Assembly: GCA_036703295.1 (NCBI GenBank)
Contig: DATNPJ010000034.1
Coordinates: 262,451-326,450 of the forward strand
Reading direction: 5' to 3'
Length of the DNA: 64,000 nucleotides
From: Coleofasciculaceae cyanobacterium
GTDB taxonomy: Bacteria > Cyanobacteriota > Vampirovibrionia > Vampirovibrionales > Vampirovibrionaceae
Positions 1 to 64,000 of the stretch are shown in pieces. Numbering within the stretch: position 1 is the first letter of the stretch; every line of letters starts with the position of its first letter. The position numbers and the translations under genes are program-made. Below the pieces are notes generated by a model. It was not told where the DNA came from. It ran no database searches and saw nothing but the letters and a program-made list of their open reading frames with translations.

Positions 1-1
1 G

Positions 2-727
2 GAACTGGGCGCCGTGATTGATGTGGCGCTGGATCATGGCGTCACCGAAATCCTGGTCAACGATTCGCATTGCACCATGACCAACCTGTACCTGGAGCAG
101 GTGCATCCTCGGGTGTCGCTGCTTTCCGGAAAGCCCAAGCGCTGCGCCATGTCCGCCGGGCTGGATAAAACGTTTGACGCGGCCATGTACGTGGGCTATC
201 ACGCCAAGGCAGGCACCCACAAAGGGGTTTTGTGTCATACGTTCCATTCCAAGCTGTTTGATGTGTCCGTTAATGGCGTCTCCTACGGAGAAGGCGGCAT
301 CAACGCGTTGCATGCCGGGTTGACGTACGGTGTGCCGGTGATTCTGGCCAGTGGGGATCGTGCCTTTGCCGAAGAGATTCTCCAATTGATTCCGGATCTG
401 GCGATCGTGGAAACCAAGGAAGGGTTGACCCATACCGCCGCGCGCTGCCGTCCGATGGAAGCGGTGCTGGAAGAGTATGCCGAAAAGGTCCGCCACGTCC
501 TGGAAAACCGGGCGTCCTGGAAGAAGAACATTCTCCAGGTTCCCGGCCCCTTCGCACTCCGCATGACTTTCATCAACACCCTGGCGGCAGATGCGGCTAA
601 CAGCATCCCCGGTCTGGATCGGATTGATGGCCGCACGCTGGGATATAAAACAGATACCTTCGAAACCCTCTACCAGATGTTGCAATCCTGCTACAGTATT
701 CTCTCTTATACCAGCTTTCTGGAGTAG
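2..727 (+). CDS. dppA: D-aminopeptidase DppA / peptidase M55 family (5' end truncated by window edge)
   Basis: Motifs VNDSH, GYHA, HT, NG..YGEGGINA, SGD and KE match the M55 family. The frame is open from position 2. Confidence 0.85.
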   Translation, partial: ELGAVIDVALDHGVTEILVNDSHCTMTNLYLEQVHPRVSLLSGKPKRCAMSAGLDKTFDAAMYVGYHAKAGTHKGVLCHTFHSKLFDVSVNGVSYGEGGINALHAGLTYGVPVILASGDRAFAEEILQLIPDLAIVETKEGLTHTAARCRPMEAVLEEYAEKVRHVLENRASWKKNILQVPGPFALRMTFINTLAADAANSIPGLDRIDGRTLGYKTDTFETLYQMLQSCYSILSYTSFLE

Positions 728-952
728 GTGAGCCTGGAAAGATAGGTCTGTAGCGGGCTTTACGCATTTGCTGAGTTGGATTTGTCCCTGGTGGATGGTT
801 TTTTGCCTGCTTGGGCTGGGCATTGATTGTGAATGAATGTAAATCTTTTTGAAGAATGTGGGGGGATCTGTAGCACTTCTTTACGTGGGTTTGGGTTTTA
901 TGCCAGTAACTAAAATGCACGTTACAGGGTACGGGAATTAGGATTCATCACC

Positions 953-1150
953 ATGTCGACGCCGATTAACAATCCGGGCTCGCTGCTTTTTGCCGCTGCG
1001 GCTTCTTATGCCAAGGGGCATGAGACTTCCGCGTCCAACTCCAAGGAAAAGGCAGAAAAAGAGAATGCCTTGCGGATGATTCTGTTTGGCGCCCAGAAGG
1101 CGAAAGAGCAGCAGAAGGCCAACGATCCGGAAAAAGGCTTCCTGGCTTAG
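953..1150 (+). CDS. small hypothetical protein (65 aa)
   Basis: ATG follows an AGGA-type RBS; isolated intergenic ORF; Lys/Glu/Ala-rich helical sequence ending KGFLA. Confidence 0.6.
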   Translation: MSTPINNPGSLLFAAAASYAKGHETSASNSKEKAEKENALRMILFGAQKAKEQQKANDPEKGFLA

Positions 1151-1202
1151 GATGGCCAGCCTTACAACGTATTAGATGCCAGTCTGAATAGGTTCTGAGC
1201 GC

Positions 1203-1940
1203 CTAGGGCGCTTTCCGTCCGGTTTGCAAAGAGACGGAGCCCAGCATCAGGGTTTGGGAGCTGACATTGACACACCCTGCCGACTCAAAGGCTGTTTTCA
1301 GCTGCGCGGGGGTGAGAAAATGCCGGGTGGATTCCGACAGGTACTGGTAGGCTTGCTGATCCTTGGCCAAAGTGCCGCCAATCAGGGGCATAATGCGTGA
1401 GAAATAGAAATTCATGCCGGGAATGGCCGGGGTGGGGCAGGTGTCCAGATTGACCATCCAGCCGCCGGGCTTGATCACACGGTACATTTCGGCCAGCGCC
1501 TGCGGGGTATCCGTCACGTTCCGCAGGCCAAAGCTGATGATGGCCCCATCGAACGTCTTGTCCGGGTAGGGCAGAGCCAGGGCGTCCCCTTGGGTGAAAT
1601 TTACGTTGGGCTGGCCTTGAAAGCGCTGCCGGGCGATGGTCAGCATGTTTCCCGAGAAGTCCAGCCCCTCGATTTGCCCATGTGGGCCGACCAGCGGCTG
1701 CAAATAGCCCACCAGATCGCCGGTGCCGGTGCAGACATCCAGCACCTTGCCGCCCGGTGGTAGGTTCAGCTTGCCGCAGGCCAAGCGCTTCCATTGCTTG
1801 TGGAAACCCAGCGAGATGCAATTATTCAGGGTATCGTAAGTCCCGGCAATGCGGTCAAACATCTGCCGGACCTGAGTTGCCTTTTCAGTCTCCATCCTGG
1901 CCGGATCCGGCAGGACGGTCGATAACGCACGTTCGGTCAT
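1203..1940 (-). CDS. menG: demethylmenaquinone methyltransferase (MenG/UbiE family)
   Basis: V..MFD.IA..YD.LN..IS.G, VLDVCTGTGD SAM-binding motif, LPYPD.TFD and ISFGLRNV. Start placed at ATG 1940. Confidence 0.9.
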   Translation of the reverse strand: MTERALSTVLPDPARMETEKATQVRQMFDRIAGTYDTLNNCISLGFHKQWKRLACGKLNLPPGGKVLDVCTGTGDLVGYLQPLVGPHGQIEGLDFSGNMLTIARQRFQGQPNVNFTQGDALALPYPDKTFDGAIISFGLRNVTDTPQALAEMYRVIKPGGWMVNLDTCPTPAIPGMNFYFSRIMPLIGGTLAKDQQAYQYLSESTRHFLTPAQLKTAFESAGCVNVSSQTLMLGSVSLQTGRKAP

Positions 1941-2000
1941 GGTGGCTCTATTGTGGCACAAAGGCTCCCCGATTCGCCACCGGCCTGATGAAATGTGCGG

Positions 2001-3134
2001 CTATCGGGCGCTGAAGGGTGGGTAGCTGATTTTGGGAGGAAGCAGGGTGCCGTAGACCACCCGGTTTTTGCCCTGTTTCTTGGCCTCATAGAGGGCGGCG
2101 TCGGCTTTCTCGATGATTTCGTAGCCCTTGGCATGGTCCAGATCCAGTTGGGCCACGCCCACGCTGATGGTGATGGTCATCGGATTGTCCGGCATGCAAA
2201 AGACGGTGCGCTCCACCATGGCACGCAAACGTTCCAGGAGTTCGTAAGCGTCAATCTGTCCGGTTTCCGGCAGAATAAACGCGAACTCCTCGCCGCCGTA
2301 GCGTGCCGGGATATCCGATTCACGCACGTTCTGGATCAGCATGGCGCCCAGCTCGCGCAGGATGCGGTCCCCGGTGGGGTGGCCGTAGAAATCGTTGATC
2401 TTCTTGAAATCGTCAATGTCAAACAGCGCCAGCGAGAGGGGCTTGCGGTAGCGCTTGGCGCGGGCAATCTCGGCATCCAGTTGGTGATTGAACTGGCGGC
2501 GGTTGATGAGGCCGGTGAGCGCATCGGTGGCGGCCAGCGATTGCAGCTTGGAAACCTTGGTGGAAGTAGTACGGACCATTGAGCCGACGATGTTTCCCAG
2601 GTGGCTTAGCGTCCACATCAGCGGGATCAACATCAACAGCACTTGCATGCTGAGTGGCAGAGAGGCTGTGTTTATCGGCCCAAAGCCCAGCAGCATTGGA
2701 TAACCCAGCGGTAAAGTGATGGCGTAAAGCAGCGTGAAGGCCACCAGCATCATCCGCGCAATGCTTTTGTGACCGAGCGTTTGTGCCTGTAGCAGCACGA
2801 TGATGGAAAAGAGCAGAATGCCCAACTGGCCCGAGACAAGGTACATCAGGGCAACGAAGCCGAAACTGGTCAAGGGTGCCAGGAGGCTCAGCTTTTCCAG
2901 GGTCAATTCATCCATTTTAGGATGGCGTTTGAGCGACTTCAGGCTGGTTTCATTCAGCAGCAGGTAGCCGACGGTTATGAAGGCCATGATTCCAATGCGA
3001 ACCAGCGGCCAGACAGGGATTCCGGCCTGGAGTGAGTCCTTCAAGGAGAGTAACAGCAACGTTTCAAAGCCCAGCAAAGCGAACCCGAGGGTTCGGTTTA
3101 ATCGGAGGCCTTGTTTTAAATGTGTGTGCAGCAT
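2001..3134 (-). CDS. membrane-anchored diguanylate cyclase (GGDEF domain)
   Basis: About 6 hydrophobic N-terminal segments, then ATDALTGLINRR, DIDDFKKIND.YGH..GD, RESD I-site, RYGGEEF, AD.ALY.AK..GKN. Confidence 0.92.
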   Translation of the reverse strand: MLHTHLKQGLRLNRTLGFALLGFETLLLLSLKDSLQAGIPVWPLVRIGIMAFITVGYLLLNETSLKSLKRHPKMDELTLEKLSLLAPLTSFGFVALMYLVSGQLGILLFSIIVLLQAQTLGHKSIARMMLVAFTLLYAITLPLGYPMLLGFGPINTASLPLSMQVLLMLIPLMWTLSHLGNIVGSMVRTTSTKVSKLQSLAATDALTGLINRRQFNHQLDAEIARAKRYRKPLSLALFDIDDFKKINDFYGHPTGDRILRELGAMLIQNVRESDIPARYGGEEFAFILPETGQIDAYELLERLRAMVERTVFCMPDNPMTITISVGVAQLDLDHAKGYEIIEKADAALYEAKKQGKNRVVYGTLLPPKISYPPFSAR

Positions 3135-3164
3135 GCGCCAGCTTCCTTGTGGCTGTATGTAAGC

Positions 3165-3962
3165 CTATTTTGGCGCAGTTTTTTGGGTTGCGTCAATGGC
3201 TTCCAGTCTCCGGATCGCTTCCAATCCGATGGTGTTCCCAATTTCGACCCCTTTAGCCTTTTCGTAATAGGGCCGGGCTTCATCCAGCTTGCCCATGTTC
3301 TCCATCAACGTGCCCATGTTGAACAAGGCGCGCTGATCGTTGGGTTGGATTTTCAGTGCCTGCTCGTAGGCCGTCCGTGCTTCTTCCGCCCGTCCGGCTT
3401 TCTGCAACACGCTGCCCTTGTTGAAATAGTACTGACTGTTGCCCGGATCCAGCGTGGTCAGTTTGTCGAAAGTCTGGATGGCCTGATCAAGCTTGCCGTC
3501 AAAAGCATACGCTGTGGAAAGGCCGTTCAAGGTGTTGAGATGCTGCGGATTGATGGCCAGTGCCGTCTCAAAAGCCCCGATGGCCTTTTTGTGATCTTTC
3601 AGGGTCAGGTAGGCAAAGCCGATGTTGCTTTGAGCCTCCACCATCTTGGAATGACTGGCTAGCGCCAGTTCAAAATGCTTGATGGATTCTTTCAGCAGTT
3701 GTTTTTGTCCGGGCAGATTGCCTTTGTCCCTTTGAATCTGGGCAATCTGGAACAGCTCCACGCCCTTGTTGTATTCCACCAGCGCCTTGGCTTCTGGTGT
3801 GGCGGGCGTATCGTCGTCCTGTTTGGCTGCCGCCTGCCCGGAAACGTCGGTTTTTCCCGGCGGATTTTGCGCTTTGGCGTGCACCTCAGTGGCCGAAATT
3901 CCCATGCAGGACACGGCCAATATTAAGCTGATCGATAGATTGATTGCGGATAATCGGAACAT
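3165..3962 (-). CDS. exported tetratricopeptide-repeat (TPR) protein
   Basis: N-terminal signal-like segment and several TPR-pattern repeats (AYLTLKDHKKAIGAFETALAINP; YYFNKG.VL...GR.EEA..AYEQALKIQP). Its start overlaps the upstream stop (TAATG). Confidence 0.85.
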   Translation of the reverse strand: MFRLSAINLSISLILAVSCMGISATEVHAKAQNPPGKTDVSGQAAAKQDDDTPATPEAKALVEYNKGVELFQIAQIQRDKGNLPGQKQLLKESIKHFELALASHSKMVEAQSNIGFAYLTLKDHKKAIGAFETALAINPQHLNTLNGLSTAYAFDGKLDQAIQTFDKLTTLDPGNSQYYFNKGSVLQKAGRAEEARTAYEQALKIQPNDQRALFNMGTLMENMGKLDEARPYYEKAKGVEIGNTIGLEAIRRLEAIDATQKTAPK

Positions 3963-5308
3963 TAAACCACCTCCGTCCAGACATCGCGATTATTCAGGAT
4001 ATCACGATTCAGCTCACCCTCGCTGGAAGCGACCAAGGCCGCTACCGTGCAGCTGCTGATGACGTTGACCGCTGTTCTGCACATATCTAGCACCCGGTCG
4101 ATGGACCATATCAGAGCCATTCCACCCGCGAACAGTTCCACGTTTATATGGCCCAATGCATTCAGCACAATGGCCATGGTGATGAGGCCCGCGCTGGGAA
4201 CCCCGGCCGCCCCAATGGAGGCGATGATCGAAAACACGATGATCATGCCGATGTGATAAGGGCTGAGCGGGAGATGATAGGCCTGCGCCAGGAAAATAAC
4301 CGCGATAACCTCGAACATGGTGGTGCCGGTCTTGTTGATGGTGGCTCCGGTGGGCAGCACGAAGCTGGCAATGCGGTTGGAAACACCTGCCCGGCGCTCC
4401 ATGCAGGCAATGGTGATGGGCAGCGTGGCCGAACTGCTGGCCGTGCCGAACGCCACCATGATGGCCTCCGAGATGGCCCGGTACAGGTTCATGAAATTGA
4501 TTTTGGCCAGAACTCGCAACAAAATGGGGAAAATGACGAAGACCTGAATGAGCAGGCCGCCCAGAATGGCCACGCCGTACAGCCAAAGTTCGCTAAAGAC
4601 GTCCAGGCCGGATTTGGCCACCGTGACGAAGGCCAACGAGAAGACGCCCGGTACCGCAAAAATCATCACCCAGTCCGTCAGCTTCATGGTGGCGGAAAAC
4701 AGGGCTTCAAAGAAACTGACGATGGGCCGTCCGGCATCTCCAATGCTGGCCACGGCTCCCCCAAACAGTAGGGTGAATAGAATAACGGGCACCAGATCCG
4801 CCCGTGCCAGGGATTCCACCGGGTTACGGGGGATCATGTCGAAGAAAAGCTGCCGCAAATCCTGTGGGGTGTTTTGCAGTTGCTGAAGAATCGAGGTGGG
4901 ATCGGTTTGGGCAAACAGGCTATGGTGTAACTGGGTGCCGGGTTCCAGCATCCAGGCCAGGAAGCCACCCAGCAGGGCGCTCAAGGACATCAGGACCAGA
5001 AAATAAACCAGAACCTTGCCGCCCATGCGGCCCAACTGACGACTGTCTCCCAGTGAAGAGACCCCGACAATCAGCGAGCTGACCACCAACGGGACCACAA
5101 TCATGGTAATCAGCCGGATAAAGAGCTGTCCGACGATATCGAAGAACTGGTGAATGAAGAAGAATTGGTCCGGATCGGTGGTGCTGGGCGGGTAGGGCAG
5201 GTAGATCCCCAGCATAACCCCCAGCAGGATGGCCACCAGGATGTGCCAATGGCGTTTTGTTCCCAGCCCCAACGCAACCAGTACCAGCCAGAACGCTTTC
5301 GTTTTCAT
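3962..5308 (-). CDS. dicarboxylate/amino acid:cation symporter (DAACS, GltP/GltPh family) with atypical ion-site residues
   Basis: G.LFIRLI.MIVVPL, GTASSSATLP serine motif, LPTGATIN and DR.LDM.RT.VNV. The canonical NMDG reads NKTG and the canonical GD reads SS. Confidence 0.9.
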   Translation of the reverse strand: MKTKAFWLVLVALGLGTKRHWHILVAILLGVMLGIYLPYPPSTTDPDQFFFIHQFFDIVGQLFIRLITMIVVPLVVSSLIVGVSSLGDSRQLGRMGGKVLVYFLVLMSLSALLGGFLAWMLEPGTQLHHSLFAQTDPTSILQQLQNTPQDLRQLFFDMIPRNPVESLARADLVPVILFTLLFGGAVASIGDAGRPIVSFFEALFSATMKLTDWVMIFAVPGVFSLAFVTVAKSGLDVFSELWLYGVAILGGLLIQVFVIFPILLRVLAKINFMNLYRAISEAIMVAFGTASSSATLPITIACMERRAGVSNRIASFVLPTGATINKTGTTMFEVIAVIFLAQAYHLPLSPYHIGMIIVFSIIASIGAAGVPSAGLITMAIVLNALGHINVELFAGGMALIWSIDRVLDMCRTAVNVISSCTVAALVASSEGELNRDILNNRDVWTEVV

Positions 5309-5455
5309 TCACGGGTCCTTCAGCAAATTCAAGATTATCTTCATTATACCTGTTGACGCGGGAAGTCCTGGCTTTTCCTCATTTGAATGCTGGATACGGC
5401 AGCCGGGAATGACGGGGGTGAAAGCGCTGGGGCTTGGAAAAGACGGTTTTAATGT

Positions 5456-5980
5456 CTATCGGCGGGCGCGTTTCCTGGGGACCCATCCGCCAAAAATATC
5501 ACTGAGCCGGTCCAGGATAATGTGAATCAGCGAACCCAGCCAGATTCCCGCTCCGAGCAGCAGGAAATCGTGGAGATGCGTTTTCAGAAAAGTCAGGATG
5601 GTTTGGCGGGGAGTGTGGAGGTCGGCAGAGAGCCCCGCGGCTTGAGCCAGATAGAGATAAAGTCCGGTATAGATGGCAATCAGCACGGCGGATAAATACA
5701 GCAATCGCAGCCACGGCGCCAGAATGACCCCATGCGAAAGTCCGGAGCGGTGCTTGGCGACCCACTGGTAAGGCCACCAGATGAACCGAAACACGCCCCA
5801 TCGGTAGAATGGGCGACTGCGGGTGTCTAAATCCGGGCTGAGTAAAAAGCCGCCCACCCAAGTGCCCACCGTAATCATGGCGACTGCGGGCCAGTCCAGG
5901 TGCAAGCCCCAGCGACAAGCCATCAAAACCGGCGGCAAAAAGCCCACCGTCACCCATTCATGCGTCTTCCCGGAAGCCAT
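5456..5980 (-). CDS. DUF2227-family putative metal-binding membrane protein
   Basis: M.SG.TH start, LSPDLD, RWG..R.IWWPY...HR..LSHG, and H..LD at the C-terminus; family recalled from cyanobacteria. Confidence 0.75.
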   Translation of the reverse strand: MASGKTHEWVTVGFLPPVLMACRWGLHLDWPAVAMITVGTWVGGFLLSPDLDTRSRPFYRWGVFRFIWWPYQWVAKHRSGLSHGVILAPWLRLLYLSAVLIAIYTGLYLYLAQAAGLSADLHTPRQTILTFLKTHLHDFLLLGAGIWLGSLIHIILDRLSDIFGGWVPRKRARR

Positions 5981-6091
5981 AGGGGGTTACCGCCAGTAAG
6001 TTGTCTGCTTTATGAAGAGTCTACTTTGAAAGATAATTTTACCTTGTTATATGGTAAGGGCATTATAGGAAAGCTTGGTAAAGCAATTACT

Positions 6092-6886
6092 ATGGCGAAG
6101 GAGAAACATCACGTGAACCCTAAAAATATATCTTTTTGGAAGAGGCTCTCGGCTTCGGAATGGATTGCGCTTTTTTCGTGCATTTTGTCTCTTTCTTCCT
6201 TCTGGTTCACCTATAGCATTACAAATTTAAAAGAGATAAATGATCGGCATATAGAATTGCAACATGTCATTCAACATCTTACAGAAATTCATCGGGAGAT
6301 AGCCCTTCCCAGAGCTCGAATGAGTCCCGGCATGACTAAGTTTACACTTGATGAATACGAGTTAGAACTGGAAGTCTTTATAATGAAGGCTTACAAATTG
6401 ATAAAAGAAATTCCAAAAGAAAAATTATCACCTTCAGAAATTTTCTATGTTGGTTCTAACTTGGCAGAACGGGGAATTGAGCATATAGACAAAGCAGAAG
6501 AAATGTACATTTTGGGTCAAGATATTGCAAGTAGGGACCCTTATTACTTTCAGCAGTACGCAGAGATTTCAGTTAGTCTGGCCAAACTGTTTTATGAAAA
6601 AGGAGATATCGAAAAGGGAAAAGAGCTTTTCGAAAAAACGCTCAACAATATCTCTAACACTGCGGTAATAAACAGTCCGAGGAGAATGTTAATGCAAGGA
6701 ACAGTTTATATGTATTGGGCAAGTGCTGAGACCGAAACTGAGAGGCCAAATTGCCAAAATGTTATATTTTACTTGAATCAAGCTGAAAAAATGTTGGATT
6801 CTATAAATAAACGTTCATACTTGTTACTTGTAAATCTTTATAAGGCCAATCTAAAACAAATAGGACTTGAGTCAGATTGCCAGTAA
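6092..6886 (+). CDS. AT-rich hypothetical protein with one N-terminal TM helix and TPR-like helical repeats
   Basis: Codon usage is strongly AT-biased relative to the flanks. Likely start is ATG 6092 (MAKEKHH); hydrophobic WIALFSCILSLSSFWF; YAEISVSLAKLFYEKGDIEKGKELFEK is TPR-like. Confidence 0.6.
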   Translation: MAKEKHHVNPKNISFWKRLSASEWIALFSCILSLSSFWFTYSITNLKEINDRHIELQHVIQHLTEIHREIALPRARMSPGMTKFTLDEYELELEVFIMKAYKLIKEIPKEKLSPSEIFYVGSNLAERGIEHIDKAEEMYILGQDIASRDPYYFQQYAEISVSLAKLFYEKGDIEKGKELFEKTLNNISNTAVINSPRRMLMQGTVYMYWASAETETERPNCQNVIFYLNQAEKMLDSINKRSYLLLVNLYKANLKQIGLESDCQ

Positions 6887-7060
6887 TGTTTAATGGTACT
6901 TATCAGGCTAATTCATCTTGCTTATAAAGTAAAAGTCTCTACACTGTTCGAAGTCCAGAGTATCAAGCTCTACATACGATCATAAGATATCGCTTTGGGT
7001 ACCTTTTCGCTATAATCGGGTTCTGTCAGAATCTGGATTATCAAGCGAGGAGTGAGCGAA

Positions 7061-8605
7061 ATGGCTGCAACCGTGCAGAATCCCCAAATGCAATTCGAGA
7101 TTAAGCCCAGCAAAACCAGCGGGCAATCGCAGTTTTTGAACTATATCGGCGGCCAGTGGGTCTCGGCCAAGTCCGGCAAAACCTTCGAGAGCCGCAACCC
7201 GGCGGAGCCCAGCGATGTGATCGGGGTGTTCCCGTCTTCCGGCAAGGATGAAGTGGACGCCGCCGTGGCCGCCGCGAAAAAAGCCTTCGAGAGCTGGCGG
7301 CTCTTCCCGGCGCCCAAGCGGGGTGAGATTCTGTTCAAGGCCGGGCAGATCATGATCGAGCGCAAAGAGGAACTGGCGCGCGAAATGACCCGCGAGATGG
7401 GCAAAGTGCTGGCCGAGGCTCGTGGCGACGTGCAGGAAGTGATCGATATGACCTTCTACGCCGCCGGTGAAGGCCGCCGCATGTTCGGGGAAACCACGCC
7501 TTCCGAATTGCAGAACAAGTTTGCCATGTGCGTGCGGGTACCGTTGGGCGTGGTGGGTCTCATCACCCCCTGGAACTTCCCCATGGCCATTCCCAGCTGG
7601 AAAATCATGCCCGCCCTCATCTGCGGCAACACCTGCGTGATTAAACCGGCCACCGATACCCCGTTGCTGGCGCACCGTCTGGTGGAAATCATGGAAGAAG
7701 CCGGTCTGCCCAAAGGCGTACTGAACATCGTGCATGGTTCCGGCAGCCAGGTGGGCGAACCCCTGATGAGCCATCCGGATGTGAAGCTGATTTCCTTTAC
7801 CGGCTCCACCGATGTGGGCCGCCGGGTGAACGAGGCCTGCGCGCCCAGCTTCAAACGGGTCTCTCTGGAAATGGGCGGCAAGAACGCAGTGGTGATCATG
7901 CCGGATGCCAACCTCGATCTGGCAGTCGACGGCTGCGTCTGGGCGGCCTTCGGAACGTCTGGCCAGCGCTGTACGGCGGCCAGCCGCATCATCGTTCACA
8001 AAGACGTGCACAAGCAAGTGCGCGAAAAGCTGATTGCCCGCATCAACCAATTGAAAACCGGCTACGGACTCAATCCGGAAGTGCAAATCGGGCCGGTGGT
8101 GAACGAAAGCGCCATGAAGAAAATTCTGGAATATATTGAAATCGGCAAGAAAGAAGGCGCCGAACTGGTGACGGGTGGCGAGCGGGATACCGCAGCCGGT
8201 GCCGGCTGGTTCATCAAGCCCACGCTGTTTGATAACGTGAAGCCGAGTATGCGCATCGCCCAGGAGGAAATCTTCGGGCCGGTAACCGCGCTCATCCCGG
8301 TCGGCAGCTTCGATGAAGCCATTCAGGTGGCCAACGGCACCAACTTCGGTCTGTCGCTGGCGATTTACACCAAGGACGTGAACCGCGCGTTTACAGCCTT
8401 GCGCGATCTGGAGTCCGGTCTGGTCTACGTGAATGCGCCCACCATCGGAGCGGAAGTCCACCTGCCCTTCGGCGGTACCAAGGACACCGGTAACGGCCAC
8501 CGCGACGCCGGTCAGACCGCGCTGGAAGTCTTCTCCGAGTGGAAGGCCTGCTTCATCGACTACTCCGATAAACTCCAACGCGCCCAAATCGACACCACCG
8601 ACTAG
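7061..8605 (+). CDS. NAD(P)+-dependent aldehyde dehydrogenase
   Basis: ITPWNFP, KPA, FTGST, catalytic LEMGGKN and GQRCTA, EEIFGP. GAGGAG RBS before ATG 7061. Confidence 0.93.
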
Positions 8606-8622
8606 GCGATTCGGAACCATCA

Positions 8623-8657
8623 AAAAAGCCCCGGAAAATAATCCTCCGGGGCTTTTT
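8623..8657. terminator. bidirectional intrinsic terminator
   Basis: AAAAAGCCCCGGA / TCCGGGGCTTTTT inverted repeat between convergent genes. Confidence 0.85.
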
Positions 8658-8675
8658 AACTTCAGGATGCCGTAA

Positions 8676-9194
8676 TCAGGCGTTCCACTTGTTGAGTACA
8701 AACCGTTCCGTCTTGTCGAGCGGTTGCTGGGTTTCTTGCTCGAATTCTTGCAACCACGCGTCTTTGGCGGGATCGGTTTCTCCACGAAGGCGTTTGACCA
8801 CTTCCCTCAGCTGATTAAGATTCTTCGCACGTTCAGAAGATTTCTGGTCGTATGCCTCACCGGCTTCCTGGCTTTTGGCATGCGCGCGAATCCCGGCTTT
8901 ACCGTCCATATCCGCACCATATTGCACAAAGGCTCCGACCAGTGCCCTTGCGGCCAGAGCGATTTCCCTGGCCCGCAGGGCCTTCAGCTGGAGAGTACGG
9001 ACCAGGGAAGGCGGCTGTTTTTTCAGCTCGGCCTGGCGCTTTTCTACTTTGCGTAATTGCTCACCTGTTTTATCCACAGTGATGTCCAATTTCAGCTCGT
9101 CATAGAGCGGTTTTACTCGCTCGCGCAGTTGTTGCAGGTCCTGCATGTACTCCGGACGACCGGCAAACAGAATCGGTCGGAATGAAGTTTTCAT
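8676..9194 (-). CDS. hypothetical coiled-coil protein (172 aa)
   Basis: GAGGAG RBS upstream; charged helical sequence; converges on the terminator. Confidence 0.7.
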   Translation of the reverse strand: MKTSFRPILFAGRPEYMQDLQQLRERVKPLYDELKLDITVDKTGEQLRKVEKRQAELKKQPPSLVRTLQLKALRAREIALAARALVGAFVQYGADMDGKAGIRAHAKSQEAGEAYDQKSSERAKNLNQLREVVKRLRGETDPAKDAWLQEFEQETQQPLDKTERFVLNKWNA

Positions 9195-9512
9195 CCGTTT
9201 CTAACTCCTCAAACAAAATCTTATTTATGGGATAAACCCAGCCAGTATGGCAAGCGATTTCATGCAGAGTGTAAATAGGGCAGCGAGCCAATTCAGCCCA
9301 GAGGCCCTTTTACTGGTTACTTGCCACCGCTGATGCTGGAGAATTGATTGTATGAGCCCGGTTTTGCTTTTCGAGGGAGCTATCTGCTGGATAGAGTTTC
9401 TGGCAAAAGGTATAAAGATTTTGCTGATTGGACTGACAGAGGGCTGGCGTTGTCATGCGCCTGGTAAAGGGCTATGATGGACGCGGAGAGCATTGAGAAG
9501 AGAGAGAGAGGC

Positions 9513-10868
9513 ATGTCTACCGAGTCCGTTCAAGCAGCATCCGCCAGTGGGACTTCTCCGCTGAAGCAAGTCTACATTGAAGACATCAGTCGGCATGAAG
9601 GCCAGCAAGTGACTTTGCGGGGCTGGATTTACAACAAGCGCTCCAGCGGCAAGCTGCATTTTTTGCAGGTGCGGGACGGCACCGGGGTGATCCAGTGCGT
9701 GGTGTTCAAGGGCGATGTGTCTCCCGAGGTGTTCGAGGCCGCCGAGCATGTCGGCCAGGAATCCTCCGTGGAAGTGACCGGTCTGGTGAAGGAAGACAAG
9801 CGCTCTCCGCTGGGCTTTGAGCTGGGCGTGACCGATTTCAAGGTCCTGCAACCGGCAACCGATTACCCCATCAGCCCCAAGGAACACGGGGTGGCCTTCC
9901 TGATGGATCATCGCCATCTCTGGCTGCGCTCGTCGCGCCAACATGCCATCATTCGCATCCGGGCGGAGATTATCCGGGCGGTTCGCAATTATTTTGATGG
10001 TCAGGGCTTCACCCTGATCGACGCGCCTATTTTTACCCCCAGTGCCTGCGAAGGTACTACCAACCTGTTTGAAACCGAGTACTTCGATGAAAAGGCGTAC
10101 CTCACCCAGAGCGGACAGCTCTACATGGAGGCCGGGGCGGCAGCGTTTGGCAAAGTCTATTGCTTCGGGCCGACTTTTCGGGCGGAAAAATCCAAAACCC
10201 GCCGCCATCTCACCGAATTCTGGATGGTAGAGCCGGAAGTGGCCTTTATGGACCTGGCTGGCGATATGGATCTGGCCGAGGATTTTGTGGCGTTTATCGT
10301 TCAGCAGGTGCTGCGCAACCGCCGCCCGGAACTGGAACTGCTGGAACGGGACATCAGCAAGCTGGAGGCCATTCAAAAGCCTTTCCCCCGCGTGACCTAC
10401 GATGAGGCCATCGAGATCATCCGGCAGCACGGGACGGAGCCTGAACACAAGAATTTTCCGTGGGGCGAGGATTTCGGCGGTGATGAGGAGACCATTATTT
10501 CCAACCGCTTTGATCGCCCGGTGCTGATCCATCATTATCCGGCTGAAATCAAGGCGTTTTACATGAAGGCGGATCCGCAGAATCCGAAGCTGGCCTTGAA
10601 TGTAGACATGATTGCGCCCGAAGGCTACGGTGAAATCATTGGGGGCGGGCAGCGCGAGGAGGATTTAGACGTGCTGTTGGGTAAAATTCAGGCGCATGGC
10701 TTGCCGATGGACGCGTTTGAATGGTACCTGGATTTGCGCAAGTACGGTAGTTTCCCGCATTCCGGCTTCGGACTGGGAATTGAACGCACCGTCGCCTGGA
10801 TCTGCGGTCTGCACCATGTTCGCGAAACCATTCCCTTCCCCCGCCTGATGGAGCGTCTGCGCCCCTGA
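9513..10868 (+). CDS. asnS: asparagine--tRNA ligase
   Basis: OB-fold ([22 protein letters not shown]), [50 protein letters not shown]. Confidence 0.95.
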
Positions 10869-11740
10869 GAATCCGTTGCTGGCGGCTTTGGCAATAGGAA
10901 ATGCTTGAAGAACAATTTGAAGTCCATGTGGATGCCCACATCCGTATTATGGGGATCCCGGAGCGAGATTTGCTGGTTGGGGAGATCAATCGTTTCAACC
11001 GCAAAGCCATGGGTGCCACGTATTTTGTCCCCGAGATCCAGGAATTTGTTCTCTGTTACAGGTTGCTTGGTGAAAGTGGTCATAACATACCGGTCAGGAT
11101 TGTCGGCATACCGCTCGAATGCTTTTAAAGCGGTTTCCGTATTAGCGATACGGACTGGTTCTATTTGCCAGCCGGTGAAGTCCCCGATAACTTTAGAAGA
11201 AGAGTAATGATATTCCTTGCTGTTATAAACATCTAAAACCTTGTGGTCCGGTATTTTCCTATATTTCAGAGGATGTAACGTCTTCATGAGCCTGGCATAA
11301 GCTACCTCAAGGATTCTGGCTTCCAGGCTGCCACGCACTTGTTTAGGTTGGAACCCTTCCATCATTTTCCGCTGATCTCTGATTTCTGCAGCACGCACAG
11401 GAATCTTGAGGTGAGGGTATGGTTTGAATTCAATCAGGAAATCGCCATTTTTCTGAGGGTGAATCATCCGGGACAGTAGTCGGGTGCCTGTTCGATTGCG
11501 CGACAAGGCAAAGAGGACGCTTAACAACTGGCAATCATTCAAGGCCCCTTGCGCCAGGTGTAAGGACTTTATATTGGACGGCATCGATCGAACGTGCAAA
11601 TTTCTGGCGGTTTTGCCAAAACCTACAGTGTCTTGAGTGTTGGTTCGTCTTGTCGTCAGGCTTTGTGGCGCCCCTTTGGAGCCCCTAAAGGGATCAGAGG
11701 TGTCCTGTACCCACTTGAAGGAATGTACTGACAGGGACAT
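10688..11740 (-). CDS. calpain-like (clan CA) cysteine peptidase; 3' end overlaps asnS
   Basis: [11 protein letters not shown] resembles the calpain QG.LGDCW motif; LE.AYA; HGFAV (His); LRDPH where calpains have LRNPW; F..F.KHF terminal motif. Confidence 0.6.
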
Positions 11741-11929
11741 TATGCTTTTCTCACTTACTTTGAATAAAATATTAACTAAGCTACTACATTTGACGCAAGA
11801 AATGTAAATTTTCGGGTAGTTTAGGTCAGGGCGCTTGCATTCCCGAGAAGCATATCCTTCCGAACAGTTTCATTCGGACAGAGGATAAGGAGCGGATCGT
11901 AAAGAGGGTATGCTTCCAGAGAGGAAGGC

Positions 11930-11956
11930 TAAACTTTTGCCGAATTCTGCCGAAAA
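11930..11956 (+). promoter_or_regulatory. sigma-28 (FliA)-type promoter of the tad operon
   Basis: TAAACTTT-N11-GCCGAAAA, 7/8 and 7/8 matches to TAAAGTTT-N11-GCCGATAA, about 100 nt upstream of cpaB. Confidence 0.75.
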
Positions 11957-12054
11957 TACCCTGGTGACGAACCCCTGGTAATGAGCCAAGGTTTCCAAGG
12001 AGCCGCGCTCCGATTCAACGTCGGATGCTCGCAAGTGGAAAGGTAAGACCGTAC

Positions 12055-13107
12055 ATGCCAGCGCCCCGTAAACCCAAGAAAGTTCTCATCCAGTTCGCGA
12101 TTGCCCTGGTGGTCGCTGCCGTGCTGGGCATTGGCGCCGTGATTGCCGGCTTCTCCGTGATCATGTCGATTAATGATGGCGCGACCAAGGCGCAGGAGGA
12201 AGCAAAACAGGCAGCGGCAGAGGCCAAGGCGGAACTTGACAGAATTAAGAAGCAGAATGAGAAGCCTGTGGTGGAGGCGCCCCAGGAATTCGAAATTGTT
12301 CAGGCGGTTGGCGAAATCAAGCAGGGTGAGCCAATCACTCAGGGTAAATTGACCAAGCTTACAGTGAAAGAACGTCCGATGCCGGGTACTATCGAGAATT
12401 TGTCCCAGGCGGTCGGTAAAATCTCCAAGGTGCGGATCATTGAAGGTGAAATCCTGAATATGAGTAAGCTGATTGATTCCTCCAGCATGCTGAACGTTGA
12501 TACCGGCATGCGGGCCATTACCATCAACGTGGATAACATCGGCAGCCTGAACGGGGCTTTGATGCCCGGTATGCGGGTGGATGTTCTGGCCACGGTCAAG
12601 CAGGACGAGAAAGTGGTCACCCGCACCATGTTGCAAAACATCCAGGTGATAGGCGTTGGCAGTGGCGGTGCGGCGGCGGGGCCTGCAATGCCGACAATGC
12701 CGGCGGCATTGAGCTCCAAAATTCCCGCTCAGGTCAGTGCTCCCAGCGGTGGGGGGGCTGCCAGTGCAGTGACGTTCTTGGTCAGTCCCAAGCAAGCCGA
12801 GCTGCTGTCACTGGCCAACCAGACATCCCAGATTCATCTGACTTTACGCAACTACGGCGACAAGCAGGTAACGAAGGTGATGGGTGCTGATGTCAGTGTG
12901 CTGATGACCGGCATTGAGAGCGACACCGTCAAGAAATCGTTGCCTAATATGCCTTTCCCGCCGGGTGACAGTGGTTTTCATAATGTTAATTACGCGCCGG
13001 GCGGCAATCTGCCCAATCCGCCGGATGCCGTCGGTTCGTCAAAGAACAAGTTCAGTATGCGCATCTATCGGGGCACTGGCGCGGAAACCGTGGATTTTGA
13101 GCAGTGA
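12055..13107 (+). CDS. cpaB: Flp pilus assembly protein CpaB/RcpC
   Basis: N-terminal TM helix, SAF-like domain, GMRAITINVD...GAL.PG.RVDVL, T..MLQNI.V, VTFLVSP.QAE.L.LA. First gene of the tad cluster. Confidence 0.9.
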   Translation: MPAPRKPKKVLIQFAIALVVAAVLGIGAVIAGFSVIMSINDGATKAQEEAKQAAAEAKAELDRIKKQNEKPVVEAPQEFEIVQAVGEIKQGEPITQGKLTKLTVKERPMPGTIENLSQAVGKISKVRIIEGEILNMSKLIDSSSMLNVDTGMRAITINVDNIGSLNGALMPGMRVDVLATVKQDEKVVTRTMLQNIQVIGVGSGGAAAGPAMPTMPAALSSKIPAQVSAPSGGGAASAVTFLVSPKQAELLSLANQTSQIHLTLRNYGDKQVTKVMGADVSVLMTGIESDTVKKSLPNMPFPPGDSGFHNVNYAPGGNLPNPPDAVGSSKNKFSMRIYRGTGAETVDFEQ

Positions 13108-13132
13108 TGGACTTGGAAGAGCAGAGGAAGAC

Positions 13133-14650
13133 ATGAGTATGAGTGGGAGACGAGGAGCACGCATCGTGCCGGTAGCGATGGCCATCGCTATTGTGGCTCA
13201 GTTGCTGCCGGTTGTGACTTTGGCAGGCGAGGGTCCGGCAAAATCGACTGCTTATTCCGGCCAATTGCAAGGGGTTGGGTTTGATATCCCGATGCCGAAA
13301 GCTGGCAAAACTGCAGCAAAAAGCGATGATGACAAGTCCGGCTACGCTTTTCAGCAGTTGGATGAAGAGGGGGATGCGTCCCTGTCTTCGGGAAAGACAC
13401 TGCAAGGAACCGTGACCAGCATCAACGTGACGCGTGGTCGCTCACAAATCGTCAAGTTTGCCCAACCCATCATGCGCATGTCGATTGCCCAGCCTGATGT
13501 TGCGGATGTGATTCCGCTGGCTCCCGATCAAATCATGATCAACGGAAAGCTGCGCGGGGTGACTTCGCTCATTGTCTGGGATGAGAACGGTCAGGAAGGC
13601 ATCTTTGACCTCTACGTGCAAAACGATACCAGCGAGTTGCTGGAGGCGGTCAAGGCCGTGGCTCCCCGCGAGAAAATTCAGGCACGGGTAACGGATGACT
13701 CTTTCATCCTGACGGGGCAGGTGTCCAGCAGCGTGACCCTGGATGAAATCCGCAAGACTGCGGCGGCCTATGGCTACCGCGAGGACAAATTTATCGATCT
13801 GACCGATACGCCGGTACCCCAGGTGATGCTGGAAGTCAAAATGGTGGAAGCCAACCGCAGTGTCGGGCGGCAGTTGAAGACTTCCTTCAATCTGGAAAAT
13901 TCCAACCAGGCATTCAATGCCGTGCGTTTAGCCAATCCCATCGATGGCAAGGTTCTTGAGGGAGCCGCCCGTCAGACTAGCGGCTTAAGGGCTGATCGCT
14001 TGTTCAGGACGGGCTCGTCTCCCCTGAACAATATTGCGCTTAGCCAGGCAGGCGGCAATGTGGGTGGCCTTACCGGTTCCATGTATTGGGGCAAGCATTT
14101 CCAGAGCGTGTGGGACCTGTTGGAAACAAAGGGGAAGATCAACACGCTGGCCAACCCCACTCTGGTCTGTACTCACGGCCGTTCGGCCAGCTTCCTGGCT
14201 GGTGGTGAATTCCCCTTTGTCGGTTCCGTGGATGCCAACGGCAGTCCGATTGTATCGTATAAGGAATTTGGGGTGAAGCTCAATTTTACCCCCTGGATTG
14301 CCATCAAGTCCGGCCGGATCGAACTGACAGTTCAGCCCGAAGTCAGCAGCGTCGATTCATCCCATTGTGTCACTTCGACTTCCGGTAATCAGGTCTGCGG
14401 TATTTTGAAGCGGACCACCAATACGACCGTTGAATTGATGGATGGTGAAAGTTTGATGATTTCGGGGATTCTAAGCCGCGAAGAACAGAACACCTTTGCC
14501 AATGTCCCTTTCATCGCCAGCGTGCCAATTCTGGGCAACATGTTCAGAAATGCGAACATGTCCAAGAACGATAGCGAACTGATTGTGATTGTGACCCCGC
14601 ACATCATCAAATCGAGCGATTACGGCAGAATCCTGGGCGCTGCCCAATAG
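13133..14650 (+). CDS. cpaC: Tad secretin RcpA/CpaC
   Basis: Signal peptide; pilus-N domain (GRSQIV.F...I.R.SIA.PDVADV); QV.LEVK.VE; LANPTL...GRSASFLAGGEFP; EFGVKL.FTP; P...S.PILG.MFR; ELIVIVTP. Confidence 0.9.
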   Translation: MSMSGRRGARIVPVAMAIAIVAQLLPVVTLAGEGPAKSTAYSGQLQGVGFDIPMPKAGKTAAKSDDDKSGYAFQQLDEEGDASLSSGKTLQGTVTSINVTRGRSQIVKFAQPIMRMSIAQPDVADVIPLAPDQIMINGKLRGVTSLIVWDENGQEGIFDLYVQNDTSELLEAVKAVAPREKIQARVTDDSFILTGQVSSSVTLDEIRKTAAAYGYREDKFIDLTDTPVPQVMLEVKMVEANRSVGRQLKTSFNLENSNQAFNAVRLANPIDGKVLEGAARQTSGLRADRLFRTGSSPLNNIALSQAGGNVGGLTGSMYWGKHFQSVWDLLETKGKINTLANPTLVCTHGRSASFLAGGEFPFVGSVDANGSPIVSYKEFGVKLNFTPWIAIKSGRIELTVQPEVSSVDSSHCVTSTSGNQVCGILKRTTNTTVELMDGESLMISGILSREEQNTFANVPFIASVPILGNMFRNANMSKNDSELIVIVTPHIIKSSDYGRILGAAQ

Positions 14651-14680
14651 TTTCCGGAAATCTGGAGAAAATTCCAAATC

Positions 14681-15916
14681 ATGGCCGAACATCTGACAGT
14701 CCTGATCATCGACGAGGATGCCGCGAACCGGGCGTTGATCCGTGACACGCTGTCCGAGAACCAGAACGTGGAAATCCTGGCGGAAACGGACAGCCTGGTA
14801 TACGGCTATGAGCTGATTCGCCAGAACCGGCCCAAAATGGTGTTCATGGATCTTCGCCAGGATCCAGGCAAGGCGCTGGACATGGCCCGGCGCGTTTCCT
14901 CCTTTTTTAACGAAGTTCTGATGATCGCCTCGGGCGATACGATGAGCCTGGATATGATCAAAGCCTGCATGGAGGCCGGTGTTCGGGATTTCCTGCAACG
15001 GCCACTGCAAGCGGCTGATATTCGGAGCATCATCGATAAGCACAAAATGGCCCTGGTGGCGGATAACAAGGCGGGTGACCGCACCGGACGCATCGTGACA
15101 GTTTTCAGTAACAAGGGTGGCTTGGGTAAAACCACCATTGCCGTCAATTTGGCCATCGCCTTGTCCGAGACCGTCGGGAAACCCGTGGCCCTGGTCGATT
15201 TGAACCTGCAATTGGGGGACATCACCACTTTCCTGGATGTGGAACCCAAGCAGACCATTGTGGATATTGCGCGCAACATCGGGCGGGTCGATGCCGCCTA
15301 CCTCGAAAGCTCGCTGGCCCAGTTTGTCTGCCCCACCAACGGGGCGACCCTGCATGTGCTGGCCGATCCGCTGCACGTGGAAGACGCGGAGGAACTGACC
15401 GCCGATCAGATTAACGCGGTGTTGACCGTGCTTCGGGCGTCGTTTGAATACGTGGTGATTGATACGACCACTTCATTTGACACCAAGACCTTGGCCGCCT
15501 TGGATTTGGCGGATCATATCCTGCTGGTTTCCATGGTGAACCTGCCCAGTATCCGTAGCAGCCAGCGTTTGTTGAAATTGTTTGAACGCCTGGGTTACGA
15601 GGAACAAAAGATCAAGCTGACGCTGAATCGTTATATGCCGGACGAAGAGATCACCGTGGATGACGTGGAAGAGACATTGGAACACCAAGTTTTCTGGAAA
15701 ATCCCCAACGCCTACCAGGTGGTGATGACGGCCATCAACCGGGGGATTCCGATTGCCATGGTCGACAACGGACATAACATGCAGAAGAATTTCCTGGATT
15801 TTGCCGCCAAGCTGACTGGGGTTGTGCGTCCCACCACGAATGCCGGGTCGGCTGCCGCGCCCCAGCAGAAGAAAGAATCGAAGAGTATGCTGGGTGGGCT
15901 TTTTGGAAAACGTTGA
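14681..15916 (+). CDS. cpaE: pilus assembly protein CpaE/TadZ (receiver domain plus ParA/MinD-like ATPase)
   Basis: N-terminal REC domain (IIDED, VFMDL); KGGLGKTT deviant Walker A; LVDLNLQLGD; follows the secretin. Confidence 0.88.
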   Translation: MAEHLTVLIIDEDAANRALIRDTLSENQNVEILAETDSLVYGYELIRQNRPKMVFMDLRQDPGKALDMARRVSSFFNEVLMIASGDTMSLDMIKACMEAGVRDFLQRPLQAADIRSIIDKHKMALVADNKAGDRTGRIVTVFSNKGGLGKTTIAVNLAIALSETVGKPVALVDLNLQLGDITTFLDVEPKQTIVDIARNIGRVDAAYLESSLAQFVCPTNGATLHVLADPLHVEDAEELTADQINAVLTVLRASFEYVVIDTTTSFDTKTLAALDLADHILLVSMVNLPSIRSSQRLLKLFERLGYEEQKIKLTLNRYMPDEEITVDDVEETLEHQVFWKIPNAYQVVMTAINRGIPIAMVDNGHNMQKNFLDFAAKLTGVVRPTTNAGSAAAPQQKKESKSMLGGLFGKR

Positions 15917-15956
15917 AAGTCGGAAAAACACTGAGCAAGAGGAACGCTGAAGGTTT

Positions 15957-17441
<1,485 letters not shown>

Positions 17442-17457
17442 TCCGAGAGCCTGATCC

Positions 17458-18462
17458 ATGTCGATTGAGTTAACCCTGATTCTGATTCTGGTTTTCGCCG
17501 GACTGGCCACGCTGGCCGTGGGCTCTGCCGTGTTCTTCTTCCAGCGGTACAGCAATCCGGAGCCATCGGTGATCCAGCAGCGGCTGATCCGAATCAAGGC
17601 GAAACAGCAGCAGCAGGACAAGCAGGCGGAAACCGAGGCAATGCAGCGGTTTTCCAAGTTGTATAAAGAGGGTGGTTATAACAACGAGAACCTGGGCAAG
17701 CAGCTCGAACAGCTCAACTTTTTCAATCACCTGAAAACCATGATGCAACAGGCCGGCATGAAAACCCCACCGGACAAGTATTTCATTACCAGCATGCTGA
17801 TGCCTTCCATTCTGTTGATGGTGCTGGGACTGGCGATTGGTATGTTCCCACTGGCGCTGCTAGGTCCAGGCGCTGGGGTTTTGGCTTATTTTGTGGTGGT
17901 TTTCAAGCGCGGCAAGCGCTTCGATAAATTCGTCACCCAGTTGCCGGACGCCCTCTCCATGATCACCAGCGCCCTGCGGGCCGGGCATTCCTTCCAGTCA
18001 GCGCTTGGCGTGGTCGCAACCGAGTTGGCGGATCCCATCGGGTCCGAGTTCTCGAATATCGTACGGGATATTAACCTGGGGATTCCGGTGAAAGAAGCTT
18101 TGAATCGTATGGTCGGCAAGCTGGACGCCCTGCCCGATGTGCGCATGTTTGCAACCGCCGTCCTGATTCAACGGGAGGCGGGCGGGAACCTGGCCGAGAT
18201 TCTGGAGAAATTGGGCTACACCATTCGGGAACGCTTCAAACTGAAGGGGCAAATTGCTTCGCTGACCGGTCAGGCCCGATTGACCGGTTACGTTTTGGGT
18301 GGCGCGCCCGCCTTTCTGCTCGTGGGCTTGTCGCTCTTTATGTACAGTTACGTTAAACCCTTGTGGGAAACGGATTTGGGTCATGCTTTGCTGATTCTGG
18401 CCGTGATTATGCAGGGGATTGGATTTTTTATCATGAAAAAAATCGTCGACATCCGGGTGTAG
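17458..18462 (+). CDS. tadB: Tad inner-membrane platform protein TadB
   Basis: QLPDAL.MI.SALRAGHSF, GGNLAEILEKL..TIRER.KL.GQI.SLTGQAR. Confidence 0.92.
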   Translation: MSIELTLILILVFAGLATLAVGSAVFFFQRYSNPEPSVIQQRLIRIKAKQQQQDKQAETEAMQRFSKLYKEGGYNNENLGKQLEQLNFFNHLKTMMQQAGMKTPPDKYFITSMLMPSILLMVLGLAIGMFPLALLGPGAGVLAYFVVVFKRGKRFDKFVTQLPDALSMITSALRAGHSFQSALGVVATELADPIGSEFSNIVRDINLGIPVKEALNRMVGKLDALPDVRMFATAVLIQREAGGNLAEILEKLGYTIRERFKLKGQIASLTGQARLTGYVLGGAPAFLLVGLSLFMYSYVKPLWETDLGHALLILAVIMQGIGFFIMKKIVDIRV

Positions 18463-18465
18463 TGC

Positions 18466-19458
18466 ATGGATAAGACAGCCGCCACAGAAATCCTGAGTCC
18501 AAACCATATCGTGTTGCTGATTATCGGCGGCATTATTCTGATCCTCTCCATTTTTGGCGTGCTGGCGGTGCTGATCTCCATTTTGAACTACCAGGAAACT
18601 CCCGTACGCGATCGTCTGATGATGCTGAAAGACAAAGGGGCCACTTTCGAAGCGGGACAACGCAATTCCGGCGCGTTTGATGATCTGAAAGAGGCGCTGC
18701 TGACATATTCCGGCCCCATTTCCCAAAAACTTTACGGCGAGAACCAAAAGCTCCAGAAAGAGATTAAGCAGTTGCTGACGGAAGCCGGACTGCCGGACAC
18801 GGAAACCCATGTCTGGGCATTCTTGACCAACATGGTGGCGGCGGGTTTGGCTTTGGGCATCATTATGGGCGCGTTGGGCCTGTTGGTATCGGGATTCAAC
18901 GTGGCAATGGCTGCGGTCGGTCTGCTGGTCGGGTTTATTGTGGGAACCAAGCTCCCCAAGTTCCAGTTGCATGGCCGGACCAAAAGCCGTAAAACCGAGA
19001 TCCGGTTCGCCTTGCCCGATACGTTGGACCTGATGGTGGTTTGCGTGGAGGCCGGTCTCGGGCTGGACTCCACCATTCAGCGGGTGGCCGAGGAAACCGA
19101 ACGCATGGCGCCCGAAATTTCCCAGGAATTCAAGCGACTGAACAAGGAACTGAACGCCGGTATTTCTCGAATAGAGGCATTCCAGAACATGGGACAGCGG
19201 GCGGGAGTGGATGAACTCCGTTCGTTATGCGCCATGATTGTCCAGGCCGACAAGATGGGGACCAGCATTTCCGATACCTTGCGGGTGTATGCCGACGATT
19301 TGCGGGTTAAGCGGAAGCAGAAGGCGGAAGAACTCGCCTCCAAGGCCAGCATCAAGATGACGTTTCCGCTGGTCCTGTTTATTTTTCCGCCCATGTTCAT
19401 CGTGCTGATCGGTCCCACGGTCATTATGGCCATCCAGCAGTTCTTCCCCTCCAAATAG
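18466..19458 (+). CDS. tadC: Tad inner-membrane platform protein TadC
   Basis: LPDTLDLMVVCVEAGLGLD, Q.DKMGTSISDTLRV.ADD.R.KR.QKAEE.A.KAS.KM.FPLVLFIFP. Confidence 0.92.
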   Translation: MDKTAATEILSPNHIVLLIIGGIILILSIFGVLAVLISILNYQETPVRDRLMMLKDKGATFEAGQRNSGAFDDLKEALLTYSGPISQKLYGENQKLQKEIKQLLTEAGLPDTETHVWAFLTNMVAAGLALGIIMGALGLLVSGFNVAMAAVGLLVGFIVGTKLPKFQLHGRTKSRKTEIRFALPDTLDLMVVCVEAGLGLDSTIQRVAEETERMAPEISQEFKRLNKELNAGISRIEAFQNMGQRAGVDELRSLCAMIVQADKMGTSISDTLRVYADDLRVKRKQKAEELASKASIKMTFPLVLFIFPPMFIVLIGPTVIMAIQQFFPSK

Positions 19459-19492
19459 CGATCGCTGCCGCTGATTCGGCTAGAATAACGCT

Positions 19493-20314
19493 ATGCCACT
19501 ATTCACCCATAACACGCTGCGCCTGACCGAGCGCCGGATTCCCCTTCAGCGGTTGCCCCAGGCATTCGAGGGGCTTAAAATCGCGCAGATTTCGGACCTG
19601 CATTTTTACGAATATACCGATCACGCCTATTACGACCGCGTGGTGGAAGCCGTCAACGCGATGGCGCCGGATGTCATCGTGTTAACCGGCGATGTGGTGC
19701 ATTACGGTCCGGATTTTATTCCGGCGGCGGGGGCTTTTTTGAGGCGGTTGGAGGCCCGGCATGCCCGGCTGGCGATTCTGGGCAACCATGATTACCAGGA
19801 CGGGGCCATGAGTCGTCATATTGCCGCCATGTACGCCGACATCGGCTTTGAGTTGCTGGTCAACCAAAGCCGGGCCATCGAACAGGACGGCCATCGCCTT
19901 TGGTTTGCCGGGCTGGATGACTTGTACTACGGCGAGCCGGATATCGCGCGGGCACTTTCGGGTGTTCCCACGCAAGATGAGATGACCATTATGCTGGCGC
20001 ACAACCCGCTGCTGTTTGATCCGGTGGCCCTGGCAGGGCAAGGCCGGGTGGATTTGGTGATTTCCGGGCATACTCATGCCGGGCATATCTATATTCCCCC
20101 GCTGGGGCCGATTTACCGCAAGGTGTTCCGCATGAAGTACCGTTACGGCCTGTACGAGAAAAACGGCTGCCAGCTGCATGTGACCAGCGGCGTGGGCTCC
20201 GCTGCGTTTTATCTCAAAAAACACCGCATCGGCTTCCCCCGCCTCCGCTTCAATACCCACCCGGAAATCGCGGTGTTGGAGCTGGTTTCCGGAGATGTCA
20301 TCGCTTCAGTGTAG
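19493..20314 (+). CDS. calcineurin-like metallophosphoesterase (YkuE-like)
   Basis: SDLH, LTGDVV, LGNHD, LAHNP and SGHTHAG metal-binding motifs. Confidence 0.88.
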   Translation: MPLFTHNTLRLTERRIPLQRLPQAFEGLKIAQISDLHFYEYTDHAYYDRVVEAVNAMAPDVIVLTGDVVHYGPDFIPAAGAFLRRLEARHARLAILGNHDYQDGAMSRHIAAMYADIGFELLVNQSRAIEQDGHRLWFAGLDDLYYGEPDIARALSGVPTQDEMTIMLAHNPLLFDPVALAGQGRVDLVISGHTHAGHIYIPPLGPIYRKVFRMKYRYGLYEKNGCQLHVTSGVGSAAFYLKKHRIGFPRLRFNTHPEIAVLELVSGDVIASV

Positions 20315-20339
20315 GTACTCTCTTGCGTCCCGCCTTGGG

Positions 20340-21320
20340 TTAAGTAGTTTGCTGCTGGCTGGTTATTTTGCTGTCTGCATGCCTGCCTGAAAAGCCCAAA
20401 TAAACCACCAGAAACACGGCCGAAGCAACGGCGACCGCAGTGCGTTCCGTCGATCCGACGTTACGATTGAGGGAAATCATGCCTTCAATCAGCCCGGCAA
20501 TCACCAGCAGCGGCACACAACCCAGGATCAGCACCAGAGATTCCTTGGCTTTCAGTCTCACGGCCTGCCAGCGGGGCAGATCACCGGGAAACAACAGCGT
20601 GAACCCAATCAGCATACCAGCGGCCCCGGCGATAAAAATGGTGCTCAGCTCAATCACGCCGTGGGCAGTGATGAAATTTAGCAACCTCCCACCCATGCCA
20701 TGCTGAATACAAACCTGAAGCGGCCCCCCGAAGGCGAACAATCCGTTATGCAGCAGCAACAATAAACTGCCCACGCCGAAGACAATCCCGAAAGCAAAGG
20801 CGTTGAAGGCCACCCGGATGTTGTTGGTCATCAGGAAGCTGGATTCCGACGGGTTGGCCTGGGTGCGATCCGTCCACAGCACGCCTTGGTCCAGTTGCGC
20901 GATGACCGGGGGTGGCAGGAAAAACGTTTCGGTTTCCGGGTTTGTGCGCACGATGATCATGGCGATGGCCGAGCCCAGCAGGAACATGAAAGTCGCCAGA
21001 ATAATCAGCATGATGTTTTTGCGGAAACAGCGGGGAAACTCGATCAAGAAAAAATTCGACACATCCTGGAAACGGGCGGGCGGATGTTCGTATACCCGGC
21101 CATGACCACGCTGTACCAGGTTGTTCAGATAAGGCTCCAGATGCTGGAACTCGGGCGAAGCCTGTGCGCGGGACAGATCGGTGACCGCCTCGCGATATAA
21201 CGTAGCCATCTCCCGGATTTCTGCTGGAGAAAGTAGGGCCACAGAATGCCTGGACTTTGCCAGCAGCGTTTCCAGCTTTTCCCAGTGGGGCTCCTGCTCG
21301 ATGAACCAGCGCTTCATCAT
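20340..21320 (-). CDS. stage II sporulation protein M (SpoIIM/DUF95) family membrane protein
   Basis: W..LE.LL, LYR....DLS.A, YLN.LV.R.H..VY, I.TNNIRVAF.AFA.G, HGVIELS.I.IAG.AG, AG.IEG. Start placed at ATG 21320, not the long ORF start. Confidence 0.82.
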   Translation of the reverse strand: MMKRWFIEQEPHWEKLETLLAKSRHSVALLSPAEIREMATLYREAVTDLSRAQASPEFQHLEPYLNNLVQRGHGRVYEHPPARFQDVSNFFLIEFPRCFRKNIMLIILATFMFLLGSAIAMIIVRTNPETETFFLPPPVIAQLDQGVLWTDRTQANPSESSFLMTNNIRVAFNAFAFGIVFGVGSLLLLLHNGLFAFGGPLQVCIQHGMGGRLLNFITAHGVIELSTIFIAGAAGMLIGFTLLFPGDLPRWQAVRLKAKESLVLILGCVPLLVIAGLIEGMISLNRNVGSTERTAVAVASAVFLVVYLGFSGRHADSKITSQQQTT

Positions 21321-21455
21321 ATGTCGGTTTTTCGTTTCCTCCTCGGGTCCAGGCTTGCCTTTCCGGATCCACTCTCCTACTATCGGTGAAAAGGGTCGGT
21401 TTTGACAAGCGTCCCTGACCAGAGAGGCACCGCGGCAACCGGACAAAGGGCTTTC

Positions 21456-22184
21456 ATGGAATTTCGCTCCATCCATACGGTAGAAACCGCCGACCACATC
21501 CAACTGAAAGTGGAATTGGCCGGGCTGGCCAATCGGCTGTTCGCTTATCTGATCGACAGTCTGGTCATGATGTCCATGATGGGGGTTTTGGTGCTGGTGT
21601 TCACCTTGCCCGCCTTTCTCCGCGGGACGCCGGAGCTGAGCAAGACCGCGATGCCGCTGGGCATGTTCCTGATTATTTTTGGGTATCACCTGGTGCAGGA
21701 ATGGTTGTGGAACGGAAAAACCATCGGCAAGAACATCATGGGTATTCGGGTGGTGCGCAACGATGCGCAACCGATTGGTTTCTGGGAGTCCCTGGGCCGC
21801 AACCTGCTGCGGGTGCTGGATGTCTATGTGTCCGGCATCGGGTTGCTGGTCATGCTGTTCAACCCGGATGAAAAACGCCTGGGCGACTTTCTGGCCGGGA
21901 CCATTGTTATTAACGATCAACCGGTCCTCAAGCCGAGCCGTCCCCAATGGACTCCCCCCGAACCGGCGGCGGATGAGGGCATGCTGACCGCCGCCTGTCA
22001 GCTTTCCCCCGAGGAGGCTGAGCTGTTGAAGGCATACCACACTCGGCGGGCGGGCCTGTTTGCGGAATCGCGCCGCAAGATAGCCTCGGCGCTGTGTCGC
22101 TATCTCAGCGAGCGCCTGCATCAGCCGGTTGAAAACGAGGCGGCACTGGACGCCCTGCTGGCTGATTATGCCCGGCAGCGATAA
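21456..22184 (+). CDS. RDD family membrane protein
   Basis: LAGL.NR.FAYLID, GKTIGK..MGIRVV, LGRNLLR.LD, EKRLGD.LAGTIV; divergent from the SpoIIM-family gene. Confidence 0.85.
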   Translation: MEFRSIHTVETADHIQLKVELAGLANRLFAYLIDSLVMMSMMGVLVLVFTLPAFLRGTPELSKTAMPLGMFLIIFGYHLVQEWLWNGKTIGKNIMGIRVVRNDAQPIGFWESLGRNLLRVLDVYVSGIGLLVMLFNPDEKRLGDFLAGTIVINDQPVLKPSRPQWTPPEPAADEGMLTAACQLSPEEAELLKAYHTRRAGLFAESRRKIASALCRYLSERLHQPVENEAALDALLADYARQR

Positions 22185-22187
22185 CTA

Positions 22188-23657
22188 CTACGGGCCGTAA
22201 GCTGGAACCCGTGTGGCGTGTGCGGCGACGATGGCGTTCAGCTGGGCTTCCGTCACCGCTTCCACGGTGGCTTGCAGGATGGGCGTGAGCGCGTCCGGAT
22301 GTATGACGCTTAATGAAAGCACGGCGGGAGCCTGGGCGCCCAGCGGCAGCGGACTGGCCGTGCTGAAGGCAATGGCGAAATCTCCGCTGGTGGTGGCCAT
22401 GATGCTGCCCGTATTCCCGATTCCCAACGCTGCCCGCTGAGCCACCTGACGCAATGCCTGGGCATCCAGGGGCAAGTCGGTGGCAATCACCACGATTGCC
22501 GAACCTTGCCGGGACTCAGGGTGGGTTCCCGTGGTTGAGGGGCGGACGGCCTCATCGGCGCTATCGGCGGTTCTCATGCGCTCCACCGGCATACTCCACG
22601 AACGCTCTAGCGCTGTTTTTAGCAGCGGGTTCAGGGTGTTCAGCTTGCTGTGGTTTGCGTTCACCAGTACTCCGATGGTGTACTCCCGGTTGTTGACGAC
22701 CACCCGGCGGGAAGCCGAGCCGATGCCCGCATGCAACTCAAACGAACGCATGCCGGTTCCGGCGCCGACCCGTCCTTGGGGCACCACGCCGCTTCGGGCG
22801 CTCTCAATGGCCATAACGGTATCTTGCGCAGCCTGCACAGGTTCTTCAATCGTGTTGAAAAAGCCGTCCCAGCATTCGCCCACTACGGGCAGCTGACCTT
22901 CCCACTGGCCGGGATAATGCTGCGCGAAATACTCGAAAACCCCCTGATGGGCCGCACCGACCGCATAGGTGTTGGTAAGGATGATGGGTGAATTCAGAAT
23001 CCCGGCGGTTTGCAGCGGCCCCATGCCGGTGAGTTCGCCGTTGCCGTTCAGCATGACCGCCGAAGCCCGAAAGCCGGTGGTTGCCAAGTTCCCTTTGCCG
23101 CCGGTCAGCAGGGTCGCATCCGGCACGATGGCGGTGACCCCGGTCCGGATTTTGTTGGGGCGGTCCCGGTATAAACTGAGATGGCCGACCTGAATCCCCG
23201 GAACATCCGTAATGGCGTTGTACGCCCCAGTGGGAAACTGTTGCCAGTGCCCCGGAATCAGCCGTTCCGGACGGGTGGAGACGCCCATCACGATGGGATC
23301 GCTGCCTGCCGGAATCACCAGCAGTCGTAGCGAGTCGCCTTCGGGCCTTGGGCCTTCAGATGCAGGTGCGCCCGCCGTTGGTTCCACTTGCTGGGTGGGG
23401 CCTTGTTGTGTGATTGGCACCTCCGGCAGTTTATCCGGAAGGCTGGCCGGGCGTGTTTCGGTTTGCGCACCTGGGATTTTCGAGGCTGGTTTTTCCAAGC
23501 CCGCAGCAGGCGTTGGGTTGGCAGGGATAACCGATTGCCCCATCACGGGCGGGGCCGCGACTGTCACGCCAGCATTCAGCAGCAACGCGCACACGGCCAA
23601 CACGATGAGCGGTGCTGGCCGCCGTTGGAAACCGGCGGGCGGGGATGCTGTTTTCAT
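22188..23657 (-). CDS. secreted DmpA/P1-family aminopeptidase (Ntn-like, self-processing)
   Basis: NAITDVPGIQVGH, RTGVTAI, NGNGELTG, PVVGECWDG, GRVGAGTGM, G|SAIVVIATD processing site. Signal peptide plus Pro-rich linker. Confidence 0.85.
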   Translation of the reverse strand: MKTASPPAGFQRRPAPLIVLAVCALLLNAGVTVAAPPVMGQSVIPANPTPAAGLEKPASKIPGAQTETRPASLPDKLPEVPITQQGPTQQVEPTAGAPASEGPRPEGDSLRLLVIPAGSDPIVMGVSTRPERLIPGHWQQFPTGAYNAITDVPGIQVGHLSLYRDRPNKIRTGVTAIVPDATLLTGGKGNLATTGFRASAVMLNGNGELTGMGPLQTAGILNSPIILTNTYAVGAAHQGVFEYFAQHYPGQWEGQLPVVGECWDGFFNTIEEPVQAAQDTVMAIESARSGVVPQGRVGAGTGMRSFELHAGIGSASRRVVVNNREYTIGVLVNANHSKLNTLNPLLKTALERSWSMPVERMRTADSADEAVRPSTTGTHPESRQGSAIVVIATDLPLDAQALRQVAQRAALGIGNTGSIMATTSGDFAIAFSTASPLPLGAQAPAVLSLSVIHPDALTPILQATVEAVTEAQLNAIVAAHATRVPAYGP

Positions 23658-23773
23658 GCAGTGCCTCACTCTGGTTGGAATGCGTTCAAGCTGGGTTTTA
23701 CTCTCAGTTTAAAGCATTTTGAAGGGTTTTATACACTTCCGCGCTCCGATTTCGACCCCGGAACCCTCAAAGG

Positions 23774-25540
<1,767 letters not shown>

Positions 25541-25684
25541 GGGTCCCCTCCCTCGAATGTCTATTGAACAAATATGCCTCTATTTTAGAGGATTTCGCGG
25601 CGCTTGTGAGTAGTTTGCCCTTTAGATTCCGGCGGATAACGGAGGGATTCTTAAACCCGCGCTTGAAGCATCGGTTAGAATAGG

Positions 25685-26749
25685 ATGATGAGCGCAGTTT
25701 CGATCACAGAGGGTTCAACCGGCGCGGAGGCTTCTTCCCCGCAGCCTCTCATTCGCCTGGAGGGCCTGACCAAGCACTTCCCCATTCACAAGGGCTTTTT
25801 TGGCCGCAAAGTCGGCGAGGTGCAGGCGGTCACGGAGGTGGACCTCACCATCTTCCAGGGCGAGACCCTGGGGTTGGTGGGAGAATCGGGCTGCGGCAAA
25901 TCGACGGTGGGGCGTTGCATTTTGCAGTTGCTGCGGCCCAGCGGCGGTCATGTGTTCCTGGATGACCAGGATCTCACCCAACTGCCCAACCGGGCGCTGC
26001 GCTCCTTGCGCAAAGACATGCAAATCGTTTTCCAGAATCCCTATTCCAGCCTGGACCCTCGCATGACTATCGGGTCAACGCTGGCGGAGCCGTTGCAAGT
26101 GCATCATCTGTATCAGGGCAAGGCCCTGGAACAACGGGTTTATGAGCTGCTGGACATGGTGGGTCTCCCCCGGGATGCCTTCCGGCGCTACCCGCATGAG
26201 TTCTCCGGCGGGCAACGCCAGCGGGTGGGAATTGCCCGTGCCATTGCGCTAAACCCGCGTTTTATCGTGGCCGATGAGCCGGTCAGCGCGCTGGATGTTT
26301 CCATCCAAGCCCAAATTCTGAACCTGCTCGATGATTTGAAAAAGCAGTTCAACCTGACTTACCTGTTTATCGCCCATAACCTCAGCGTGGTGGAATATAT
26401 CAGCGACCGGGTGGCCGTGATGTACCTGGGCAAAATGGCGGAAATCGCGCCCGCAGCCCAGTTGTACCGGAATCCGTTGCATCCCTACACCAAGGCGTTG
26501 CTATCGGCCATCCCGGTACCGGACCCGGACGCGGATCATAGCCAGCGGATGTTGCTGCAAGGGGACTTGCCCAGCCCTTCCAATCCGCCCACCGGCTGCC
26601 GCTTCCATACTCGCTGCCCGTACGTAGTGGAAAAGTGCAAACAGGTGGTGCCTGAGGGCATCGAGTACCTGCCGGGCCACATTGCCTATTGTCATCGGGT
26701 GCCGGAGATTAATGATCTCCAAAAGCTGCGGGAGATGGGGGCTTCATAG
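25685..26749 (+). CDS. oppF: oligopeptide/dipeptide ABC transporter ATP-binding subunit (OppF/AppF type), no partner genes adjacent
   Basis: [41 protein letters not shown]-terminal GCRFHTRCP. Confidence 0.9.
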
Positions 26750-26851
26750 AGGGGTATAGCGGCTGTTTGTAGGGCTTTGCGCTGCTGGGCGCAGGGGCGT
26801 CTTTAAGTTTTAACTTTTTTTAAAAAAACAAGGGTGAAAGCGCCTGAGGTC

Positions 26852-26878
26852 TAAAGTTTTCCTCCGGTTTGCCGATGC
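26852..26878 (+). promoter_or_regulatory. sigma-28-type promoter
   Basis: TAAAGTTT-N11-GCCGATGC with a perfect -35, upstream of the 69-aa ORF. Confidence 0.75.
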
Positions 26879-26954
26879 AAAAAATACAGTTCAATTCACC
26901 ATGTAGTAATAGAGTCGCAATATACAGAGTAGTATCTACAAAAGGAGCTCTATC

Positions 26955-27164
26955 TTGAAATCGCGTAAAGGAAACTGGGGAGAACTCTTTGGCTTCGATA
27001 ACGAGGAAGAAGAGTTCGAGGTCCCGCTTGGATTGGAAAACGCGGAAGGCGAAGGGATTGAATTTCTGGACGAAGCCCATGAAGCCATCAATCGCCTGAG
27101 CCAGAAGACCAACAAGCGTGGCAGGCTGATGAGACAACCCCGGCGCGCCGAGAGCTGGTATTAA
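26955..27164 (+). CDS. small protein with acidic N-half and basic C-tail (69 aa)
   Basis: AAAGGAG RBS 7 nt before the TTG start; sigma-28-type promoter upstream. Confidence 0.7.
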   Translation: MKSRKGNWGELFGFDNEEEEFEVPLGLENAEGEGIEFLDEAHEAINRLSQKTNKRGRLMRQPRRAESWY

Positions 27165-27370
27165 GTCATCCTTTACAATTGAATCAGATTGTTTTTCCAA
27201 AGGGAGTCGCAAGACTCCCTTTGCGCATGGAGGGCACAATTCCGCCCAGGTGTCGTCTTGGGGCATCGTCCCGGAGTTCTGGCTGTCCGGATGAGGGGAA
27301 AAATGCGGAAAAATCCCCGGTCTCCTTGTGAATCAGCTAGAATAGGCTTGTTGAATCGAAGAGGACGATT

Positions 27371-29218
27371 ATGCCCGGTATTGTGGGCCACTCGGAAGGC
27401 ATCAAGAAAAACCTGCTGCACCGGCTTGAAAAGCTCTATCAGCGGCGCATTAAAGGTGGGCAGGTGTTGTCTTACGATCTGTCCGAGGAACTCTGCGAGC
27501 TGTCGCTGGCGATTAAGCGCGAAATTACCCTGCTGATGGACCTCCAGGGGCGGGTCGATCTGGTCATTGTCGGGGACGCCGAGAGCTTGGACCAGATTCC
27601 CAACATCACGCTGCCGGATAGTACCGATGGCCTCAGCAAGCGGTATTGCCTGACCACGCGCCTGGGCTGGAAGCCGCCCGCGCTTGGCGACCGGGTGACC
27701 CTGCTGCAATTTCACTTCCCGGTGATGGCGGTACTCATGGCAGGCATGAATCCCAAGTTGCCCGGCGGTTTCAGCCGCCAGTTCGGGGAGCATCCCCATT
27801 TCTGCGATGCGGTTTATCTCCTGCATCCAGTGCTGCACGTCTACGAAGGAGACGGGCGGGCTGCCGTGCGCCCGGAAGGTGAAAGCCGGAGGGAGCAGGC
27901 AACCGGGCTAATTTCCAACTGCGAGGCGCTGGAACCCATGACCGCCCGGCAGGTGGCGGAGGAACCTCTGGAAAAATGGATTGAATGGGCCGAACCGGTC
28001 TTTGAGGGCAACCGCCGTCAACGCACACGGGAGACGGAGCGGGCGCTGCTGATGGGCATCCATGCCAGCGGGCGGGAAGCCGAAAGCACGCTGGAGGATT
28101 CCCTGGACGAACTGCGGCAACTGGCCAAGACCGCCGGGGCCGTGGTGGTGGATGCGGTCAGTCAGGTGCGTTCGTCCCCGGACCCCAACACCTATCTTGG
28201 TTCCGGCAAGGCGGAGGAGCTGGCGTTTCTCATCCAGCAACTGGGGGTGAATTTGGTGATTGCCGATGACGAGATGACCCCGGTGCAGCAGCGAAACCTG
28301 GAGCGCATTTTGCGGGTGAAAGTCATTGATCGCACCGAGCTGATCCTGGATATCTTTGCCCAGCGCGCCCAGTCCCGCGAAGGGAAAATCCAGGTCGCGC
28401 TGGCCCAGTTGCAATACGAACTGCCCCGGCTGAAAGGGCGCGGACGCATATTCAGCCAACAAACCGCCGTGGGCGCCAAGGGGGGCATTGCCACCCGTGG
28501 CCCCGGTGAAACCAAGCTGGAGACCGATCGCCGCCTGCTGCGGGAGCGGATTACCACGCTGGAAAAAGAGGCCCACGAGGTGGTGCGGCATCGCCAGTTC
28601 CAGCGCCAGTCCCGCAAGCGGTCTAATGTGCCGCTGATTGCGCTGGTGGGCTACACCAACGCGGGTAAGTCCACCCTGATGAACCGCCTGACCCAGGCCG
28701 ACGTGCTGGCGGAAAACAAGCTGTTCGCCACGCTGGACCCGACCATTCGCAAGTTGTACATTGGCCCGCCAGGCGAGCAGCCGATTGAAGTGCTGCTGTC
28801 CGATACGGTGGGTTTTATTCGCAAGCTGCCCACGTTCCTGATTAAGGCCTTCCGGGCCACGCTGGAAGAGGCCGCTTCCGCCGATCTGCTCTGGCACGTC
28901 TGGGATGTCAGCCATCCTGAGCGTCTGAGCCAGGCCCAGTCCGTTCACGAGGTGTTGACGATGCTGTGGGAGGATTTGGAGATTGAGCCGCCGCCGCTCT
29001 GGACCGTCTGCAACAAGATCGATCAGCTCTCTAATTCCGAAGCCGAGCTGCCGGTGCTGACCGCCGGGTTGGAGCAGGCCTTTCCGGTGTCCGCCCTGAC
29101 CGGTGAAGGGTTGCCGGAGTTGTTGGACGCTGCCCGCATTTATCTGCTGGAGGCGCGGAACAAACGGCGGGAAGATGCGACCATGGAGTTGGCCTTTGAT
29201 CAGAAATCATATGAATAA
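27371..29218 (+). CDS. hflX: ribosome-splitting GTPase HflX with long N-terminal extension
   Basis: IDRT.LILDIFAQRA.S.EGK.QV.LAQL.Y.LPRL, GPGET.LE.DRR, G1 GYTNAGKS, LFATLDPT, DTVGFI, NKID. The N-terminus (G...GIKK..L.RL.KLY.RR) resembles cyanobacterial long HflX. Confidence 0.93.
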   Translation: MPGIVGHSEGIKKNLLHRLEKLYQRRIKGGQVLSYDLSEELCELSLAIKREITLLMDLQGRVDLVIVGDAESLDQIPNITLPDSTDGLSKRYCLTTRLGWKPPALGDRVTLLQFHFPVMAVLMAGMNPKLPGGFSRQFGEHPHFCDAVYLLHPVLHVYEGDGRAAVRPEGESRREQATGLISNCEALEPMTARQVAEEPLEKWIEWAEPVFEGNRRQRTRETERALLMGIHASGREAESTLEDSLDELRQLAKTAGAVVVDAVSQVRSSPDPNTYLGSGKAEELAFLIQQLGVNLVIADDEMTPVQQRNLERILRVKVIDRTELILDIFAQRAQSREGKIQVALAQLQYELPRLKGRGRIFSQQTAVGAKGGIATRGPGETKLETDRRLLRERITTLEKEAHEVVRHRQFQRQSRKRSNVPLIALVGYTNAGKSTLMNRLTQADVLAENKLFATLDPTIRKLYIGPPGEQPIEVLLSDTVGFIRKLPTFLIKAFRATLEEAASADLLWHVWDVSHPERLSQAQSVHEVLTMLWEDLEIEPPPLWTVCNKIDQLSNSEAELPVLTAGLEQAFPVSALTGEGLPELLDAARIYLLEARNKRREDATMELAFDQKSYE

Positions 29219-29316
29219 TTTGCGGGCAGGCTGGCGATGGCCCGTTAAAAATTGATATACTGCCAGCACGAGGCACCCAGCATTCAGGACCAGAAGCAGT
29301 CAGGAAAGGAAAGAGC

Positions 29317-29724
29317 ATGGCCAGACCCGCTCATCCCTCCATCGTCCGAGCCCGCCAGATTGCCCGGTTGATGGATTCCGCCATTACCATTCCCATCATC
29401 CGCAAGAAAATCGGTTTGGACCCCTTGCTGGGTATGTTGCCGGTCGGCGGGGATGTGGTTTCCGCCCTGATGGCGCTTTACTTGATTTACCTGGCCTACG
29501 ATCTGCGCCTGCCCAACCACGTGCTGGCCCGGATGGGCGTGAATGTCGCGGCGGATATCCTGGTGGGACTGATTCCCGTGGTGGGAGACATCGCCGACAT
29601 GGTTTGGAAATCCAATGACATGAACCTCAAAATCCTGGAAGCCGCCTACCAGAAGCACGGCGTCGGTCCCCGTCGTGACGAACAGGGCCAAGTGACCGTG
29701 GATGTGGTCGCCGAACCGGCATAG
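29317..29724 (+). CDS. DUF4112-family protein
   Basis: ARLMDSAI.IP...KIGLDPLLG.LPVGGD, RM..NVA.D.LVG.IP.VGD..D..WK.N. Confidence 0.8.
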   Translation: MARPAHPSIVRARQIARLMDSAITIPIIRKKIGLDPLLGMLPVGGDVVSALMALYLIYLAYDLRLPNHVLARMGVNVAADILVGLIPVVGDIADMVWKSNDMNLKILEAAYQKHGVGPRRDEQGQVTVDVVAEPA

Positions 29725-29849
29725 GCTGCGCTGATTACCGAATAGCGCAATTTTTCTGCTAATCCTGTTTTTATTTGGTAGGTAGGTGATCTGGCAGTGG
29801 TGGTGTTTACACCGGCGTATGCTTTGGCATGGGAAAAGGAGTGAATGAT

Positions 29850-30218
29850 ATGGGATCCGTAGGAAACAGTAATGGTTATTTGGCGTCGGAAGCGCGGCGT
29901 TGCTACACGCAAGCGGCCCAAGTCAAGCAGATATTAGGCCGGTTGGAACCGGACTCTCCAGAGGCTCAGCAACTGAAGGGCAAATATGCTCAACTGCGCA
30001 TACAAGGCCAAACAGCTCAGCTTTTTGATAAGTTAGCCGCGCTGGACCCGTCTTCCGTTGAAGCGGGACTGACCAAGCTACAGATTAACCAGCTTCAGAC
30101 ACAAAGACAGGCCTTGGGCCTAGTATCGAATTTGGAGCCCGAGTCTCCAGAGGCGAATCAAATACTGACAAATATGCCCTTGCTGCAATGTGGCGCTAGC
30201 TTGAATGGGCTCGGCTGA
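29850..30218 (+). CDS. hypothetical protein with three LEP.S.EA repeats
   Basis: AAGGAG RBS 8 nt before ATG 29850; LEPDSPEA, LDPSSVEA and LEPESPEA spaced about 30 aa apart. Confidence 0.7.
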   Translation: MGSVGNSNGYLASEARRCYTQAAQVKQILGRLEPDSPEAQQLKGKYAQLRIQGQTAQLFDKLAALDPSSVEAGLTKLQINQLQTQRQALGLVSNLEPESPEANQILTNMPLLQCGASLNGLG

Positions 30219-30248
30219 TTGGGTCGGATCCGATAGTATAGCTGGATT

Positions 30249-31754
30249 TTAGTCGTCTTCGCCGAGGTGGTAGATCTTCAGCATGTTGGTGGCGCCCTTC
30301 AGTTGGGTGTTACCGGCGCAGAACACCACGCTATCACCCCGATGGAGCAGGTTGCGGGCTATGATGGCTTGCTCGCCGCTTTCCAACAGCTCGTCCGTGC
30401 GGTGCGGCTCTTCAATCAGCAGCGGAATCACGCCCCAAAGCATGCTCATCCGGTTGCAGACATCCGGCTTGGGTGTCAGGGCAATGATGGGACGGGCGGG
30501 CTTCAGCTTGGAGACCCGCTGGGCCATGCTGCCCGAGTTTGAGAAGACCACCAGCGCTTTCACGTTGGCCTTGCGGGAAGCATAGCTGGCCGTGTGGGCG
30601 ATGGCATGGTAAAAGTTGGGGGAAACCAGCCGACTTTCCTCGGCGGGACGGTCAATCTGGTGGGTGAAGATGTTGCGCTCGGCCTCGTGGATAATCCGGC
30701 CCATCATGGCCACGGTCTCCACGGGATGCTCGCCTACGGAGGTTTCCCCGGAGAGCATCAGCACGTCCGCACCATCAAAAACGGCGTTGGCAATGTCGCT
30801 GACATCCGAACGGCTGGGTTGCAAGGAATCGATCATGGATTCCAGCATTTGTGTGGCGATAATCACCGGCTTTTCAGCCCAGTTGGCTTTATCCACCAAT
30901 CGCTTCTGGGCAATCGGCACTTCCTCAGGCTTCAATTCCACGCCTAAATCGCCACGGGCCACCATCAGGCCATCGGCTTCACGCAGGATGTTATCGATAT
31001 CCCGCATCGCCTGGGGCTTTTCAATCTTTGCGATGACCGGCGGGCACTCCAGGCCCAGGTTTTTCACGTAGGTTTTCAGTTCAACGATATCCTGGGCGCG
31101 CTGTACGAAGGACAAGGCCAGATAATCAATGTGGCCTTGCTCGACCACCCGCTGCACGTCCGCTTTGTCCTTGTCCGTCATGGCGGTGATGGGCAGCATG
31201 GTGCCCGGAACATTGATGCCTTTACGGGCTTGCAGAGTGCCACCCTGGGTCACCCGGCACTTCAAAGTGTTCTGATTAACCCGTTCCAGGACTTCCAGAT
31301 GGATTTTTCCGTCATCGATCAGTACGGGTGCTCCCGGTTCCAGCGCGTCAACCAGCTCCTGGCTGGTGGTTGAGATCAGCCCCGGGCTGCTCTCGCGGGT
31401 GCGGGTGGTCAATTCCAACACGCTATCGACTTCCAGTGGGATAGGCTGATCGTTTTGCAGGTATCCGGTGCGCAGCTTGGGGCCTTGCAAATCGGCAAGA
31501 ATAGCTACAGGATGCTTCATTTCGGCGGTGACTTGGCGGATTCTGTCTGCCCGCGCCAGATGGTCCTCAATCGCGCCGTGCGAAAGGTTCAGCCGGAACA
31601 CGCTGACGCCAACCTCAATCAGCTGCCGGATTCTCTCGGGAGAATCCGTGGCGGGGCCTAGCGTGGCGATGATCTTGGTGCGGTTGATGTGACTCAAATC
31701 TTCGGTGATGGGCACATTAGGGCTGTGCGCTTGAGGGTTCATTACGGTGGTCAT
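30249..31754 (-). CDS. pyk: pyruvate kinase
   Basis: RTKIIATLGPA, FRLNLSHG, DLQGPKLR, IAKIEK, MVARGDLGVE, ATQMLESM, DVLMLSGET. Confidence 0.95.
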   Translation of the reverse strand: MTTVMNPQAHSPNVPITEDLSHINRTKIIATLGPATDSPERIRQLIEVGVSVFRLNLSHGAIEDHLARADRIRQVTAEMKHPVAILADLQGPKLRTGYLQNDQPIPLEVDSVLELTTRTRESSPGLISTTSQELVDALEPGAPVLIDDGKIHLEVLERVNQNTLKCRVTQGGTLQARKGINVPGTMLPITAMTDKDKADVQRVVEQGHIDYLALSFVQRAQDIVELKTYVKNLGLECPPVIAKIEKPQAMRDIDNILREADGLMVARGDLGVELKPEEVPIAQKRLVDKANWAEKPVIIATQMLESMIDSLQPSRSDVSDIANAVFDGADVLMLSGETSVGEHPVETVAMMGRIIHEAERNIFTHQIDRPAEESRLVSPNFYHAIAHTASYASRKANVKALVVFSNSGSMAQRVSKLKPARPIIALTPKPDVCNRMSMLWGVIPLLIEEPHRTDELLESGEQAIIARNLLHRGDSVVFCAGNTQLKGATNMLKIYHLGEDD

Positions 31755-32319
31755 TGACGATGGTCGAGCTCGAAACTAACGGAGCGGATAGACTCTTGGG
31801 CGTATAAGTAATTTGATACTGATCCGCCTTGGCCTCCGCGGGTACCATGAAAACAAAATAGCGCTCCAGTTGCAACCGCGGATACAAATTGGAGGACGCG
31901 ACGTCCATCAGTTTATCCTGGGCGGCTGTGCCGTAGGTCTTCCCGAACGGCATGGTGATGAACTTCTCGGCAGGCTGGGTGTAGCGCTCTTCCGGTTTTT
32001 CGGTGATATTTTCCAGCTTGAAGTCATCGGGGTTCAGCACGACGGTTTCATTGCCGTTATTCTTCATCAGGATGCGGGCGATCATGAACTGGCCATCGGC
32101 TGTTTTATCTCCGATGCTGGTCAGTTGATTGATTTCGGCCACTTCCATCTGGAGGGTTTCATCTTTCTGTTCGGCTGCCTGCTGGGTGTTGCCACCGGCA
32201 CAACCGCCGAGCATCAAGCCGCCGGTCGCCAGCAAGCCAATGCAACTCAAGGCCAGAACACCGGTCATCATACCGGAAACGATGGATGAAAATTTCTTTT
32301 GAGCGCTGAACAGGGTCAT
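31717..32319 (-). CDS. DUF4352-like lipoprotein
   Basis: Lipobox LGGC, then an Ig-like pattern (F.I..I.MKN.G.E...L...DFKL; YF.F.VP). Confidence 0.6.
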   Translation of the reverse strand: MTLFSAQKKFSSIVSGMMTGVLALSCIGLLATGGLMLGGCAGGNTQQAAEQKDETLQMEVAEINQLTSIGDKTADGQFMIARILMKNNGNETVVLNPDDFKLENITEKPEERYTQPAEKFITMPFGKTYGTAAQDKLMDVASSNLYPRLQLERYFVFMVPAEAKADQYQITYTPKSLSAPLVSSSTIVNDHRNEPSSAQP

Positions 32320-32389
32320 GGTCTCTCGCCTCTCACAAAAATGGGATCCTTGAATGGGGACTGTTTTGTTCATTCTACCAAAAACTCAC

Positions 32390-33328
32390 TCAGCGGTGGG
32401 CACAACCGCAAAGCTGGGACAGGGAGTCCAGTTTTTCCGCCTCGCAGTACGCGTGCAGTTCCCGGATCATCTGGTGGAAAATCATCGGATTGCGGAAGCA
32501 ACTCGTCCCGACCTGAACCAGGGATGCCCCGGCCATCAGGAATTCCAGGATATCTTCGGAAGTGGAAATCCCGCCAACACCCATGATGGGGGTTTCCGGA
32601 AAATGCTTGTGCAGGTTCCAGATGGCATGCAGGGCGACCGGTTTGATGCCTGGCCCGCTGTATCCGGCTGAAACGCGGGGCATGACTGGTCTCTTGCGGC
32701 GGATATCAATCGCCACGCCCAGCAGGGTATTGATGGCCGTCAAGCCCTGTGCGCCGCCTTCAATGGCCGCGCCGCCGATGGCGACGATATCAGTGACATT
32801 CGGGGTTAGTTTGGCAAAAACAGGCTTACTGGAGACGGCAACCACTGCCTGGACGGCTTCCCGGACGGAATCCGGCGCGCTGCCGAAGTGGACGCCACCC
32901 TTCTCCACGTTCGGGCAGGAGAGATTGAGTTCAAAGGCTTCGATTAGCTTCCCGCTGGGATGAGACAGCGCCGATGCTGCCATTTCGGCGAATTCCCGGC
33001 TGCTGTGGGCTGAAATGCTGAGAATGACTGGTACGTTACACGCCTTCAGGGCGGGAATGTCTTTTTCCAGGCTGTAAGCCAGGCCCGGATTTTGCAGGCC
33101 GATGCTGTTCAGCATCCCGATGCCGGGTAGTTCCGTGGTGCGAGGTTGCGGATTTCCGGCCAGCGGTTCGCGGGTGACGGTTTTGGTGACAATCCCGCCC
33201 AGGGCGCTGTCTAATGGGTAAAGTTCGTTGAACAGCGGCGCGTTAAAAGCACCGGAGGCATTCAACAGCGGGCTGGTAAGCCGAATCCCGGCCACGGTCG
33301 TGGCGAGTGCAGGCGCTAGAGCGGGCAT
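32390..33328 (-). CDS. pyrD: dihydroorotate dehydrogenase B, catalytic subunit
   Basis: LNASG, GN..PR..E, MLNSIGLQNPG, ELNLSCPN, KLTPN, AINT, GYSGPGIKP, VQVGT. GAGGAG RBS before ATG 33328. Confidence 0.93.
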   Translation of the reverse strand: MPALAPALATTVAGIRLTSPLLNASGAFNAPLFNELYPLDSALGGIVTKTVTREPLAGNPQPRTTELPGIGMLNSIGLQNPGLAYSLEKDIPALKACNVPVILSISAHSSREFAEMAASALSHPSGKLIEAFELNLSCPNVEKGGVHFGSAPDSVREAVQAVVAVSSKPVFAKLTPNVTDIVAIGGAAIEGGAQGLTAINTLLGVAIDIRRKRPVMPRVSAGYSGPGIKPVALHAIWNLHKHFPETPIMGVGGISTSEDILEFLMAGASLVQVGTSCFRNPMIFHQMIRELHAYCEAEKLDSLSQLCGCAHR

Positions 33329-34182
33329 GGGCTCTCCTCGCAAAAGGCGCTCATGGGTAACAGGGTGCCGTCCCACTGGATGGACCGCGCATCAAAGACC
33401 GGGCCTTCCACGCAGACCTTGGAAGGCAGGTATTGATCGCTTCTGGAAACGACGCAGCCGGTACAAGCACCGGTGCCGCAGGGCATATGCTCTTCCAGCG
33501 AGACCTGGACCCGAAGTTGTGGATTGATTCGGTACAGCAGGGCGGCGGCGGCTTCCATCATGCGGGTGGGGCCACAAATATAGGCTTCCTGGGCCGCGAG
33601 AATTTTATCCGAATACTGCTCCAGCAGGCCACAAACATTTCCATGAAACCCGTAGGAACCGTCATCGGTGGAAATATGAAGATTCTCTTCGCCGAAGGCA
33701 TCCTTGAGTTCGAATTCCAAGCCGATATCCTCTTGCCCGCGCACCCCATAAAAGCAGTGGCCGGGTGTTTTCACGCAGCGCTGCATTAAATAAAGCGGTG
33801 CAATGCCAATTCCGCCGCCAATGTACAGGGTGGTTTCCGGCTCTTTAGGCTCGTTAAAGCCGATGCCCAGAGGGCCCAGGCACTGGATGTGGTCTCCCTG
33901 CATCAGTTCCTGCATCATGCGGGTGCCTTCGCCCACGATTTTGTAATAAATATCCAGATCGCAACTGTTATAAGTGGCGAGAATGCTGAACGGCCGTCGG
34001 AAACGAAACTCCGAAGCCGGTAAATCCAGCATGACAAACTGTCCCGGCTGGCATTCAAAGGAAGCTGGCGCGCCATTCGTTGCCAGGGGACGCAAGCGCA
34101 TAATTTTCAGCCCATTGCCGCAGTCTCGGTTGTGGACAACCTCGCAAGTCATATCCTGAATTTTGCTTGGAGTGGGCAGCAT
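33316..34182 (-). CDS. pyrK: dihydroorotate dehydrogenase electron-transfer subunit
   Basis: PGQFVM, RRPFS, GPLG.GF, GGGIGIAPL, CGP..MM, 2Fe-2S motif CGTGACTGC..C..GPVF. Confidence 0.92.
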   Translation of the reverse strand: MLPTPSKIQDMTCEVVHNRDCGNGLKIMRLRPLATNGAPASFECQPGQFVMLDLPASEFRFRRPFSILATYNSCDLDIYYKIVGEGTRMMQELMQGDHIQCLGPLGIGFNEPKEPETTLYIGGGIGIAPLYLMQRCVKTPGHCFYGVRGQEDIGLEFELKDAFGEENLHISTDDGSYGFHGNVCGLLEQYSDKILAAQEAYICGPTRMMEAAAALLYRINPQLRVQVSLEEHMPCGTGACTGCVVSRSDQYLPSKVCVEGPVFDARSIQWDGTLLPMSAFCEESPCPL

Positions 34183-34188
34183 TGGAAT

Positions 34189-35169
34189 TTACCGGGGGAT
34201 CGGGACCTTGTGGAGAGTCTGTTGGACGATTTGATCGGGTGTCAGCTCATCGAGTTCGGCTTCGGCGGTGAGAATCAGCCGGTGCCGAATGACGGCGGGG
34301 GCCACCATCTTTACGTTGTCCGGGCTGACGAAGGGCTGCCCGGAGATGGCGGCGTGAGCGCGGCTGGCCGCCAGCAACGATAGCGCGGAGCGCGGACTGC
34401 AACCTAGCTCGACGTTAGGGTTTGTGCGGGTATCCTGAATAATTTGCAGGATGTAGTCCATGACGCTTTCTTCAATGGTAATGTCGCCCAGCATGCGTCG
34501 GCAATGCAGGATCTCTTCCCGGCTGGTGATGGGTGCCAGGTTGCGCTCGTACAAATAGCGGTTTCCGTGCTGGGCAAACTCAGTCAGCATTCGTTTCTCG
34601 GCCTGGGGCTCGGGATAGGTAATGCTGATTTTCATCATGAACCGGTCCAGCTGTGCTTCCGGCAGAGGGAAGGTGCCCTCGAACTCGATGGGGTTCAGGG
34701 TGGCGATGACCGTAAACAACTGCGAAAGCACATGCTTTTCTCCGTCGGCGGTCACCTGGTGCTCTTCCATGGCTTCCAGCAGTGCCGATTGCGTTTTGGG
34801 CGGCGTCCGGTTAATTTCATCCGCCAGCAGCAAATCGGTGAAAATCGGCCCCTTGCGGAAGGAGAAGCTCCGGGTATTGAGATCGTAAATACTGGTGCCG
34901 GTAATCTCGGCGGGCAGCATATCCGGCGTCAGTTGAATCCGGTTGAAATCCATGTGCAGCAGCTGGGCCAGACTTTTGGCCAGCGTGGTTTTGGCGGTGC
35001 CCGGCAGGCCTTCAATCAACACATGCCCTTCGGAAAGCAGGCCGATCAGCAGTAGGTCAATGACCTGCTCTTGCCCGAAAATAACCGATTCCAGTTGCTG
35101 GTGCAGATTGCGGGCAATGGTCCGTATCTGGGAGGCGGCTGCCTCAGCGGCGGGGTGGCCGTGTTCCAT
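34189..35169 (-). CDS. MoxR-family AAA+ ATPase
   Basis: GHVLIEGLPGTAKT, RIQLTPDMLP, DEINRTPPKTQSALLEAMEE, NPIEFEGTFPLPEAQLDRF, SPR, RHRL. Confidence 0.93.
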   Translation of the reverse strand: MEHGHPAAEAAASQIRTIARNLHQQLESVIFGQEQVIDLLLIGLLSEGHVLIEGLPGTAKTTLAKSLAQLLHMDFNRIQLTPDMLPAEITGTSIYDLNTRSFSFRKGPIFTDLLLADEINRTPPKTQSALLEAMEEHQVTADGEKHVLSQLFTVIATLNPIEFEGTFPLPEAQLDRFMMKISITYPEPQAEKRMLTEFAQHGNRYLYERNLAPITSREEILHCRRMLGDITIEESVMDYILQIIQDTRTNPNVELGCSPRSALSLLAASRAHAAISGQPFVSPDNVKMVAPAVIRHRLILTAEAELDELTPDQIVQQTLHKVPIPR

Positions 35170-36427
35170 GTTGATGGGCCTTCCGTTCCAGTCTGTCCTG
35201 GATGATACTGAGCTGCCGGGATAGCTTCAACAGCTCCCGGTGCGGGATGCGTTCCTGCCGGTCAACCGCTCCATGGGCCTTTTGGAGGCTCTCCCAGAGC
35301 ACCGCCGGGGATTCATCCCTACTACTATACCCGCCGGACAGTTCGTCGAGCAAGTGCCGCACACGCGCCTCTTCCTTCATGGTCACCCGGTAACGTTTGC
35401 TTAAAATTGCTTCAATCCGCAGAACCTGCGGTTCCAACGCGGCGCTGGCGGCATGCGTGCGGTGATAAATATTGGCCAGCGAATGGGTATATGCTTCCAT
35501 GCTCCCGGATGGGCTTGGTTCTTGCCCGTTGGGCACCCCGATTAGCCTGGGTGTCCAGCGTACAAAGCTCAGCCACAGGATGACCAGAAAACCGAGCATC
35601 AACTGCATAAAAATCTGTCCGAGCGGGGTTTTTTGTTGTAAGTAAGCGAAAATATCGTTGATTTCCGTGTAGCCATGCACGAATTCGTTCACAAAGATCG
35701 GCTTGCTTTCCACAACCAGTAGGTTGGACAGGAACTGGTAGTTGTCGTTCGCTGGGTCATACAGGTAGGCGTTGCTGCCCAGGTCCAACGGCGTGCCCAT
35801 GATGATAGTTCCGGCTTGATAAGGCACCTGAACCAGCAAGGGGCGGTGGGCTTCATCAGCCAGCAGGACTCTCGCCTGGCTGGAAGCCCTTGTGAACGCC
35901 AATCGGCGTGTATTCGATGTGCGCAGGGAGGCCGCCACATAACTTCGGAGGATAGCCGGTGACTGGCTGAGACCGATAGTTTTGGGCGGGCTTTTGGCCG
36001 CCTGCACTTTTAGGGCGGGCTCCAGTTGATTCAGCAGGTACTCCGAGCCGCGTCGCTGGAAATCATCCAACAGAACCAGGGTATTTCCCCGGCCAACCCA
36101 GGACAGCAGCGCTCTGGTATCCTTTGGGGTGAAAGTGACCGTGTTGCTGGAAACCGTATAGGGTTCCACAATCAGCATGGTGGAGGGGCCGGGCAATTCG
36201 CTGATCTTGCTGAAAGGCTTTTGCCAGATGCGTATTGGTAGGCCTGTTTTGCGGCTGGCCAGGAACCAGGCCCGGTAGCCGGTCACGTCGTTGTTAAAAA
36301 CCGAGCGGTTGGCAAAGGGTTCGGCTTCCATGCCTTTCTGTGAAAGCTGAGTCATCAGGAAGACCAGGATCAGCAAGCCTCCCAGCATCAACGGCAGCCA
36401 TAGGTTCCGGAATCTGTCCTTAGCCAT
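35144..36427 (-). CDS. DUF4350-family membrane-anchored protein (MoxR-cluster partner)
   Basis: N-terminal TM helix; L.WV..GN.LV; G.II....D...N; FV.EF.HGY; C-terminal TM and LA.IY.R. Start overlaps the upstream stop (ATGGCTAA). Confidence 0.65.
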   Translation of the reverse strand: MAKDRFRNLWLPLMLGGLLILVFLMTQLSQKGMEAEPFANRSVFNNDVTGYRAWFLASRKTGLPIRIWQKPFSKISELPGPSTMLIVEPYTVSSNTVTFTPKDTRALLSWVGRGNTLVLLDDFQRRGSEYLLNQLEPALKVQAAKSPPKTIGLSQSPAILRSYVAASLRTSNTRRLAFTRASSQARVLLADEAHRPLLVQVPYQAGTIIMGTPLDLGSNAYLYDPANDNYQFLSNLLVVESKPIFVNEFVHGYTEINDIFAYLQQKTPLGQIFMQLMLGFLVILWLSFVRWTPRLIGVPNGQEPSPSGSMEAYTHSLANIYHRTHAASAALEPQVLRIEAILSKRYRVTMKEEARVRHLLDELSGGYSSRDESPAVLWESLQKAHGAVDRQERIPHRELLKLSRQLSIIQDRLERKAHQHGTRPPRR

Positions 36428-37196
36428 GATGGGCTGCCAATGCCTCCAGATGATGGTAGACCTGATCGCATTCGGAAAACTGGGTTTCTGTGACTGGTTG
36501 TTGGCCGTAGTGTGTGGCTTCAAACCGTTGGGAAATCTGTGCAAATCCTGTCCCAATTTCAGTCTGTCCCTGTCGGGAAAGGATTTCTGTATATTCGCGG
36601 TTGGAGCGGGTCGCTTCAAAGCGCACCAGTGCCCGTTCATCCAGCACGCAGAGCTGGGCGAGGTAAAGCTGCCGGATGGCCGTGTCATATTGCCCGAGTT
36701 CGGCCATCTCCCGAGCTTTTTGGGCGTGATGCGTCGAGTTGATCAGGCAGATTTGCGTCAGAAATCGGGGTTCCGGCAAGCCGCTTCGTTTTTGTTGCCG
36801 CTGTTGCAGGCGGAGCAGCCATCCCAGCATGATATAAAATGCATACAGGCCCAGCAAAATCAGGATAAACCCCACCAGGCCGCTGAAAATATCCTGGATG
36901 CTTTCCGGCATGGCGGCCAGGCCCGGTGGCCGGATCTGGGAGAGCAGATGGTGGATGGCATTGACCAGGCGAGACATGAATTGGTTTAAGGCATCGCCGA
37001 ATTGTCGCACCAGAGGAAATTTGAGAAACTCATCCATGAAGTCGGGCTGAGGAGGTCTGAATTCCGGCATCCGGCGAACACTTTCAATGGCAGGATGCAA
37101 ATCCACCGGGGATTGCGGCGAAGTCCCGTTGCCCAACTGCGTGAGTAGCGCAGAGGGGTCTGTTGAATGCGTGCTGGAGGGGCTGCCGATGGTCAT
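36420..37196 (-). CDS. DUF4129-family protein (MoxR-cluster partner)
   Basis: TM helix, then A..G.Y..AIR.LYLA.L..LDE..L.....RSNREY...L and FE...YG. Confidence 0.72.
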   Translation of the reverse strand: MTIGSPSSTHSTDPSALLTQLGNGTSPQSPVDLHPAIESVRRMPEFRPPQPDFMDEFLKFPLVRQFGDALNQFMSRLVNAIHHLLSQIRPPGLAAMPESIQDIFSGLVGFILILLGLYAFYIMLGWLLRLQQRQQKRSGLPEPRFLTQICLINSTHHAQKAREMAELGQYDTAIRQLYLAQLCVLDERALVRFEATRSNREYTEILSRQGQTEIGTGFAQISQRFEATHYGQQPVTETQFSECDQVYHHLEALAAHHG

Positions 37197-37363
37197 GGGG
37201 ACTGTAAATTTTCCCAAATTGCTCTATAATTCATAGGAAGAAGGATTCTCTGATTTTACAATCAGACAGGACGTTATAGCCAGTAGTCCACATGGTCGCG
37301 TAGGCATCCTTGCAGTGAACGCAGTGTATACGGAGTCGTATGAGATAGGAGCAACCCCATCCG

Positions 37364-37933
37364 ATGGCCATTCTGAAAGTTGTTAATTACGGTGATCCGG
37401 TCTTGCGCCAGGATGCGGAAAAGGTCGTGAAGGTCTCCGCCAAGATCCAGAAGCTGGTGGCGGATATGTTCGACACCATGTATGCCTATAATGGTGTTGG
37501 GCTGGCCGCTCCGCAGGTGGGCGAACTGAAACGTATCTTTGTGCTGGATTGTTCCACCGATGACGAGCCTATGGCACAGATGACTTTTATCAATCCGGTC
37601 ATCGTCAAGAAGGAAGGCGCCATCATCAGCCGCGAGGGCTGCCTGAGCTTTCCAGGTGTGTATACGGACGTGAAGCGCTACGAGGGTGTCACGGTCCGCT
37701 ATATGGACTTGAAAGGCAAAACCCAGACTATGACTGCCCCGACCGGGACACTCCTGTGCCGGGCCATTCAGCATGAGCTGGACCACCTGAACGGTGTATT
37801 GTTCGTGGACCACGTTATTGACCGCTTCAGCACCGAACAACTACTGGTTGAGCATAACCTGCCGCCCATCGAGCCCGAAAAAATCCTCGTCGAGCCTGAA
37901 CTCGATGAGGCTCTCGCGGGCGTGCGGATGTAG
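37364..37933 (+). CDS. def: peptide deformylase
   Basis: GVGLAAPQVG, EGCLS, QHELDHLNG. Confidence 0.96.
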   Translation: MAILKVVNYGDPVLRQDAEKVVKVSAKIQKLVADMFDTMYAYNGVGLAAPQVGELKRIFVLDCSTDDEPMAQMTFINPVIVKKEGAIISREGCLSFPGVYTDVKRYEGVTVRYMDLKGKTQTMTAPTGTLLCRAIQHELDHLNGVLFVDHVIDRFSTEQLLVEHNLPPIEPEKILVEPELDEALAGVRM

Positions 37934-38066
37934 CGGGGATTCGAATTTTGCCAGGGCCATACGAACTTTAAGGGAATTACGGGACGAGGTCTTGCCGTGT
38001 GAATGTGGCGGCATGGATGCCCTTACGGTATGATGAGGCCATGTGTTTGGCTTCGAGATCAAGGAT

Positions 38067-39095
38067 ATGACAACCCATTCGGGCAAAATCACGATTGTAT
38101 TCATGGGCACCCCGGCGTTCTCGCTGCCCGCATTGAAAGCGCTGGCTGCCGATAGCCGCATTGAAATCCTCGCGGTGGTGACCCAGCCCGATCGTCCGGC
38201 GGGCCGAGGGCAGAAGCTGACCCCGCCACCCATCAAAACACTGGCCGATGAACTGGGCTTGCCGGTCTTTCAGACCCAATCTATCCGCAAGGATGAGGCG
38301 TTGAAGGATCACTTGCGCACGCTGTCGGCGGATTTCCATGTGACCGTGGCTTTTGGGCAAATTCTAACCCAGGAAGTCCTGGAGATGCCAAAAATCGGGA
38401 CCGTAAACGCTCATGCCTCCCTGTTACCCGAGTTTCGTGGGCCAAATCCCATTCAGCAGGCCATTCTGCAAGGGAAAGCCCAAACCGGCATAACCACCAT
38501 GCTCACCGAGCTGGGCGTGGATACCGGCCCGATGTTGCTCAAGCACACTGTGGATATTGCTCTACAGGAAACCATGGGCGAGCTGACCGAGCGCCTGTCG
38601 CTGGCGGCGGGGCCCTTGCTGGTGGATACCCTGCTGGGAATGCAATCAGGGCAGGTGAAGGCGGAAGCACAACCGCATGAGCTGGCAACGCATGCGCCAA
38701 AATGCGAAAAAGAGGACGCCCTCCTGGATTGGAGCGAGCCTGCGGAAGTCCTGCATCGTAAAATTCGGGGCTTCAATCCGGCGCCCGGCGCTGCCACCTT
38801 TTTGAACGGGGATCGGGTCAAAATCCTGCGAGCCCGGCTGGCGGGGAATTCCGAAAATTTCCTTAACAACGGCGCGCCCGGCGAAATCCTGGGTATGATG
38901 GAAGCAGGATTAGCGGTCCGGACCGGTAGCGGTGTGCTGGAAATCCAGAGCCTGCAACCGGCTGGAAAGCGGGAAATGCCCGCTCGTGATTGGGCCATCG
39001 GGCATTTCAAGGATGCGGTCAACGGCAAGCAATCCTTGGGCCGGTTTACCCGCGAGCCTGCCCCTGCGGAACATTTGCAAAACTCCGGCATCTGA
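38067..39095 (+). CDS. fmt: methionyl-tRNA formyltransferase
   Basis: FMGTP.F, VVTQPDRPAGRG, N.HASLLP..RG..PI, GIT.M....G.DTG.ML. Confidence 0.95.
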   Translation: MTTHSGKITIVFMGTPAFSLPALKALAADSRIEILAVVTQPDRPAGRGQKLTPPPIKTLADELGLPVFQTQSIRKDEALKDHLRTLSADFHVTVAFGQILTQEVLEMPKIGTVNAHASLLPEFRGPNPIQQAILQGKAQTGITTMLTELGVDTGPMLLKHTVDIALQETMGELTERLSLAAGPLLVDTLLGMQSGQVKAEAQPHELATHAPKCEKEDALLDWSEPAEVLHRKIRGFNPAPGAATFLNGDRVKILRARLAGNSENFLNNGAPGEILGMMEAGLAVRTGSGVLEIQSLQPAGKREMPARDWAIGHFKDAVNGKQSLGRFTREPAPAEHLQNSGI

Positions 39096-39116
39096 GCGTT
39101 TCAGGAGGTTCAATCC

Positions 39117-39848
39117 ATGTTTTTACCTTTCGGTTTTAATGATCCCCTTTATATGATGGTCATGCTGGTGGGCCTGGTGCTGGTCTTTGTGCCCCAGATG
39201 TGGGTGAAAAGCACCATCGGTAAGTTCAGCGAGATCCGGACTTCTCGCGGCGTCGCCGGTCGGGATGTTGCCCGCGCCATTCTCAGTGAGCATGGGCTGA
39301 GCAACGTGAGTGTGGAGATGGTGGACGGCTTTCTTAGCGACCACTACGATCCGCTATCCAAGACGGTGCGCTTGTCTCCGGATATTTATCAGGGAAATTC
39401 CATTGCCAGTGTGGCGGTGGCGGCCCATGAGTGCGGCCATGCCATCCAGCATGCCAAAGGCTATTTCCCGGTGGTGATTCGCTCCGCGATGGTGCCGGCG
39501 GTCAATTTCGGCAGCAGCCTGGGGCCGCTGCTGCTGATGCTCTCTCTGGGGCTGGGTTTTACCAGTCACGTGATGCCTGCCTGGGCCTGGTACACGGCCT
39601 GGATTGGCGTGGCGCTCTATGGTGCGGCGGTGGCCTTTCATTTTGTCACCCTGCCGGTGGAGCTGGATGCCAGCGGACGGGCGCTGAAGGTGCTGGAAAG
39701 CCGCTATTTCTTGAATGCCGATGAGATGTCCGGGGCAAAAAAAGTGCTGACTGCGGCGGCCTTCACCTATATTGCCACCGCCATGTACGCTCTGATCCAG
39801 CTTTTGTATTATGTCTTCCGCCTGATGGCCTCGCGGCGGGAGGACTAG
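39117..39848 (+). CDS. putative neutral zinc metallopeptidase (YugP-like)
   Basis: LSDHYDP, VAAHECGHAIQH (HExxH), TLPVE.DAS.RAL, L.AAA.TY. Confidence 0.88.
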   Translation: MFLPFGFNDPLYMMVMLVGLVLVFVPQMWVKSTIGKFSEIRTSRGVAGRDVARAILSEHGLSNVSVEMVDGFLSDHYDPLSKTVRLSPDIYQGNSIASVAVAAHECGHAIQHAKGYFPVVIRSAMVPAVNFGSSLGPLLLMLSLGLGFTSHVMPAWAWYTAWIGVALYGAAVAFHFVTLPVELDASGRALKVLESRYFLNADEMSGAKKVLTAAAFTYIATAMYALIQLLYYVFRLMASRRED

Positions 39849-39857
39849 CGTAAATAC

Positions 39858-41177
39858 GTGGCTGATCTATCCAGAAAGAGTGCCTTCGAGATTTTACTTC
39901 GCTTTGAACGGGGCGGGGCAACACGCTTAAAGGCGGATAGTCTGATTCAGGATACCCTGGCGACCGCTTCCAAAATCTTGAGTGAGACGGATCGGGGTTT
40001 TACGCGTGCCCTGGTGATGGGCACCCTCCGGCATTGGCTGCGCCTGGACGAATGGATTAAACTCCTCACCGGCCGCCCGTTGAAAAATATGACGCCGCCG
40101 GTTCGGACGCTGTTGCGGGTAGGCTTGTTCCAGCTCTATGGCATGGCGCATGTGCCGGCTTACGCCGCAATTGATACCACCGTGGAGCTGGCTAAAGCTC
40201 TCAAAGTCTCTCCCAAAACCGTGAAATTCATCAACGCCGTGTTGCGGGAAGGGCAGCGAGCCCTGGAGAGCAATCGCTTCGATCCGCCCCCGGCGTCAGA
40301 GAGTCTCAGTCGCCATTTGCTGATGGCCTATGGTTGGCCGGAAGCCTGGGTAGTGCTTTTGCAACAGCAGTATGACGATGAGTCTATCCTGCAAATGGCG
40401 CGGGTGTCGCAAAGCCCGGCCCCGTTATCCGTGCGGGTGAACACCCTGAAGATATCACCGGCAGCCTACCAGGAGCAACTGGCGCAGGCGAATGTGACTT
40501 GCTCGGTGCCGGATTCTGCGCTGCCTGAGAGTTTGCGGATTGATGGCTGGTCCGGTTCCCCACGGGCGCTGCCCGGCTACGAGGAAGGCTGGTTCTATGT
40601 GCAGGATCCTTCCTCGGTGTGGGTGTCCCGATTTTTGAACCCGGAGCCCGGTGAACAAGTGCTGGATCTCTGTGCCGCACCCGGCTCTAAAACCACGCAT
40701 ATGTCGGCTTTGATGGAGAATCAAGGCAAAATCCTGGCGATTGAGCCCAAGAAGGACCGCTTGCTGCTGCTGAAAGAAAACATGGCGCGTCTTGGCGTGG
40801 AGAATACGGAGACGGTTCAGGCGGATGGCCTGGCGTTTGAGCCGGAGGCGGGGCTTTATGACCGGGTGCTGGTGGATGCGCCTTGTTCCGGCACGGGCAC
40901 CCTGCGGCGTCACCCTGAAATCCTGTTGCAACTGAAAAAGCCGGATTTTTCCACCTATACCGCCCAGCAATCCGCCCTGCTGACCCAGGGTTTTTCCTGC
41001 CTGAAACCGGGGGGTGTCCTGGTCTACAGTACGTGCAGCCTGATGCGTGCAGAAAACCATAGTGTGGTGGCTGCCTTCCTGAAAAAAAATCCGGAAGCGA
41101 CGCTTGATGCCGAAGAACAGCGGTTGATTACGGAAAGCTGCGATGGTTTCTATGCGGCCCGTCTCCGTAAAAAGTAA
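39858..41177 (+). CDS. rsmB: 16S rRNA m5C967 methyltransferase RsmB/Sun
   Basis: NusB-like N-terminus, VQD.SS, DLCAAPGSKT, DAPCSGTG, YSTCS; follows def-fmt. Confidence 0.92.
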   Translation: MADLSRKSAFEILLRFERGGATRLKADSLIQDTLATASKILSETDRGFTRALVMGTLRHWLRLDEWIKLLTGRPLKNMTPPVRTLLRVGLFQLYGMAHVPAYAAIDTTVELAKALKVSPKTVKFINAVLREGQRALESNRFDPPPASESLSRHLLMAYGWPEAWVVLLQQQYDDESILQMARVSQSPAPLSVRVNTLKISPAAYQEQLAQANVTCSVPDSALPESLRIDGWSGSPRALPGYEEGWFYVQDPSSVWVSRFLNPEPGEQVLDLCAAPGSKTTHMSALMENQGKILAIEPKKDRLLLLKENMARLGVENTETVQADGLAFEPEAGLYDRVLVDAPCSGTGTLRRHPEILLQLKKPDFSTYTAQQSALLTQGFSCLKPGGVLVYSTCSLMRAENHSVVAAFLKKNPEATLDAEEQRLITESCDGFYAARLRKK

Positions 41178-41221
41178 GATTAAAGATCTTTACAATTTGG
41201 ACTATTTTCAGTGGACAGGCC

Positions 41222-41248
41222 TCTAGTTTTTGGCTGCCCTGCCGATTC
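41222..41248 (+). promoter_or_regulatory. sigma-28-type promoter
   Basis: TCTAGTTT-N11-GCCGATTC, 40 nt upstream of the giant Flp-like gene. Confidence 0.62.
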
Positions 41249-41287
41249 TTTTTTGTAGCGACTGATGAAGGATATTAAGGTGAGTCA

Positions 41288-42190
41288 ATGACCAATCGCC
41301 TTTCTGGAAATGTTCTGACAGAGTACGGAATTATCATTGCTCTTGTTGTGATTCTAGCCATTGGGGCAGTGACTCTGTTGGGAAGAACCACGTCTGACCT
41401 GTTTCAGAATACCGAGGACCAGCTTGCCAACCCAGCCGTAAAGGATTATATGAGCCTTCAATTCGGTTCGGCTTCCGGCAATGTTTATGATGCTTCCATG
41501 GGTAGTCGGGTGATGAGCCTCAACGCTCAGACGGGCATGCCATCGATTGGCATTGCTACCAGCAGCAGTGCTCCAGTGAATGCCACCAGTATAGATGGTA
41601 TGGTGACTAGCTCGCAGCAAACCTTGACGCTTGCCACGCAAATGGACCAACTCGCCCTGACCATTACAGACCCAAAAACAGTGCAATGGTTGGAAAAGAT
41701 TACTCAATACACGCATTATATGGCGGGTGCCGAGGGAGATTACAGTGGCGTACAGGCGCTCACTGTCAGTACCCCGGATTCCTCGACCTATACATCAGCC
41801 AATTCCCTCATGGATATCTATCGTTATCAGCAGGCGTTGGAAAAGCTTATCAATAGCCCGCCCAAAGATGCCAGCCCACAGGATATCCAGCAAATTACCA
41901 CCCTGGCGATGGATGCGTGGAATAATGCCGAGACCTTTAATGCGCAGCTTCAGCCCTATCTGAAAAATAATGGGGATATTGACAATGGGGCATTGGCAAA
42001 AAGCAACTTGGCCAACTCCAACAACGGCAAGATGACCGCCAAGAAATACGATCAACTGGTCAAATATGATACCTTGCAACAGAACGTCGTCACTGCCAGC
42101 AGTGATGGGAGCGCCACCAATACACCTGCCTTGCAATCCACTCTTCAGGATGCTGTCACGCTGAACAATACGACTCAATCGACGCCCTAA
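41288..42190 (+). CDS. giant Flp/type IVb-like prepilin (300 aa), paralog 1
   Basis: MTNRLSG|NVLTEYGIIIALVVILAIGAV has Gly-1, Glu+5, Tyr+6 and a hydrophobic helix. The body shares TGMPS, NATSIDG, YMAGAEG and PP motifs with the genes at 61535 and 62733. Confidence 0.8.
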   Translation: MTNRLSGNVLTEYGIIIALVVILAIGAVTLLGRTTSDLFQNTEDQLANPAVKDYMSLQFGSASGNVYDASMGSRVMSLNAQTGMPSIGIATSSSAPVNATSIDGMVTSSQQTLTLATQMDQLALTITDPKTVQWLEKITQYTHYMAGAEGDYSGVQALTVSTPDSSTYTSANSLMDIYRYQQALEKLINSPPKDASPQDIQQITTLAMDAWNNAETFNAQLQPYLKNNGDIDNGALAKSNLANSNNGKMTAKKYDQLVKYDTLQQNVVTASSDGSATNTPALQSTLQDAVTLNNTTQSTP

Positions 42191-42256
42191 TTCCCGGTTT
42201 TGTTTTTTGATGTAAAAAAAGAGACTGAGAGAGGGATTAGCTTCAGAAGAATCGAC

Positions 42257-42295
42257 TCAAATGGCCCATCACCGAATAAGCAATGGGCCATTTGA
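42257..42295. terminator. perfect 13-bp inverted repeat between convergent genes (probable terminator)
   Basis: TCAAATGGCCCAT-N13-ATGGGCCATTTGA. Confidence 0.65.
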
Positions 42296-42317
42296 AAGAT
42301 GGGTTTGGAGATTGGCG

Positions 42318-43409
42318 CTAGGCGCGGTCGGCTTTGACGTCCACCACCTGCTCGGAAGGCTTGTCGGCTTTGCCTGCCTTCTTGCGGTCTTCGCTGAAGT
42401 TGACCCACAGGGTCTGAATCAGCATCAGCGCGGTGGTGACCACCAGGTAAATCATAACCCCGGCAGGAATGGGGATGAAGAACAGCATCACCACGAAAAC
42501 CATGGGCATCATCTTCATCATGGGGTTGTTCATCGCGGCGGCGGCCGGATCATCCTTGGCGGCGGGCGCTGCCGGCTTCTGGCCAGCCGTCATCACCTTC
42601 TGGTAGCCCAGCGTCAGCGCGCCATAAATCAGAATCAGGACCAGGACATCGATGTTCAACTGGTTGGTGCCTTTGGCCGTGGGGACTGTTTGGATTAACA
42701 CGCCGTTCTGGTTGGTGAAGTCCACCTTCTCCAGCTCCCGGCTCTTCTCATCGACGACCAGAACCTGGGCGGATTGAATCAGGCTTCGGTAATCGTCGCT
42801 CAGACCCAGGGCGGACAGGTTCAGGGTCATCGTCACCGGGCTGCCGGGCAGAATCGGGTGAGGTTTGTAGGTGATGGCCTCGGCTTGGTTTTTTACTTCC
42901 TGTTCCTGCGTTTTGCCGTCATTCAGGACCAGGGTGACGGTTTTGTCCGCGCTGAACTTGTCATCGGACATCACGTGGAAGGTGCCGTCCAGCGGCTTGC
43001 CCGCGTGGCTTTGCAGGGTGTGCGACAGGTTGTCGATAAACATGAAATTCTCGTTGACGGTTTCCGCCAGGAAGTGCGGGCTGCTGAGCGCTCCGTACAG
43101 CCCGATAAAGATGGGCAACTGCACCAACATCGGCAGGCAGCCGGCCATCGGGTTGAAGGAGTTCTCACTATAGAACTTCATCATGACTTCCTGCATCTTT
43201 TGCGGATTGTCCTTGTGTTTCTCTTGCAGGGCTTTCAGCTTGGGTTGCAGCTCCTGCATTTTTTTCATGGAACGGGCCTGTGAAGAGTTCAAAGGCCACA
43301 AGGCGGCCCGAATGAGGACCGTCAACAGGATAATGGCCAAACCGTAGTTGCCAACCAGCTCATGGAGCAGGTTCAAGAGGTAAAACATGGCCTGGTAAAT
43401 AAAGTTCAC
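42318..43409 (-). CDS. yidC: membrane protein insertase YidC (short-N-terminus type with an internal soluble insert)
   Basis: GNYGLAII.LT.LIR.AL.PL, M..LQPKL..LQE, NPMAGCLP.L.Q.PIF..LY, P.G..IY; located in the rpmH-rnpA-yidD cluster. Confidence 0.93.
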   Translation of the reverse strand: MNFIYQAMFYLLNLLHELVGNYGLAIILLTVLIRAALWPLNSSQARSMKKMQELQPKLKALQEKHKDNPQKMQEVMMKFYSENSFNPMAGCLPMLVQLPIFIGLYGALSSPHFLAETVNENFMFIDNLSHTLQSHAGKPLDGTFHVMSDDKFSADKTVTLVLNDGKTQEQEVKNQAEAITYKPHPILPGSPVTMTLNLSALGLSDDYRSLIQSAQVLVVDEKSRELEKVDFTNQNGVLIQTVPTAKGTNQLNIDVLVLILIYGALTLGYQKVMTAGQKPAAPAAKDDPAAAAMNNPMMKMMPMVFVVMLFFIPIPAGVMIYLVVTTALMLIQTLWVNFSEDRKKAGKADKPSEQVVDVKADRA

Positions 43410-43430
43410 AGGGAAGTCTCCTGATTGGTT

Positions 43431-43679
43431 CTAAGACTGATGGACGGGAGAGGGGTGATCCGGTACGGGATCGAGCCCGCCGGGATTCAAGGGATGGCAT
43501 CGTAACAGGCGTTTGAATCCCAGCCAGGTTCCGGCCGCCACACCGTGGCGTTCGACTGCCTCATACATGTAGCTTGAACAGGTGGGGTGGAACCGGCATA
43601 GCGGGGGGAAAATCCATCGCCGCCACCCGGCACTCATCCGATAAGCCTTTATTAAAGCAAGAACAAGGGATTTCAGCAC
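43431..43679 (-). CDS. yidD: membrane protein insertion efficiency factor YidD
   Basis: CRF.PTCS.Y..EAV..HG...G.WL...RLLRCHP...GG.DPVP. Confidence 0.93.
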
Positions 43680-43701
43680 GTATTTAATGCTTTCTTAAGG
43701 A

Positions 43702-44073
43702 TTAACGGAAACAGCGTTCCATCCGGTTTTTGAGATCCTGGTAGCTGGCTGTCACGCTGCCGTTACGGGCAATGAACACCAGTGTTCGGTACCGGTAAAC
43801 CGCTTCGCGCTTTTCCGTCAGCAGAAACGTACGCACCAGCTCGCGCAGTCGCCGCTTGATGAGGTTGCGATGCGTGGAATTCTTGTGCACTTTCTTGCTG
43901 ACGATGAAACCGACCCGAGGTTCGGTCTTGGAAACGACAACGACAGATGGCCCCGCAGCTGGATTGGCTGCAAGGCCATAAAGAACAAAGCAATCATTGG
44001 CGCAAATTCGCCGTCCTGCCAGCGTCCGTTTGAAATCCCGCGGGGATTTCAGCCGATGGGCTTTCTTGAGCAT
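43702..44073 (-). CDS. rnpA: ribonuclease P protein component
   Basis: ML.K.HRL....DF, RVGF.VSKKV.K....RN.IKRRLRE. Confidence 0.92.
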   Translation of the reverse strand: MLKKAHRLKSPRDFKRTLAGRRICANDCFVLYGLAANPAAGPSVVVVSKTEPRVGFIVSKKVHKNSTHRNLIKRRLRELVRTFLLTEKREAVYRYRTLVFIARNGSVTASYQDLKNRMERCFR

Positions 44074-44098
44074 GATGCGCCGCGATCAGAAGTGATCG

Positions 44099-44233
44099 TT
44101 AGATGGCAATCTTGTGGCGGCCTTTGGCCCGGCGACGGTTGAGGGTGCGCTGCCCACCGGGGGTGGCCATTCTGGCGCGGAAACCGCTCACGCGACGTCT
44201 TTTGCGTTGTGTCCCTTCCAGGGTGCGTTTCAT
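44099..44233 (-). CDS. rpmH: 50S ribosomal protein L34 (not in ORF track)
   Basis: Hand translation gives [44 protein letters not shown]; GGAG RBS upstream. Confidence 0.97.
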
Positions 44234-44674
44234 GGGGAGATCTCCTAATTGATGAGCGCTTTTTTTCAGCAGTGAGGATCATTATATTTACCACAAAGAT
44301 CTTTTAACAGGTTGCAAAAAATCTTTATGTTAAAGCTTTGATACGCTTGCGTAACAGCGCAAGCCTCTATGCTAAACTAAATTCCCGAGGAACGGCAAGG
44401 GGAGTTTTCCTGTGTCGATCCCGGCTCCGCCCGCTGTGACGGGCATCAGCTCCAGGTAAACTCGTCAAGGGAATGGTATTTAAAGAGAGGACTGGGTCCC
44501 GAAGGTTTCCAACAAGCCTTTCGGTCAAAAATGGGCTGCTTGCGCCGGTTTTCCGTGCGCCCTAATTCTTGGGCTCGATTTTTGGAAAGGTCTTTTGGAA
44601 AGCCATTTCCGGACGCGCGACCCTGGCGGAAAAATGGTTAGAGTGACAGTATTACAAGGAACTCACGACATCTG

Positions 44675-46057
44675 ATGGCAACGCTTGTCTCACCGGTCAA
44701 TCACCCTCAAACGGATCTCGAAAGCCTCTGGCAGGCCGCCCAGGAAATTCTGAAGGGCCGCATGAGCCAGCCCAGCTTCGAGACCTGGATTGTCCCGTTG
44801 CAGATTGAAGCGGCCGATGTGAAAACCATCACTCTCCAGGCGGAAAGTGACTTTAACCGGGATTTGATCCTGAAACGCTACCGAACGGAATTGAAAGAAG
44901 CCTTTGCCGAGGTGCTGGGCCGCCCGATGGAAGTGGCCGTGGTGGTCGTGGAACCGACAACCATCCAAGCCGAGGATTCTGAAGCGGTTGAGGCCGGTGC
45001 CCGGGAACTTCCCCAGCGTGCCTGGACGCCCCGGACCACCACCAGCAACCTCAATCCGCGCTACACCTTTGAAGCCTTTGTGGTGGGCCAGCACAACCGT
45101 TTTTGTCACGCGGCGGCGCTGGCCGTGGCCGAGACTCCGGCCCAGAGCTACAATCCTTTCTTTATCTATGGTGGCGTCGGTCTGGGCAAGACCCACCTGA
45201 TGCAAGCCATCGGGCACTTCGTGCTGCAGCACCACCCTGATTTGAAAGTGCGCTACGTCACCGCCGAGCAGTTCACCAACGACATGATTAACGCGCTGGG
45301 CAAGAAGGACATGAAAGGCTTCCAGGATCGCTACCGGCGCAACGACATCCTGATTATCGACGATGTTCAGTTCCTGGAAGGCAAGACCCGCACGCAGGAA
45401 GAAGTGTTCCATACTTTTAACGCCTTGCATGAAGCCGGAAAACAGGTGATTCTGTCCAGCGACCGGCCTCCGAACCGGCTTTCTCAACTGGAAGACCGTC
45501 TGCGCAGCCGTTTTAGCTGGGGCTTGATTGCCGACATCCAGCCAGCCGACTTCGAGACCCGCTTGGCCATTCTGCAAGGCAAGGCCGAACGGGAAAAGTT
45601 CGCGGTGGGCATGGATGTGCTCTCATATATTGCCGAGACCCATCCCACCAACATCCGAGAATTGGAAGGCGCTTTGAACAAAGTGGCCGCCTACGGCATG
45701 CTCACCCGCACCCCCGTGGATCTGGTGATTGCTCAGACCGTGCTGGGCGCGCCGGTGGATACCGCCCGCATCTCGCTGGAGGAGATTCTGGACGCCGTGG
45801 CTGCCTACTATCACATGCGCACCGTGGATTTAAAAAGCCCCTCGCGGGCCAAGGATGTCTCCCACGCGCGGCAAGTGGCCATTTTTACCATCCGAACACT
45901 CACCGAGGCCAGCTTTCCCAAGATTGGCACCCTGCTGGGTGGCCGTAAGCACACCACCGTGCTGTATGCCTACGAGAAAATCCGCGAAGAAATGGAACAC
46001 CACCCCGTCCTCAAGCAGCAAATCGAGGAAATCAAGGGACGAATCAAGGCCCGTTGA
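44675..46057 (+). CDS. dnaA: chromosomal replication initiator DnaA
   Basis: LNP.YTF..FVVG..N, YNP.FIYGGVGLGKTHL, IDD.QF, SDRPP, RL.SRF.WGL, NIRELEGAL, domain IV ARQVA.F and GGRKHTTV.YA. Confidence 0.97.
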   Translation: MATLVSPVNHPQTDLESLWQAAQEILKGRMSQPSFETWIVPLQIEAADVKTITLQAESDFNRDLILKRYRTELKEAFAEVLGRPMEVAVVVVEPTTIQAEDSEAVEAGARELPQRAWTPRTTTSNLNPRYTFEAFVVGQHNRFCHAAALAVAETPAQSYNPFFIYGGVGLGKTHLMQAIGHFVLQHHPDLKVRYVTAEQFTNDMINALGKKDMKGFQDRYRRNDILIIDDVQFLEGKTRTQEEVFHTFNALHEAGKQVILSSDRPPNRLSQLEDRLRSRFSWGLIADIQPADFETRLAILQGKAEREKFAVGMDVLSYIAETHPTNIRELEGALNKVAAYGMLTRTPVDLVIAQTVLGAPVDTARISLEEILDAVAAYYHMRTVDLKSPSRAKDVSHARQVAIFTIRTLTEASFPKIGTLLGGRKHTTVLYAYEKIREEMEHHPVLKQQIEEIKGRIKAR

Positions 46058-46137
46058 AGATTTTTGAGGTGCCAGGCAATTTTCAAAATTCAGGTGCTTT
46101 GTCTGCTTGGAAATCATTAGTTTGAAAGGAATTCCAC

Positions 46138-46380
46138 ATGAACTTACCTCCTCTGTCTCCCGATCATTTTCAAATGATGAGACTTTCCCAAGGGTTTGAA
46201 GGATGGGGGAACCATCATCAAACATATTTGGTCCCGAGACTACAACCTAACTCTATTGGGTACTCGATTCCTCTTGTATTAACCTCAACGGACAAGCATG
46301 GCGCATATCAGATTTTTCCACCAGCAAGTCGTCAGCCTGGGAAACTTGAGCTTGCAGACGACCAATTCATAAAGAGATAG
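46138..46380 (+). CDS. small AT-rich hypothetical protein (80 aa)
   Basis: GAAAGGA RBS 7 nt before the ATG; no recognisable motif. Confidence 0.45.
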   Translation: MNLPPLSPDHFQMMRLSQGFEGWGNHHQTYLVPRLQPNSIGYSIPLVLTSTDKHGAYQIFPPASRQPGKLELADDQFIKR

Positions 46381-46436
46381 TTTTTAAAAACATTTTTCGC
46401 CTAAGGTTGCTTTGGTTCGTACTATCCGTACATAGG

Positions 46437-47714
46437 CTATAGGTTCTCTAAAATGCGTTGGAGAGCTAGCCTCGTATGCGCGTAAGTCAACCCGCCTTGC
46501 AGGTACACCGCATACGGCGCGCGTAACGGGCCGTCGGCGGAGAGTTCCAGCGTCGAACCATCAATGAAGGTGCCGCCGGCCATGACCACTTCATCGGCAT
46601 AGCCGGGCGGGTTGGCGGGGATGGGGGTGATGTGGCTATTGATGGGGCTGAGGCTCTGCAACACCTGGCAAAAGCGAACCAGCTTTTGGGGATCCCGCAG
46701 GGTGAGAATCTGGATGATATCTCTGCGACTGTCCTGCCAGTGGGGAGCCGTGTCGTATCCGGCGGATTCAAACAGTTTGGCGGCCAGCGTCATGCCTTTC
46801 AGGGCTTCTTTCACCACGCCGGGTGCGAGATACAGGCCTTGCAGCAGCACGCGGGTCAGGTCAAACGTGTAGCCCCCTTCGGCGCCCACGCCGGGGCAGG
46901 TCAAAACATCCGCGCAGGCTTCAATCAAATCAGCCCGACCGGCCACATAGCCGCCGGTGGGTACAATGCCCCCGCCGGGGTTTTTAATCAGCGAGCCCGC
47001 GATGAGATCCGCGCCCACGGCGGTGGGCTCCCGGTCCTGGGTGAATTCGCCGTAACAGTTATCCACCATCACGATGGCGTTGGGGTTGATATGTTTCACT
47101 TGAGCAATCAAGGTTTCCAGTTGGGCAATGGTCAGCGATGGTCGCAGGCTGTAGCCTCGGGAGCGCTGAATGAAGACCAGGTTCGCCTGGGAAATCTCTT
47201 CGGCTTCCGGTTCGTTGAAAGTCTCGCTCACCCGGTAGCTGGTAGCATTGTCCGGGTCGCCTTCCTGCCGGAAAACGGAAATTTCCCGGTAGGTCACTCC
47301 GCGTGCGGCCAGCGATTGCCGGTTGTTGCCGCGCAGGCCGATGACCTCTTCCATCGTGTCGTAAGGCCGCCCGGTGATGGACAGCATGGTGTCCCCCGCA
47401 TTCAGGCAGCCGTTTAGGCCCACGCTTAGCGCGTGCGTGCCGGAAACCATCTGCAGACGCACCAGCGCGGCTTCGGCCTGCAAGGCATCGGCAAACACGG
47501 CATCCGTGACCGTGCGTCCCAAGTCATCATGCCCGTAGCCGGTGACGGATAGAAAATGCTCCTCACCCACTTTGTGGCGGATAAAAGCATTCAGCACCCG
47601 CTCAAAGGTATGGTGATAGGTGGCTTCCAGTTGGGGCCAGACGGTTTCAGCCAGAATGGTTTCGGCTTCTTTAAGCGGTGAGCTGAGCGAGAGGGGCGAC
47701 ATGGGGATTCTCAT
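46437..47714 (-). CDS. PLP-dependent methionine gamma-lyase-family / YnbB-like protein
   Basis: TGYG.DDLGR, VSGTHAL, TG.PYDT.EEVIG, IQRSRGYS.R, VDNCYGEF, GSLIKNPGGG (PLP Lys), MAGGTF..G...ELSADGP.R.P. Confidence 0.88.
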   Translation of the reverse strand: MRIPMSPLSLSSPLKEAETILAETVWPQLEATYHHTFERVLNAFIRHKVGEEHFLSVTGYGHDDLGRTVTDAVFADALQAEAALVRLQMVSGTHALSVGLNGCLNAGDTMLSITGRPYDTMEEVIGLRGNNRQSLAARGVTYREISVFRQEGDPDNATSYRVSETFNEPEAEEISQANLVFIQRSRGYSLRPSLTIAQLETLIAQVKHINPNAIVMVDNCYGEFTQDREPTAVGADLIAGSLIKNPGGGIVPTGGYVAGRADLIEACADVLTCPGVGAEGGYTFDLTRVLLQGLYLAPGVVKEALKGMTLAAKLFESAGYDTAPHWQDSRRDIIQILTLRDPQKLVRFCQVLQSLSPINSHITPIPANPPGYADEVVMAGGTFIDGSTLELSADGPLRAPYAVYLQGGLTYAHTRLALQRILENL

Positions 47715-47796
47715 ACAATAAACACAACGTTTTGCCTGAAAGGCATAGTTTTATTTATAATCTTCAAGTTTAATATGACGGTGGAATGGATTCATC

Positions 47797-48099
47797 ATGA
47801 TGCAGATACCTCTGTGGCCTTTTGCTAAAGTGGAAGAGGACGTCAAAAAGAGACAAAAGAGGGTTTTAGGCGCTGGCGTATTGGCTTGTGTTCTTGCGGT
47901 AGGTGGTGATAAGGGTGCAGAAGTGGCCGCCGATACTTATGTTCAGCATCATTATCCGACAATGGAAGCTGGTATGCGAGAGAAGATAACGAATGGCATT
48001 GGCACTTTGTTTTTTTTGCTTGCTGGCAGCCTAGGTGGCCTGAACCTCTTGCGAGTCAGTTATAAGATGCTTAAAGAACAACAGGCAGATTCGAAATAG
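47797..48099 (+). CDS. small hypothetical membrane protein (100 aa)
   Basis: Two hydrophobic segments; followed by a terminator. Confidence 0.6.
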   Translation: MMQIPLWPFAKVEEDVKKRQKRVLGAGVLACVLAVGGDKGAEVAADTYVQHHYPTMEAGMREKITNGIGTLFFLLAGSLGGLNLLRVSYKMLKEQQADSK

Positions 48100-48179
48100 A
48101 CACCCCAATGGATTATTGCTGTGTGCACCCAGAGAATAGATATCTGCTGCCAAGTTTCGTGCGTTTTTTATAGATGCAA

Positions 48180-48205
48180 AAGAGCCTCCCATCCGGGAGG
48201 CTCTT
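48180..48205. terminator. bidirectional intrinsic terminator
   Basis: AAGAGCCTCCC-atcc-GGGAGGCTCTT (11-bp stem) between convergent small genes. Confidence 0.85.
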
Positions 48206-48241
48206 CAAAACCCTAGCGTTCTGTCCCTTGTGTCTATGAAG

Positions 48242-48397
48242 CTATTTCACGCTGACCAGGTGTGGCGTAACGCCCAGTTCGCTTTGGAGCATTTTGGCCT
48301 TGGCATAGGCCATGGTCCGGCGTTTTTCGGCGCCCTTGATGACAAAATGGACCGGAAAAGCTGTATTTTTGCTGGGTTTACGCTGATTGCTCGTCAT
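48242..48397 (-). CDS. small basic protein (51 aa, not in ORF track)
   Basis: Hand translation MTSNQRKPSKNTAFPVHFVIKGAEKRRTMAYAKAKMLQSELGVTPHLVSVK*; GGAGG upstream, sigma-28-type promoter, terminator downstream. Confidence 0.68.
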   Translation of the reverse strand: MTSNQRKPSKNTAFPVHFVIKGAEKRRTMAYAKAKMLQSELGVTPHLVSVK

Positions 48398-48439
48398 GTT
48401 TTAAACTCTGCCTCCGCCGTCGGGTCTCTGTAATAATGG

Positions 48440-48466
48440 CTATCGACGAGCCGGCAAAAATCTTTA
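48440..48466 (-). promoter_or_regulatory. sigma-28-type promoter
   Basis: Minus strand reads TAAAGATT-N11-GTCGATAG, 43 nt upstream of the 51-aa ORF. Confidence 0.72.
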
Positions 48467-48741
48467 ACGAAAGGGTGAAAATCTCGCGCAAAAAGATTAA
48501 TATTTGTTTACAGGTGCCGTCATTGCTTGTTAAAGCCATCGTCAGGCATCCGGACAGGCAGAAGAATTGCTATCGTTTATAATGGTAAGGCGTCGGCTTC
48601 CCCCCGGCCCGCTATGAGAAATACAAGAACCGGATCAGAGGCCTATGATAGACTTCTTTCGACAGCATTCCCGCTGGATAGCGGCAATAATGGTGCTTTC
48701 ATTCTTGCTAACCTCCTTTATCGTCCTTTTCTGACTTGTTT

Positions 48742-49917
48742 ATGAGCATATTTCCCGGAACGAGAGCGCTTAAAAGTTTCCTCTGCCTGCTATTGGCGGT
48801 GGGTTTGATGTGCGGTGCCGTGCCGGGTGGCTTTGCGGATAATCGCAGTCGTCTCCAGGAATTGCAGGGTAAAACTCGGTCAGTGAAGGCCCAGGCCGCC
48901 GAGATGCGTCGGAAGAAATACGAAAAAATGCGTGCCGCGCAGCGCGTCAGCATGAACATCGCGGCCAACCAGCAGCGTTTGGAGCGTGAAAAGCGTTCCC
49001 TGAAGTTTCATGAACAGCGCTTGGGCCAGACCAAGGACAGGCTAGTGTACCTGGATGACCGGCTGGACCGGACTATGGGCGATGCCATGCGGCTGGGACA
49101 GGATGCCGGACAAAGGCTGCGGAGCCTGTACATGGGTGAGCGCCTCAGCATGCTGCAAATGATTCTGGAAGCCAATGATCTCTCTACGCTGCTGGATCGG
49201 ATCTACTATAAAAAGCAGATTATGGCGCAGGACAAGCGGGTGCTGGACAATTTGCGCTCTAAAATCCAGGAGTTGAACGGTCTGAAGACGGAACTGGCCC
49301 GTCAAAAGACGCTGATTGGGCAGACCATTGCCACCATCCGAGTGAAAAATGTTGAAATACAGCGCTCTATTTCTATCGATCGGGTTTTGCGTGACAAGTA
49401 TAAAAACGATGCCGCTTTCTATGATCGCGCGGAATCAGAGCTTTTGGCCGAATCCGCGAATATTACCTCTCAAATTCGGGCTCTGACGTCCCGGCGCTCA
49501 TTCCGACAGGTTCGTGGCAGTACGGGCAGCTTTATTTGGCCAATCAGCGGATCGATTTCCTCCGGTTTCGGGTCTCGTTTTCACCCGATCCACAGGCGCA
49601 CCAAGATGCATACCGGTCTGGATATTGCCGGTCCCAACCGGGGAGCGGTCCGCGCCGCAGATGGCGGCCAGGTCATTTGGGCTGGTTGGAAAGGCGGGTA
49701 CGGAAAGGCCATCATGATTAACCACGGTACCCGGAACGGTCGGAACCTGGTCACTCTGTACGGCCATTTGTCCTCAATTTCAGTATCATCCGGGGAAAAT
49801 GTTTCCAAGGGACAGGTGATTGGCGCGGAAGGCTCCACGGGATACTCAACTGGGCCGCATTTGCACTTTGAGGTCCGGGTGGATGGCGCGCCCGTCAATC
49901 CGATGGGCTACCTGTAG
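48742..49917 (+). CDS. coiled-coil plus M23 peptidase (EnvC/NlpD-like murein hydrolase or activator)
   Basis: Signal peptide and long coiled coil; WP..G.ISS.FG.R.HP, HTGLD, T.YGHL, STGPHLHFEVR. Zn ligands appear intact. Confidence 0.9.
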   Translation: MSIFPGTRALKSFLCLLLAVGLMCGAVPGGFADNRSRLQELQGKTRSVKAQAAEMRRKKYEKMRAAQRVSMNIAANQQRLEREKRSLKFHEQRLGQTKDRLVYLDDRLDRTMGDAMRLGQDAGQRLRSLYMGERLSMLQMILEANDLSTLLDRIYYKKQIMAQDKRVLDNLRSKIQELNGLKTELARQKTLIGQTIATIRVKNVEIQRSISIDRVLRDKYKNDAAFYDRAESELLAESANITSQIRALTSRRSFRQVRGSTGSFIWPISGSISSGFGSRFHPIHRRTKMHTGLDIAGPNRGAVRAADGGQVIWAGWKGGYGKAIMINHGTRNGRNLVTLYGHLSSISVSSGENVSKGQVIGAEGSTGYSTGPHLHFEVRVDGAPVNPMGYL

Positions 49918-50133
49918 ACTGGTGGCGGCAGCGTGATCGTGGAAGGCAATCCGGGAAGCCCAACCGTTTTTGTTCAGAAAAAGTCTGGTAGAATATTGAC
50001 GTGTTAAGAAGATATTAAAATTATTTCCGAAACTCGTTAGAACTTTTTTTTGCTCGTGGCATCATTGACTCTCAACAGCAAAACTCAGCTATCATGCCTG
50101 GGCCCGCTCGCTAACAAATATAAGGATTTTCCT

Positions 50134-52302
50134 ATGACTCTCCCTCTCCGCGTGGAACCGCATCCGATGAGAAACTGGCCGATTGCCTCCATCCCGTTGC
50201 TTCCCCGGACGGCTGTGGGTTTGATGGTGTTGGTCAGCCTGGGTTGCGGCCTGCCTGCGAGAGCCCAGTTGGTCAACGATCCGGCGGAGACGATCATTTT
50301 CAACGGCAACTCCCGCTTTGCGCCGGTGGAGAAAGACAAACTTCAGGAGAAAATCTCGGTTGAGACCGAAAAAGCCTCCGGCAAGAAGAATGAGACTGCC
50401 AAGGTCGAACCTTTGCCATCGGAACTTCAGCCGGAAATGGACGTGCAGGATTCGCAAACCACCGAAGCGCTTCCGCCGCCGCCTCCAGCTGATGATGCCT
50501 TGCAAGCCAAAGCGGTGATTGTGGATATCAACAGCAACACGCTGAACTACGACAAGGATCGCGACGTTTATGTGGCGACCGGTGCGGTGCACATGGTTAT
50601 CTCCGAGCAGAATTCCGAGCTGTATGCCGATCGGTTGGTCTTTGACCAGAACCAGGACCTAGTGATTGCGGAAGGCAGCGTGACCATCATCAAGGCAGGC
50701 CAGAAAACGCACGGCAGCTATGCCAAGATTGATCTCGTGCGTAAGTCGGCCCTCATCAACGATGCCACCACGACGGTTTCTGCGGTGCGGGTCAAGGCCA
50801 AGCAGTATTTTGTCAGTCACGACGGCATCGAGATGGAAAACGGGCGCATGATCATCAGCGGCGCCCTGTACAGAAAGATGGCCAATGCGGGTGGTTTGGG
50901 CAACCTGGGCCAGACGACCGGCAAACGGGCCAACCAGGCTCGGTTGAATCGCGCCTACTCCAAGCGGGTGGTGGATAACCGGGAGATGTTCAATCAGCTG
51001 TCCATTGATCAGCAGATGATGCTGAGAAACGTGAATGCCAAAAAATCGGACGCGGAACAGTTTGACGAGAGCAAAGGCGCCGTTTCTCACCTGAACATGA
51101 GGGTGAAGGAACTGGAAGTCGTCCGGAACGAAGATGGTTACGATGAAATCACCATGAAGCGCCCCAGCTTGTACTGGAATAAGTTCAAGCTCTTCGGCTT
51201 CCCGGATACGGATTTCTCTTACGACCAGGAAGCCCAGCAGATTCAGTACCTGGGGCCGGATATCGGTTCCAACCGCTCCTATGGCGGTCTGTATGCTGGT
51301 CCGGGTTGGGATTTTCACGTGGGGCGCGGTTCCTTGCGCGTATCTCCTGTTGCAAGTTACGGTTCTCCCGGCTTCTGGTCCTCTAACGGGAAGGACGGCA
51401 AGAATATTTCTGCCGGTCCGGGTGTGGGCGGGGTGCTGCACTTCCGGGATCCGGACACCACCCTTGATCTCGCCTACAACAGCCGCGTCGGCTCTCCGGT
51501 GATGTTTCTGGACCGGCGGATATACGGGGACAACACCCACTTCATGGCGTCGGTGAACGATTTCTACAACAACGGTCTGCTGGGCCAGCGGGAACGTCCC
51601 AACTATATCGCCCAGATTACGGATTATCGGGTGCTGAAGGAGTACAAGAACTTCCAGCTGACTTCGTTCGAGAGTCTCGGCTATGCCCGGGACAACTTTT
51701 ATCCCAACTTCAAGGATACCTACTTCGTCGAATCCAAAGGCCGCCAGCTCCAGACGCTGGGCCGGGCCCAGTTGCAGTTCCAGGTCCAGAACGTGGCGCC
51801 CTTGCTGCGTATTGGTAAATATGGCTCGGTCGGTATGCGCGCCCAGTTAATCTCTTCTGCCTATTCATCCGGGGATTTTGCTGGGCTGGCTAGGATTGGC
51901 CCGACCATGAACCTGAACCTGCTGGGCAGTCGCTTGCAGTCCTCCTTGGGGTTCACGCTCAGCCACTCCGTGGGCGAATCGCCGTTTGTCTTTGACAGCT
52001 ACTACGGTGGTTCCCAGAACTTCTCCATGAACAACCTGTTCCGGGTGAACAAATATCTCAGCGTCGGAACCTCCAACAGCTTTGCTCTGAAGCGGGACAA
52101 CGCTCGCGGCGCCCTGGCGGTGGGCAACAGCGTTTACATGATGGTGGGACCGCAGGACGTCAAGGCCACCATCGGCTACGACGTCGTGAACGGGCGCTCT
52201 TACTTCGGTATCAACTACTATCCGGGCGCTTCCAACACCGTCATCAACTTCGACAAATTGCGCATGATGCAGCCTTCGGCCTATGCGCCCCCGCCCATCT
52301 AG
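50134..52302 (+). CDS. LptD/OstA-like outer-membrane LPS assembly protein
   Basis: N-terminal OstA-like jellyroll pattern (A.G.V.M....L.AD...FD...D...AEG.V), then an aromatic/Gly-rich beta-strand region. Confidence 0.55.
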   Translation: MTLPLRVEPHPMRNWPIASIPLLPRTAVGLMVLVSLGCGLPARAQLVNDPAETIIFNGNSRFAPVEKDKLQEKISVETEKASGKKNETAKVEPLPSELQPEMDVQDSQTTEALPPPPPADDALQAKAVIVDINSNTLNYDKDRDVYVATGAVHMVISEQNSELYADRLVFDQNQDLVIAEGSVTIIKAGQKTHGSYAKIDLVRKSALINDATTTVSAVRVKAKQYFVSHDGIEMENGRMIISGALYRKMANAGGLGNLGQTTGKRANQARLNRAYSKRVVDNREMFNQLSIDQQMMLRNVNAKKSDAEQFDESKGAVSHLNMRVKELEVVRNEDGYDEITMKRPSLYWNKFKLFGFPDTDFSYDQEAQQIQYLGPDIGSNRSYGGLYAGPGWDFHVGRGSLRVSPVASYGSPGFWSSNGKDGKNISAGPGVGGVLHFRDPDTTLDLAYNSRVGSPVMFLDRRIYGDNTHFMASVNDFYNNGLLGQRERPNYIAQITDYRVLKEYKNFQLTSFESLGYARDNFYPNFKDTYFVESKGRQLQTLGRAQLQFQVQNVAPLLRIGKYGSVGMRAQLISSAYSSGDFAGLARIGPTMNLNLLGSRLQSSLGFTLSHSVGESPFVFDSYYGGSQNFSMNNLFRVNKYLSVGTSNSFALKRDNARGALAVGNSVYMMVGPQDVKATIGYDVVNGRSYFGINYYPGASNTVINFDKLRMMQPSAYAPPPI

Positions 52303-52494
52303 GGATTGCGGAGTCAAGGCCCTGTCCTGCCTTCGGAATCGTTCCGGCAGCGGCCTGAAAAGGCATGCCAATATGGCTTTTTTTGTTTTACATTTTTGTT
52401 GCGGTTTTGGAAAGTCGGCTTTGGATTGTGCTAGACTAGCCTCGCTCGCAACACCAGAGACACTCCCTCAAAGTATCAATCCGGGAAAACATTT

Positions 52495-53409
52495 ATGACC
52501 CTTCGAGATTGGTTCGCATCCAAGCGTAATAAGTCCAAAAAGCTGGATGTAGCTGCCATGAATAACCGCCTTACGGACGAAGAGCTCTGCAAGCTTTGGA
52601 CTCAGTGCTTTAACTGCCATGAGAACCTGCCCACCAAGGATCTGGAGAGTAACTATCTGGTCTGCATGCATTGCGGCTACCACTTCCGGATTGGCGCGCA
52701 CAAGCGCATTTTGCAGCTGTGCGATGATTTTACCGAGATGGATGAAGACTTGACTCCCTCGGATCCGCTGGAATTCACGGACACCGAGCCCTATATCAAG
52801 CGTCAGGAAGATGCCCGCAATAAAAGCGGCCTGAATGAAGCCATTGTAACGGGTATCGGGCAGATCGGAAATGAGCAATTGGCTCTGGCTGTGATGGATT
52901 TCAGCTATCTGGGCGGCAGTATGGGCAGCGTGGTGGGCGAAAAAATCACCCGCCTCATTGAAAAAGCCCTGGAGCTGCGTTTGCCACTCGTGATTTTCTC
53001 CTCTTCCGGCGGCGCCCGGATGCAAGAAGGAACTTTTTCCTTGATGCAGATGGTAAAGACCGGCGCTGCGCTGGCCAAGCTGCACGAGGCGGGTCTGTTG
53101 TACCTTTCGGTGCTGACCGAACCCACCTTCGGTGGGGTGACGGCCAGCTTTGGGACATTGGGCGATATCATCATCGCCGAGGAAGGGGCCCGGATCGGTT
53201 TTGCCGGACGCCGGGTCATCGAGCAGACCATCCGGCAAAAGCTGCCCGCGGATTTCCAGACGGCCAACTACCTGTTGAACTATGGGCAGGTGGATATGGT
53301 ATTGAACCGCAGCGAGCTTCCCGGAATGATCGTCAACCTGATTCGCCTGCACCGGGAGTCTTCCGGACAGCAGCCGCTTGCACAACCGCTCAGCTCCTCG
53401 CCGGTTTAG
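52495..53409 (+). CDS. accD: acetyl-CoA carboxylase carboxyltransferase beta subunit
   Basis: C4 Zn finger (C..C / C..C), MDFS.LGGSMGSVVGEKI, SGGARMQEG, PTFGGVTASF, IGFAGRRVI. Confidence 0.96.
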   Translation: MTLRDWFASKRNKSKKLDVAAMNNRLTDEELCKLWTQCFNCHENLPTKDLESNYLVCMHCGYHFRIGAHKRILQLCDDFTEMDEDLTPSDPLEFTDTEPYIKRQEDARNKSGLNEAIVTGIGQIGNEQLALAVMDFSYLGGSMGSVVGEKITRLIEKALELRLPLVIFSSSGGARMQEGTFSLMQMVKTGAALAKLHEAGLLYLSVLTEPTFGGVTASFGTLGDIIIAEEGARIGFAGRRVIEQTIRQKLPADFQTANYLLNYGQVDMVLNRSELPGMIVNLIRLHRESSGQQPLAQPLSSSPV

Positions 53410-53453
53410 GAGGGGTTGCCTTGAGCGCCTTGCCATGTAAGGAATACTAGAAA

Positions 53454-54443
53454 ATGTCAGACAAGATTCTTCCTTTGGACTTTGAAAAACCTGTCATTGC
53501 AATGGAAGAGAAGATCGAGGAACTGATGCAGCTCAGCCAGGACTCCAAAATCGATTTCAACGAGGAAATTGCCAAGCTTCGCGCCCAGGCCGAGGATGTC
53601 AAATCCAAACTGTACCAGCGTCTGACGCCCTCCCAGAAATTGCAGATCGCCCGCCATCCCCAGCGCCCCAATTTGCTGGAAACGGTGAAGATGCTCTCGC
53701 CCAACATGTGGATCGAGTTGCGCGGCGACCGTGCGGGTTCCGATGACCGGGCCATCATTGGCGGCATCATCGAGCTGTCCACCGGTCCGGTGATGGTGGT
53801 GGGCACCCAAAAAGGCCGTGGGATGAAGGAAAACCTGGTTCATAACTTCGGGATGGCCCATCCCGAGGGCTACCGCAAAGCCTTGCGTCTTTTCTACCAT
53901 GCGGAAAAATTCAAGATGCCGGTGCTGACCGTGGTGGATACGCCCGGTGCTTATCCGGGGATTGCCGGGGAAGAGCATGGCATTGGCCAGGCGATTGCCT
54001 ACAACATCCGCGAACTGGCCCGCCTTCGGGTGCCGATTGTTTCGATTGTCACCGGGGAAGGTGCTTCCGGCGGTGCATTGGGAATCGGGGTGGCCAACCG
54101 CATCTACATGATGGAGCATGCCCTGTATACCGTGATTTCACCGGAAGGTTGCGCATCCATTCTCTGGCGCAGCGCCGAGTATGCTTCCCGTGCGGCGGAA
54201 GCCCTCCGTATTACCGCCCAGGATCTGCTGGAGTTTGGCATGGTGGACGGCATCATTGAAGAGCCCTCAGGCGGCGCGCATCACGATCCGGCGCTGGCCG
54301 CCCAGCGGATTCTGGAAACCGTGGAAACCGCATTTACCGAGCTGAAGGGCCTGAAGGCCGAACAGTTGGTGGATGACCGTTACGCCAAGTTCCGCAAAAT
54401 CGGCGCCTTCCAGGAGAGCAAGACTGCGGCGCTTTCTTCGTAG
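53454..54443 (+). CDS. accA: acetyl-CoA carboxylase carboxyltransferase alpha subunit
   Basis: LDFEKP, ARHPQRP, GDR...DD.AI.GG, NFGM..PEGYRKA, DTPGAYPG, GEGASGGALG, VISPEGCASILW. Confidence 0.96.
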   Translation: MSDKILPLDFEKPVIAMEEKIEELMQLSQDSKIDFNEEIAKLRAQAEDVKSKLYQRLTPSQKLQIARHPQRPNLLETVKMLSPNMWIELRGDRAGSDDRAIIGGIIELSTGPVMVVGTQKGRGMKENLVHNFGMAHPEGYRKALRLFYHAEKFKMPVLTVVDTPGAYPGIAGEEHGIGQAIAYNIRELARLRVPIVSIVTGEGASGGALGIGVANRIYMMEHALYTVISPEGCASILWRSAEYASRAAEALRITAQDLLEFGMVDGIIEEPSGGAHHDPALAAQRILETVETAFTELKGLKAEQLVDDRYAKFRKIGAFQESKTAALSS

Positions 54444-54733
54444 GTTGGTCCTTCCGGTTTTGAAGAGATCTGTTGCCTTTGCCCGCAGGGCGGTGTTATT
54501 GAACTATCGTTCCAGGTGTTTGGGTTTGGCTGCCGGGAACTCCTTCTGTCGCAGAGATGGGGTGCCGGAAGCCTTTCAGCCCTGTGAAACGGCTTGTTGT
54601 TAAGGATTGTAAATGTTTGCATATCCTTCGGGGGATTGCTAGCACCAGATTTGCTTGACCCCGTTCATGCAAGTGCAAGCAAACACAAAACGAAAGACGC
54701 CCCTTACCGGGAGATGATGAGGAAGTTTTTCCA

Positions 54734-55015
54734 ATGGCTACAACGTATCATGCCCTGACTACTTTCAACGTCAATGAACTTGAGAACCTGCCGGAATACG
54801 AAGGCACCAGCCAACGTTTTCTGGAAGGCTTCCCCCCGTTCGTGATGTTGAAAAAGGAGCAGGCCGTCCGCACGCTGCTGAAAGAGGAAATCCCCAATGA
54901 GACCCTGGTGAAAAACCCGGATTTCATTGCGGCGATTGCCAACCGCGTGGTGGACGAAGCCCTGGTTGAAAAGCGCTATATTTTCCTGTCTCTGAATCCG
55001 GTCGTTCCTGCTTAG
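54734..55015 (+). CDS. small hypothetical protein (93 aa)
   Basis: GAGGA RBS; host-like codon usage; globular-looking sequence; terminator downstream. Confidence 0.7.
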   Translation: MATTYHALTTFNVNELENLPEYEGTSQRFLEGFPPFVMLKKEQAVRTLLKEEIPNETLVKNPDFIAAIANRVVDEALVEKRYIFLSLNPVVPA

Positions 55016-55107
55016 GCAGGAACCCGGACCAAGAGCGGATTTTTGCTGTTCCATTTTTCTGTAATTTGGGGCGGCAAATGACCTGAAATAAAACTGTTGT
55101 TCTCCTG

Positions 55108-55140
55108 GCCAGCTCCCCGACGCAGGGTGCTGGCTTTTTT
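55108..55140 (+). terminator. intrinsic terminator
   Basis: GCCAGC...GCTGGC stem followed by a T-tract. Confidence 0.7.
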
Positions 55141-55192
55141 CTTGGATTGTAAATAATTGTTTCTTTTGGATATCTCCGGTATCTCCAGCCTT

Positions 55193-55219
55193 TGAAGTTT
55201 TGGTCAATCCTGCCGATAC
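55193..55219 (+). promoter_or_regulatory. sigma-28-type promoter
   Basis: TGAAGTTT-N11-GCCGATAC (7/8 and 7/8), 34 nt upstream of ATG 55253. Confidence 0.75.
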
Positions 55220-55252
55220 CACACTTGGTTATCAAACAGGGTTGGTTCAAAG

Positions 55253-56587
55253 ATGAGTGTTAACGTGCCACAACTGACGCTCTTTCCCCTGTACCGGGGT
55301 GGTCCTCAGGTGCAGGGCAGAAGCGGTGTCAGCGCAAATTCTGCCTTCTACACCCAGGCCAACGGCTTTTCTCCCGCCTATGCCGTGAACATTCCGCCCA
55401 CCACCAGCCGGGATTTTTCAACCAACTACCTGACCCTGGGTAACAGCGGCAGCAAGCGTATCGAGCAGCGCGCCACCAGCCAAATCCGAGATTTCGATCG
55501 GCCGGTCTGGCTGGGTGATATTCCGGGCAGTATCCGGCAGGCTCCGGTGCCTGCGGTGGCGCCGGTCATCCCGAATATTTACCAGGCGATGGCCGACCTG
55601 CTGGCCGTGACTGATGCCCATTACGACGATTTGATGGCTCAGCCTTCGTTCCGGATTCCGACCATCGGGTTGGGACTGAAAGTGACCACGGATGGGATGG
55701 GTGGGGTGGATACGATCGAGATCAGTCCCAGCTCCCGCAAGGCCAACCCGCAACTTGGCGCGACCAGCCCTGATTTCCCGCTGCAAAATCGGACGGATGT
55801 AACTTCCGGGGCTATGGTCGGCGCGGACACTGGGGTGGGACTGAGCATAAAACGGCCTGTGAAACCGACCTCCACCATCGATAACCCGCCTCAGCCTATT
55901 AATGCTCACCAGTCCGGTTTGGGAGATCTCTCAAATCCTTTCCAAAAAGACTTGGGCCGCAATGCAGGTATCTTTAATCTTCAGCGCCCCGGCGCTCTCC
56001 CACCGCAACCACCCGTGAATTTCCGGGAATTGAACCCCATTCAGCAGCGCCTGTTTCAATTGCAGCCCCCCGAGTTGGGTCTGGCAGTGTCCGGAGCCGG
56101 GGCCGCCGTGGCGGCGGACCAGGCGCGCCAGATTGCCACGGTGCAGGCCCGCCTGGAAGTAAACACCAGCACCCGCACCAAGGATAACATCGCCAATCTG
56201 GCTAGCGGCAGCAAACAAACGGAAAGCTACGCCGCCGCCTTTCGTCCGCAGAACCTAGACGGTCGCATTCCCATGGCACCGTCGCTGCCCAATGCTTTTG
56301 CCAATGCGGGCGGGGCCAGCACGGGCTTTGGTGGCAACGAGGGCTTTAACATGGGCGGTGCCGTGTCAGATGCCATGAACCGCAAGGGCCGGGGCGGCTA
56401 CATCCCGTTCCAGATGCAAGGACAGGATGCGGGCACTTCCGGCAGCGGTACCGGGGCCAGCCCATTCTTCAGCGGCGGCAATCAACAAGGCGGCATGGGT
56501 TTTGGAGCCGGCCAAGGTGGCATGAGCTTCGGCAGCCAGGGCGAGCAACCCCGCCAGCGCCGCAGACCTTTGGCCTTTACGGCTTGA
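55253..56587 (+). CDS. Pro/Gly/Gln-rich, probably largely disordered hypothetical protein (444 aa)
   Basis: Long ORF with host-like codon usage; low-complexity Gly-rich C-terminus ending RRRPLAFTA. Confidence 0.75.
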   Translation: MSVNVPQLTLFPLYRGGPQVQGRSGVSANSAFYTQANGFSPAYAVNIPPTTSRDFSTNYLTLGNSGSKRIEQRATSQIRDFDRPVWLGDIPGSIRQAPVPAVAPVIPNIYQAMADLLAVTDAHYDDLMAQPSFRIPTIGLGLKVTTDGMGGVDTIEISPSSRKANPQLGATSPDFPLQNRTDVTSGAMVGADTGVGLSIKRPVKPTSTIDNPPQPINAHQSGLGDLSNPFQKDLGRNAGIFNLQRPGALPPQPPVNFRELNPIQQRLFQLQPPELGLAVSGAGAAVAADQARQIATVQARLEVNTSTRTKDNIANLASGSKQTESYAAAFRPQNLDGRIPMAPSLPNAFANAGGASTGFGGNEGFNMGGAVSDAMNRKGRGGYIPFQMQGQDAGTSGSGTGASPFFSGGNQQGGMGFGAGQGGMSFGSQGEQPRQRRRPLAFTA

Positions 56588-57418
56588 TTACAGGACATTC
56601 AGCAACTTGTGAGTCTGGGGGATGACCCGCACGTCCTCGAAGTGGGCGGTCAGGGTTTGTTCGATTTCCAGAATGCGCTGGGGCGGCACATGCACGGTGC
56701 GATCAATCAGGCTGGTTTCCGGCTGCAAGATGATGGGCGTGTTCCGGTCGGTGACGATGGCTTTCACTGCTTCCAGCTCTTCTGGTGTGGTTTGCGCATT
56801 AAAAACCAGTTTGACGAAGCATTCTTTGCCGGGCGCGTGGGCCAGTTCGTAAAACCGGGCGTGGTTTTCGTATTGGGGTGGCTCGTGGGTGGCTGAGGGC
56901 AGCTTGATGTCCATGGCGATGATATCCACCCAGGGCAGCACGGCCTGCAAAAATTCGGGCTGGGTGCCGCTGGTTTCCAGGTAAACCGGGGCCAGCTTCT
57001 GGATGTGTGGTAGGACTTCCTTCAGGAAAGCGTGATAGAGCAAGGGCTCTCCGCCGGTAAAGCTCACGCTGTGGTGTCGGGTGGTCTTGAGCAGGCTGGT
57101 GATGATAGCCACCAGTGTTTCTGGTGGCATGGGGTTGGGATAGTAGGAAACCTGTCCGCTGCCTGGGGGATTCTCTACGTGGCATTGCCCGCTGGCCGAA
57201 GTCATGGGGGTATCGCAGTAGGCGCACTTTAAATGGCAATGGGCAAAGCGCACAAAGACCTGCCGCTTGCCCACGTGGATGCCTTCTCCTTGAATCGAGG
57301 AGAAAATCTCCTGCAATGGGGCCAGCTTGCTTCCCGGAGGCTGCAAACCGGCGCTGGTGGCCTGGGCTTCGGTTGAAGATGGTGGTATCATAGAAGGTCC
57401 GGTGGTTGTAATGGTCAA
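56588..57418 (-). CDS. queE: 7-carboxy-7-deazaguanine synthase (radical SAM)
   Basis: EIF.SIQGEG..VG..QVFVRF..C.LKC.YCDT, SFTGGEPL, YLET.G, MD.KL, LQP, R..PQ.HK.L. Confidence 0.88.
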   Translation of the reverse strand: MTITTTGPSMIPPSSTEAQATSAGLQPPGSKLAPLQEIFSSIQGEGIHVGKRQVFVRFAHCHLKCAYCDTPMTSASGQCHVENPPGSGQVSYYPNPMPPETLVAIITSLLKTTRHHSVSFTGGEPLLYHAFLKEVLPHIQKLAPVYLETSGTQPEFLQAVLPWVDIIAMDIKLPSATHEPPQYENHARFYELAHAPGKECFVKLVFNAQTTPEELEAVKAIVTDRNTPIILQPETSLIDRTVHVPPQRILEIEQTLTAHFEDVRVIPQTHKLLNVL

Positions 57419-57500
57419 TGGTACGACAAGACTCGCATTTGATTGTAATCCAAGCGGGGAAACTTGTCTCGCAACCGCTCGTCGTTTGCTATAGTTCTGT

Positions 57501-59969
57501 TTGGGCCATCAGCGCCCTCCTCAAGAAGAGAAGAAGGAGTCTTTGGTGAAGCGGTTGAAGAAAGCGGCCTGGATGGGCTTGGCCTCCCTGCTGATAGTCG
57601 TGACGATGCTTGCCAACAGTGGTTCGGCCCAGTTGGCCATTCGGTTGGTTGCTGCTGACGGCACCACTTCCGACGTAACCGCCAAGAACATGCCCCGGGG
57701 AGAAGAATCGCTGGTGCTTTACGACCAGGCGTTCGGCAAGACCACCCGGACCAATCCCTTCGGCGTGGAAGTGATTGCCCTGCCTGCGGAGAACAAAGTC
57801 GAGAACGGGCGGGCCTACAAGGTGGTCAAGGTCACCAGCGTCTGGCAATGCGAGACCGGCACCGAGCAGACCGAATGCGGCGACGCGGAGATTCCCAGAA
57901 ACGGGGTGGTGCTTTCCGCCACCGGCAGCAAGCGGGACTTGCTGAAAGACTACAAGCCCGGAGATACCCTGGTTCTGCAAGAAGACTGGTTCCATCGCAA
58001 GCAGGCCCCCATCAACGTGGTTGATCCCTCGCCGGAAACCAACCCTGCGGGTTCCGGCTTTCCGGGATTCCGGGCTTCCAACCAGCTCATTATTTATGAT
58101 GCCGGTTACGGGCGCCCCACCACCGGCACCAACGAGTTCGGTTTTGAAGTGACCGTTGAGAACGGGCTGGTGACGGAACAGGAAGGCTCCGATTCCGCGA
58201 TTCCTGCTGCAAACGGGTTTGTGGTCAGCGGGCATGGACGCAGCCGCAGTTGGTTGATTGCCAACGCGCCCCTCGGGGCCAAACTGGAGTACGACCCGGC
58301 CACACAGACCTTGACCTCGACGATTGATTTCAATACCTATGCCTATCAGTTTGATAAACGTTGGTACGAAGGCCCGTGCAGCGGCAAGCTGCTGTCCGGC
58401 AACCAGGATCCCGGCTGCGATGAGATTCGCAAGAGCCACGATCAGGCCCTGCGCTTGTTCCATGACGGTCGCGAAGCATTGGCGGCCGCAACCATGAACG
58501 ATGCTCTGGAGCGTCTAAATCGCCGGGTCTGGCTGGGTTATACCGCTTTTTCAGGTGATACGGTCCGGGGGGCTTGGCATCGCCCGGTTGAAAAGAACCG
58601 CGTCGCCATCGGGCAAACCCTGGACACCCTGAAGGAAGCCGGTCTGAACAGCGTGTTCCTGGAGACTTTCTTCCATGGCTATACCATTTTTCCTTCGCAA
58701 ACCTTTGCCAACTACGGCATGGTGAACGAGAATCCTAAATTTGCCGGGGTGGATCTCCTGAAGCTTTGGGTGGAGGAGGCCCATAAGCGGGGTATGAAGG
58801 TGCATGTCTGGTTTCAGACCTTCTATGGCGGCACCAAGGCTTATATGCCGCCTGGGCCGATTCTGACGAAGCATCCCGAATGGGCCAACGTGCAGTTTTC
58901 CGCGCTCAAGCCCGAGCCTGCCCCTGAACAGAACGGGGAGAATGGGATTAACGGCAAGGCGGCTCATCGCAACGGCGCTAAACCGTCCGGTGCCCCTATC
59001 CCTTCTTCTGCCAGTAAAAAGACAGCGCACGGCGCTGCCAAGAAGTGGCATGTCCCTCCCTCCGTGAACGCCGGGGCATTGGCCAACGGAACGGCCGAAC
59101 CGGCTCCCCGGCCCAAGCTGGTAACGCCGGATCAACCGATGCCCTCCAATCTGGAACTGGGCGGTTATTTCCTGGATCCGGCAAACCCGGCTGTGCAGGA
59201 TTTCCTGGCGAAATTGTCTCTGGAGATTGTCAGCCGTTACGATGTAGATGGCATTCAACTGGATTACATCCGGTACCCGGCCAGCTTTCCCCCGGAGCGC
59301 TTCAGTTACCGGCGTACCACCTGGGGCTATACCAAAATCGCCCGAAACGCCTTCAAATCGCGTTACGGGGTAGATCCGGCCGAAGTGGATCCCAAGGATC
59401 CTCGGGCCGAAGAGCTGTGGACCGCCTGGAACAACTTCAAGACCGAGCAGGTGACGCACTTCGTGGAACGGGTGACCAAGGCTATCCGGGCGCAGCGTCC
59501 CGGTATTAAAATCTCGGCGGCCGTTTTTCCGGATGCCGAAGCGGCCCTGCTGATGAAGCACCAGGATTGGCAGTGCTGGGCACGAAATGGCTGGGTGGAT
59601 TTCTTCGCCCCCATGACGCTGACCAGCGCCATCAAGGTGGTGGAACACGATACCCGCTACATGGTGAACGCGACCAATGGCAAGGTGCCGGTGTATTCTG
59701 GGATTTTTGGGCCGTTTAACGACAACAGCGCCGAGCACATCCTGCGGCAGATCAACACCGCGAAAACCGCCGGCGCCAGCGGCTACGTGTTGTTTGATAC
59801 CGCCCATCTCTCCGCACGCATGCTGGAGGCCCTGAAGGCCATCCAGAGCCCCCAGCCGATCGTGACGACACCGGAGCCGGTCGCTTCTCCGTCAGCCCCC
59901 GTTCCCTCATCCGAGCAACCGGCCAAGCAGAAAAAGCGCCACTGGTGGCAACGGAGAGGAAAAATTTAG
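57501..59969 (+). CDS. GHL10 (family 10 glycosylhydrolase-like, DUF187) protein with duplicated N-terminal beta domains
   Basis: RG.W, L...G.N.VF.E.F..G..I.PS, DLL...VEEAH.RG.KVH.WF, .LDPANP.VQ, Y.VDGIQLDYIRYP, S.AVFP, QDW..W...G.VD...PM. Confidence 0.82.
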   Translation: MGHQRPPQEEKKESLVKRLKKAAWMGLASLLIVVTMLANSGSAQLAIRLVAADGTTSDVTAKNMPRGEESLVLYDQAFGKTTRTNPFGVEVIALPAENKVENGRAYKVVKVTSVWQCETGTEQTECGDAEIPRNGVVLSATGSKRDLLKDYKPGDTLVLQEDWFHRKQAPINVVDPSPETNPAGSGFPGFRASNQLIIYDAGYGRPTTGTNEFGFEVTVENGLVTEQEGSDSAIPAANGFVVSGHGRSRSWLIANAPLGAKLEYDPATQTLTSTIDFNTYAYQFDKRWYEGPCSGKLLSGNQDPGCDEIRKSHDQALRLFHDGREALAAATMNDALERLNRRVWLGYTAFSGDTVRGAWHRPVEKNRVAIGQTLDTLKEAGLNSVFLETFFHGYTIFPSQTFANYGMVNENPKFAGVDLLKLWVEEAHKRGMKVHVWFQTFYGGTKAYMPPGPILTKHPEWANVQFSALKPEPAPEQNGENGINGKAAHRNGAKPSGAPIPSSASKKTAHGAAKKWHVPPSVNAGALANGTAEPAPRPKLVTPDQPMPSNLELGGYFLDPANPAVQDFLAKLSLEIVSRYDVDGIQLDYIRYPASFPPERFSYRRTTWGYTKIARNAFKSRYGVDPAEVDPKDPRAEELWTAWNNFKTEQVTHFVERVTKAIRAQRPGIKISAAVFPDAEAALLMKHQDWQCWARNGWVDFFAPMTLTSAIKVVEHDTRYMVNATNGKVPVYSGIFGPFNDNSAEHILRQINTAKTAGASGYVLFDTAHLSARMLEALKAIQSPQPIVTTPEPVASPSAPVPSSEQPAKQKKRHWWQRRGKI

Positions 59970-59980
59970 TGTCCTTGACC

Positions 59981-60241
59981 TCAGGCGATTAAGAAGAGCC
60001 CTGAATCTTGTAGCTTCTCTTCGACCTGTAAGAGGCGTGCTTTGCTGCCCGGGAAGTAAAAGGGAATGCCCGACTGTAACAGCTTGGCCACCAAGCCGAG
60101 TTGGTTCTCTGGAGTGGGGACTAGCCTTACCAGGGGAAGGTCATCCTGAGAAACCTGGACAGCAGGGCCAAAGTTGTGTATAAATTTGCACTTTTCCGGG
60201 CTATAAGGGAAATAAATGGGTGGCAAATATCTGGTAGACAT
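59981..60241 (-). CDS. small AT-rich hypothetical protein (86 aa)
   Basis: AGGAAGGAG RBS before the ATG; no recognisable motif. Confidence 0.55.
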   Translation of the reverse strand: MSTRYLPPIYFPYSPEKCKFIHNFGPAVQVSQDDLPLVRLVPTPENQLGLVAKLLQSGIPFYFPGSKARLLQVEEKLQDSGLFLIA

Positions 60242-60449
60242 AACTCTCCTTCCTTTTTATTAAAATTTTTATTGATAAGGATTTATGGAATCTAGCAAAA
60301 GGGTCGCGGGAATTCAATTTCGAATGATGAGTGACTCCTCTCTTTGCAAAACATGAGTCGTTCGTTATAATACGCATATGCTTTAGGCTATTCATTTGTG
60401 CAATAGTCGAGCTTACTGGCATCACAGGCCAAAGGATAGAGAGAGACAA

Positions 60450-60764
60450 GTGAATTATCAATTGTGTCGGTGGTACGATCCTTACCCCCGGCTGGCATTC
60501 GCCTTGAAGTTGCTATACCTGGCTCCGGGGAGCCTTCAGAACAGGGCTGCCCAGGAGCTGCAACGTTTTCTGGGGGAAGACTGGGGAAGCGCCGCGACGG
60601 AAAAGGCCCGGCATGCAGCCGAGACAAACCCCAAGGGCAAGCGCTGGTACGATGAGGATTTCGATACGGCCCAGGCGGTCGAACTCATCAAAATAAGCCC
60701 CGAGTCTATGAAAAGCCGGGCAGCCGATACGCTGCTGGAGATCCTGATCGCCGATTGCGCCTAG
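60450..60764 (+). CDS. hypothetical protein with duplicated RWYD motif
   Basis: GTG start after a purine-rich RBS; RWYDPYPRLAFAL and RWYDEDFDTAQAV; terminator downstream. Confidence 0.72.
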   Translation: MNYQLCRWYDPYPRLAFALKLLYLAPGSLQNRAAQELQRFLGEDWGSAATEKARHAAETNPKGKRWYDEDFDTAQAVELIKISPESMKSRAADTLLEILIADCA

Positions 60765-60798
60765 GTGCCATGATCGATCGGATCAGTGTTTGGGATCC

Positions 60799-60834
60799 CC
60801 CGCGATCTGAAAACCCATGCAGATCGCGGGTTTT
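60799..60834 (+). terminator. intrinsic terminator
   Basis: CCCGCGATCTG / CAGATCGCGGG 11-bp stem followed by TTTT. Confidence 0.8.
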
Positions 60835-61087
60835 CGGATCGCGAAGTGTAAATGTTTCTTCAAGATCGGCTGTTTTCACATGACAGAGGAATATCAGCAA
60901 ATATAGAATTGCTTAAACTCTAACTCTCTATCCTTTGTGCCTATGCATGCCTCCGGCCTGCAAGGCTTTTTTTTTGAGGGGTTTTTTTTAGAGGCCCAGA
61001 AGAAAGATGCCAGCCGAAGAGGCCGGTACTGACTGCTCAGTTTAAAGGCTGTTGGTCCTGATTGGCTTCAAGTTCGTTCACATATCC

Positions 61088-61114
61088 TTCAGAAATTCAC
61101 TGTTCCTTCGAAAA
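61088..61114 (+). promoter_or_regulatory. variant sigma-28-like promoter motif
   Basis: TTCAGAAA-N11-TTCGAAAA, 38 nt before ATG 61152; same geometry as the motifs at 61463 and 62670. Confidence 0.45.
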
Positions 61115-61151
61115 CATGGGTAGCGGATCTGAAGTGATAGGATTGTTGTGA

Positions 61152-61379
61152 ATGCGGCTTGCGCAAGATTCAAAAAACACCACATTACTGCAATACGGCT
61201 TGATCATCTGCCTTTTTGCCTTGCTGACCATGGGTGCTTTGGTGTTGCTCGAATTTGCTGCTCCGGATGCGTCAGGCGGAATCCGGCAGTCCCGGAGTGT
61301 TTTGATTCGGTTAGCCAACATGGATTCCCTCACCCGGGACCATTCCCCTGTTCCTGAACCCTCGGTGAGTGCCGAGTAA
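61152..61379 (+). CDS. short degenerate Flp-like pilin (75 aa)
   Basis: N|TTLLQYGLIICLFALLTMGAL is Flp-like, but Gly-1 reads Asn and Glu+5 reads Gln; first of three tandem pilin-like genes. Confidence 0.55.
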   Translation: MRLAQDSKNTTLLQYGLIICLFALLTMGALVLLEFAAPDASGGIRQSRSVLIRLANMDSLTRDHSPVPEPSVSAE

Positions 61380-61462
61380 GAGGCCTCACCGAGGGTTCAG
61401 CAATAGCTGCTGTGCGATGTGCGCCGAGTGGATTACAAGATGTAACAATCGGTCCAAGGCGC

Positions 61463-61489
61463 TTCAGAAATTTTCCGAATGACCGAAGA
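61463..61489 (+). promoter_or_regulatory. variant sigma-28-like promoter motif
   Basis: TTCAGAAA-N11-ACCGAAGA, 46 nt before ATG 61535. Confidence 0.45.
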
Positions 61490-61534
61490 GAAATACGAAG
61501 TTAAGGATTAGGATCGAAAGAGGCCAAGAAACCA

Positions 61535-62548
61535 ATGATGATTTTTGTTTGCCGAGGCAGCGCGTTGACCGAATATGGCCTGATTCTAGGCTTGGTGGTG
61601 CTGCTCGGTGTGGCTGGCTTACAGGTCACCGGGGGGTCCGTCAGTTCTCTGCTGGGTGGCTTTGAAAAAAATGACACTACCGTTGCCAAAATGATGAGTT
61701 TGAATTTTGGATCGGGCAGCACCACCACGAGCTCACAGGGAGGTCCAAATGGTTCCGTTTCCTTGTCGGGTTCTGGTTATTATACATTCGTGACGGATCC
61801 CGCTACCGGGATGCCGACTCTGCAGATGACGGACTCGGGTTCCGGCGCCGTATCCAACGCGACCAGCGTGGATGGCCAGCAATGGAACGTCTTGGGCGGC
61901 ATGCGCTTGGCCGGTTCCCTGGAACAAATGGCCTCCTCGCAGACCGATCCTGCGGTTTCCCAGTATTTACAAAAGATGGCAACCCTGAGTTATTATCTGG
62001 GTGGCGCCGAGGGGGAACTCGATGGTGTTCCCGGCCTGGAACTGGATGATAATTACGGCAATTTGGATGCTTATCTGGATATTGAAAAGTATAAGGGACA
62101 ATTGAACGCCCTGTTGAGTAACCCTCCGGCGGGGATGAGCCAGCAGACATACCGGGAGGCGATGCCATTGGCTGCGGATGCCTATAATATTGCGCAGGCT
62201 TATTATCAACATTTGGAGCCGGTGGTTGCCAAGCATCCCGATCAGAATTTTTATCTTCCTCAGTACGAAAATCTGGATTTTGGTACAGGGAAAGTAAGCG
62301 AGGCTTTGACGTCACCCACTTCCGAGTTTACCTATCAACCGACGTTCCCACCCAGTGGAGAGTCATTTGCTCAGGTGATGTCGCTACAGGAATTGAAAAC
62401 GGCTTCGACACAGATGTTGAAAGATAACAAGGTGACTTCGGATCCGGTGGTCAGCACCCTGACGGACGCAACCCAACTGGATCAGACTTCAATGAGCGGG
62501 TCCGGTACAACGGTTCCTCCCCAGATGGCTACCACGGCTGCCCCATGA
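61535..62548 (+). CDS. giant Flp/type IVb-like prepilin (337 aa), paralog 2
   Basis: MMIFVCRG|SALTEYGLILGLVVLLGVAGL, followed by about 300 aa that align with the paralogs at 62733 and 41288. Confidence 0.82.
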   Translation: MMIFVCRGSALTEYGLILGLVVLLGVAGLQVTGGSVSSLLGGFEKNDTTVAKMMSLNFGSGSTTTSSQGGPNGSVSLSGSGYYTFVTDPATGMPTLQMTDSGSGAVSNATSVDGQQWNVLGGMRLAGSLEQMASSQTDPAVSQYLQKMATLSYYLGGAEGELDGVPGLELDDNYGNLDAYLDIEKYKGQLNALLSNPPAGMSQQTYREAMPLAADAYNIAQAYYQHLEPVVAKHPDQNFYLPQYENLDFGTGKVSEALTSPTSEFTYQPTFPPSGESFAQVMSLQELKTASTQMLKDNKVTSDPVVSTLTDATQLDQTSMSGSGTTVPPQMATTAAP

Positions 62549-62669
62549 TCCGTGATTCTGGCATAACTGGATTTACCAACGTTAGCACCGATGAGGCTAG
62601 TATTTTGGCCGCACAGAGAGGCTCTTTTTATTCGGTTTAACGAAATGTTAAATTTTTGCGATGCCGGGA

Positions 62670-62696
62670 TTCAGAGATTGCCGGGATGGTCGATAA
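62670..62696 (+). promoter_or_regulatory. variant sigma-28-like promoter motif
   Basis: TTCAGAGA-N11-GTCGATAA, 37 nt before TTG 62733. Confidence 0.5.
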
Positions 62697-62732
62697 CCAA
62701 AAAACGCAGCAATCAGAGAAGTGGGATAGCGC

Positions 62733-63740
62733 TTGAAATTATTGCCGACTACAGAAGTTCCAGAACGCGGTAACGTGTTGACCGAATATGGCCTGATTCT
62801 GGGCTTGGTGGTGTTGCTGAGCATTGCTGGCTTGCAAGTGACTGGTGGCTCCGTCAGTTCCTTGCTGGGCGGTTTTAACCGAAACGAATCCTCGGTTTCC
62901 CGGCTGGTGAGCCTGAAATTTGGCGATGGCAACACGGCCACCGCCGGGCAGAGCATCACCAACGGGCCGGTGAGCTTGAACGGGGCCGGTTATTATACGT
63001 TTGAGATCGATCCGGCGACCGGCCTGCCTTCCTTGAAGCTGACGGACGGCAATACGGGCGCGGTCTCCAACGCGACCAGCGTGGACGGCCAGCAGTGGAA
63101 TGTCTTAGGGCAGTTTCATCTGGCGGACAGCCTGGATAAACTGGCCGCCGCCGAGACGAACCCCGCCACCGCGGCATATTTAAAAAAATTGGCGAACATT
63201 TCCTACTATCTGGGTGCCGCTGAGGGTGAGGCGGATGGTATTCCCGGTTTGGAACTGGGGGATAACTACGGCAAGTTGCATGCTGCCCAGGATATCGTCT
63301 ACTATCAGTCACAACTGACCCAATTGATCAATAATCCCCCTGCCGGAATGGATCGGGCAACCTTGACGCAGGCAACGGCGCTGACTGCCGATGTTTACAA
63401 CATTGCTCAGGGCTATAACGCGGTGCTGACACCCATGCTTAAATCTGGAACGCCACAAGACTTTATTTTTCCGTGGGTTGCTGATGGTTTGGGCTTAGGC
63501 CAGCCGGGTGCCGCACTGAATGTGCCCCTGGCCGATGTCACCTACTTCCCGCCAGATTCGTCTTCATCGACGGCTAATGTGACAATCGAGCAGGTTTTTA
63601 CGGTGAGTCAAATTCAGGGCCTTGCCCAGAATATTCTCAGCGGCTATCAGGTCTCGACCGAACCGGTGAGAGCCACCATGACAGGTGCGACCCAGCTGAA
63701 TCAAGCTTCAACAGGAGCCGCGCCAACGGCTGCTCCGTAG
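62733..63740 (+). CDS. giant Flp/type IVb-like prepilin (335 aa), paralog 3
   Basis: ...ERG|NVLTEYGLILGLVVLLSIAGL; tandem paralog of 61535 with near-identical DNA blocks (ttgaccgaatatggcctgattct; tccaacgcgaccagcgtgga). Confidence 0.82.
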   Translation: MKLLPTTEVPERGNVLTEYGLILGLVVLLSIAGLQVTGGSVSSLLGGFNRNESSVSRLVSLKFGDGNTATAGQSITNGPVSLNGAGYYTFEIDPATGLPSLKLTDGNTGAVSNATSVDGQQWNVLGQFHLADSLDKLAAAETNPATAAYLKKLANISYYLGAAEGEADGIPGLELGDNYGKLHAAQDIVYYQSQLTQLINNPPAGMDRATLTQATALTADVYNIAQGYNAVLTPMLKSGTPQDFIFPWVADGLGLGQPGAALNVPLADVTYFPPDSSSSTANVTIEQVFTVSQIQGLAQNILSGYQVSTEPVRATMTGATQLNQASTGAAPTAAP

Positions 63741-63760
63741 CATAAGAGTCGGCAGGCAGC

Positions 63761-64000
<240 letters not shown>

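Follow-up and report, generated by a model that had tools for sequence, protein, structure and literature searches.

The window considered in the present work (the whole 64-kb stretch of DNA that was analysed) belongs to a Vampirovibrio-like genome, from the non-photosynthetic cyanobacteria, and harbors three genes coding for Flp-type prepilins of unusual length and an operon assigned to the Tad machinery by Pfam matches:

12025..19458, + strand: Tad (type IVc pilus) operon, six genes.
41288..42190, + strand: copy 1, a long Flp-type prepilin of 300 aa belonging to the "short" subfamily (287-312 aa), defined by its ORF and translation.
41288..41443, + strand: copy 1 leader (M1-G7) and Flp module (about residues 8-52), with G/NVLTEY and a hydrophobic alpha1; helix modelled at residues 9-46.
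61535..62548, + strand: copy 2, a long Flp-type prepilin of 337 aa belonging to the "long" subfamily, which opens a tandem pair.
61535..61696, + strand: copy 2 leader (M1-G8) and Flp module (about residues 9-54); helix modelled at residues 10-44.
62733..63740, + strand: copy 3, a long Flp-type prepilin of 335 aa with a TTG start, second in the tandem pair.

The first-pass annotation had reported three oversized genes with an intact Flp signature at 41288, 61535 and 62733; their coordinates, strand and signatures were all verified. The prepilin signatures are MTNRLSG/NVLTEYGIIIALVVILAIGAV in copy 1 (7-residue leader), MMIFVCRG/SALTEYGLILGLVVLLGVAG in copy 2 (8-residue leader) and LKLLPTTEVPERG/NVLTEYGLILGLVVLLSIAG in copy 3 (13-residue leader), each of them including Gly-1, Glu+5 and Tyr+6 followed by about 20 hydrophobic residues. 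The mature forms have 293-329 aa (31-35 kDa), and the three subunits are five to six times the size of a normal Flp; the Flp pilins described so far mature at 40-60 residues and lack a C-terminal domain (PMC10710030), their prepilins being 50-80 aa long (PMC12075869). The pairwise identity of the three proteins (30-51%) indicates that they are paralogs. A six-frame scan of the 64 kb retrieved them as the sole ORFs that combine G.{4}E[YFWH] with a hydrophobic stretch, and probing the 1,229 ORFs of the window with an HMM of the family N-terminus gave E-values from 3.5e-19 to 1.8e-17 for the three copies and 0.087 for the next ORF; with the family HMM, the E-values are 9.1e-89, 9.6e-114 and 1.6e-105 for copies 1, 2 and 3, respectively. 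The Pfam model Flp_Fap (PF04964) matches copy 1 (residues 12-43) with 13.6 bits against a gathering cut-off of 32.2, and does not match copies 2 and 3.

Copy 1 is flanked by rsmB on one side and yidC on the other, close to rnpA-rpmH-dnaA, and its gene context is identical in two JGI contigs (L001 and L002). Copies 2 and 3 have orthologs in a syntenic locus, L007, with an identity of 74-75% (P0003) and 82% (P0002), respectively.

The count of paralogs by HMM that had been suggested returned three in the window and 270 family representatives (clusters at 50% identity) at E<=1e-3, or 92 at E<=1e-30, nearly all of 280-370 aa. The named matches are Vampirovibrio/Melainabacteria MAGs, to which the family is so far confined; JGI labels several family members as "Flp pilus assembly pilin Flp", and the genes occur singly or as tandem arrays of 2-4 paralogs. 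The processing motif is strongly conserved among 84 members (G-1 in 81, E+5 in all 84, Y+6 in 81), and 32 out of 68 members match Pfam Flp_Fap (E<=1; best 8.6e-6). Furthermore, the family profile retrieves the Flp pilins 8u1k (E 1.7e-4) and 8u2b (E 4.9e-4), with profile positions 11-50 covering the entire mature Flp; the N-terminal 45 or so mature residues are the counterpart of these whole mature pilins. The motifs listed by the first-pass annotation (SL.FG, TG[ML]P[ST], NATS[IV]DG, TDP/TNP, Y[LM].[GA]AEG, L...PP and [SA]T[LM]..A..L) correspond to invariant or near-invariant columns in the three-way alignment and are mostly kept across the 84 members (N108 in 80, G114 in 84, E159 in 77, P198 in 81, T308 in 83, A312 in 77), the N-x-(S/T) sequon being near-invariant as well (78/84).

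Copy 1 on the one hand and copies 2 and 3 on the other fall in two subfamilies, both with orthologs in other genomes; their split is old, and each is separately conserved. The family is, therefore, not a fast-turnover repertoire, and the "interchangeable repertoire" initially envisaged is weakened by these data. The existence of two subfamilies points to partners that are distinct and non-redundant, or to tips used as alternatives, and less to a set of genes under rapid shuffling.

After the Flp module, the proteins comprise a disordered Ser/Thr/Gly-rich linker, a beta-hairpin, a helical bundle and, between these two, the conserved motif N-x-(S/T)-S-x-(D/E)-G. The linker and the helical domain together account for about 250 aa; the bundle itself (about 200 residues) is acidic and Cys-free, and there is no Cys at all in copies 1-3. 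The AF2 models of copy 1 (pLDDT 81.9) and copy 2 (pLDDT 81, pTM 0.71) share one common architecture, disordered linker included, the bodies being helical bundles in which hairpins are limited to two short ones. No relative of the body was found in Pfam, NCBIfam, PDB-sequence or Foldseek searches, in agreement with the first-pass annotation, which had not assigned it to any named family; Foldseek did not match the models to any pilin. The same sequence and structure searches revealed neither a toxin or enzyme domain nor that of a known effector in the family proteins, and no catalytic motif was recognised in the body. The comparison with TadE/TadG that had been proposed led us to reject a TadE/F/G identity: the TadE-like model PF07811 (E<=1) matches neither copies 1-3 nor any of 68 family members, and the models are all-alpha in contrast to the beta-rich TadE/F/G fold. 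According to these data, the family is uncharacterised and consists of a complete Flp pilin fused to a helical domain without known relatives.

The Tad operon has the order rcpC/cpaB - secretin rcpA/cpaC - tadZ/cpaE - tadA/cpaF - tadB - tadC and lacks pilin, minor-pilin and prepilin-peptidase genes, no prepilin peptidase (Peptidase_A24) being present anywhere in the 64-kb window. The same six-gene operon with its flanks, likewise pilin-less, is found in two NCBI Vampirovibrio MAGs, so that the pilin-less Tad machine recognised at first reading is shared by other genomes. Moreover, a canonical short Flp was found neither in the window nor flanking the conserved operon, and none turned up in the related loci (about 190 kb). 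Copies 1-3 are the strongest candidates for the pilins that this machine lacks. The nearest of them lies 22 kb from the operon, and no family gene adjoins tad genes in the 190 kb or so of related loci; hence, the link with the Tad machine, which had been proposed together with the genes themselves, receives no support from gene neighbourhood, and is one that we infer. The IMG gene list of V. chlorellavorus includes four "pilin Flp" genes (lengths unlisted), likewise dispersed and with a tandem pair among them, and two tad clusters, which weakens the assignment to one particular machine.

The region just before the C-terminal tail had been described as unrelated between the copies. We delimited it as follows:

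41960..42046, + strand: copy 1 variable patch (about residues 225-253), shrunk to a short loop; from alignment gaps and the secondary structure of the model.
62234..62383, + strand: copy 2 variable patch (residues 234-283), an insertion that follows the four-helix scaffold and precedes the C-terminal helices.
63447..63608, + strand: copy 3 variable patch (residues 239-292).

Its variability is evident: nowhere is the family alignment higher in entropy (3.2-3.4 bits) or more gapped (26-44%) than at positions 241-280 of copy 2. The patches are not unrelated in copies 2 and 3, which share 35% identity there and 59% in the scaffold; the corresponding values for copy 1 against either of them are 17-19% and 33-34%, with 10-26 gap columns in the patch comparisons. 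A second variable region, as variable as the patch, is the linker right after the Flp module (residues 41-80), whose length differs across the family.

The comparison with the orthologs, which covers two gene pairs against one ortholog genome and yields pairwise omega values averaged over sites, revealed a patch identity of 49% (dN 0.40) and a scaffold identity of 80% (dN 0.11) for copy 2, and of 61% (dN 0.35, omega 0.34) and 88% (dN 0.07), respectively, for copy 3. The dN of the patch is thus 3-5 times that of the scaffold, which makes it the fastest-evolving structured part of the protein; omega ranges from 0.07 to 0.34 over all protein parts, pointing to purifying selection throughout. The positive selection that had been anticipated for the patch is not demonstrated by its omega of about 0.33-0.34, which fits equally well with a relaxed constraint or with diversifying selection at a few sites. 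It is quite possible that the patch has no function in specificity at all, being a tolerant surface loop that drifts under relaxed constraint, and that the paralogs are old duplicates whose structural roles are redundant. An omega well under 1, the equal variability of the linker and the fact that the patch is mostly deleted in the copy 1 subfamily, where the fold is retained, would agree with this possibility. On the other hand, the copy 2 patch is modelled confidently, with short strands and a pLDDT mostly above 90, and is accordingly structured and not a floppy linker; a site-averaged omega is compatible with diversifying selection on a subset of positions, and it derives here from two gene pairs and a single ortholog genome.

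Three elements upstream of the genes may be relevant to their expression or association:

41241..41248, + strand: tentative weak sigma-28-like -10 element, GCCGATTC, 65 nt upstream of the copy 1 Gly codon.
61152..61379, + strand: conserved 75-aa ORF that directly precedes copy 2; its N-terminus is Flp-like but degenerate.
62670..62696, + strand: candidate sigma-28/FliA-like promoter of copy 3, with the -10 element GTCGATAA and a poor -35; a 3-mismatch consensus match.

Sigma-28-like motifs had been noticed before all three genes, which is supported in part. Copy 3 is the only one within 3 mismatches of TAAA-N15-GCCGATAA; the ortholog carries a perfect GCCGATAA at its -10 element, which lies within a conserved footprint, upstream of which the sequence is deleted or diverged relative to the ortholog. 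The element of copy 1 is weak, the region upstream of copy 2 does not match the consensus, and a good TAAA -35 element is absent upstream of all three copies. The motif nCCGATAn occurs at -60 to -100 in 7 out of 20 family genes versus about 1.3 expected, these genes not being independent of each other. As for the 75-aa ORF, Gly-1 is missing and Gln replaces Glu+5 (N-terminal HMM E 0.087); in the loci L007 and L009 it has an unchanged length, with 75% identity and an omega of 0.36, and it may be associated with the copy 2/3 pair.

The sequence features, the family membership, the predicted fold, the uneven rates and the lack of pilin genes in the tad operon are direct observations, whereas the role of the proteins is a proposal. 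Taken together, we tentatively regard copies 1-3 as low-copy tip or priming pilins displaying the helical domain, which is the most likely of the roles considered here. The conservation of the motif suggests that a prepilin peptidase would cut after Gly-1. Flp-type pilins are cut by TadV-type peptidases, which have no methyltransferase domain, and their termini are not expected to be N-methylated. The Flp helix, whose Glu+5 is invariant, would then dock the protein into the filament of the 12-19.5 kb tad operon, where the three proteins might prime the fibre and travel ahead of it. A low copy number is suggested by the bulk of the domain, too large for every subunit to pass an RcpC/secretin conduit fitted to a pilus of about 5 nm, a figure that refers to Pseudomonas and Caulobacter rather than to the RcpC/secretin of this organism. 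The flexible linker could let the helical domain thread through the conduit and act as an adhesin or contact sensor once displayed at the tip of the pilus; the likely exposed, ligand-facing surface of the domain would be the fast-evolving patch, which separates the scaffold from the C-terminal helices. Variable-domain tip complexes on the Tad pili of predators represent a precedent (PMC12075869). The tip assignment is weakened by the Glu+5 kept in all members, which the first subunit of a tip would not need, and by the long flexible linker, unusual among known tip pilins.

The lack of a canonical short Flp in the window and related loci leaves room for a major-subunit role, in which the copies would be major or co-major pilins with an Flp-helix core and a large outer domain on each subunit; the paralogs would either replace one another or co-polymerise, and the patch would be an exposed outer face, in a filament resembling archaeal type IV pili and archaella. 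This is rather improbable in our opinion, although the family N-terminus is like that of major Flp pilins and unlike that of TadE/F minor pilins, Glu+5 is universal, and several paralogs with their own promoters recall the flp1/flp2 or flagellin/archaellin sets. Besides, the Tad packing (rise 4.9 A) equals that of archaeal type IV pili, which bear globular domains (PMC10710030), and pili in "thick bundles" have been described for V. chlorellavorus (PMC4451040). A volume estimate would give an archaella-like filament of about 11-13 nm; such a fibre, however, would be too wide for a conduit fitted to one of about 5 nm (PMC12307814), and the organism is diderm, with a canonical secretin encoded in the operon. 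Moreover, known major pilins have their domain tightly packed on alpha1, unlike the disordered, length-variable linker seen here, and a short Flp may lie outside the searched window and related loci; the four V. chlorellavorus "Flp" genes are of unlisted length.

It is similarly unlikely that the Flp module is only a targeting or anchoring device, on a protein that, cleaved or uncleaved, is anchored in the inner membrane through alpha1, or on a Tad cargo (effector or adhesin) that is released or displayed: Flp-pilin N-termini on ARC/CD38-like polymorphic toxins (PMC12605009), the long flexible linker, which suits a tethered cargo, the absence of linkage to tad loci and the modularity suggested by the locus L004, where an Flp-like N-terminus is carried by a different body (family HMM E only 4.3e-5), speak for it, but no effector domain was detected, the conserved helical bundle of the body looks structural, no conserved immunity-like gene is adjacent (the 75-aa ORF occurs only upstream of copy 2 and in close relatives), and the strict conservation of Glu+5/Tyr+6 is expected for incorporation into a filament and not for mere anchoring.

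Vampirovibrionia include epibiotic predators of algae. We suggest, as a speculative scenario that is on balance doubtful, that they arm a pilin-less Tad machine with Flp pilins bearing a hitherto undescribed all-alpha domain, in either a thick archaeal-style filament or exchangeable tips, the N-x-S/T motif (possibly glycosylated) and the patch serving prey or surface recognition. If true, no Flp-type pilin with a C-terminal domain would have been known before these, which would break the rule that Tad pilins have none and provide a molecular handle on the attachment of Vampirovibrio to its prey.

Among known systems, copies 1-3 share with the Flp/Fap major pilins (PF04964; C. crescentus PilA 8u1k and P. 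aeruginosa Flp 8u2b) the leader, G/xxxxEY, Glu+5, Tyr+6, alpha1 and a genome that carries a Tad machine; they differ in their mature length, with linker and helical domain, in scoring under the Pfam gathering threshold and in their location away from the tad operon, since Flp/Fap genes are expected within a tad locus or as its neighbours, together with a dedicated peptidase (TadV/CpaA/FppA), of which none was found in the window. TadE/TadF/TadG and the Kil tips KilL/M/N are likewise large prepilin-motif proteins through which a Tad pilus gains variable, modular domains, and KilL/M/N-type tip complexes occur in several paralogous sets in predators, where they have been proposed to set target specificity (PMC12075869). 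Those tip pilins, however, have TadE-type N-termini and a beta-stranded, disulfide-rich pilin fold, and form heterotrimers of three co-encoded families, often within tad/kil loci (PMC12075869), whereas a single family with an all-alpha body and without TadE matches is found here, its window copies being Cys-free and its genes lying scattered or in tandem, apart from tad genes.

V. cholerae TcpB and ETEC CofB (PMC5207764) are large minor pilins that similarly combine a major-pilin-like N-terminus with a flexible linker and additional domains at the C-terminus, and are low-copy, tip-located initiators that prime and cap type IVb pili; they differ in the T4b pilus class, the beta-rich C-terminal domains and the location in pilus operons, and no sequence or structural similarity to copies 1-3 was detected. 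The polymorphic toxins with Flp-pilin N-termini (PMC12605009) also carry the Flp module on an unrelated C-terminal domain, which in their case is a recognisable toxin domain (ARC/CD38-like), while no toxin or enzyme domain is detectable in copies 1-3. Lastly, archaeal type IV pilins and archaellins, to which no homology was detected, have beta-sandwich or Ig-like domains placed directly on alpha1 and no outer-membrane secretin to cross; they nevertheless resemble the present family in the class III signal peptide, the continuous alpha1, the Tad-like packing (rise about 5 A) and a sizeable outer domain, often N-glycosylated at the N-x-S/T sequon that most members of this family also possess.

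The three giant Flp-like genes proposed by the first-pass annotation were recovered as the following ORFs:

41288-42190, + strand: copy 1 (300 aa)
61535-62548, + strand: copy 2 (337 aa)
62733-63740, + strand: copy 3 (335 aa)

Each of them encodes a leader of 7-13 residues followed by Gly-1, Glu+5, Tyr+6 and about 20 hydrophobic residues, and a six-frame regular-expression scan of the window retrieved this Flp prepilin signature from the three copies only. When the 1,229 ORFs of the window were probed with an HMM of the family N-terminus, the copies matched with E-values from 3.5e-19 to 1.8e-17 and the next ORF with 0.087. The three are paralogs, copies 2 and 3 sharing 51% identity and copy 1 sharing 30-32% with either; the motifs listed from the start as common to them fall in invariant or near-invariant columns of the three-way alignment. 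The mature proteins are acidic (pI 4.2-4.3), Cys-free and of 31-35 kDa. Copies 2 and 3 show no clear signal of having undergone gene conversion recently (dS 0.80 in the Flp segment, saturated elsewhere). JGI metagenome contigs (3300035168 and 3300035074) also carry copy 1.

The window is part of the chromosome of a Vampirovibrio-like (Vampirovibrionia/Melainabacteria) bacterium and harbors mostly housekeeping genes, with def, fmt, rsmB, copy 1, yidC, rnpA, rpmH, and dnaA in this order between 37 and 46 kb, and it also carries accD/accA and genes for an M23 peptidase, a GHL10 glycosidase-like protein, and pyruvate kinase. Along the replication-origin gene set yidC-rnpA-rpmH/dnaA adjoining copy 1 (42318-46057), the GC skew, computed in 2-kb windows, is positive throughout with no sign change. 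Two further ORFs, at 50050-52302 (+, 750 aa) and 55253-56587 (+, 444 aa), gave no Pfam match at E<=0.1 and sit among the acc genes, a radical-SAM gene, and the GHL10 glycosidase-like gene.

A word-indexed homolog search returned 6-11 proteins only, and the scans of genome and metagenome contigs, which need exact peptide patterns, returned 2 and 6 loci only; the family came to light only when 1.84 billion representatives were searched exhaustively with HMMER. It comprises 270 clusters at E<=1e-3, of which 131 reach E<=1e-10 and 92 reach E<=1e-30. Nearly all the representatives are 280-370 aa long with the same N-terminal signature, and their names in the source records are "Flp pilus assembly pilin Flp" (from JGI) or "hypothetical protein"; the related loci belong to MAGs whose titles read "Candidatus Melainabacteria bacterium" or "Vampirovibrio sp.". 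In the family alignment (n=84), Glu+5 and G114 are conserved in 84/84 sequences, T308 in 83/84, Gly-1 and Tyr+6 in 81/84 each, and N108 and S111 in 80/84 each. The most conserved motif of the body, N-x-(T/S)-S-x-(D/E)-G, encloses an N-x-(S/T) sequon (positions 108-110, present in 78/84 members), and could represent a glycosylation site or a contact between subunits or with a partner. In the window it is located as follows:

~41579-41599: copy 1, residues 98-104
~61856-61876: copy 2, residues 108-114
~63069-63089: copy 3, residues 113-119

Clustering separated 13 representatives of 287-312 aa, copy 1 among them (the "short" subfamily), from 50 that include copies 2 and 3 (the "long" subfamily). 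The tandem pair of copies 2 and 3 is older than the split from the genome of the related locus L007, where the gene order is that of the window: GHL10, two small ORFs, a 75-aa ORF, the orthologs of copies 2 and 3, and a class II aminoacyl-tRNA synthetase gene. Tandem arrays occur in other lineages as well, with four members in L003/L010 and two each in L004, L006, L013, and L016. The short ORF directly 5' of copy 2 is:

61152-61379, + strand: 75-aa ORF, N-terminus MRLAQDSKNTTLLQYGLIICLFALLTMGALVLL

This N-terminus resembles a degenerate Flp head, lacking Gly-1 and with Gln replacing Glu+5; an ORF of equal length is present in L007 and L009 (75% identity, omega 0.36, and 0.24 in the hydrophobic part) and missing from more distant loci. 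At L004 (1259-2158), directly 5' of a bona fide family member, a Flp-like N-terminus (G/LSEYSIIGALIVLI...) stands on a different body, also helical in appearance (family HMM E 4.3e-5), a hint that in the Vampirovibrio-like lineage Flp heads have been joined to several body types. Upstream of the arrays of three to four genes, L010 harbors a conserved 230-232-aa protein without Pfam match (8061-8759), showing PilZ-like RxxxR and N-x-S-x-x-G strings, and, further 5', a Gly/Tyr/Asn-rich protein of 432-436 aa, also without Pfam match (6267-7577); both recur on the syntenic JGI contig of the homologous protein P0014. Small coiled-coil ORFs lie 3' of the L010 array.

Positions 11-50 of the family profile match mature Tad pilins over their whole length of 45 residues (C. 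crescentus PilA 8u1k, E 1.7e-4; Flp pilin 8u2b, E 4.9e-4), and 32/68 members match Pfam Flp_Fap (best E 8.6e-6) and 0/68 match TadE, which makes the N-terminus a complete Flp pilin rather than a TadE-type minor-pilin head. AlphaFold2, supplied with alignments of 68-69 sequences, gave confident models of copy 2 (pLDDT 81, pTM 0.71) and copy 1 (pLDDT 81.9, pTM 0.69) with a common plan: the alpha1 helix (residues ~10-45), a low-confidence Ser/Thr/Gly-rich linker, a beta-hairpin carrying the GYY.F..DP.TG.P.L motif, a low-confidence NATS(V/I)DG segment, four long helices bearing TDP, YYLGGAEG, and NPP, and, in the C-terminal part, the variable patch, two helices with the T..A..L motif, and a short Ser/Thr/Ala/Pro tail. 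No Foldseek match was significant (best E 0.39 and 1.4 in the PDB, 0.12 in BFVD), and the body has no sequence or profile relative in Pfam, NCBIfam, or the PDB; the first-pass annotation did not recognise the C-terminal domain as a named family, in agreement with these searches. The flagellin, FliS, and needle look-alikes are weak and represent generic helical-bundle noise, and the DUF7541 (E 0.065) and T3SS needle NF011854 (E 0.14) matches to the body are at chance level. Membership of TadE/TadG is ruled out by the TadE result and by the helical models.

Two regions vary in both sequence and length across the family: the linker (copy 2 residues 41-80; entropy 3.0-3.3 bits, gaps up to 30%) and the patch (copy 2 residues 241-280; entropy 3.2-3.4 bits, gaps 26-44%). 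The patch is the fastest-evolving structured part: compared with the L007 orthologs, its identity is 49% for copy 2 and 61% for copy 3 (dN 0.40 and 0.35, omega 0.33-0.34), versus 80% and 88% for the scaffold (dN 0.11 and 0.07, omega 0.09-0.19). The variable patch first reported is thus real, and its description as unrelated between copies overstates the divergence, since the patches of copies 2 and 3 are 35% identical. The omega values, a crude pairwise estimate, do not show positive selection on the patch, and in copy 1 it has shrunk to a short loop with the fold the same. That the patch is a tolerant loop drifting under relaxed constraint is a possible, if somewhat doubtful, explanation, and it would fit equally well with proteins acting as pilus tips, major pilins, or cargo carriers.

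Sigma-28-like motifs had been proposed before all three genes, and the proposal is partly supported. The candidate motif of copy 3, GTCGATAA, lies inside a block conserved with the ortholog, which has a perfect GCCGATAA. The motif of copy 1 is weak (GCCGATTC, at -65 from the Gly codon), and the conserved block upstream of copy 2 (TTCAGAAAT.TTCCGA...CGAAGAGAAATAC) contains no sigma-28 match. The string nCCGATAn occurs at -60 to -100 in 7/20 family genes, which are not independent of one another, versus ~1.3 expected, and no convincing TAAA -35 element was found upstream of copies 1-3.

The window encodes a Tad machine in a single operon:

12025-19458: tad operon (RcpC/CpaB, secretin, TadZ/CpaE with receiver domain, TadA/CpaF, TadB, TadC)

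The operon includes no flp/pilin gene, no TadE/F/G minor-pilin gene, and no tadV/peptidase gene. The same six genes and their flanks were found in two Vampirovibrio MAGs (L019, 10001-17396; L020, 10001-17382) whose CpaB is 46-47% identical to that of the window; the closest CpaB homologs are likewise named Vampirovibrio sp. Hence, the pilin-less state is conserved, and this, in turn, implies that the pilins are encoded elsewhere. The syntenic flanks include genes for an M55 peptidase, UbiE, GGDEF, TPR, SDF, and DUF2227 proteins, an aldehyde dehydrogenase, a class II aminoacyl-tRNA synthetase, and a metallophosphoesterase. Between the aminoacyl-tRNA synthetase gene and cpaB (10868-12025), the window has ~0.9 kb of extra sequence relative to the two MAGs (~240-275 bp), holding a minus-strand ORF (10688-11740) with a weak calpain-like match (E 0.007). 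The best sigma-28 promoter candidate of the window (11930-11956, one mismatch), upstream of the operon, was discarded because it is not conserved in either MAG. Adjoining it, a conserved non-coding block common to them lies 5' of cpaB (11869-11927, +; TTCATTCGGAyAGAGGAT ... GGTATGCT ... GAGGAAG), possibly a leader or a regulator site; across the window, this block included, the Rfam and tRNA scans gave no match.

No family gene adjoins tad genes in any related locus examined, no prepilin peptidase gene is present in the window, and neither the window nor the other loci searched (~190 kb of related sequence) contained a canonical short Flp gene. On Vampirovibrio Tad/Flp pili, the literature searched offers only an automatic gene list (Soo et al. 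2015, Table S3), which for V. chlorellavorus has the same tad cluster (cpaB, cpaC, cpaE, cpaF, and tadB listed), a second one with a TadE-like gene, one PulO-type peptidase, and four dispersed "pilin Flp" genes including the tandem pair 2600257323/4; by annotation name and position, this arrangement matches that in the window. Type IVa/T2SS-style prepilins (G/FTLAE or G/YSMTE heads) are encoded a few kb from family genes in L006 (10459-11055, -) and L014 (2272-2751, -), so these genomes also use PilD/PulO-type processing.

Whatever we say of the function of the family we infer. Gly-1, Glu+5, and Tyr+6 are conserved almost without exception, which argues for processing of the proteins and for their insertion into a type IV filament via the Flp helix. 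Tad filaments are ~50 Å wide with a rise of 4.9 Å (PMC10710030), and we estimate that, at this rise, the fibre would reach ~11-13 nm if each subunit bore a ~30 kDa domain (~36,000 cubic angstroms). A fibre of this width would not fit the RcpC/secretin export conduit, which favours low-copy priming or tip pilins; we tentatively prefer this reading. The flexible linker would then allow the helical bundle to move ahead of the fibre. The invariant Glu+5, and the fact that short Flp was not found anywhere sampled, would also suit major pilins of a thick archaeal-style filament, which the estimated fibre width, set against the narrower conduit and secretin, makes unlikely. It is similarly improbable that the Flp module does no more than target or anchor a cargo domain, even with two precedents, Flp-toxin fusions (PMC12605009) and the L004 gene, whose Flp head stands on another body.

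Family proteins acting as priming or tip pilins, or as subunits, would be obvious targets for studies of prey or surface recognition. Vampirovibrionia include the algal predator V. chlorellavorus and, to our knowledge, specific proteins have never been assigned to its attachment apparatus. The family gives testable candidates for the apparatus of this unusual predatory lineage and represents the only candidate pilins for the conserved pilin-less Tad operon of Vampirovibrionia. In the literature searched, the family is not described beyond the automatic "pilin Flp" and "hypothetical protein" annotations, and Tad/Flp pilins are helices of 40-80 residues, or 40-60 as defined in current structural work, with no C-terminal domain. 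The family, coherent and conserved, breaks this rule: its Flp-type pilins join a full Flp module to a large C-terminal domain of ~250 residues that is structurally novel, its fold being unmatched. They bear on the gain or loss of pilin outer domains, the gene-fusion question raised in PMC10710030. The minor pilins TadE/F/G and KilL/M/N carry beta-stranded globular domains (PMC12075869), whereas the body of the family is helical and thus of another kind. With the interchangeable Tad tips of Myxococcus (PMC12075869), the putative tip pilins would share the concept but not the protein family.
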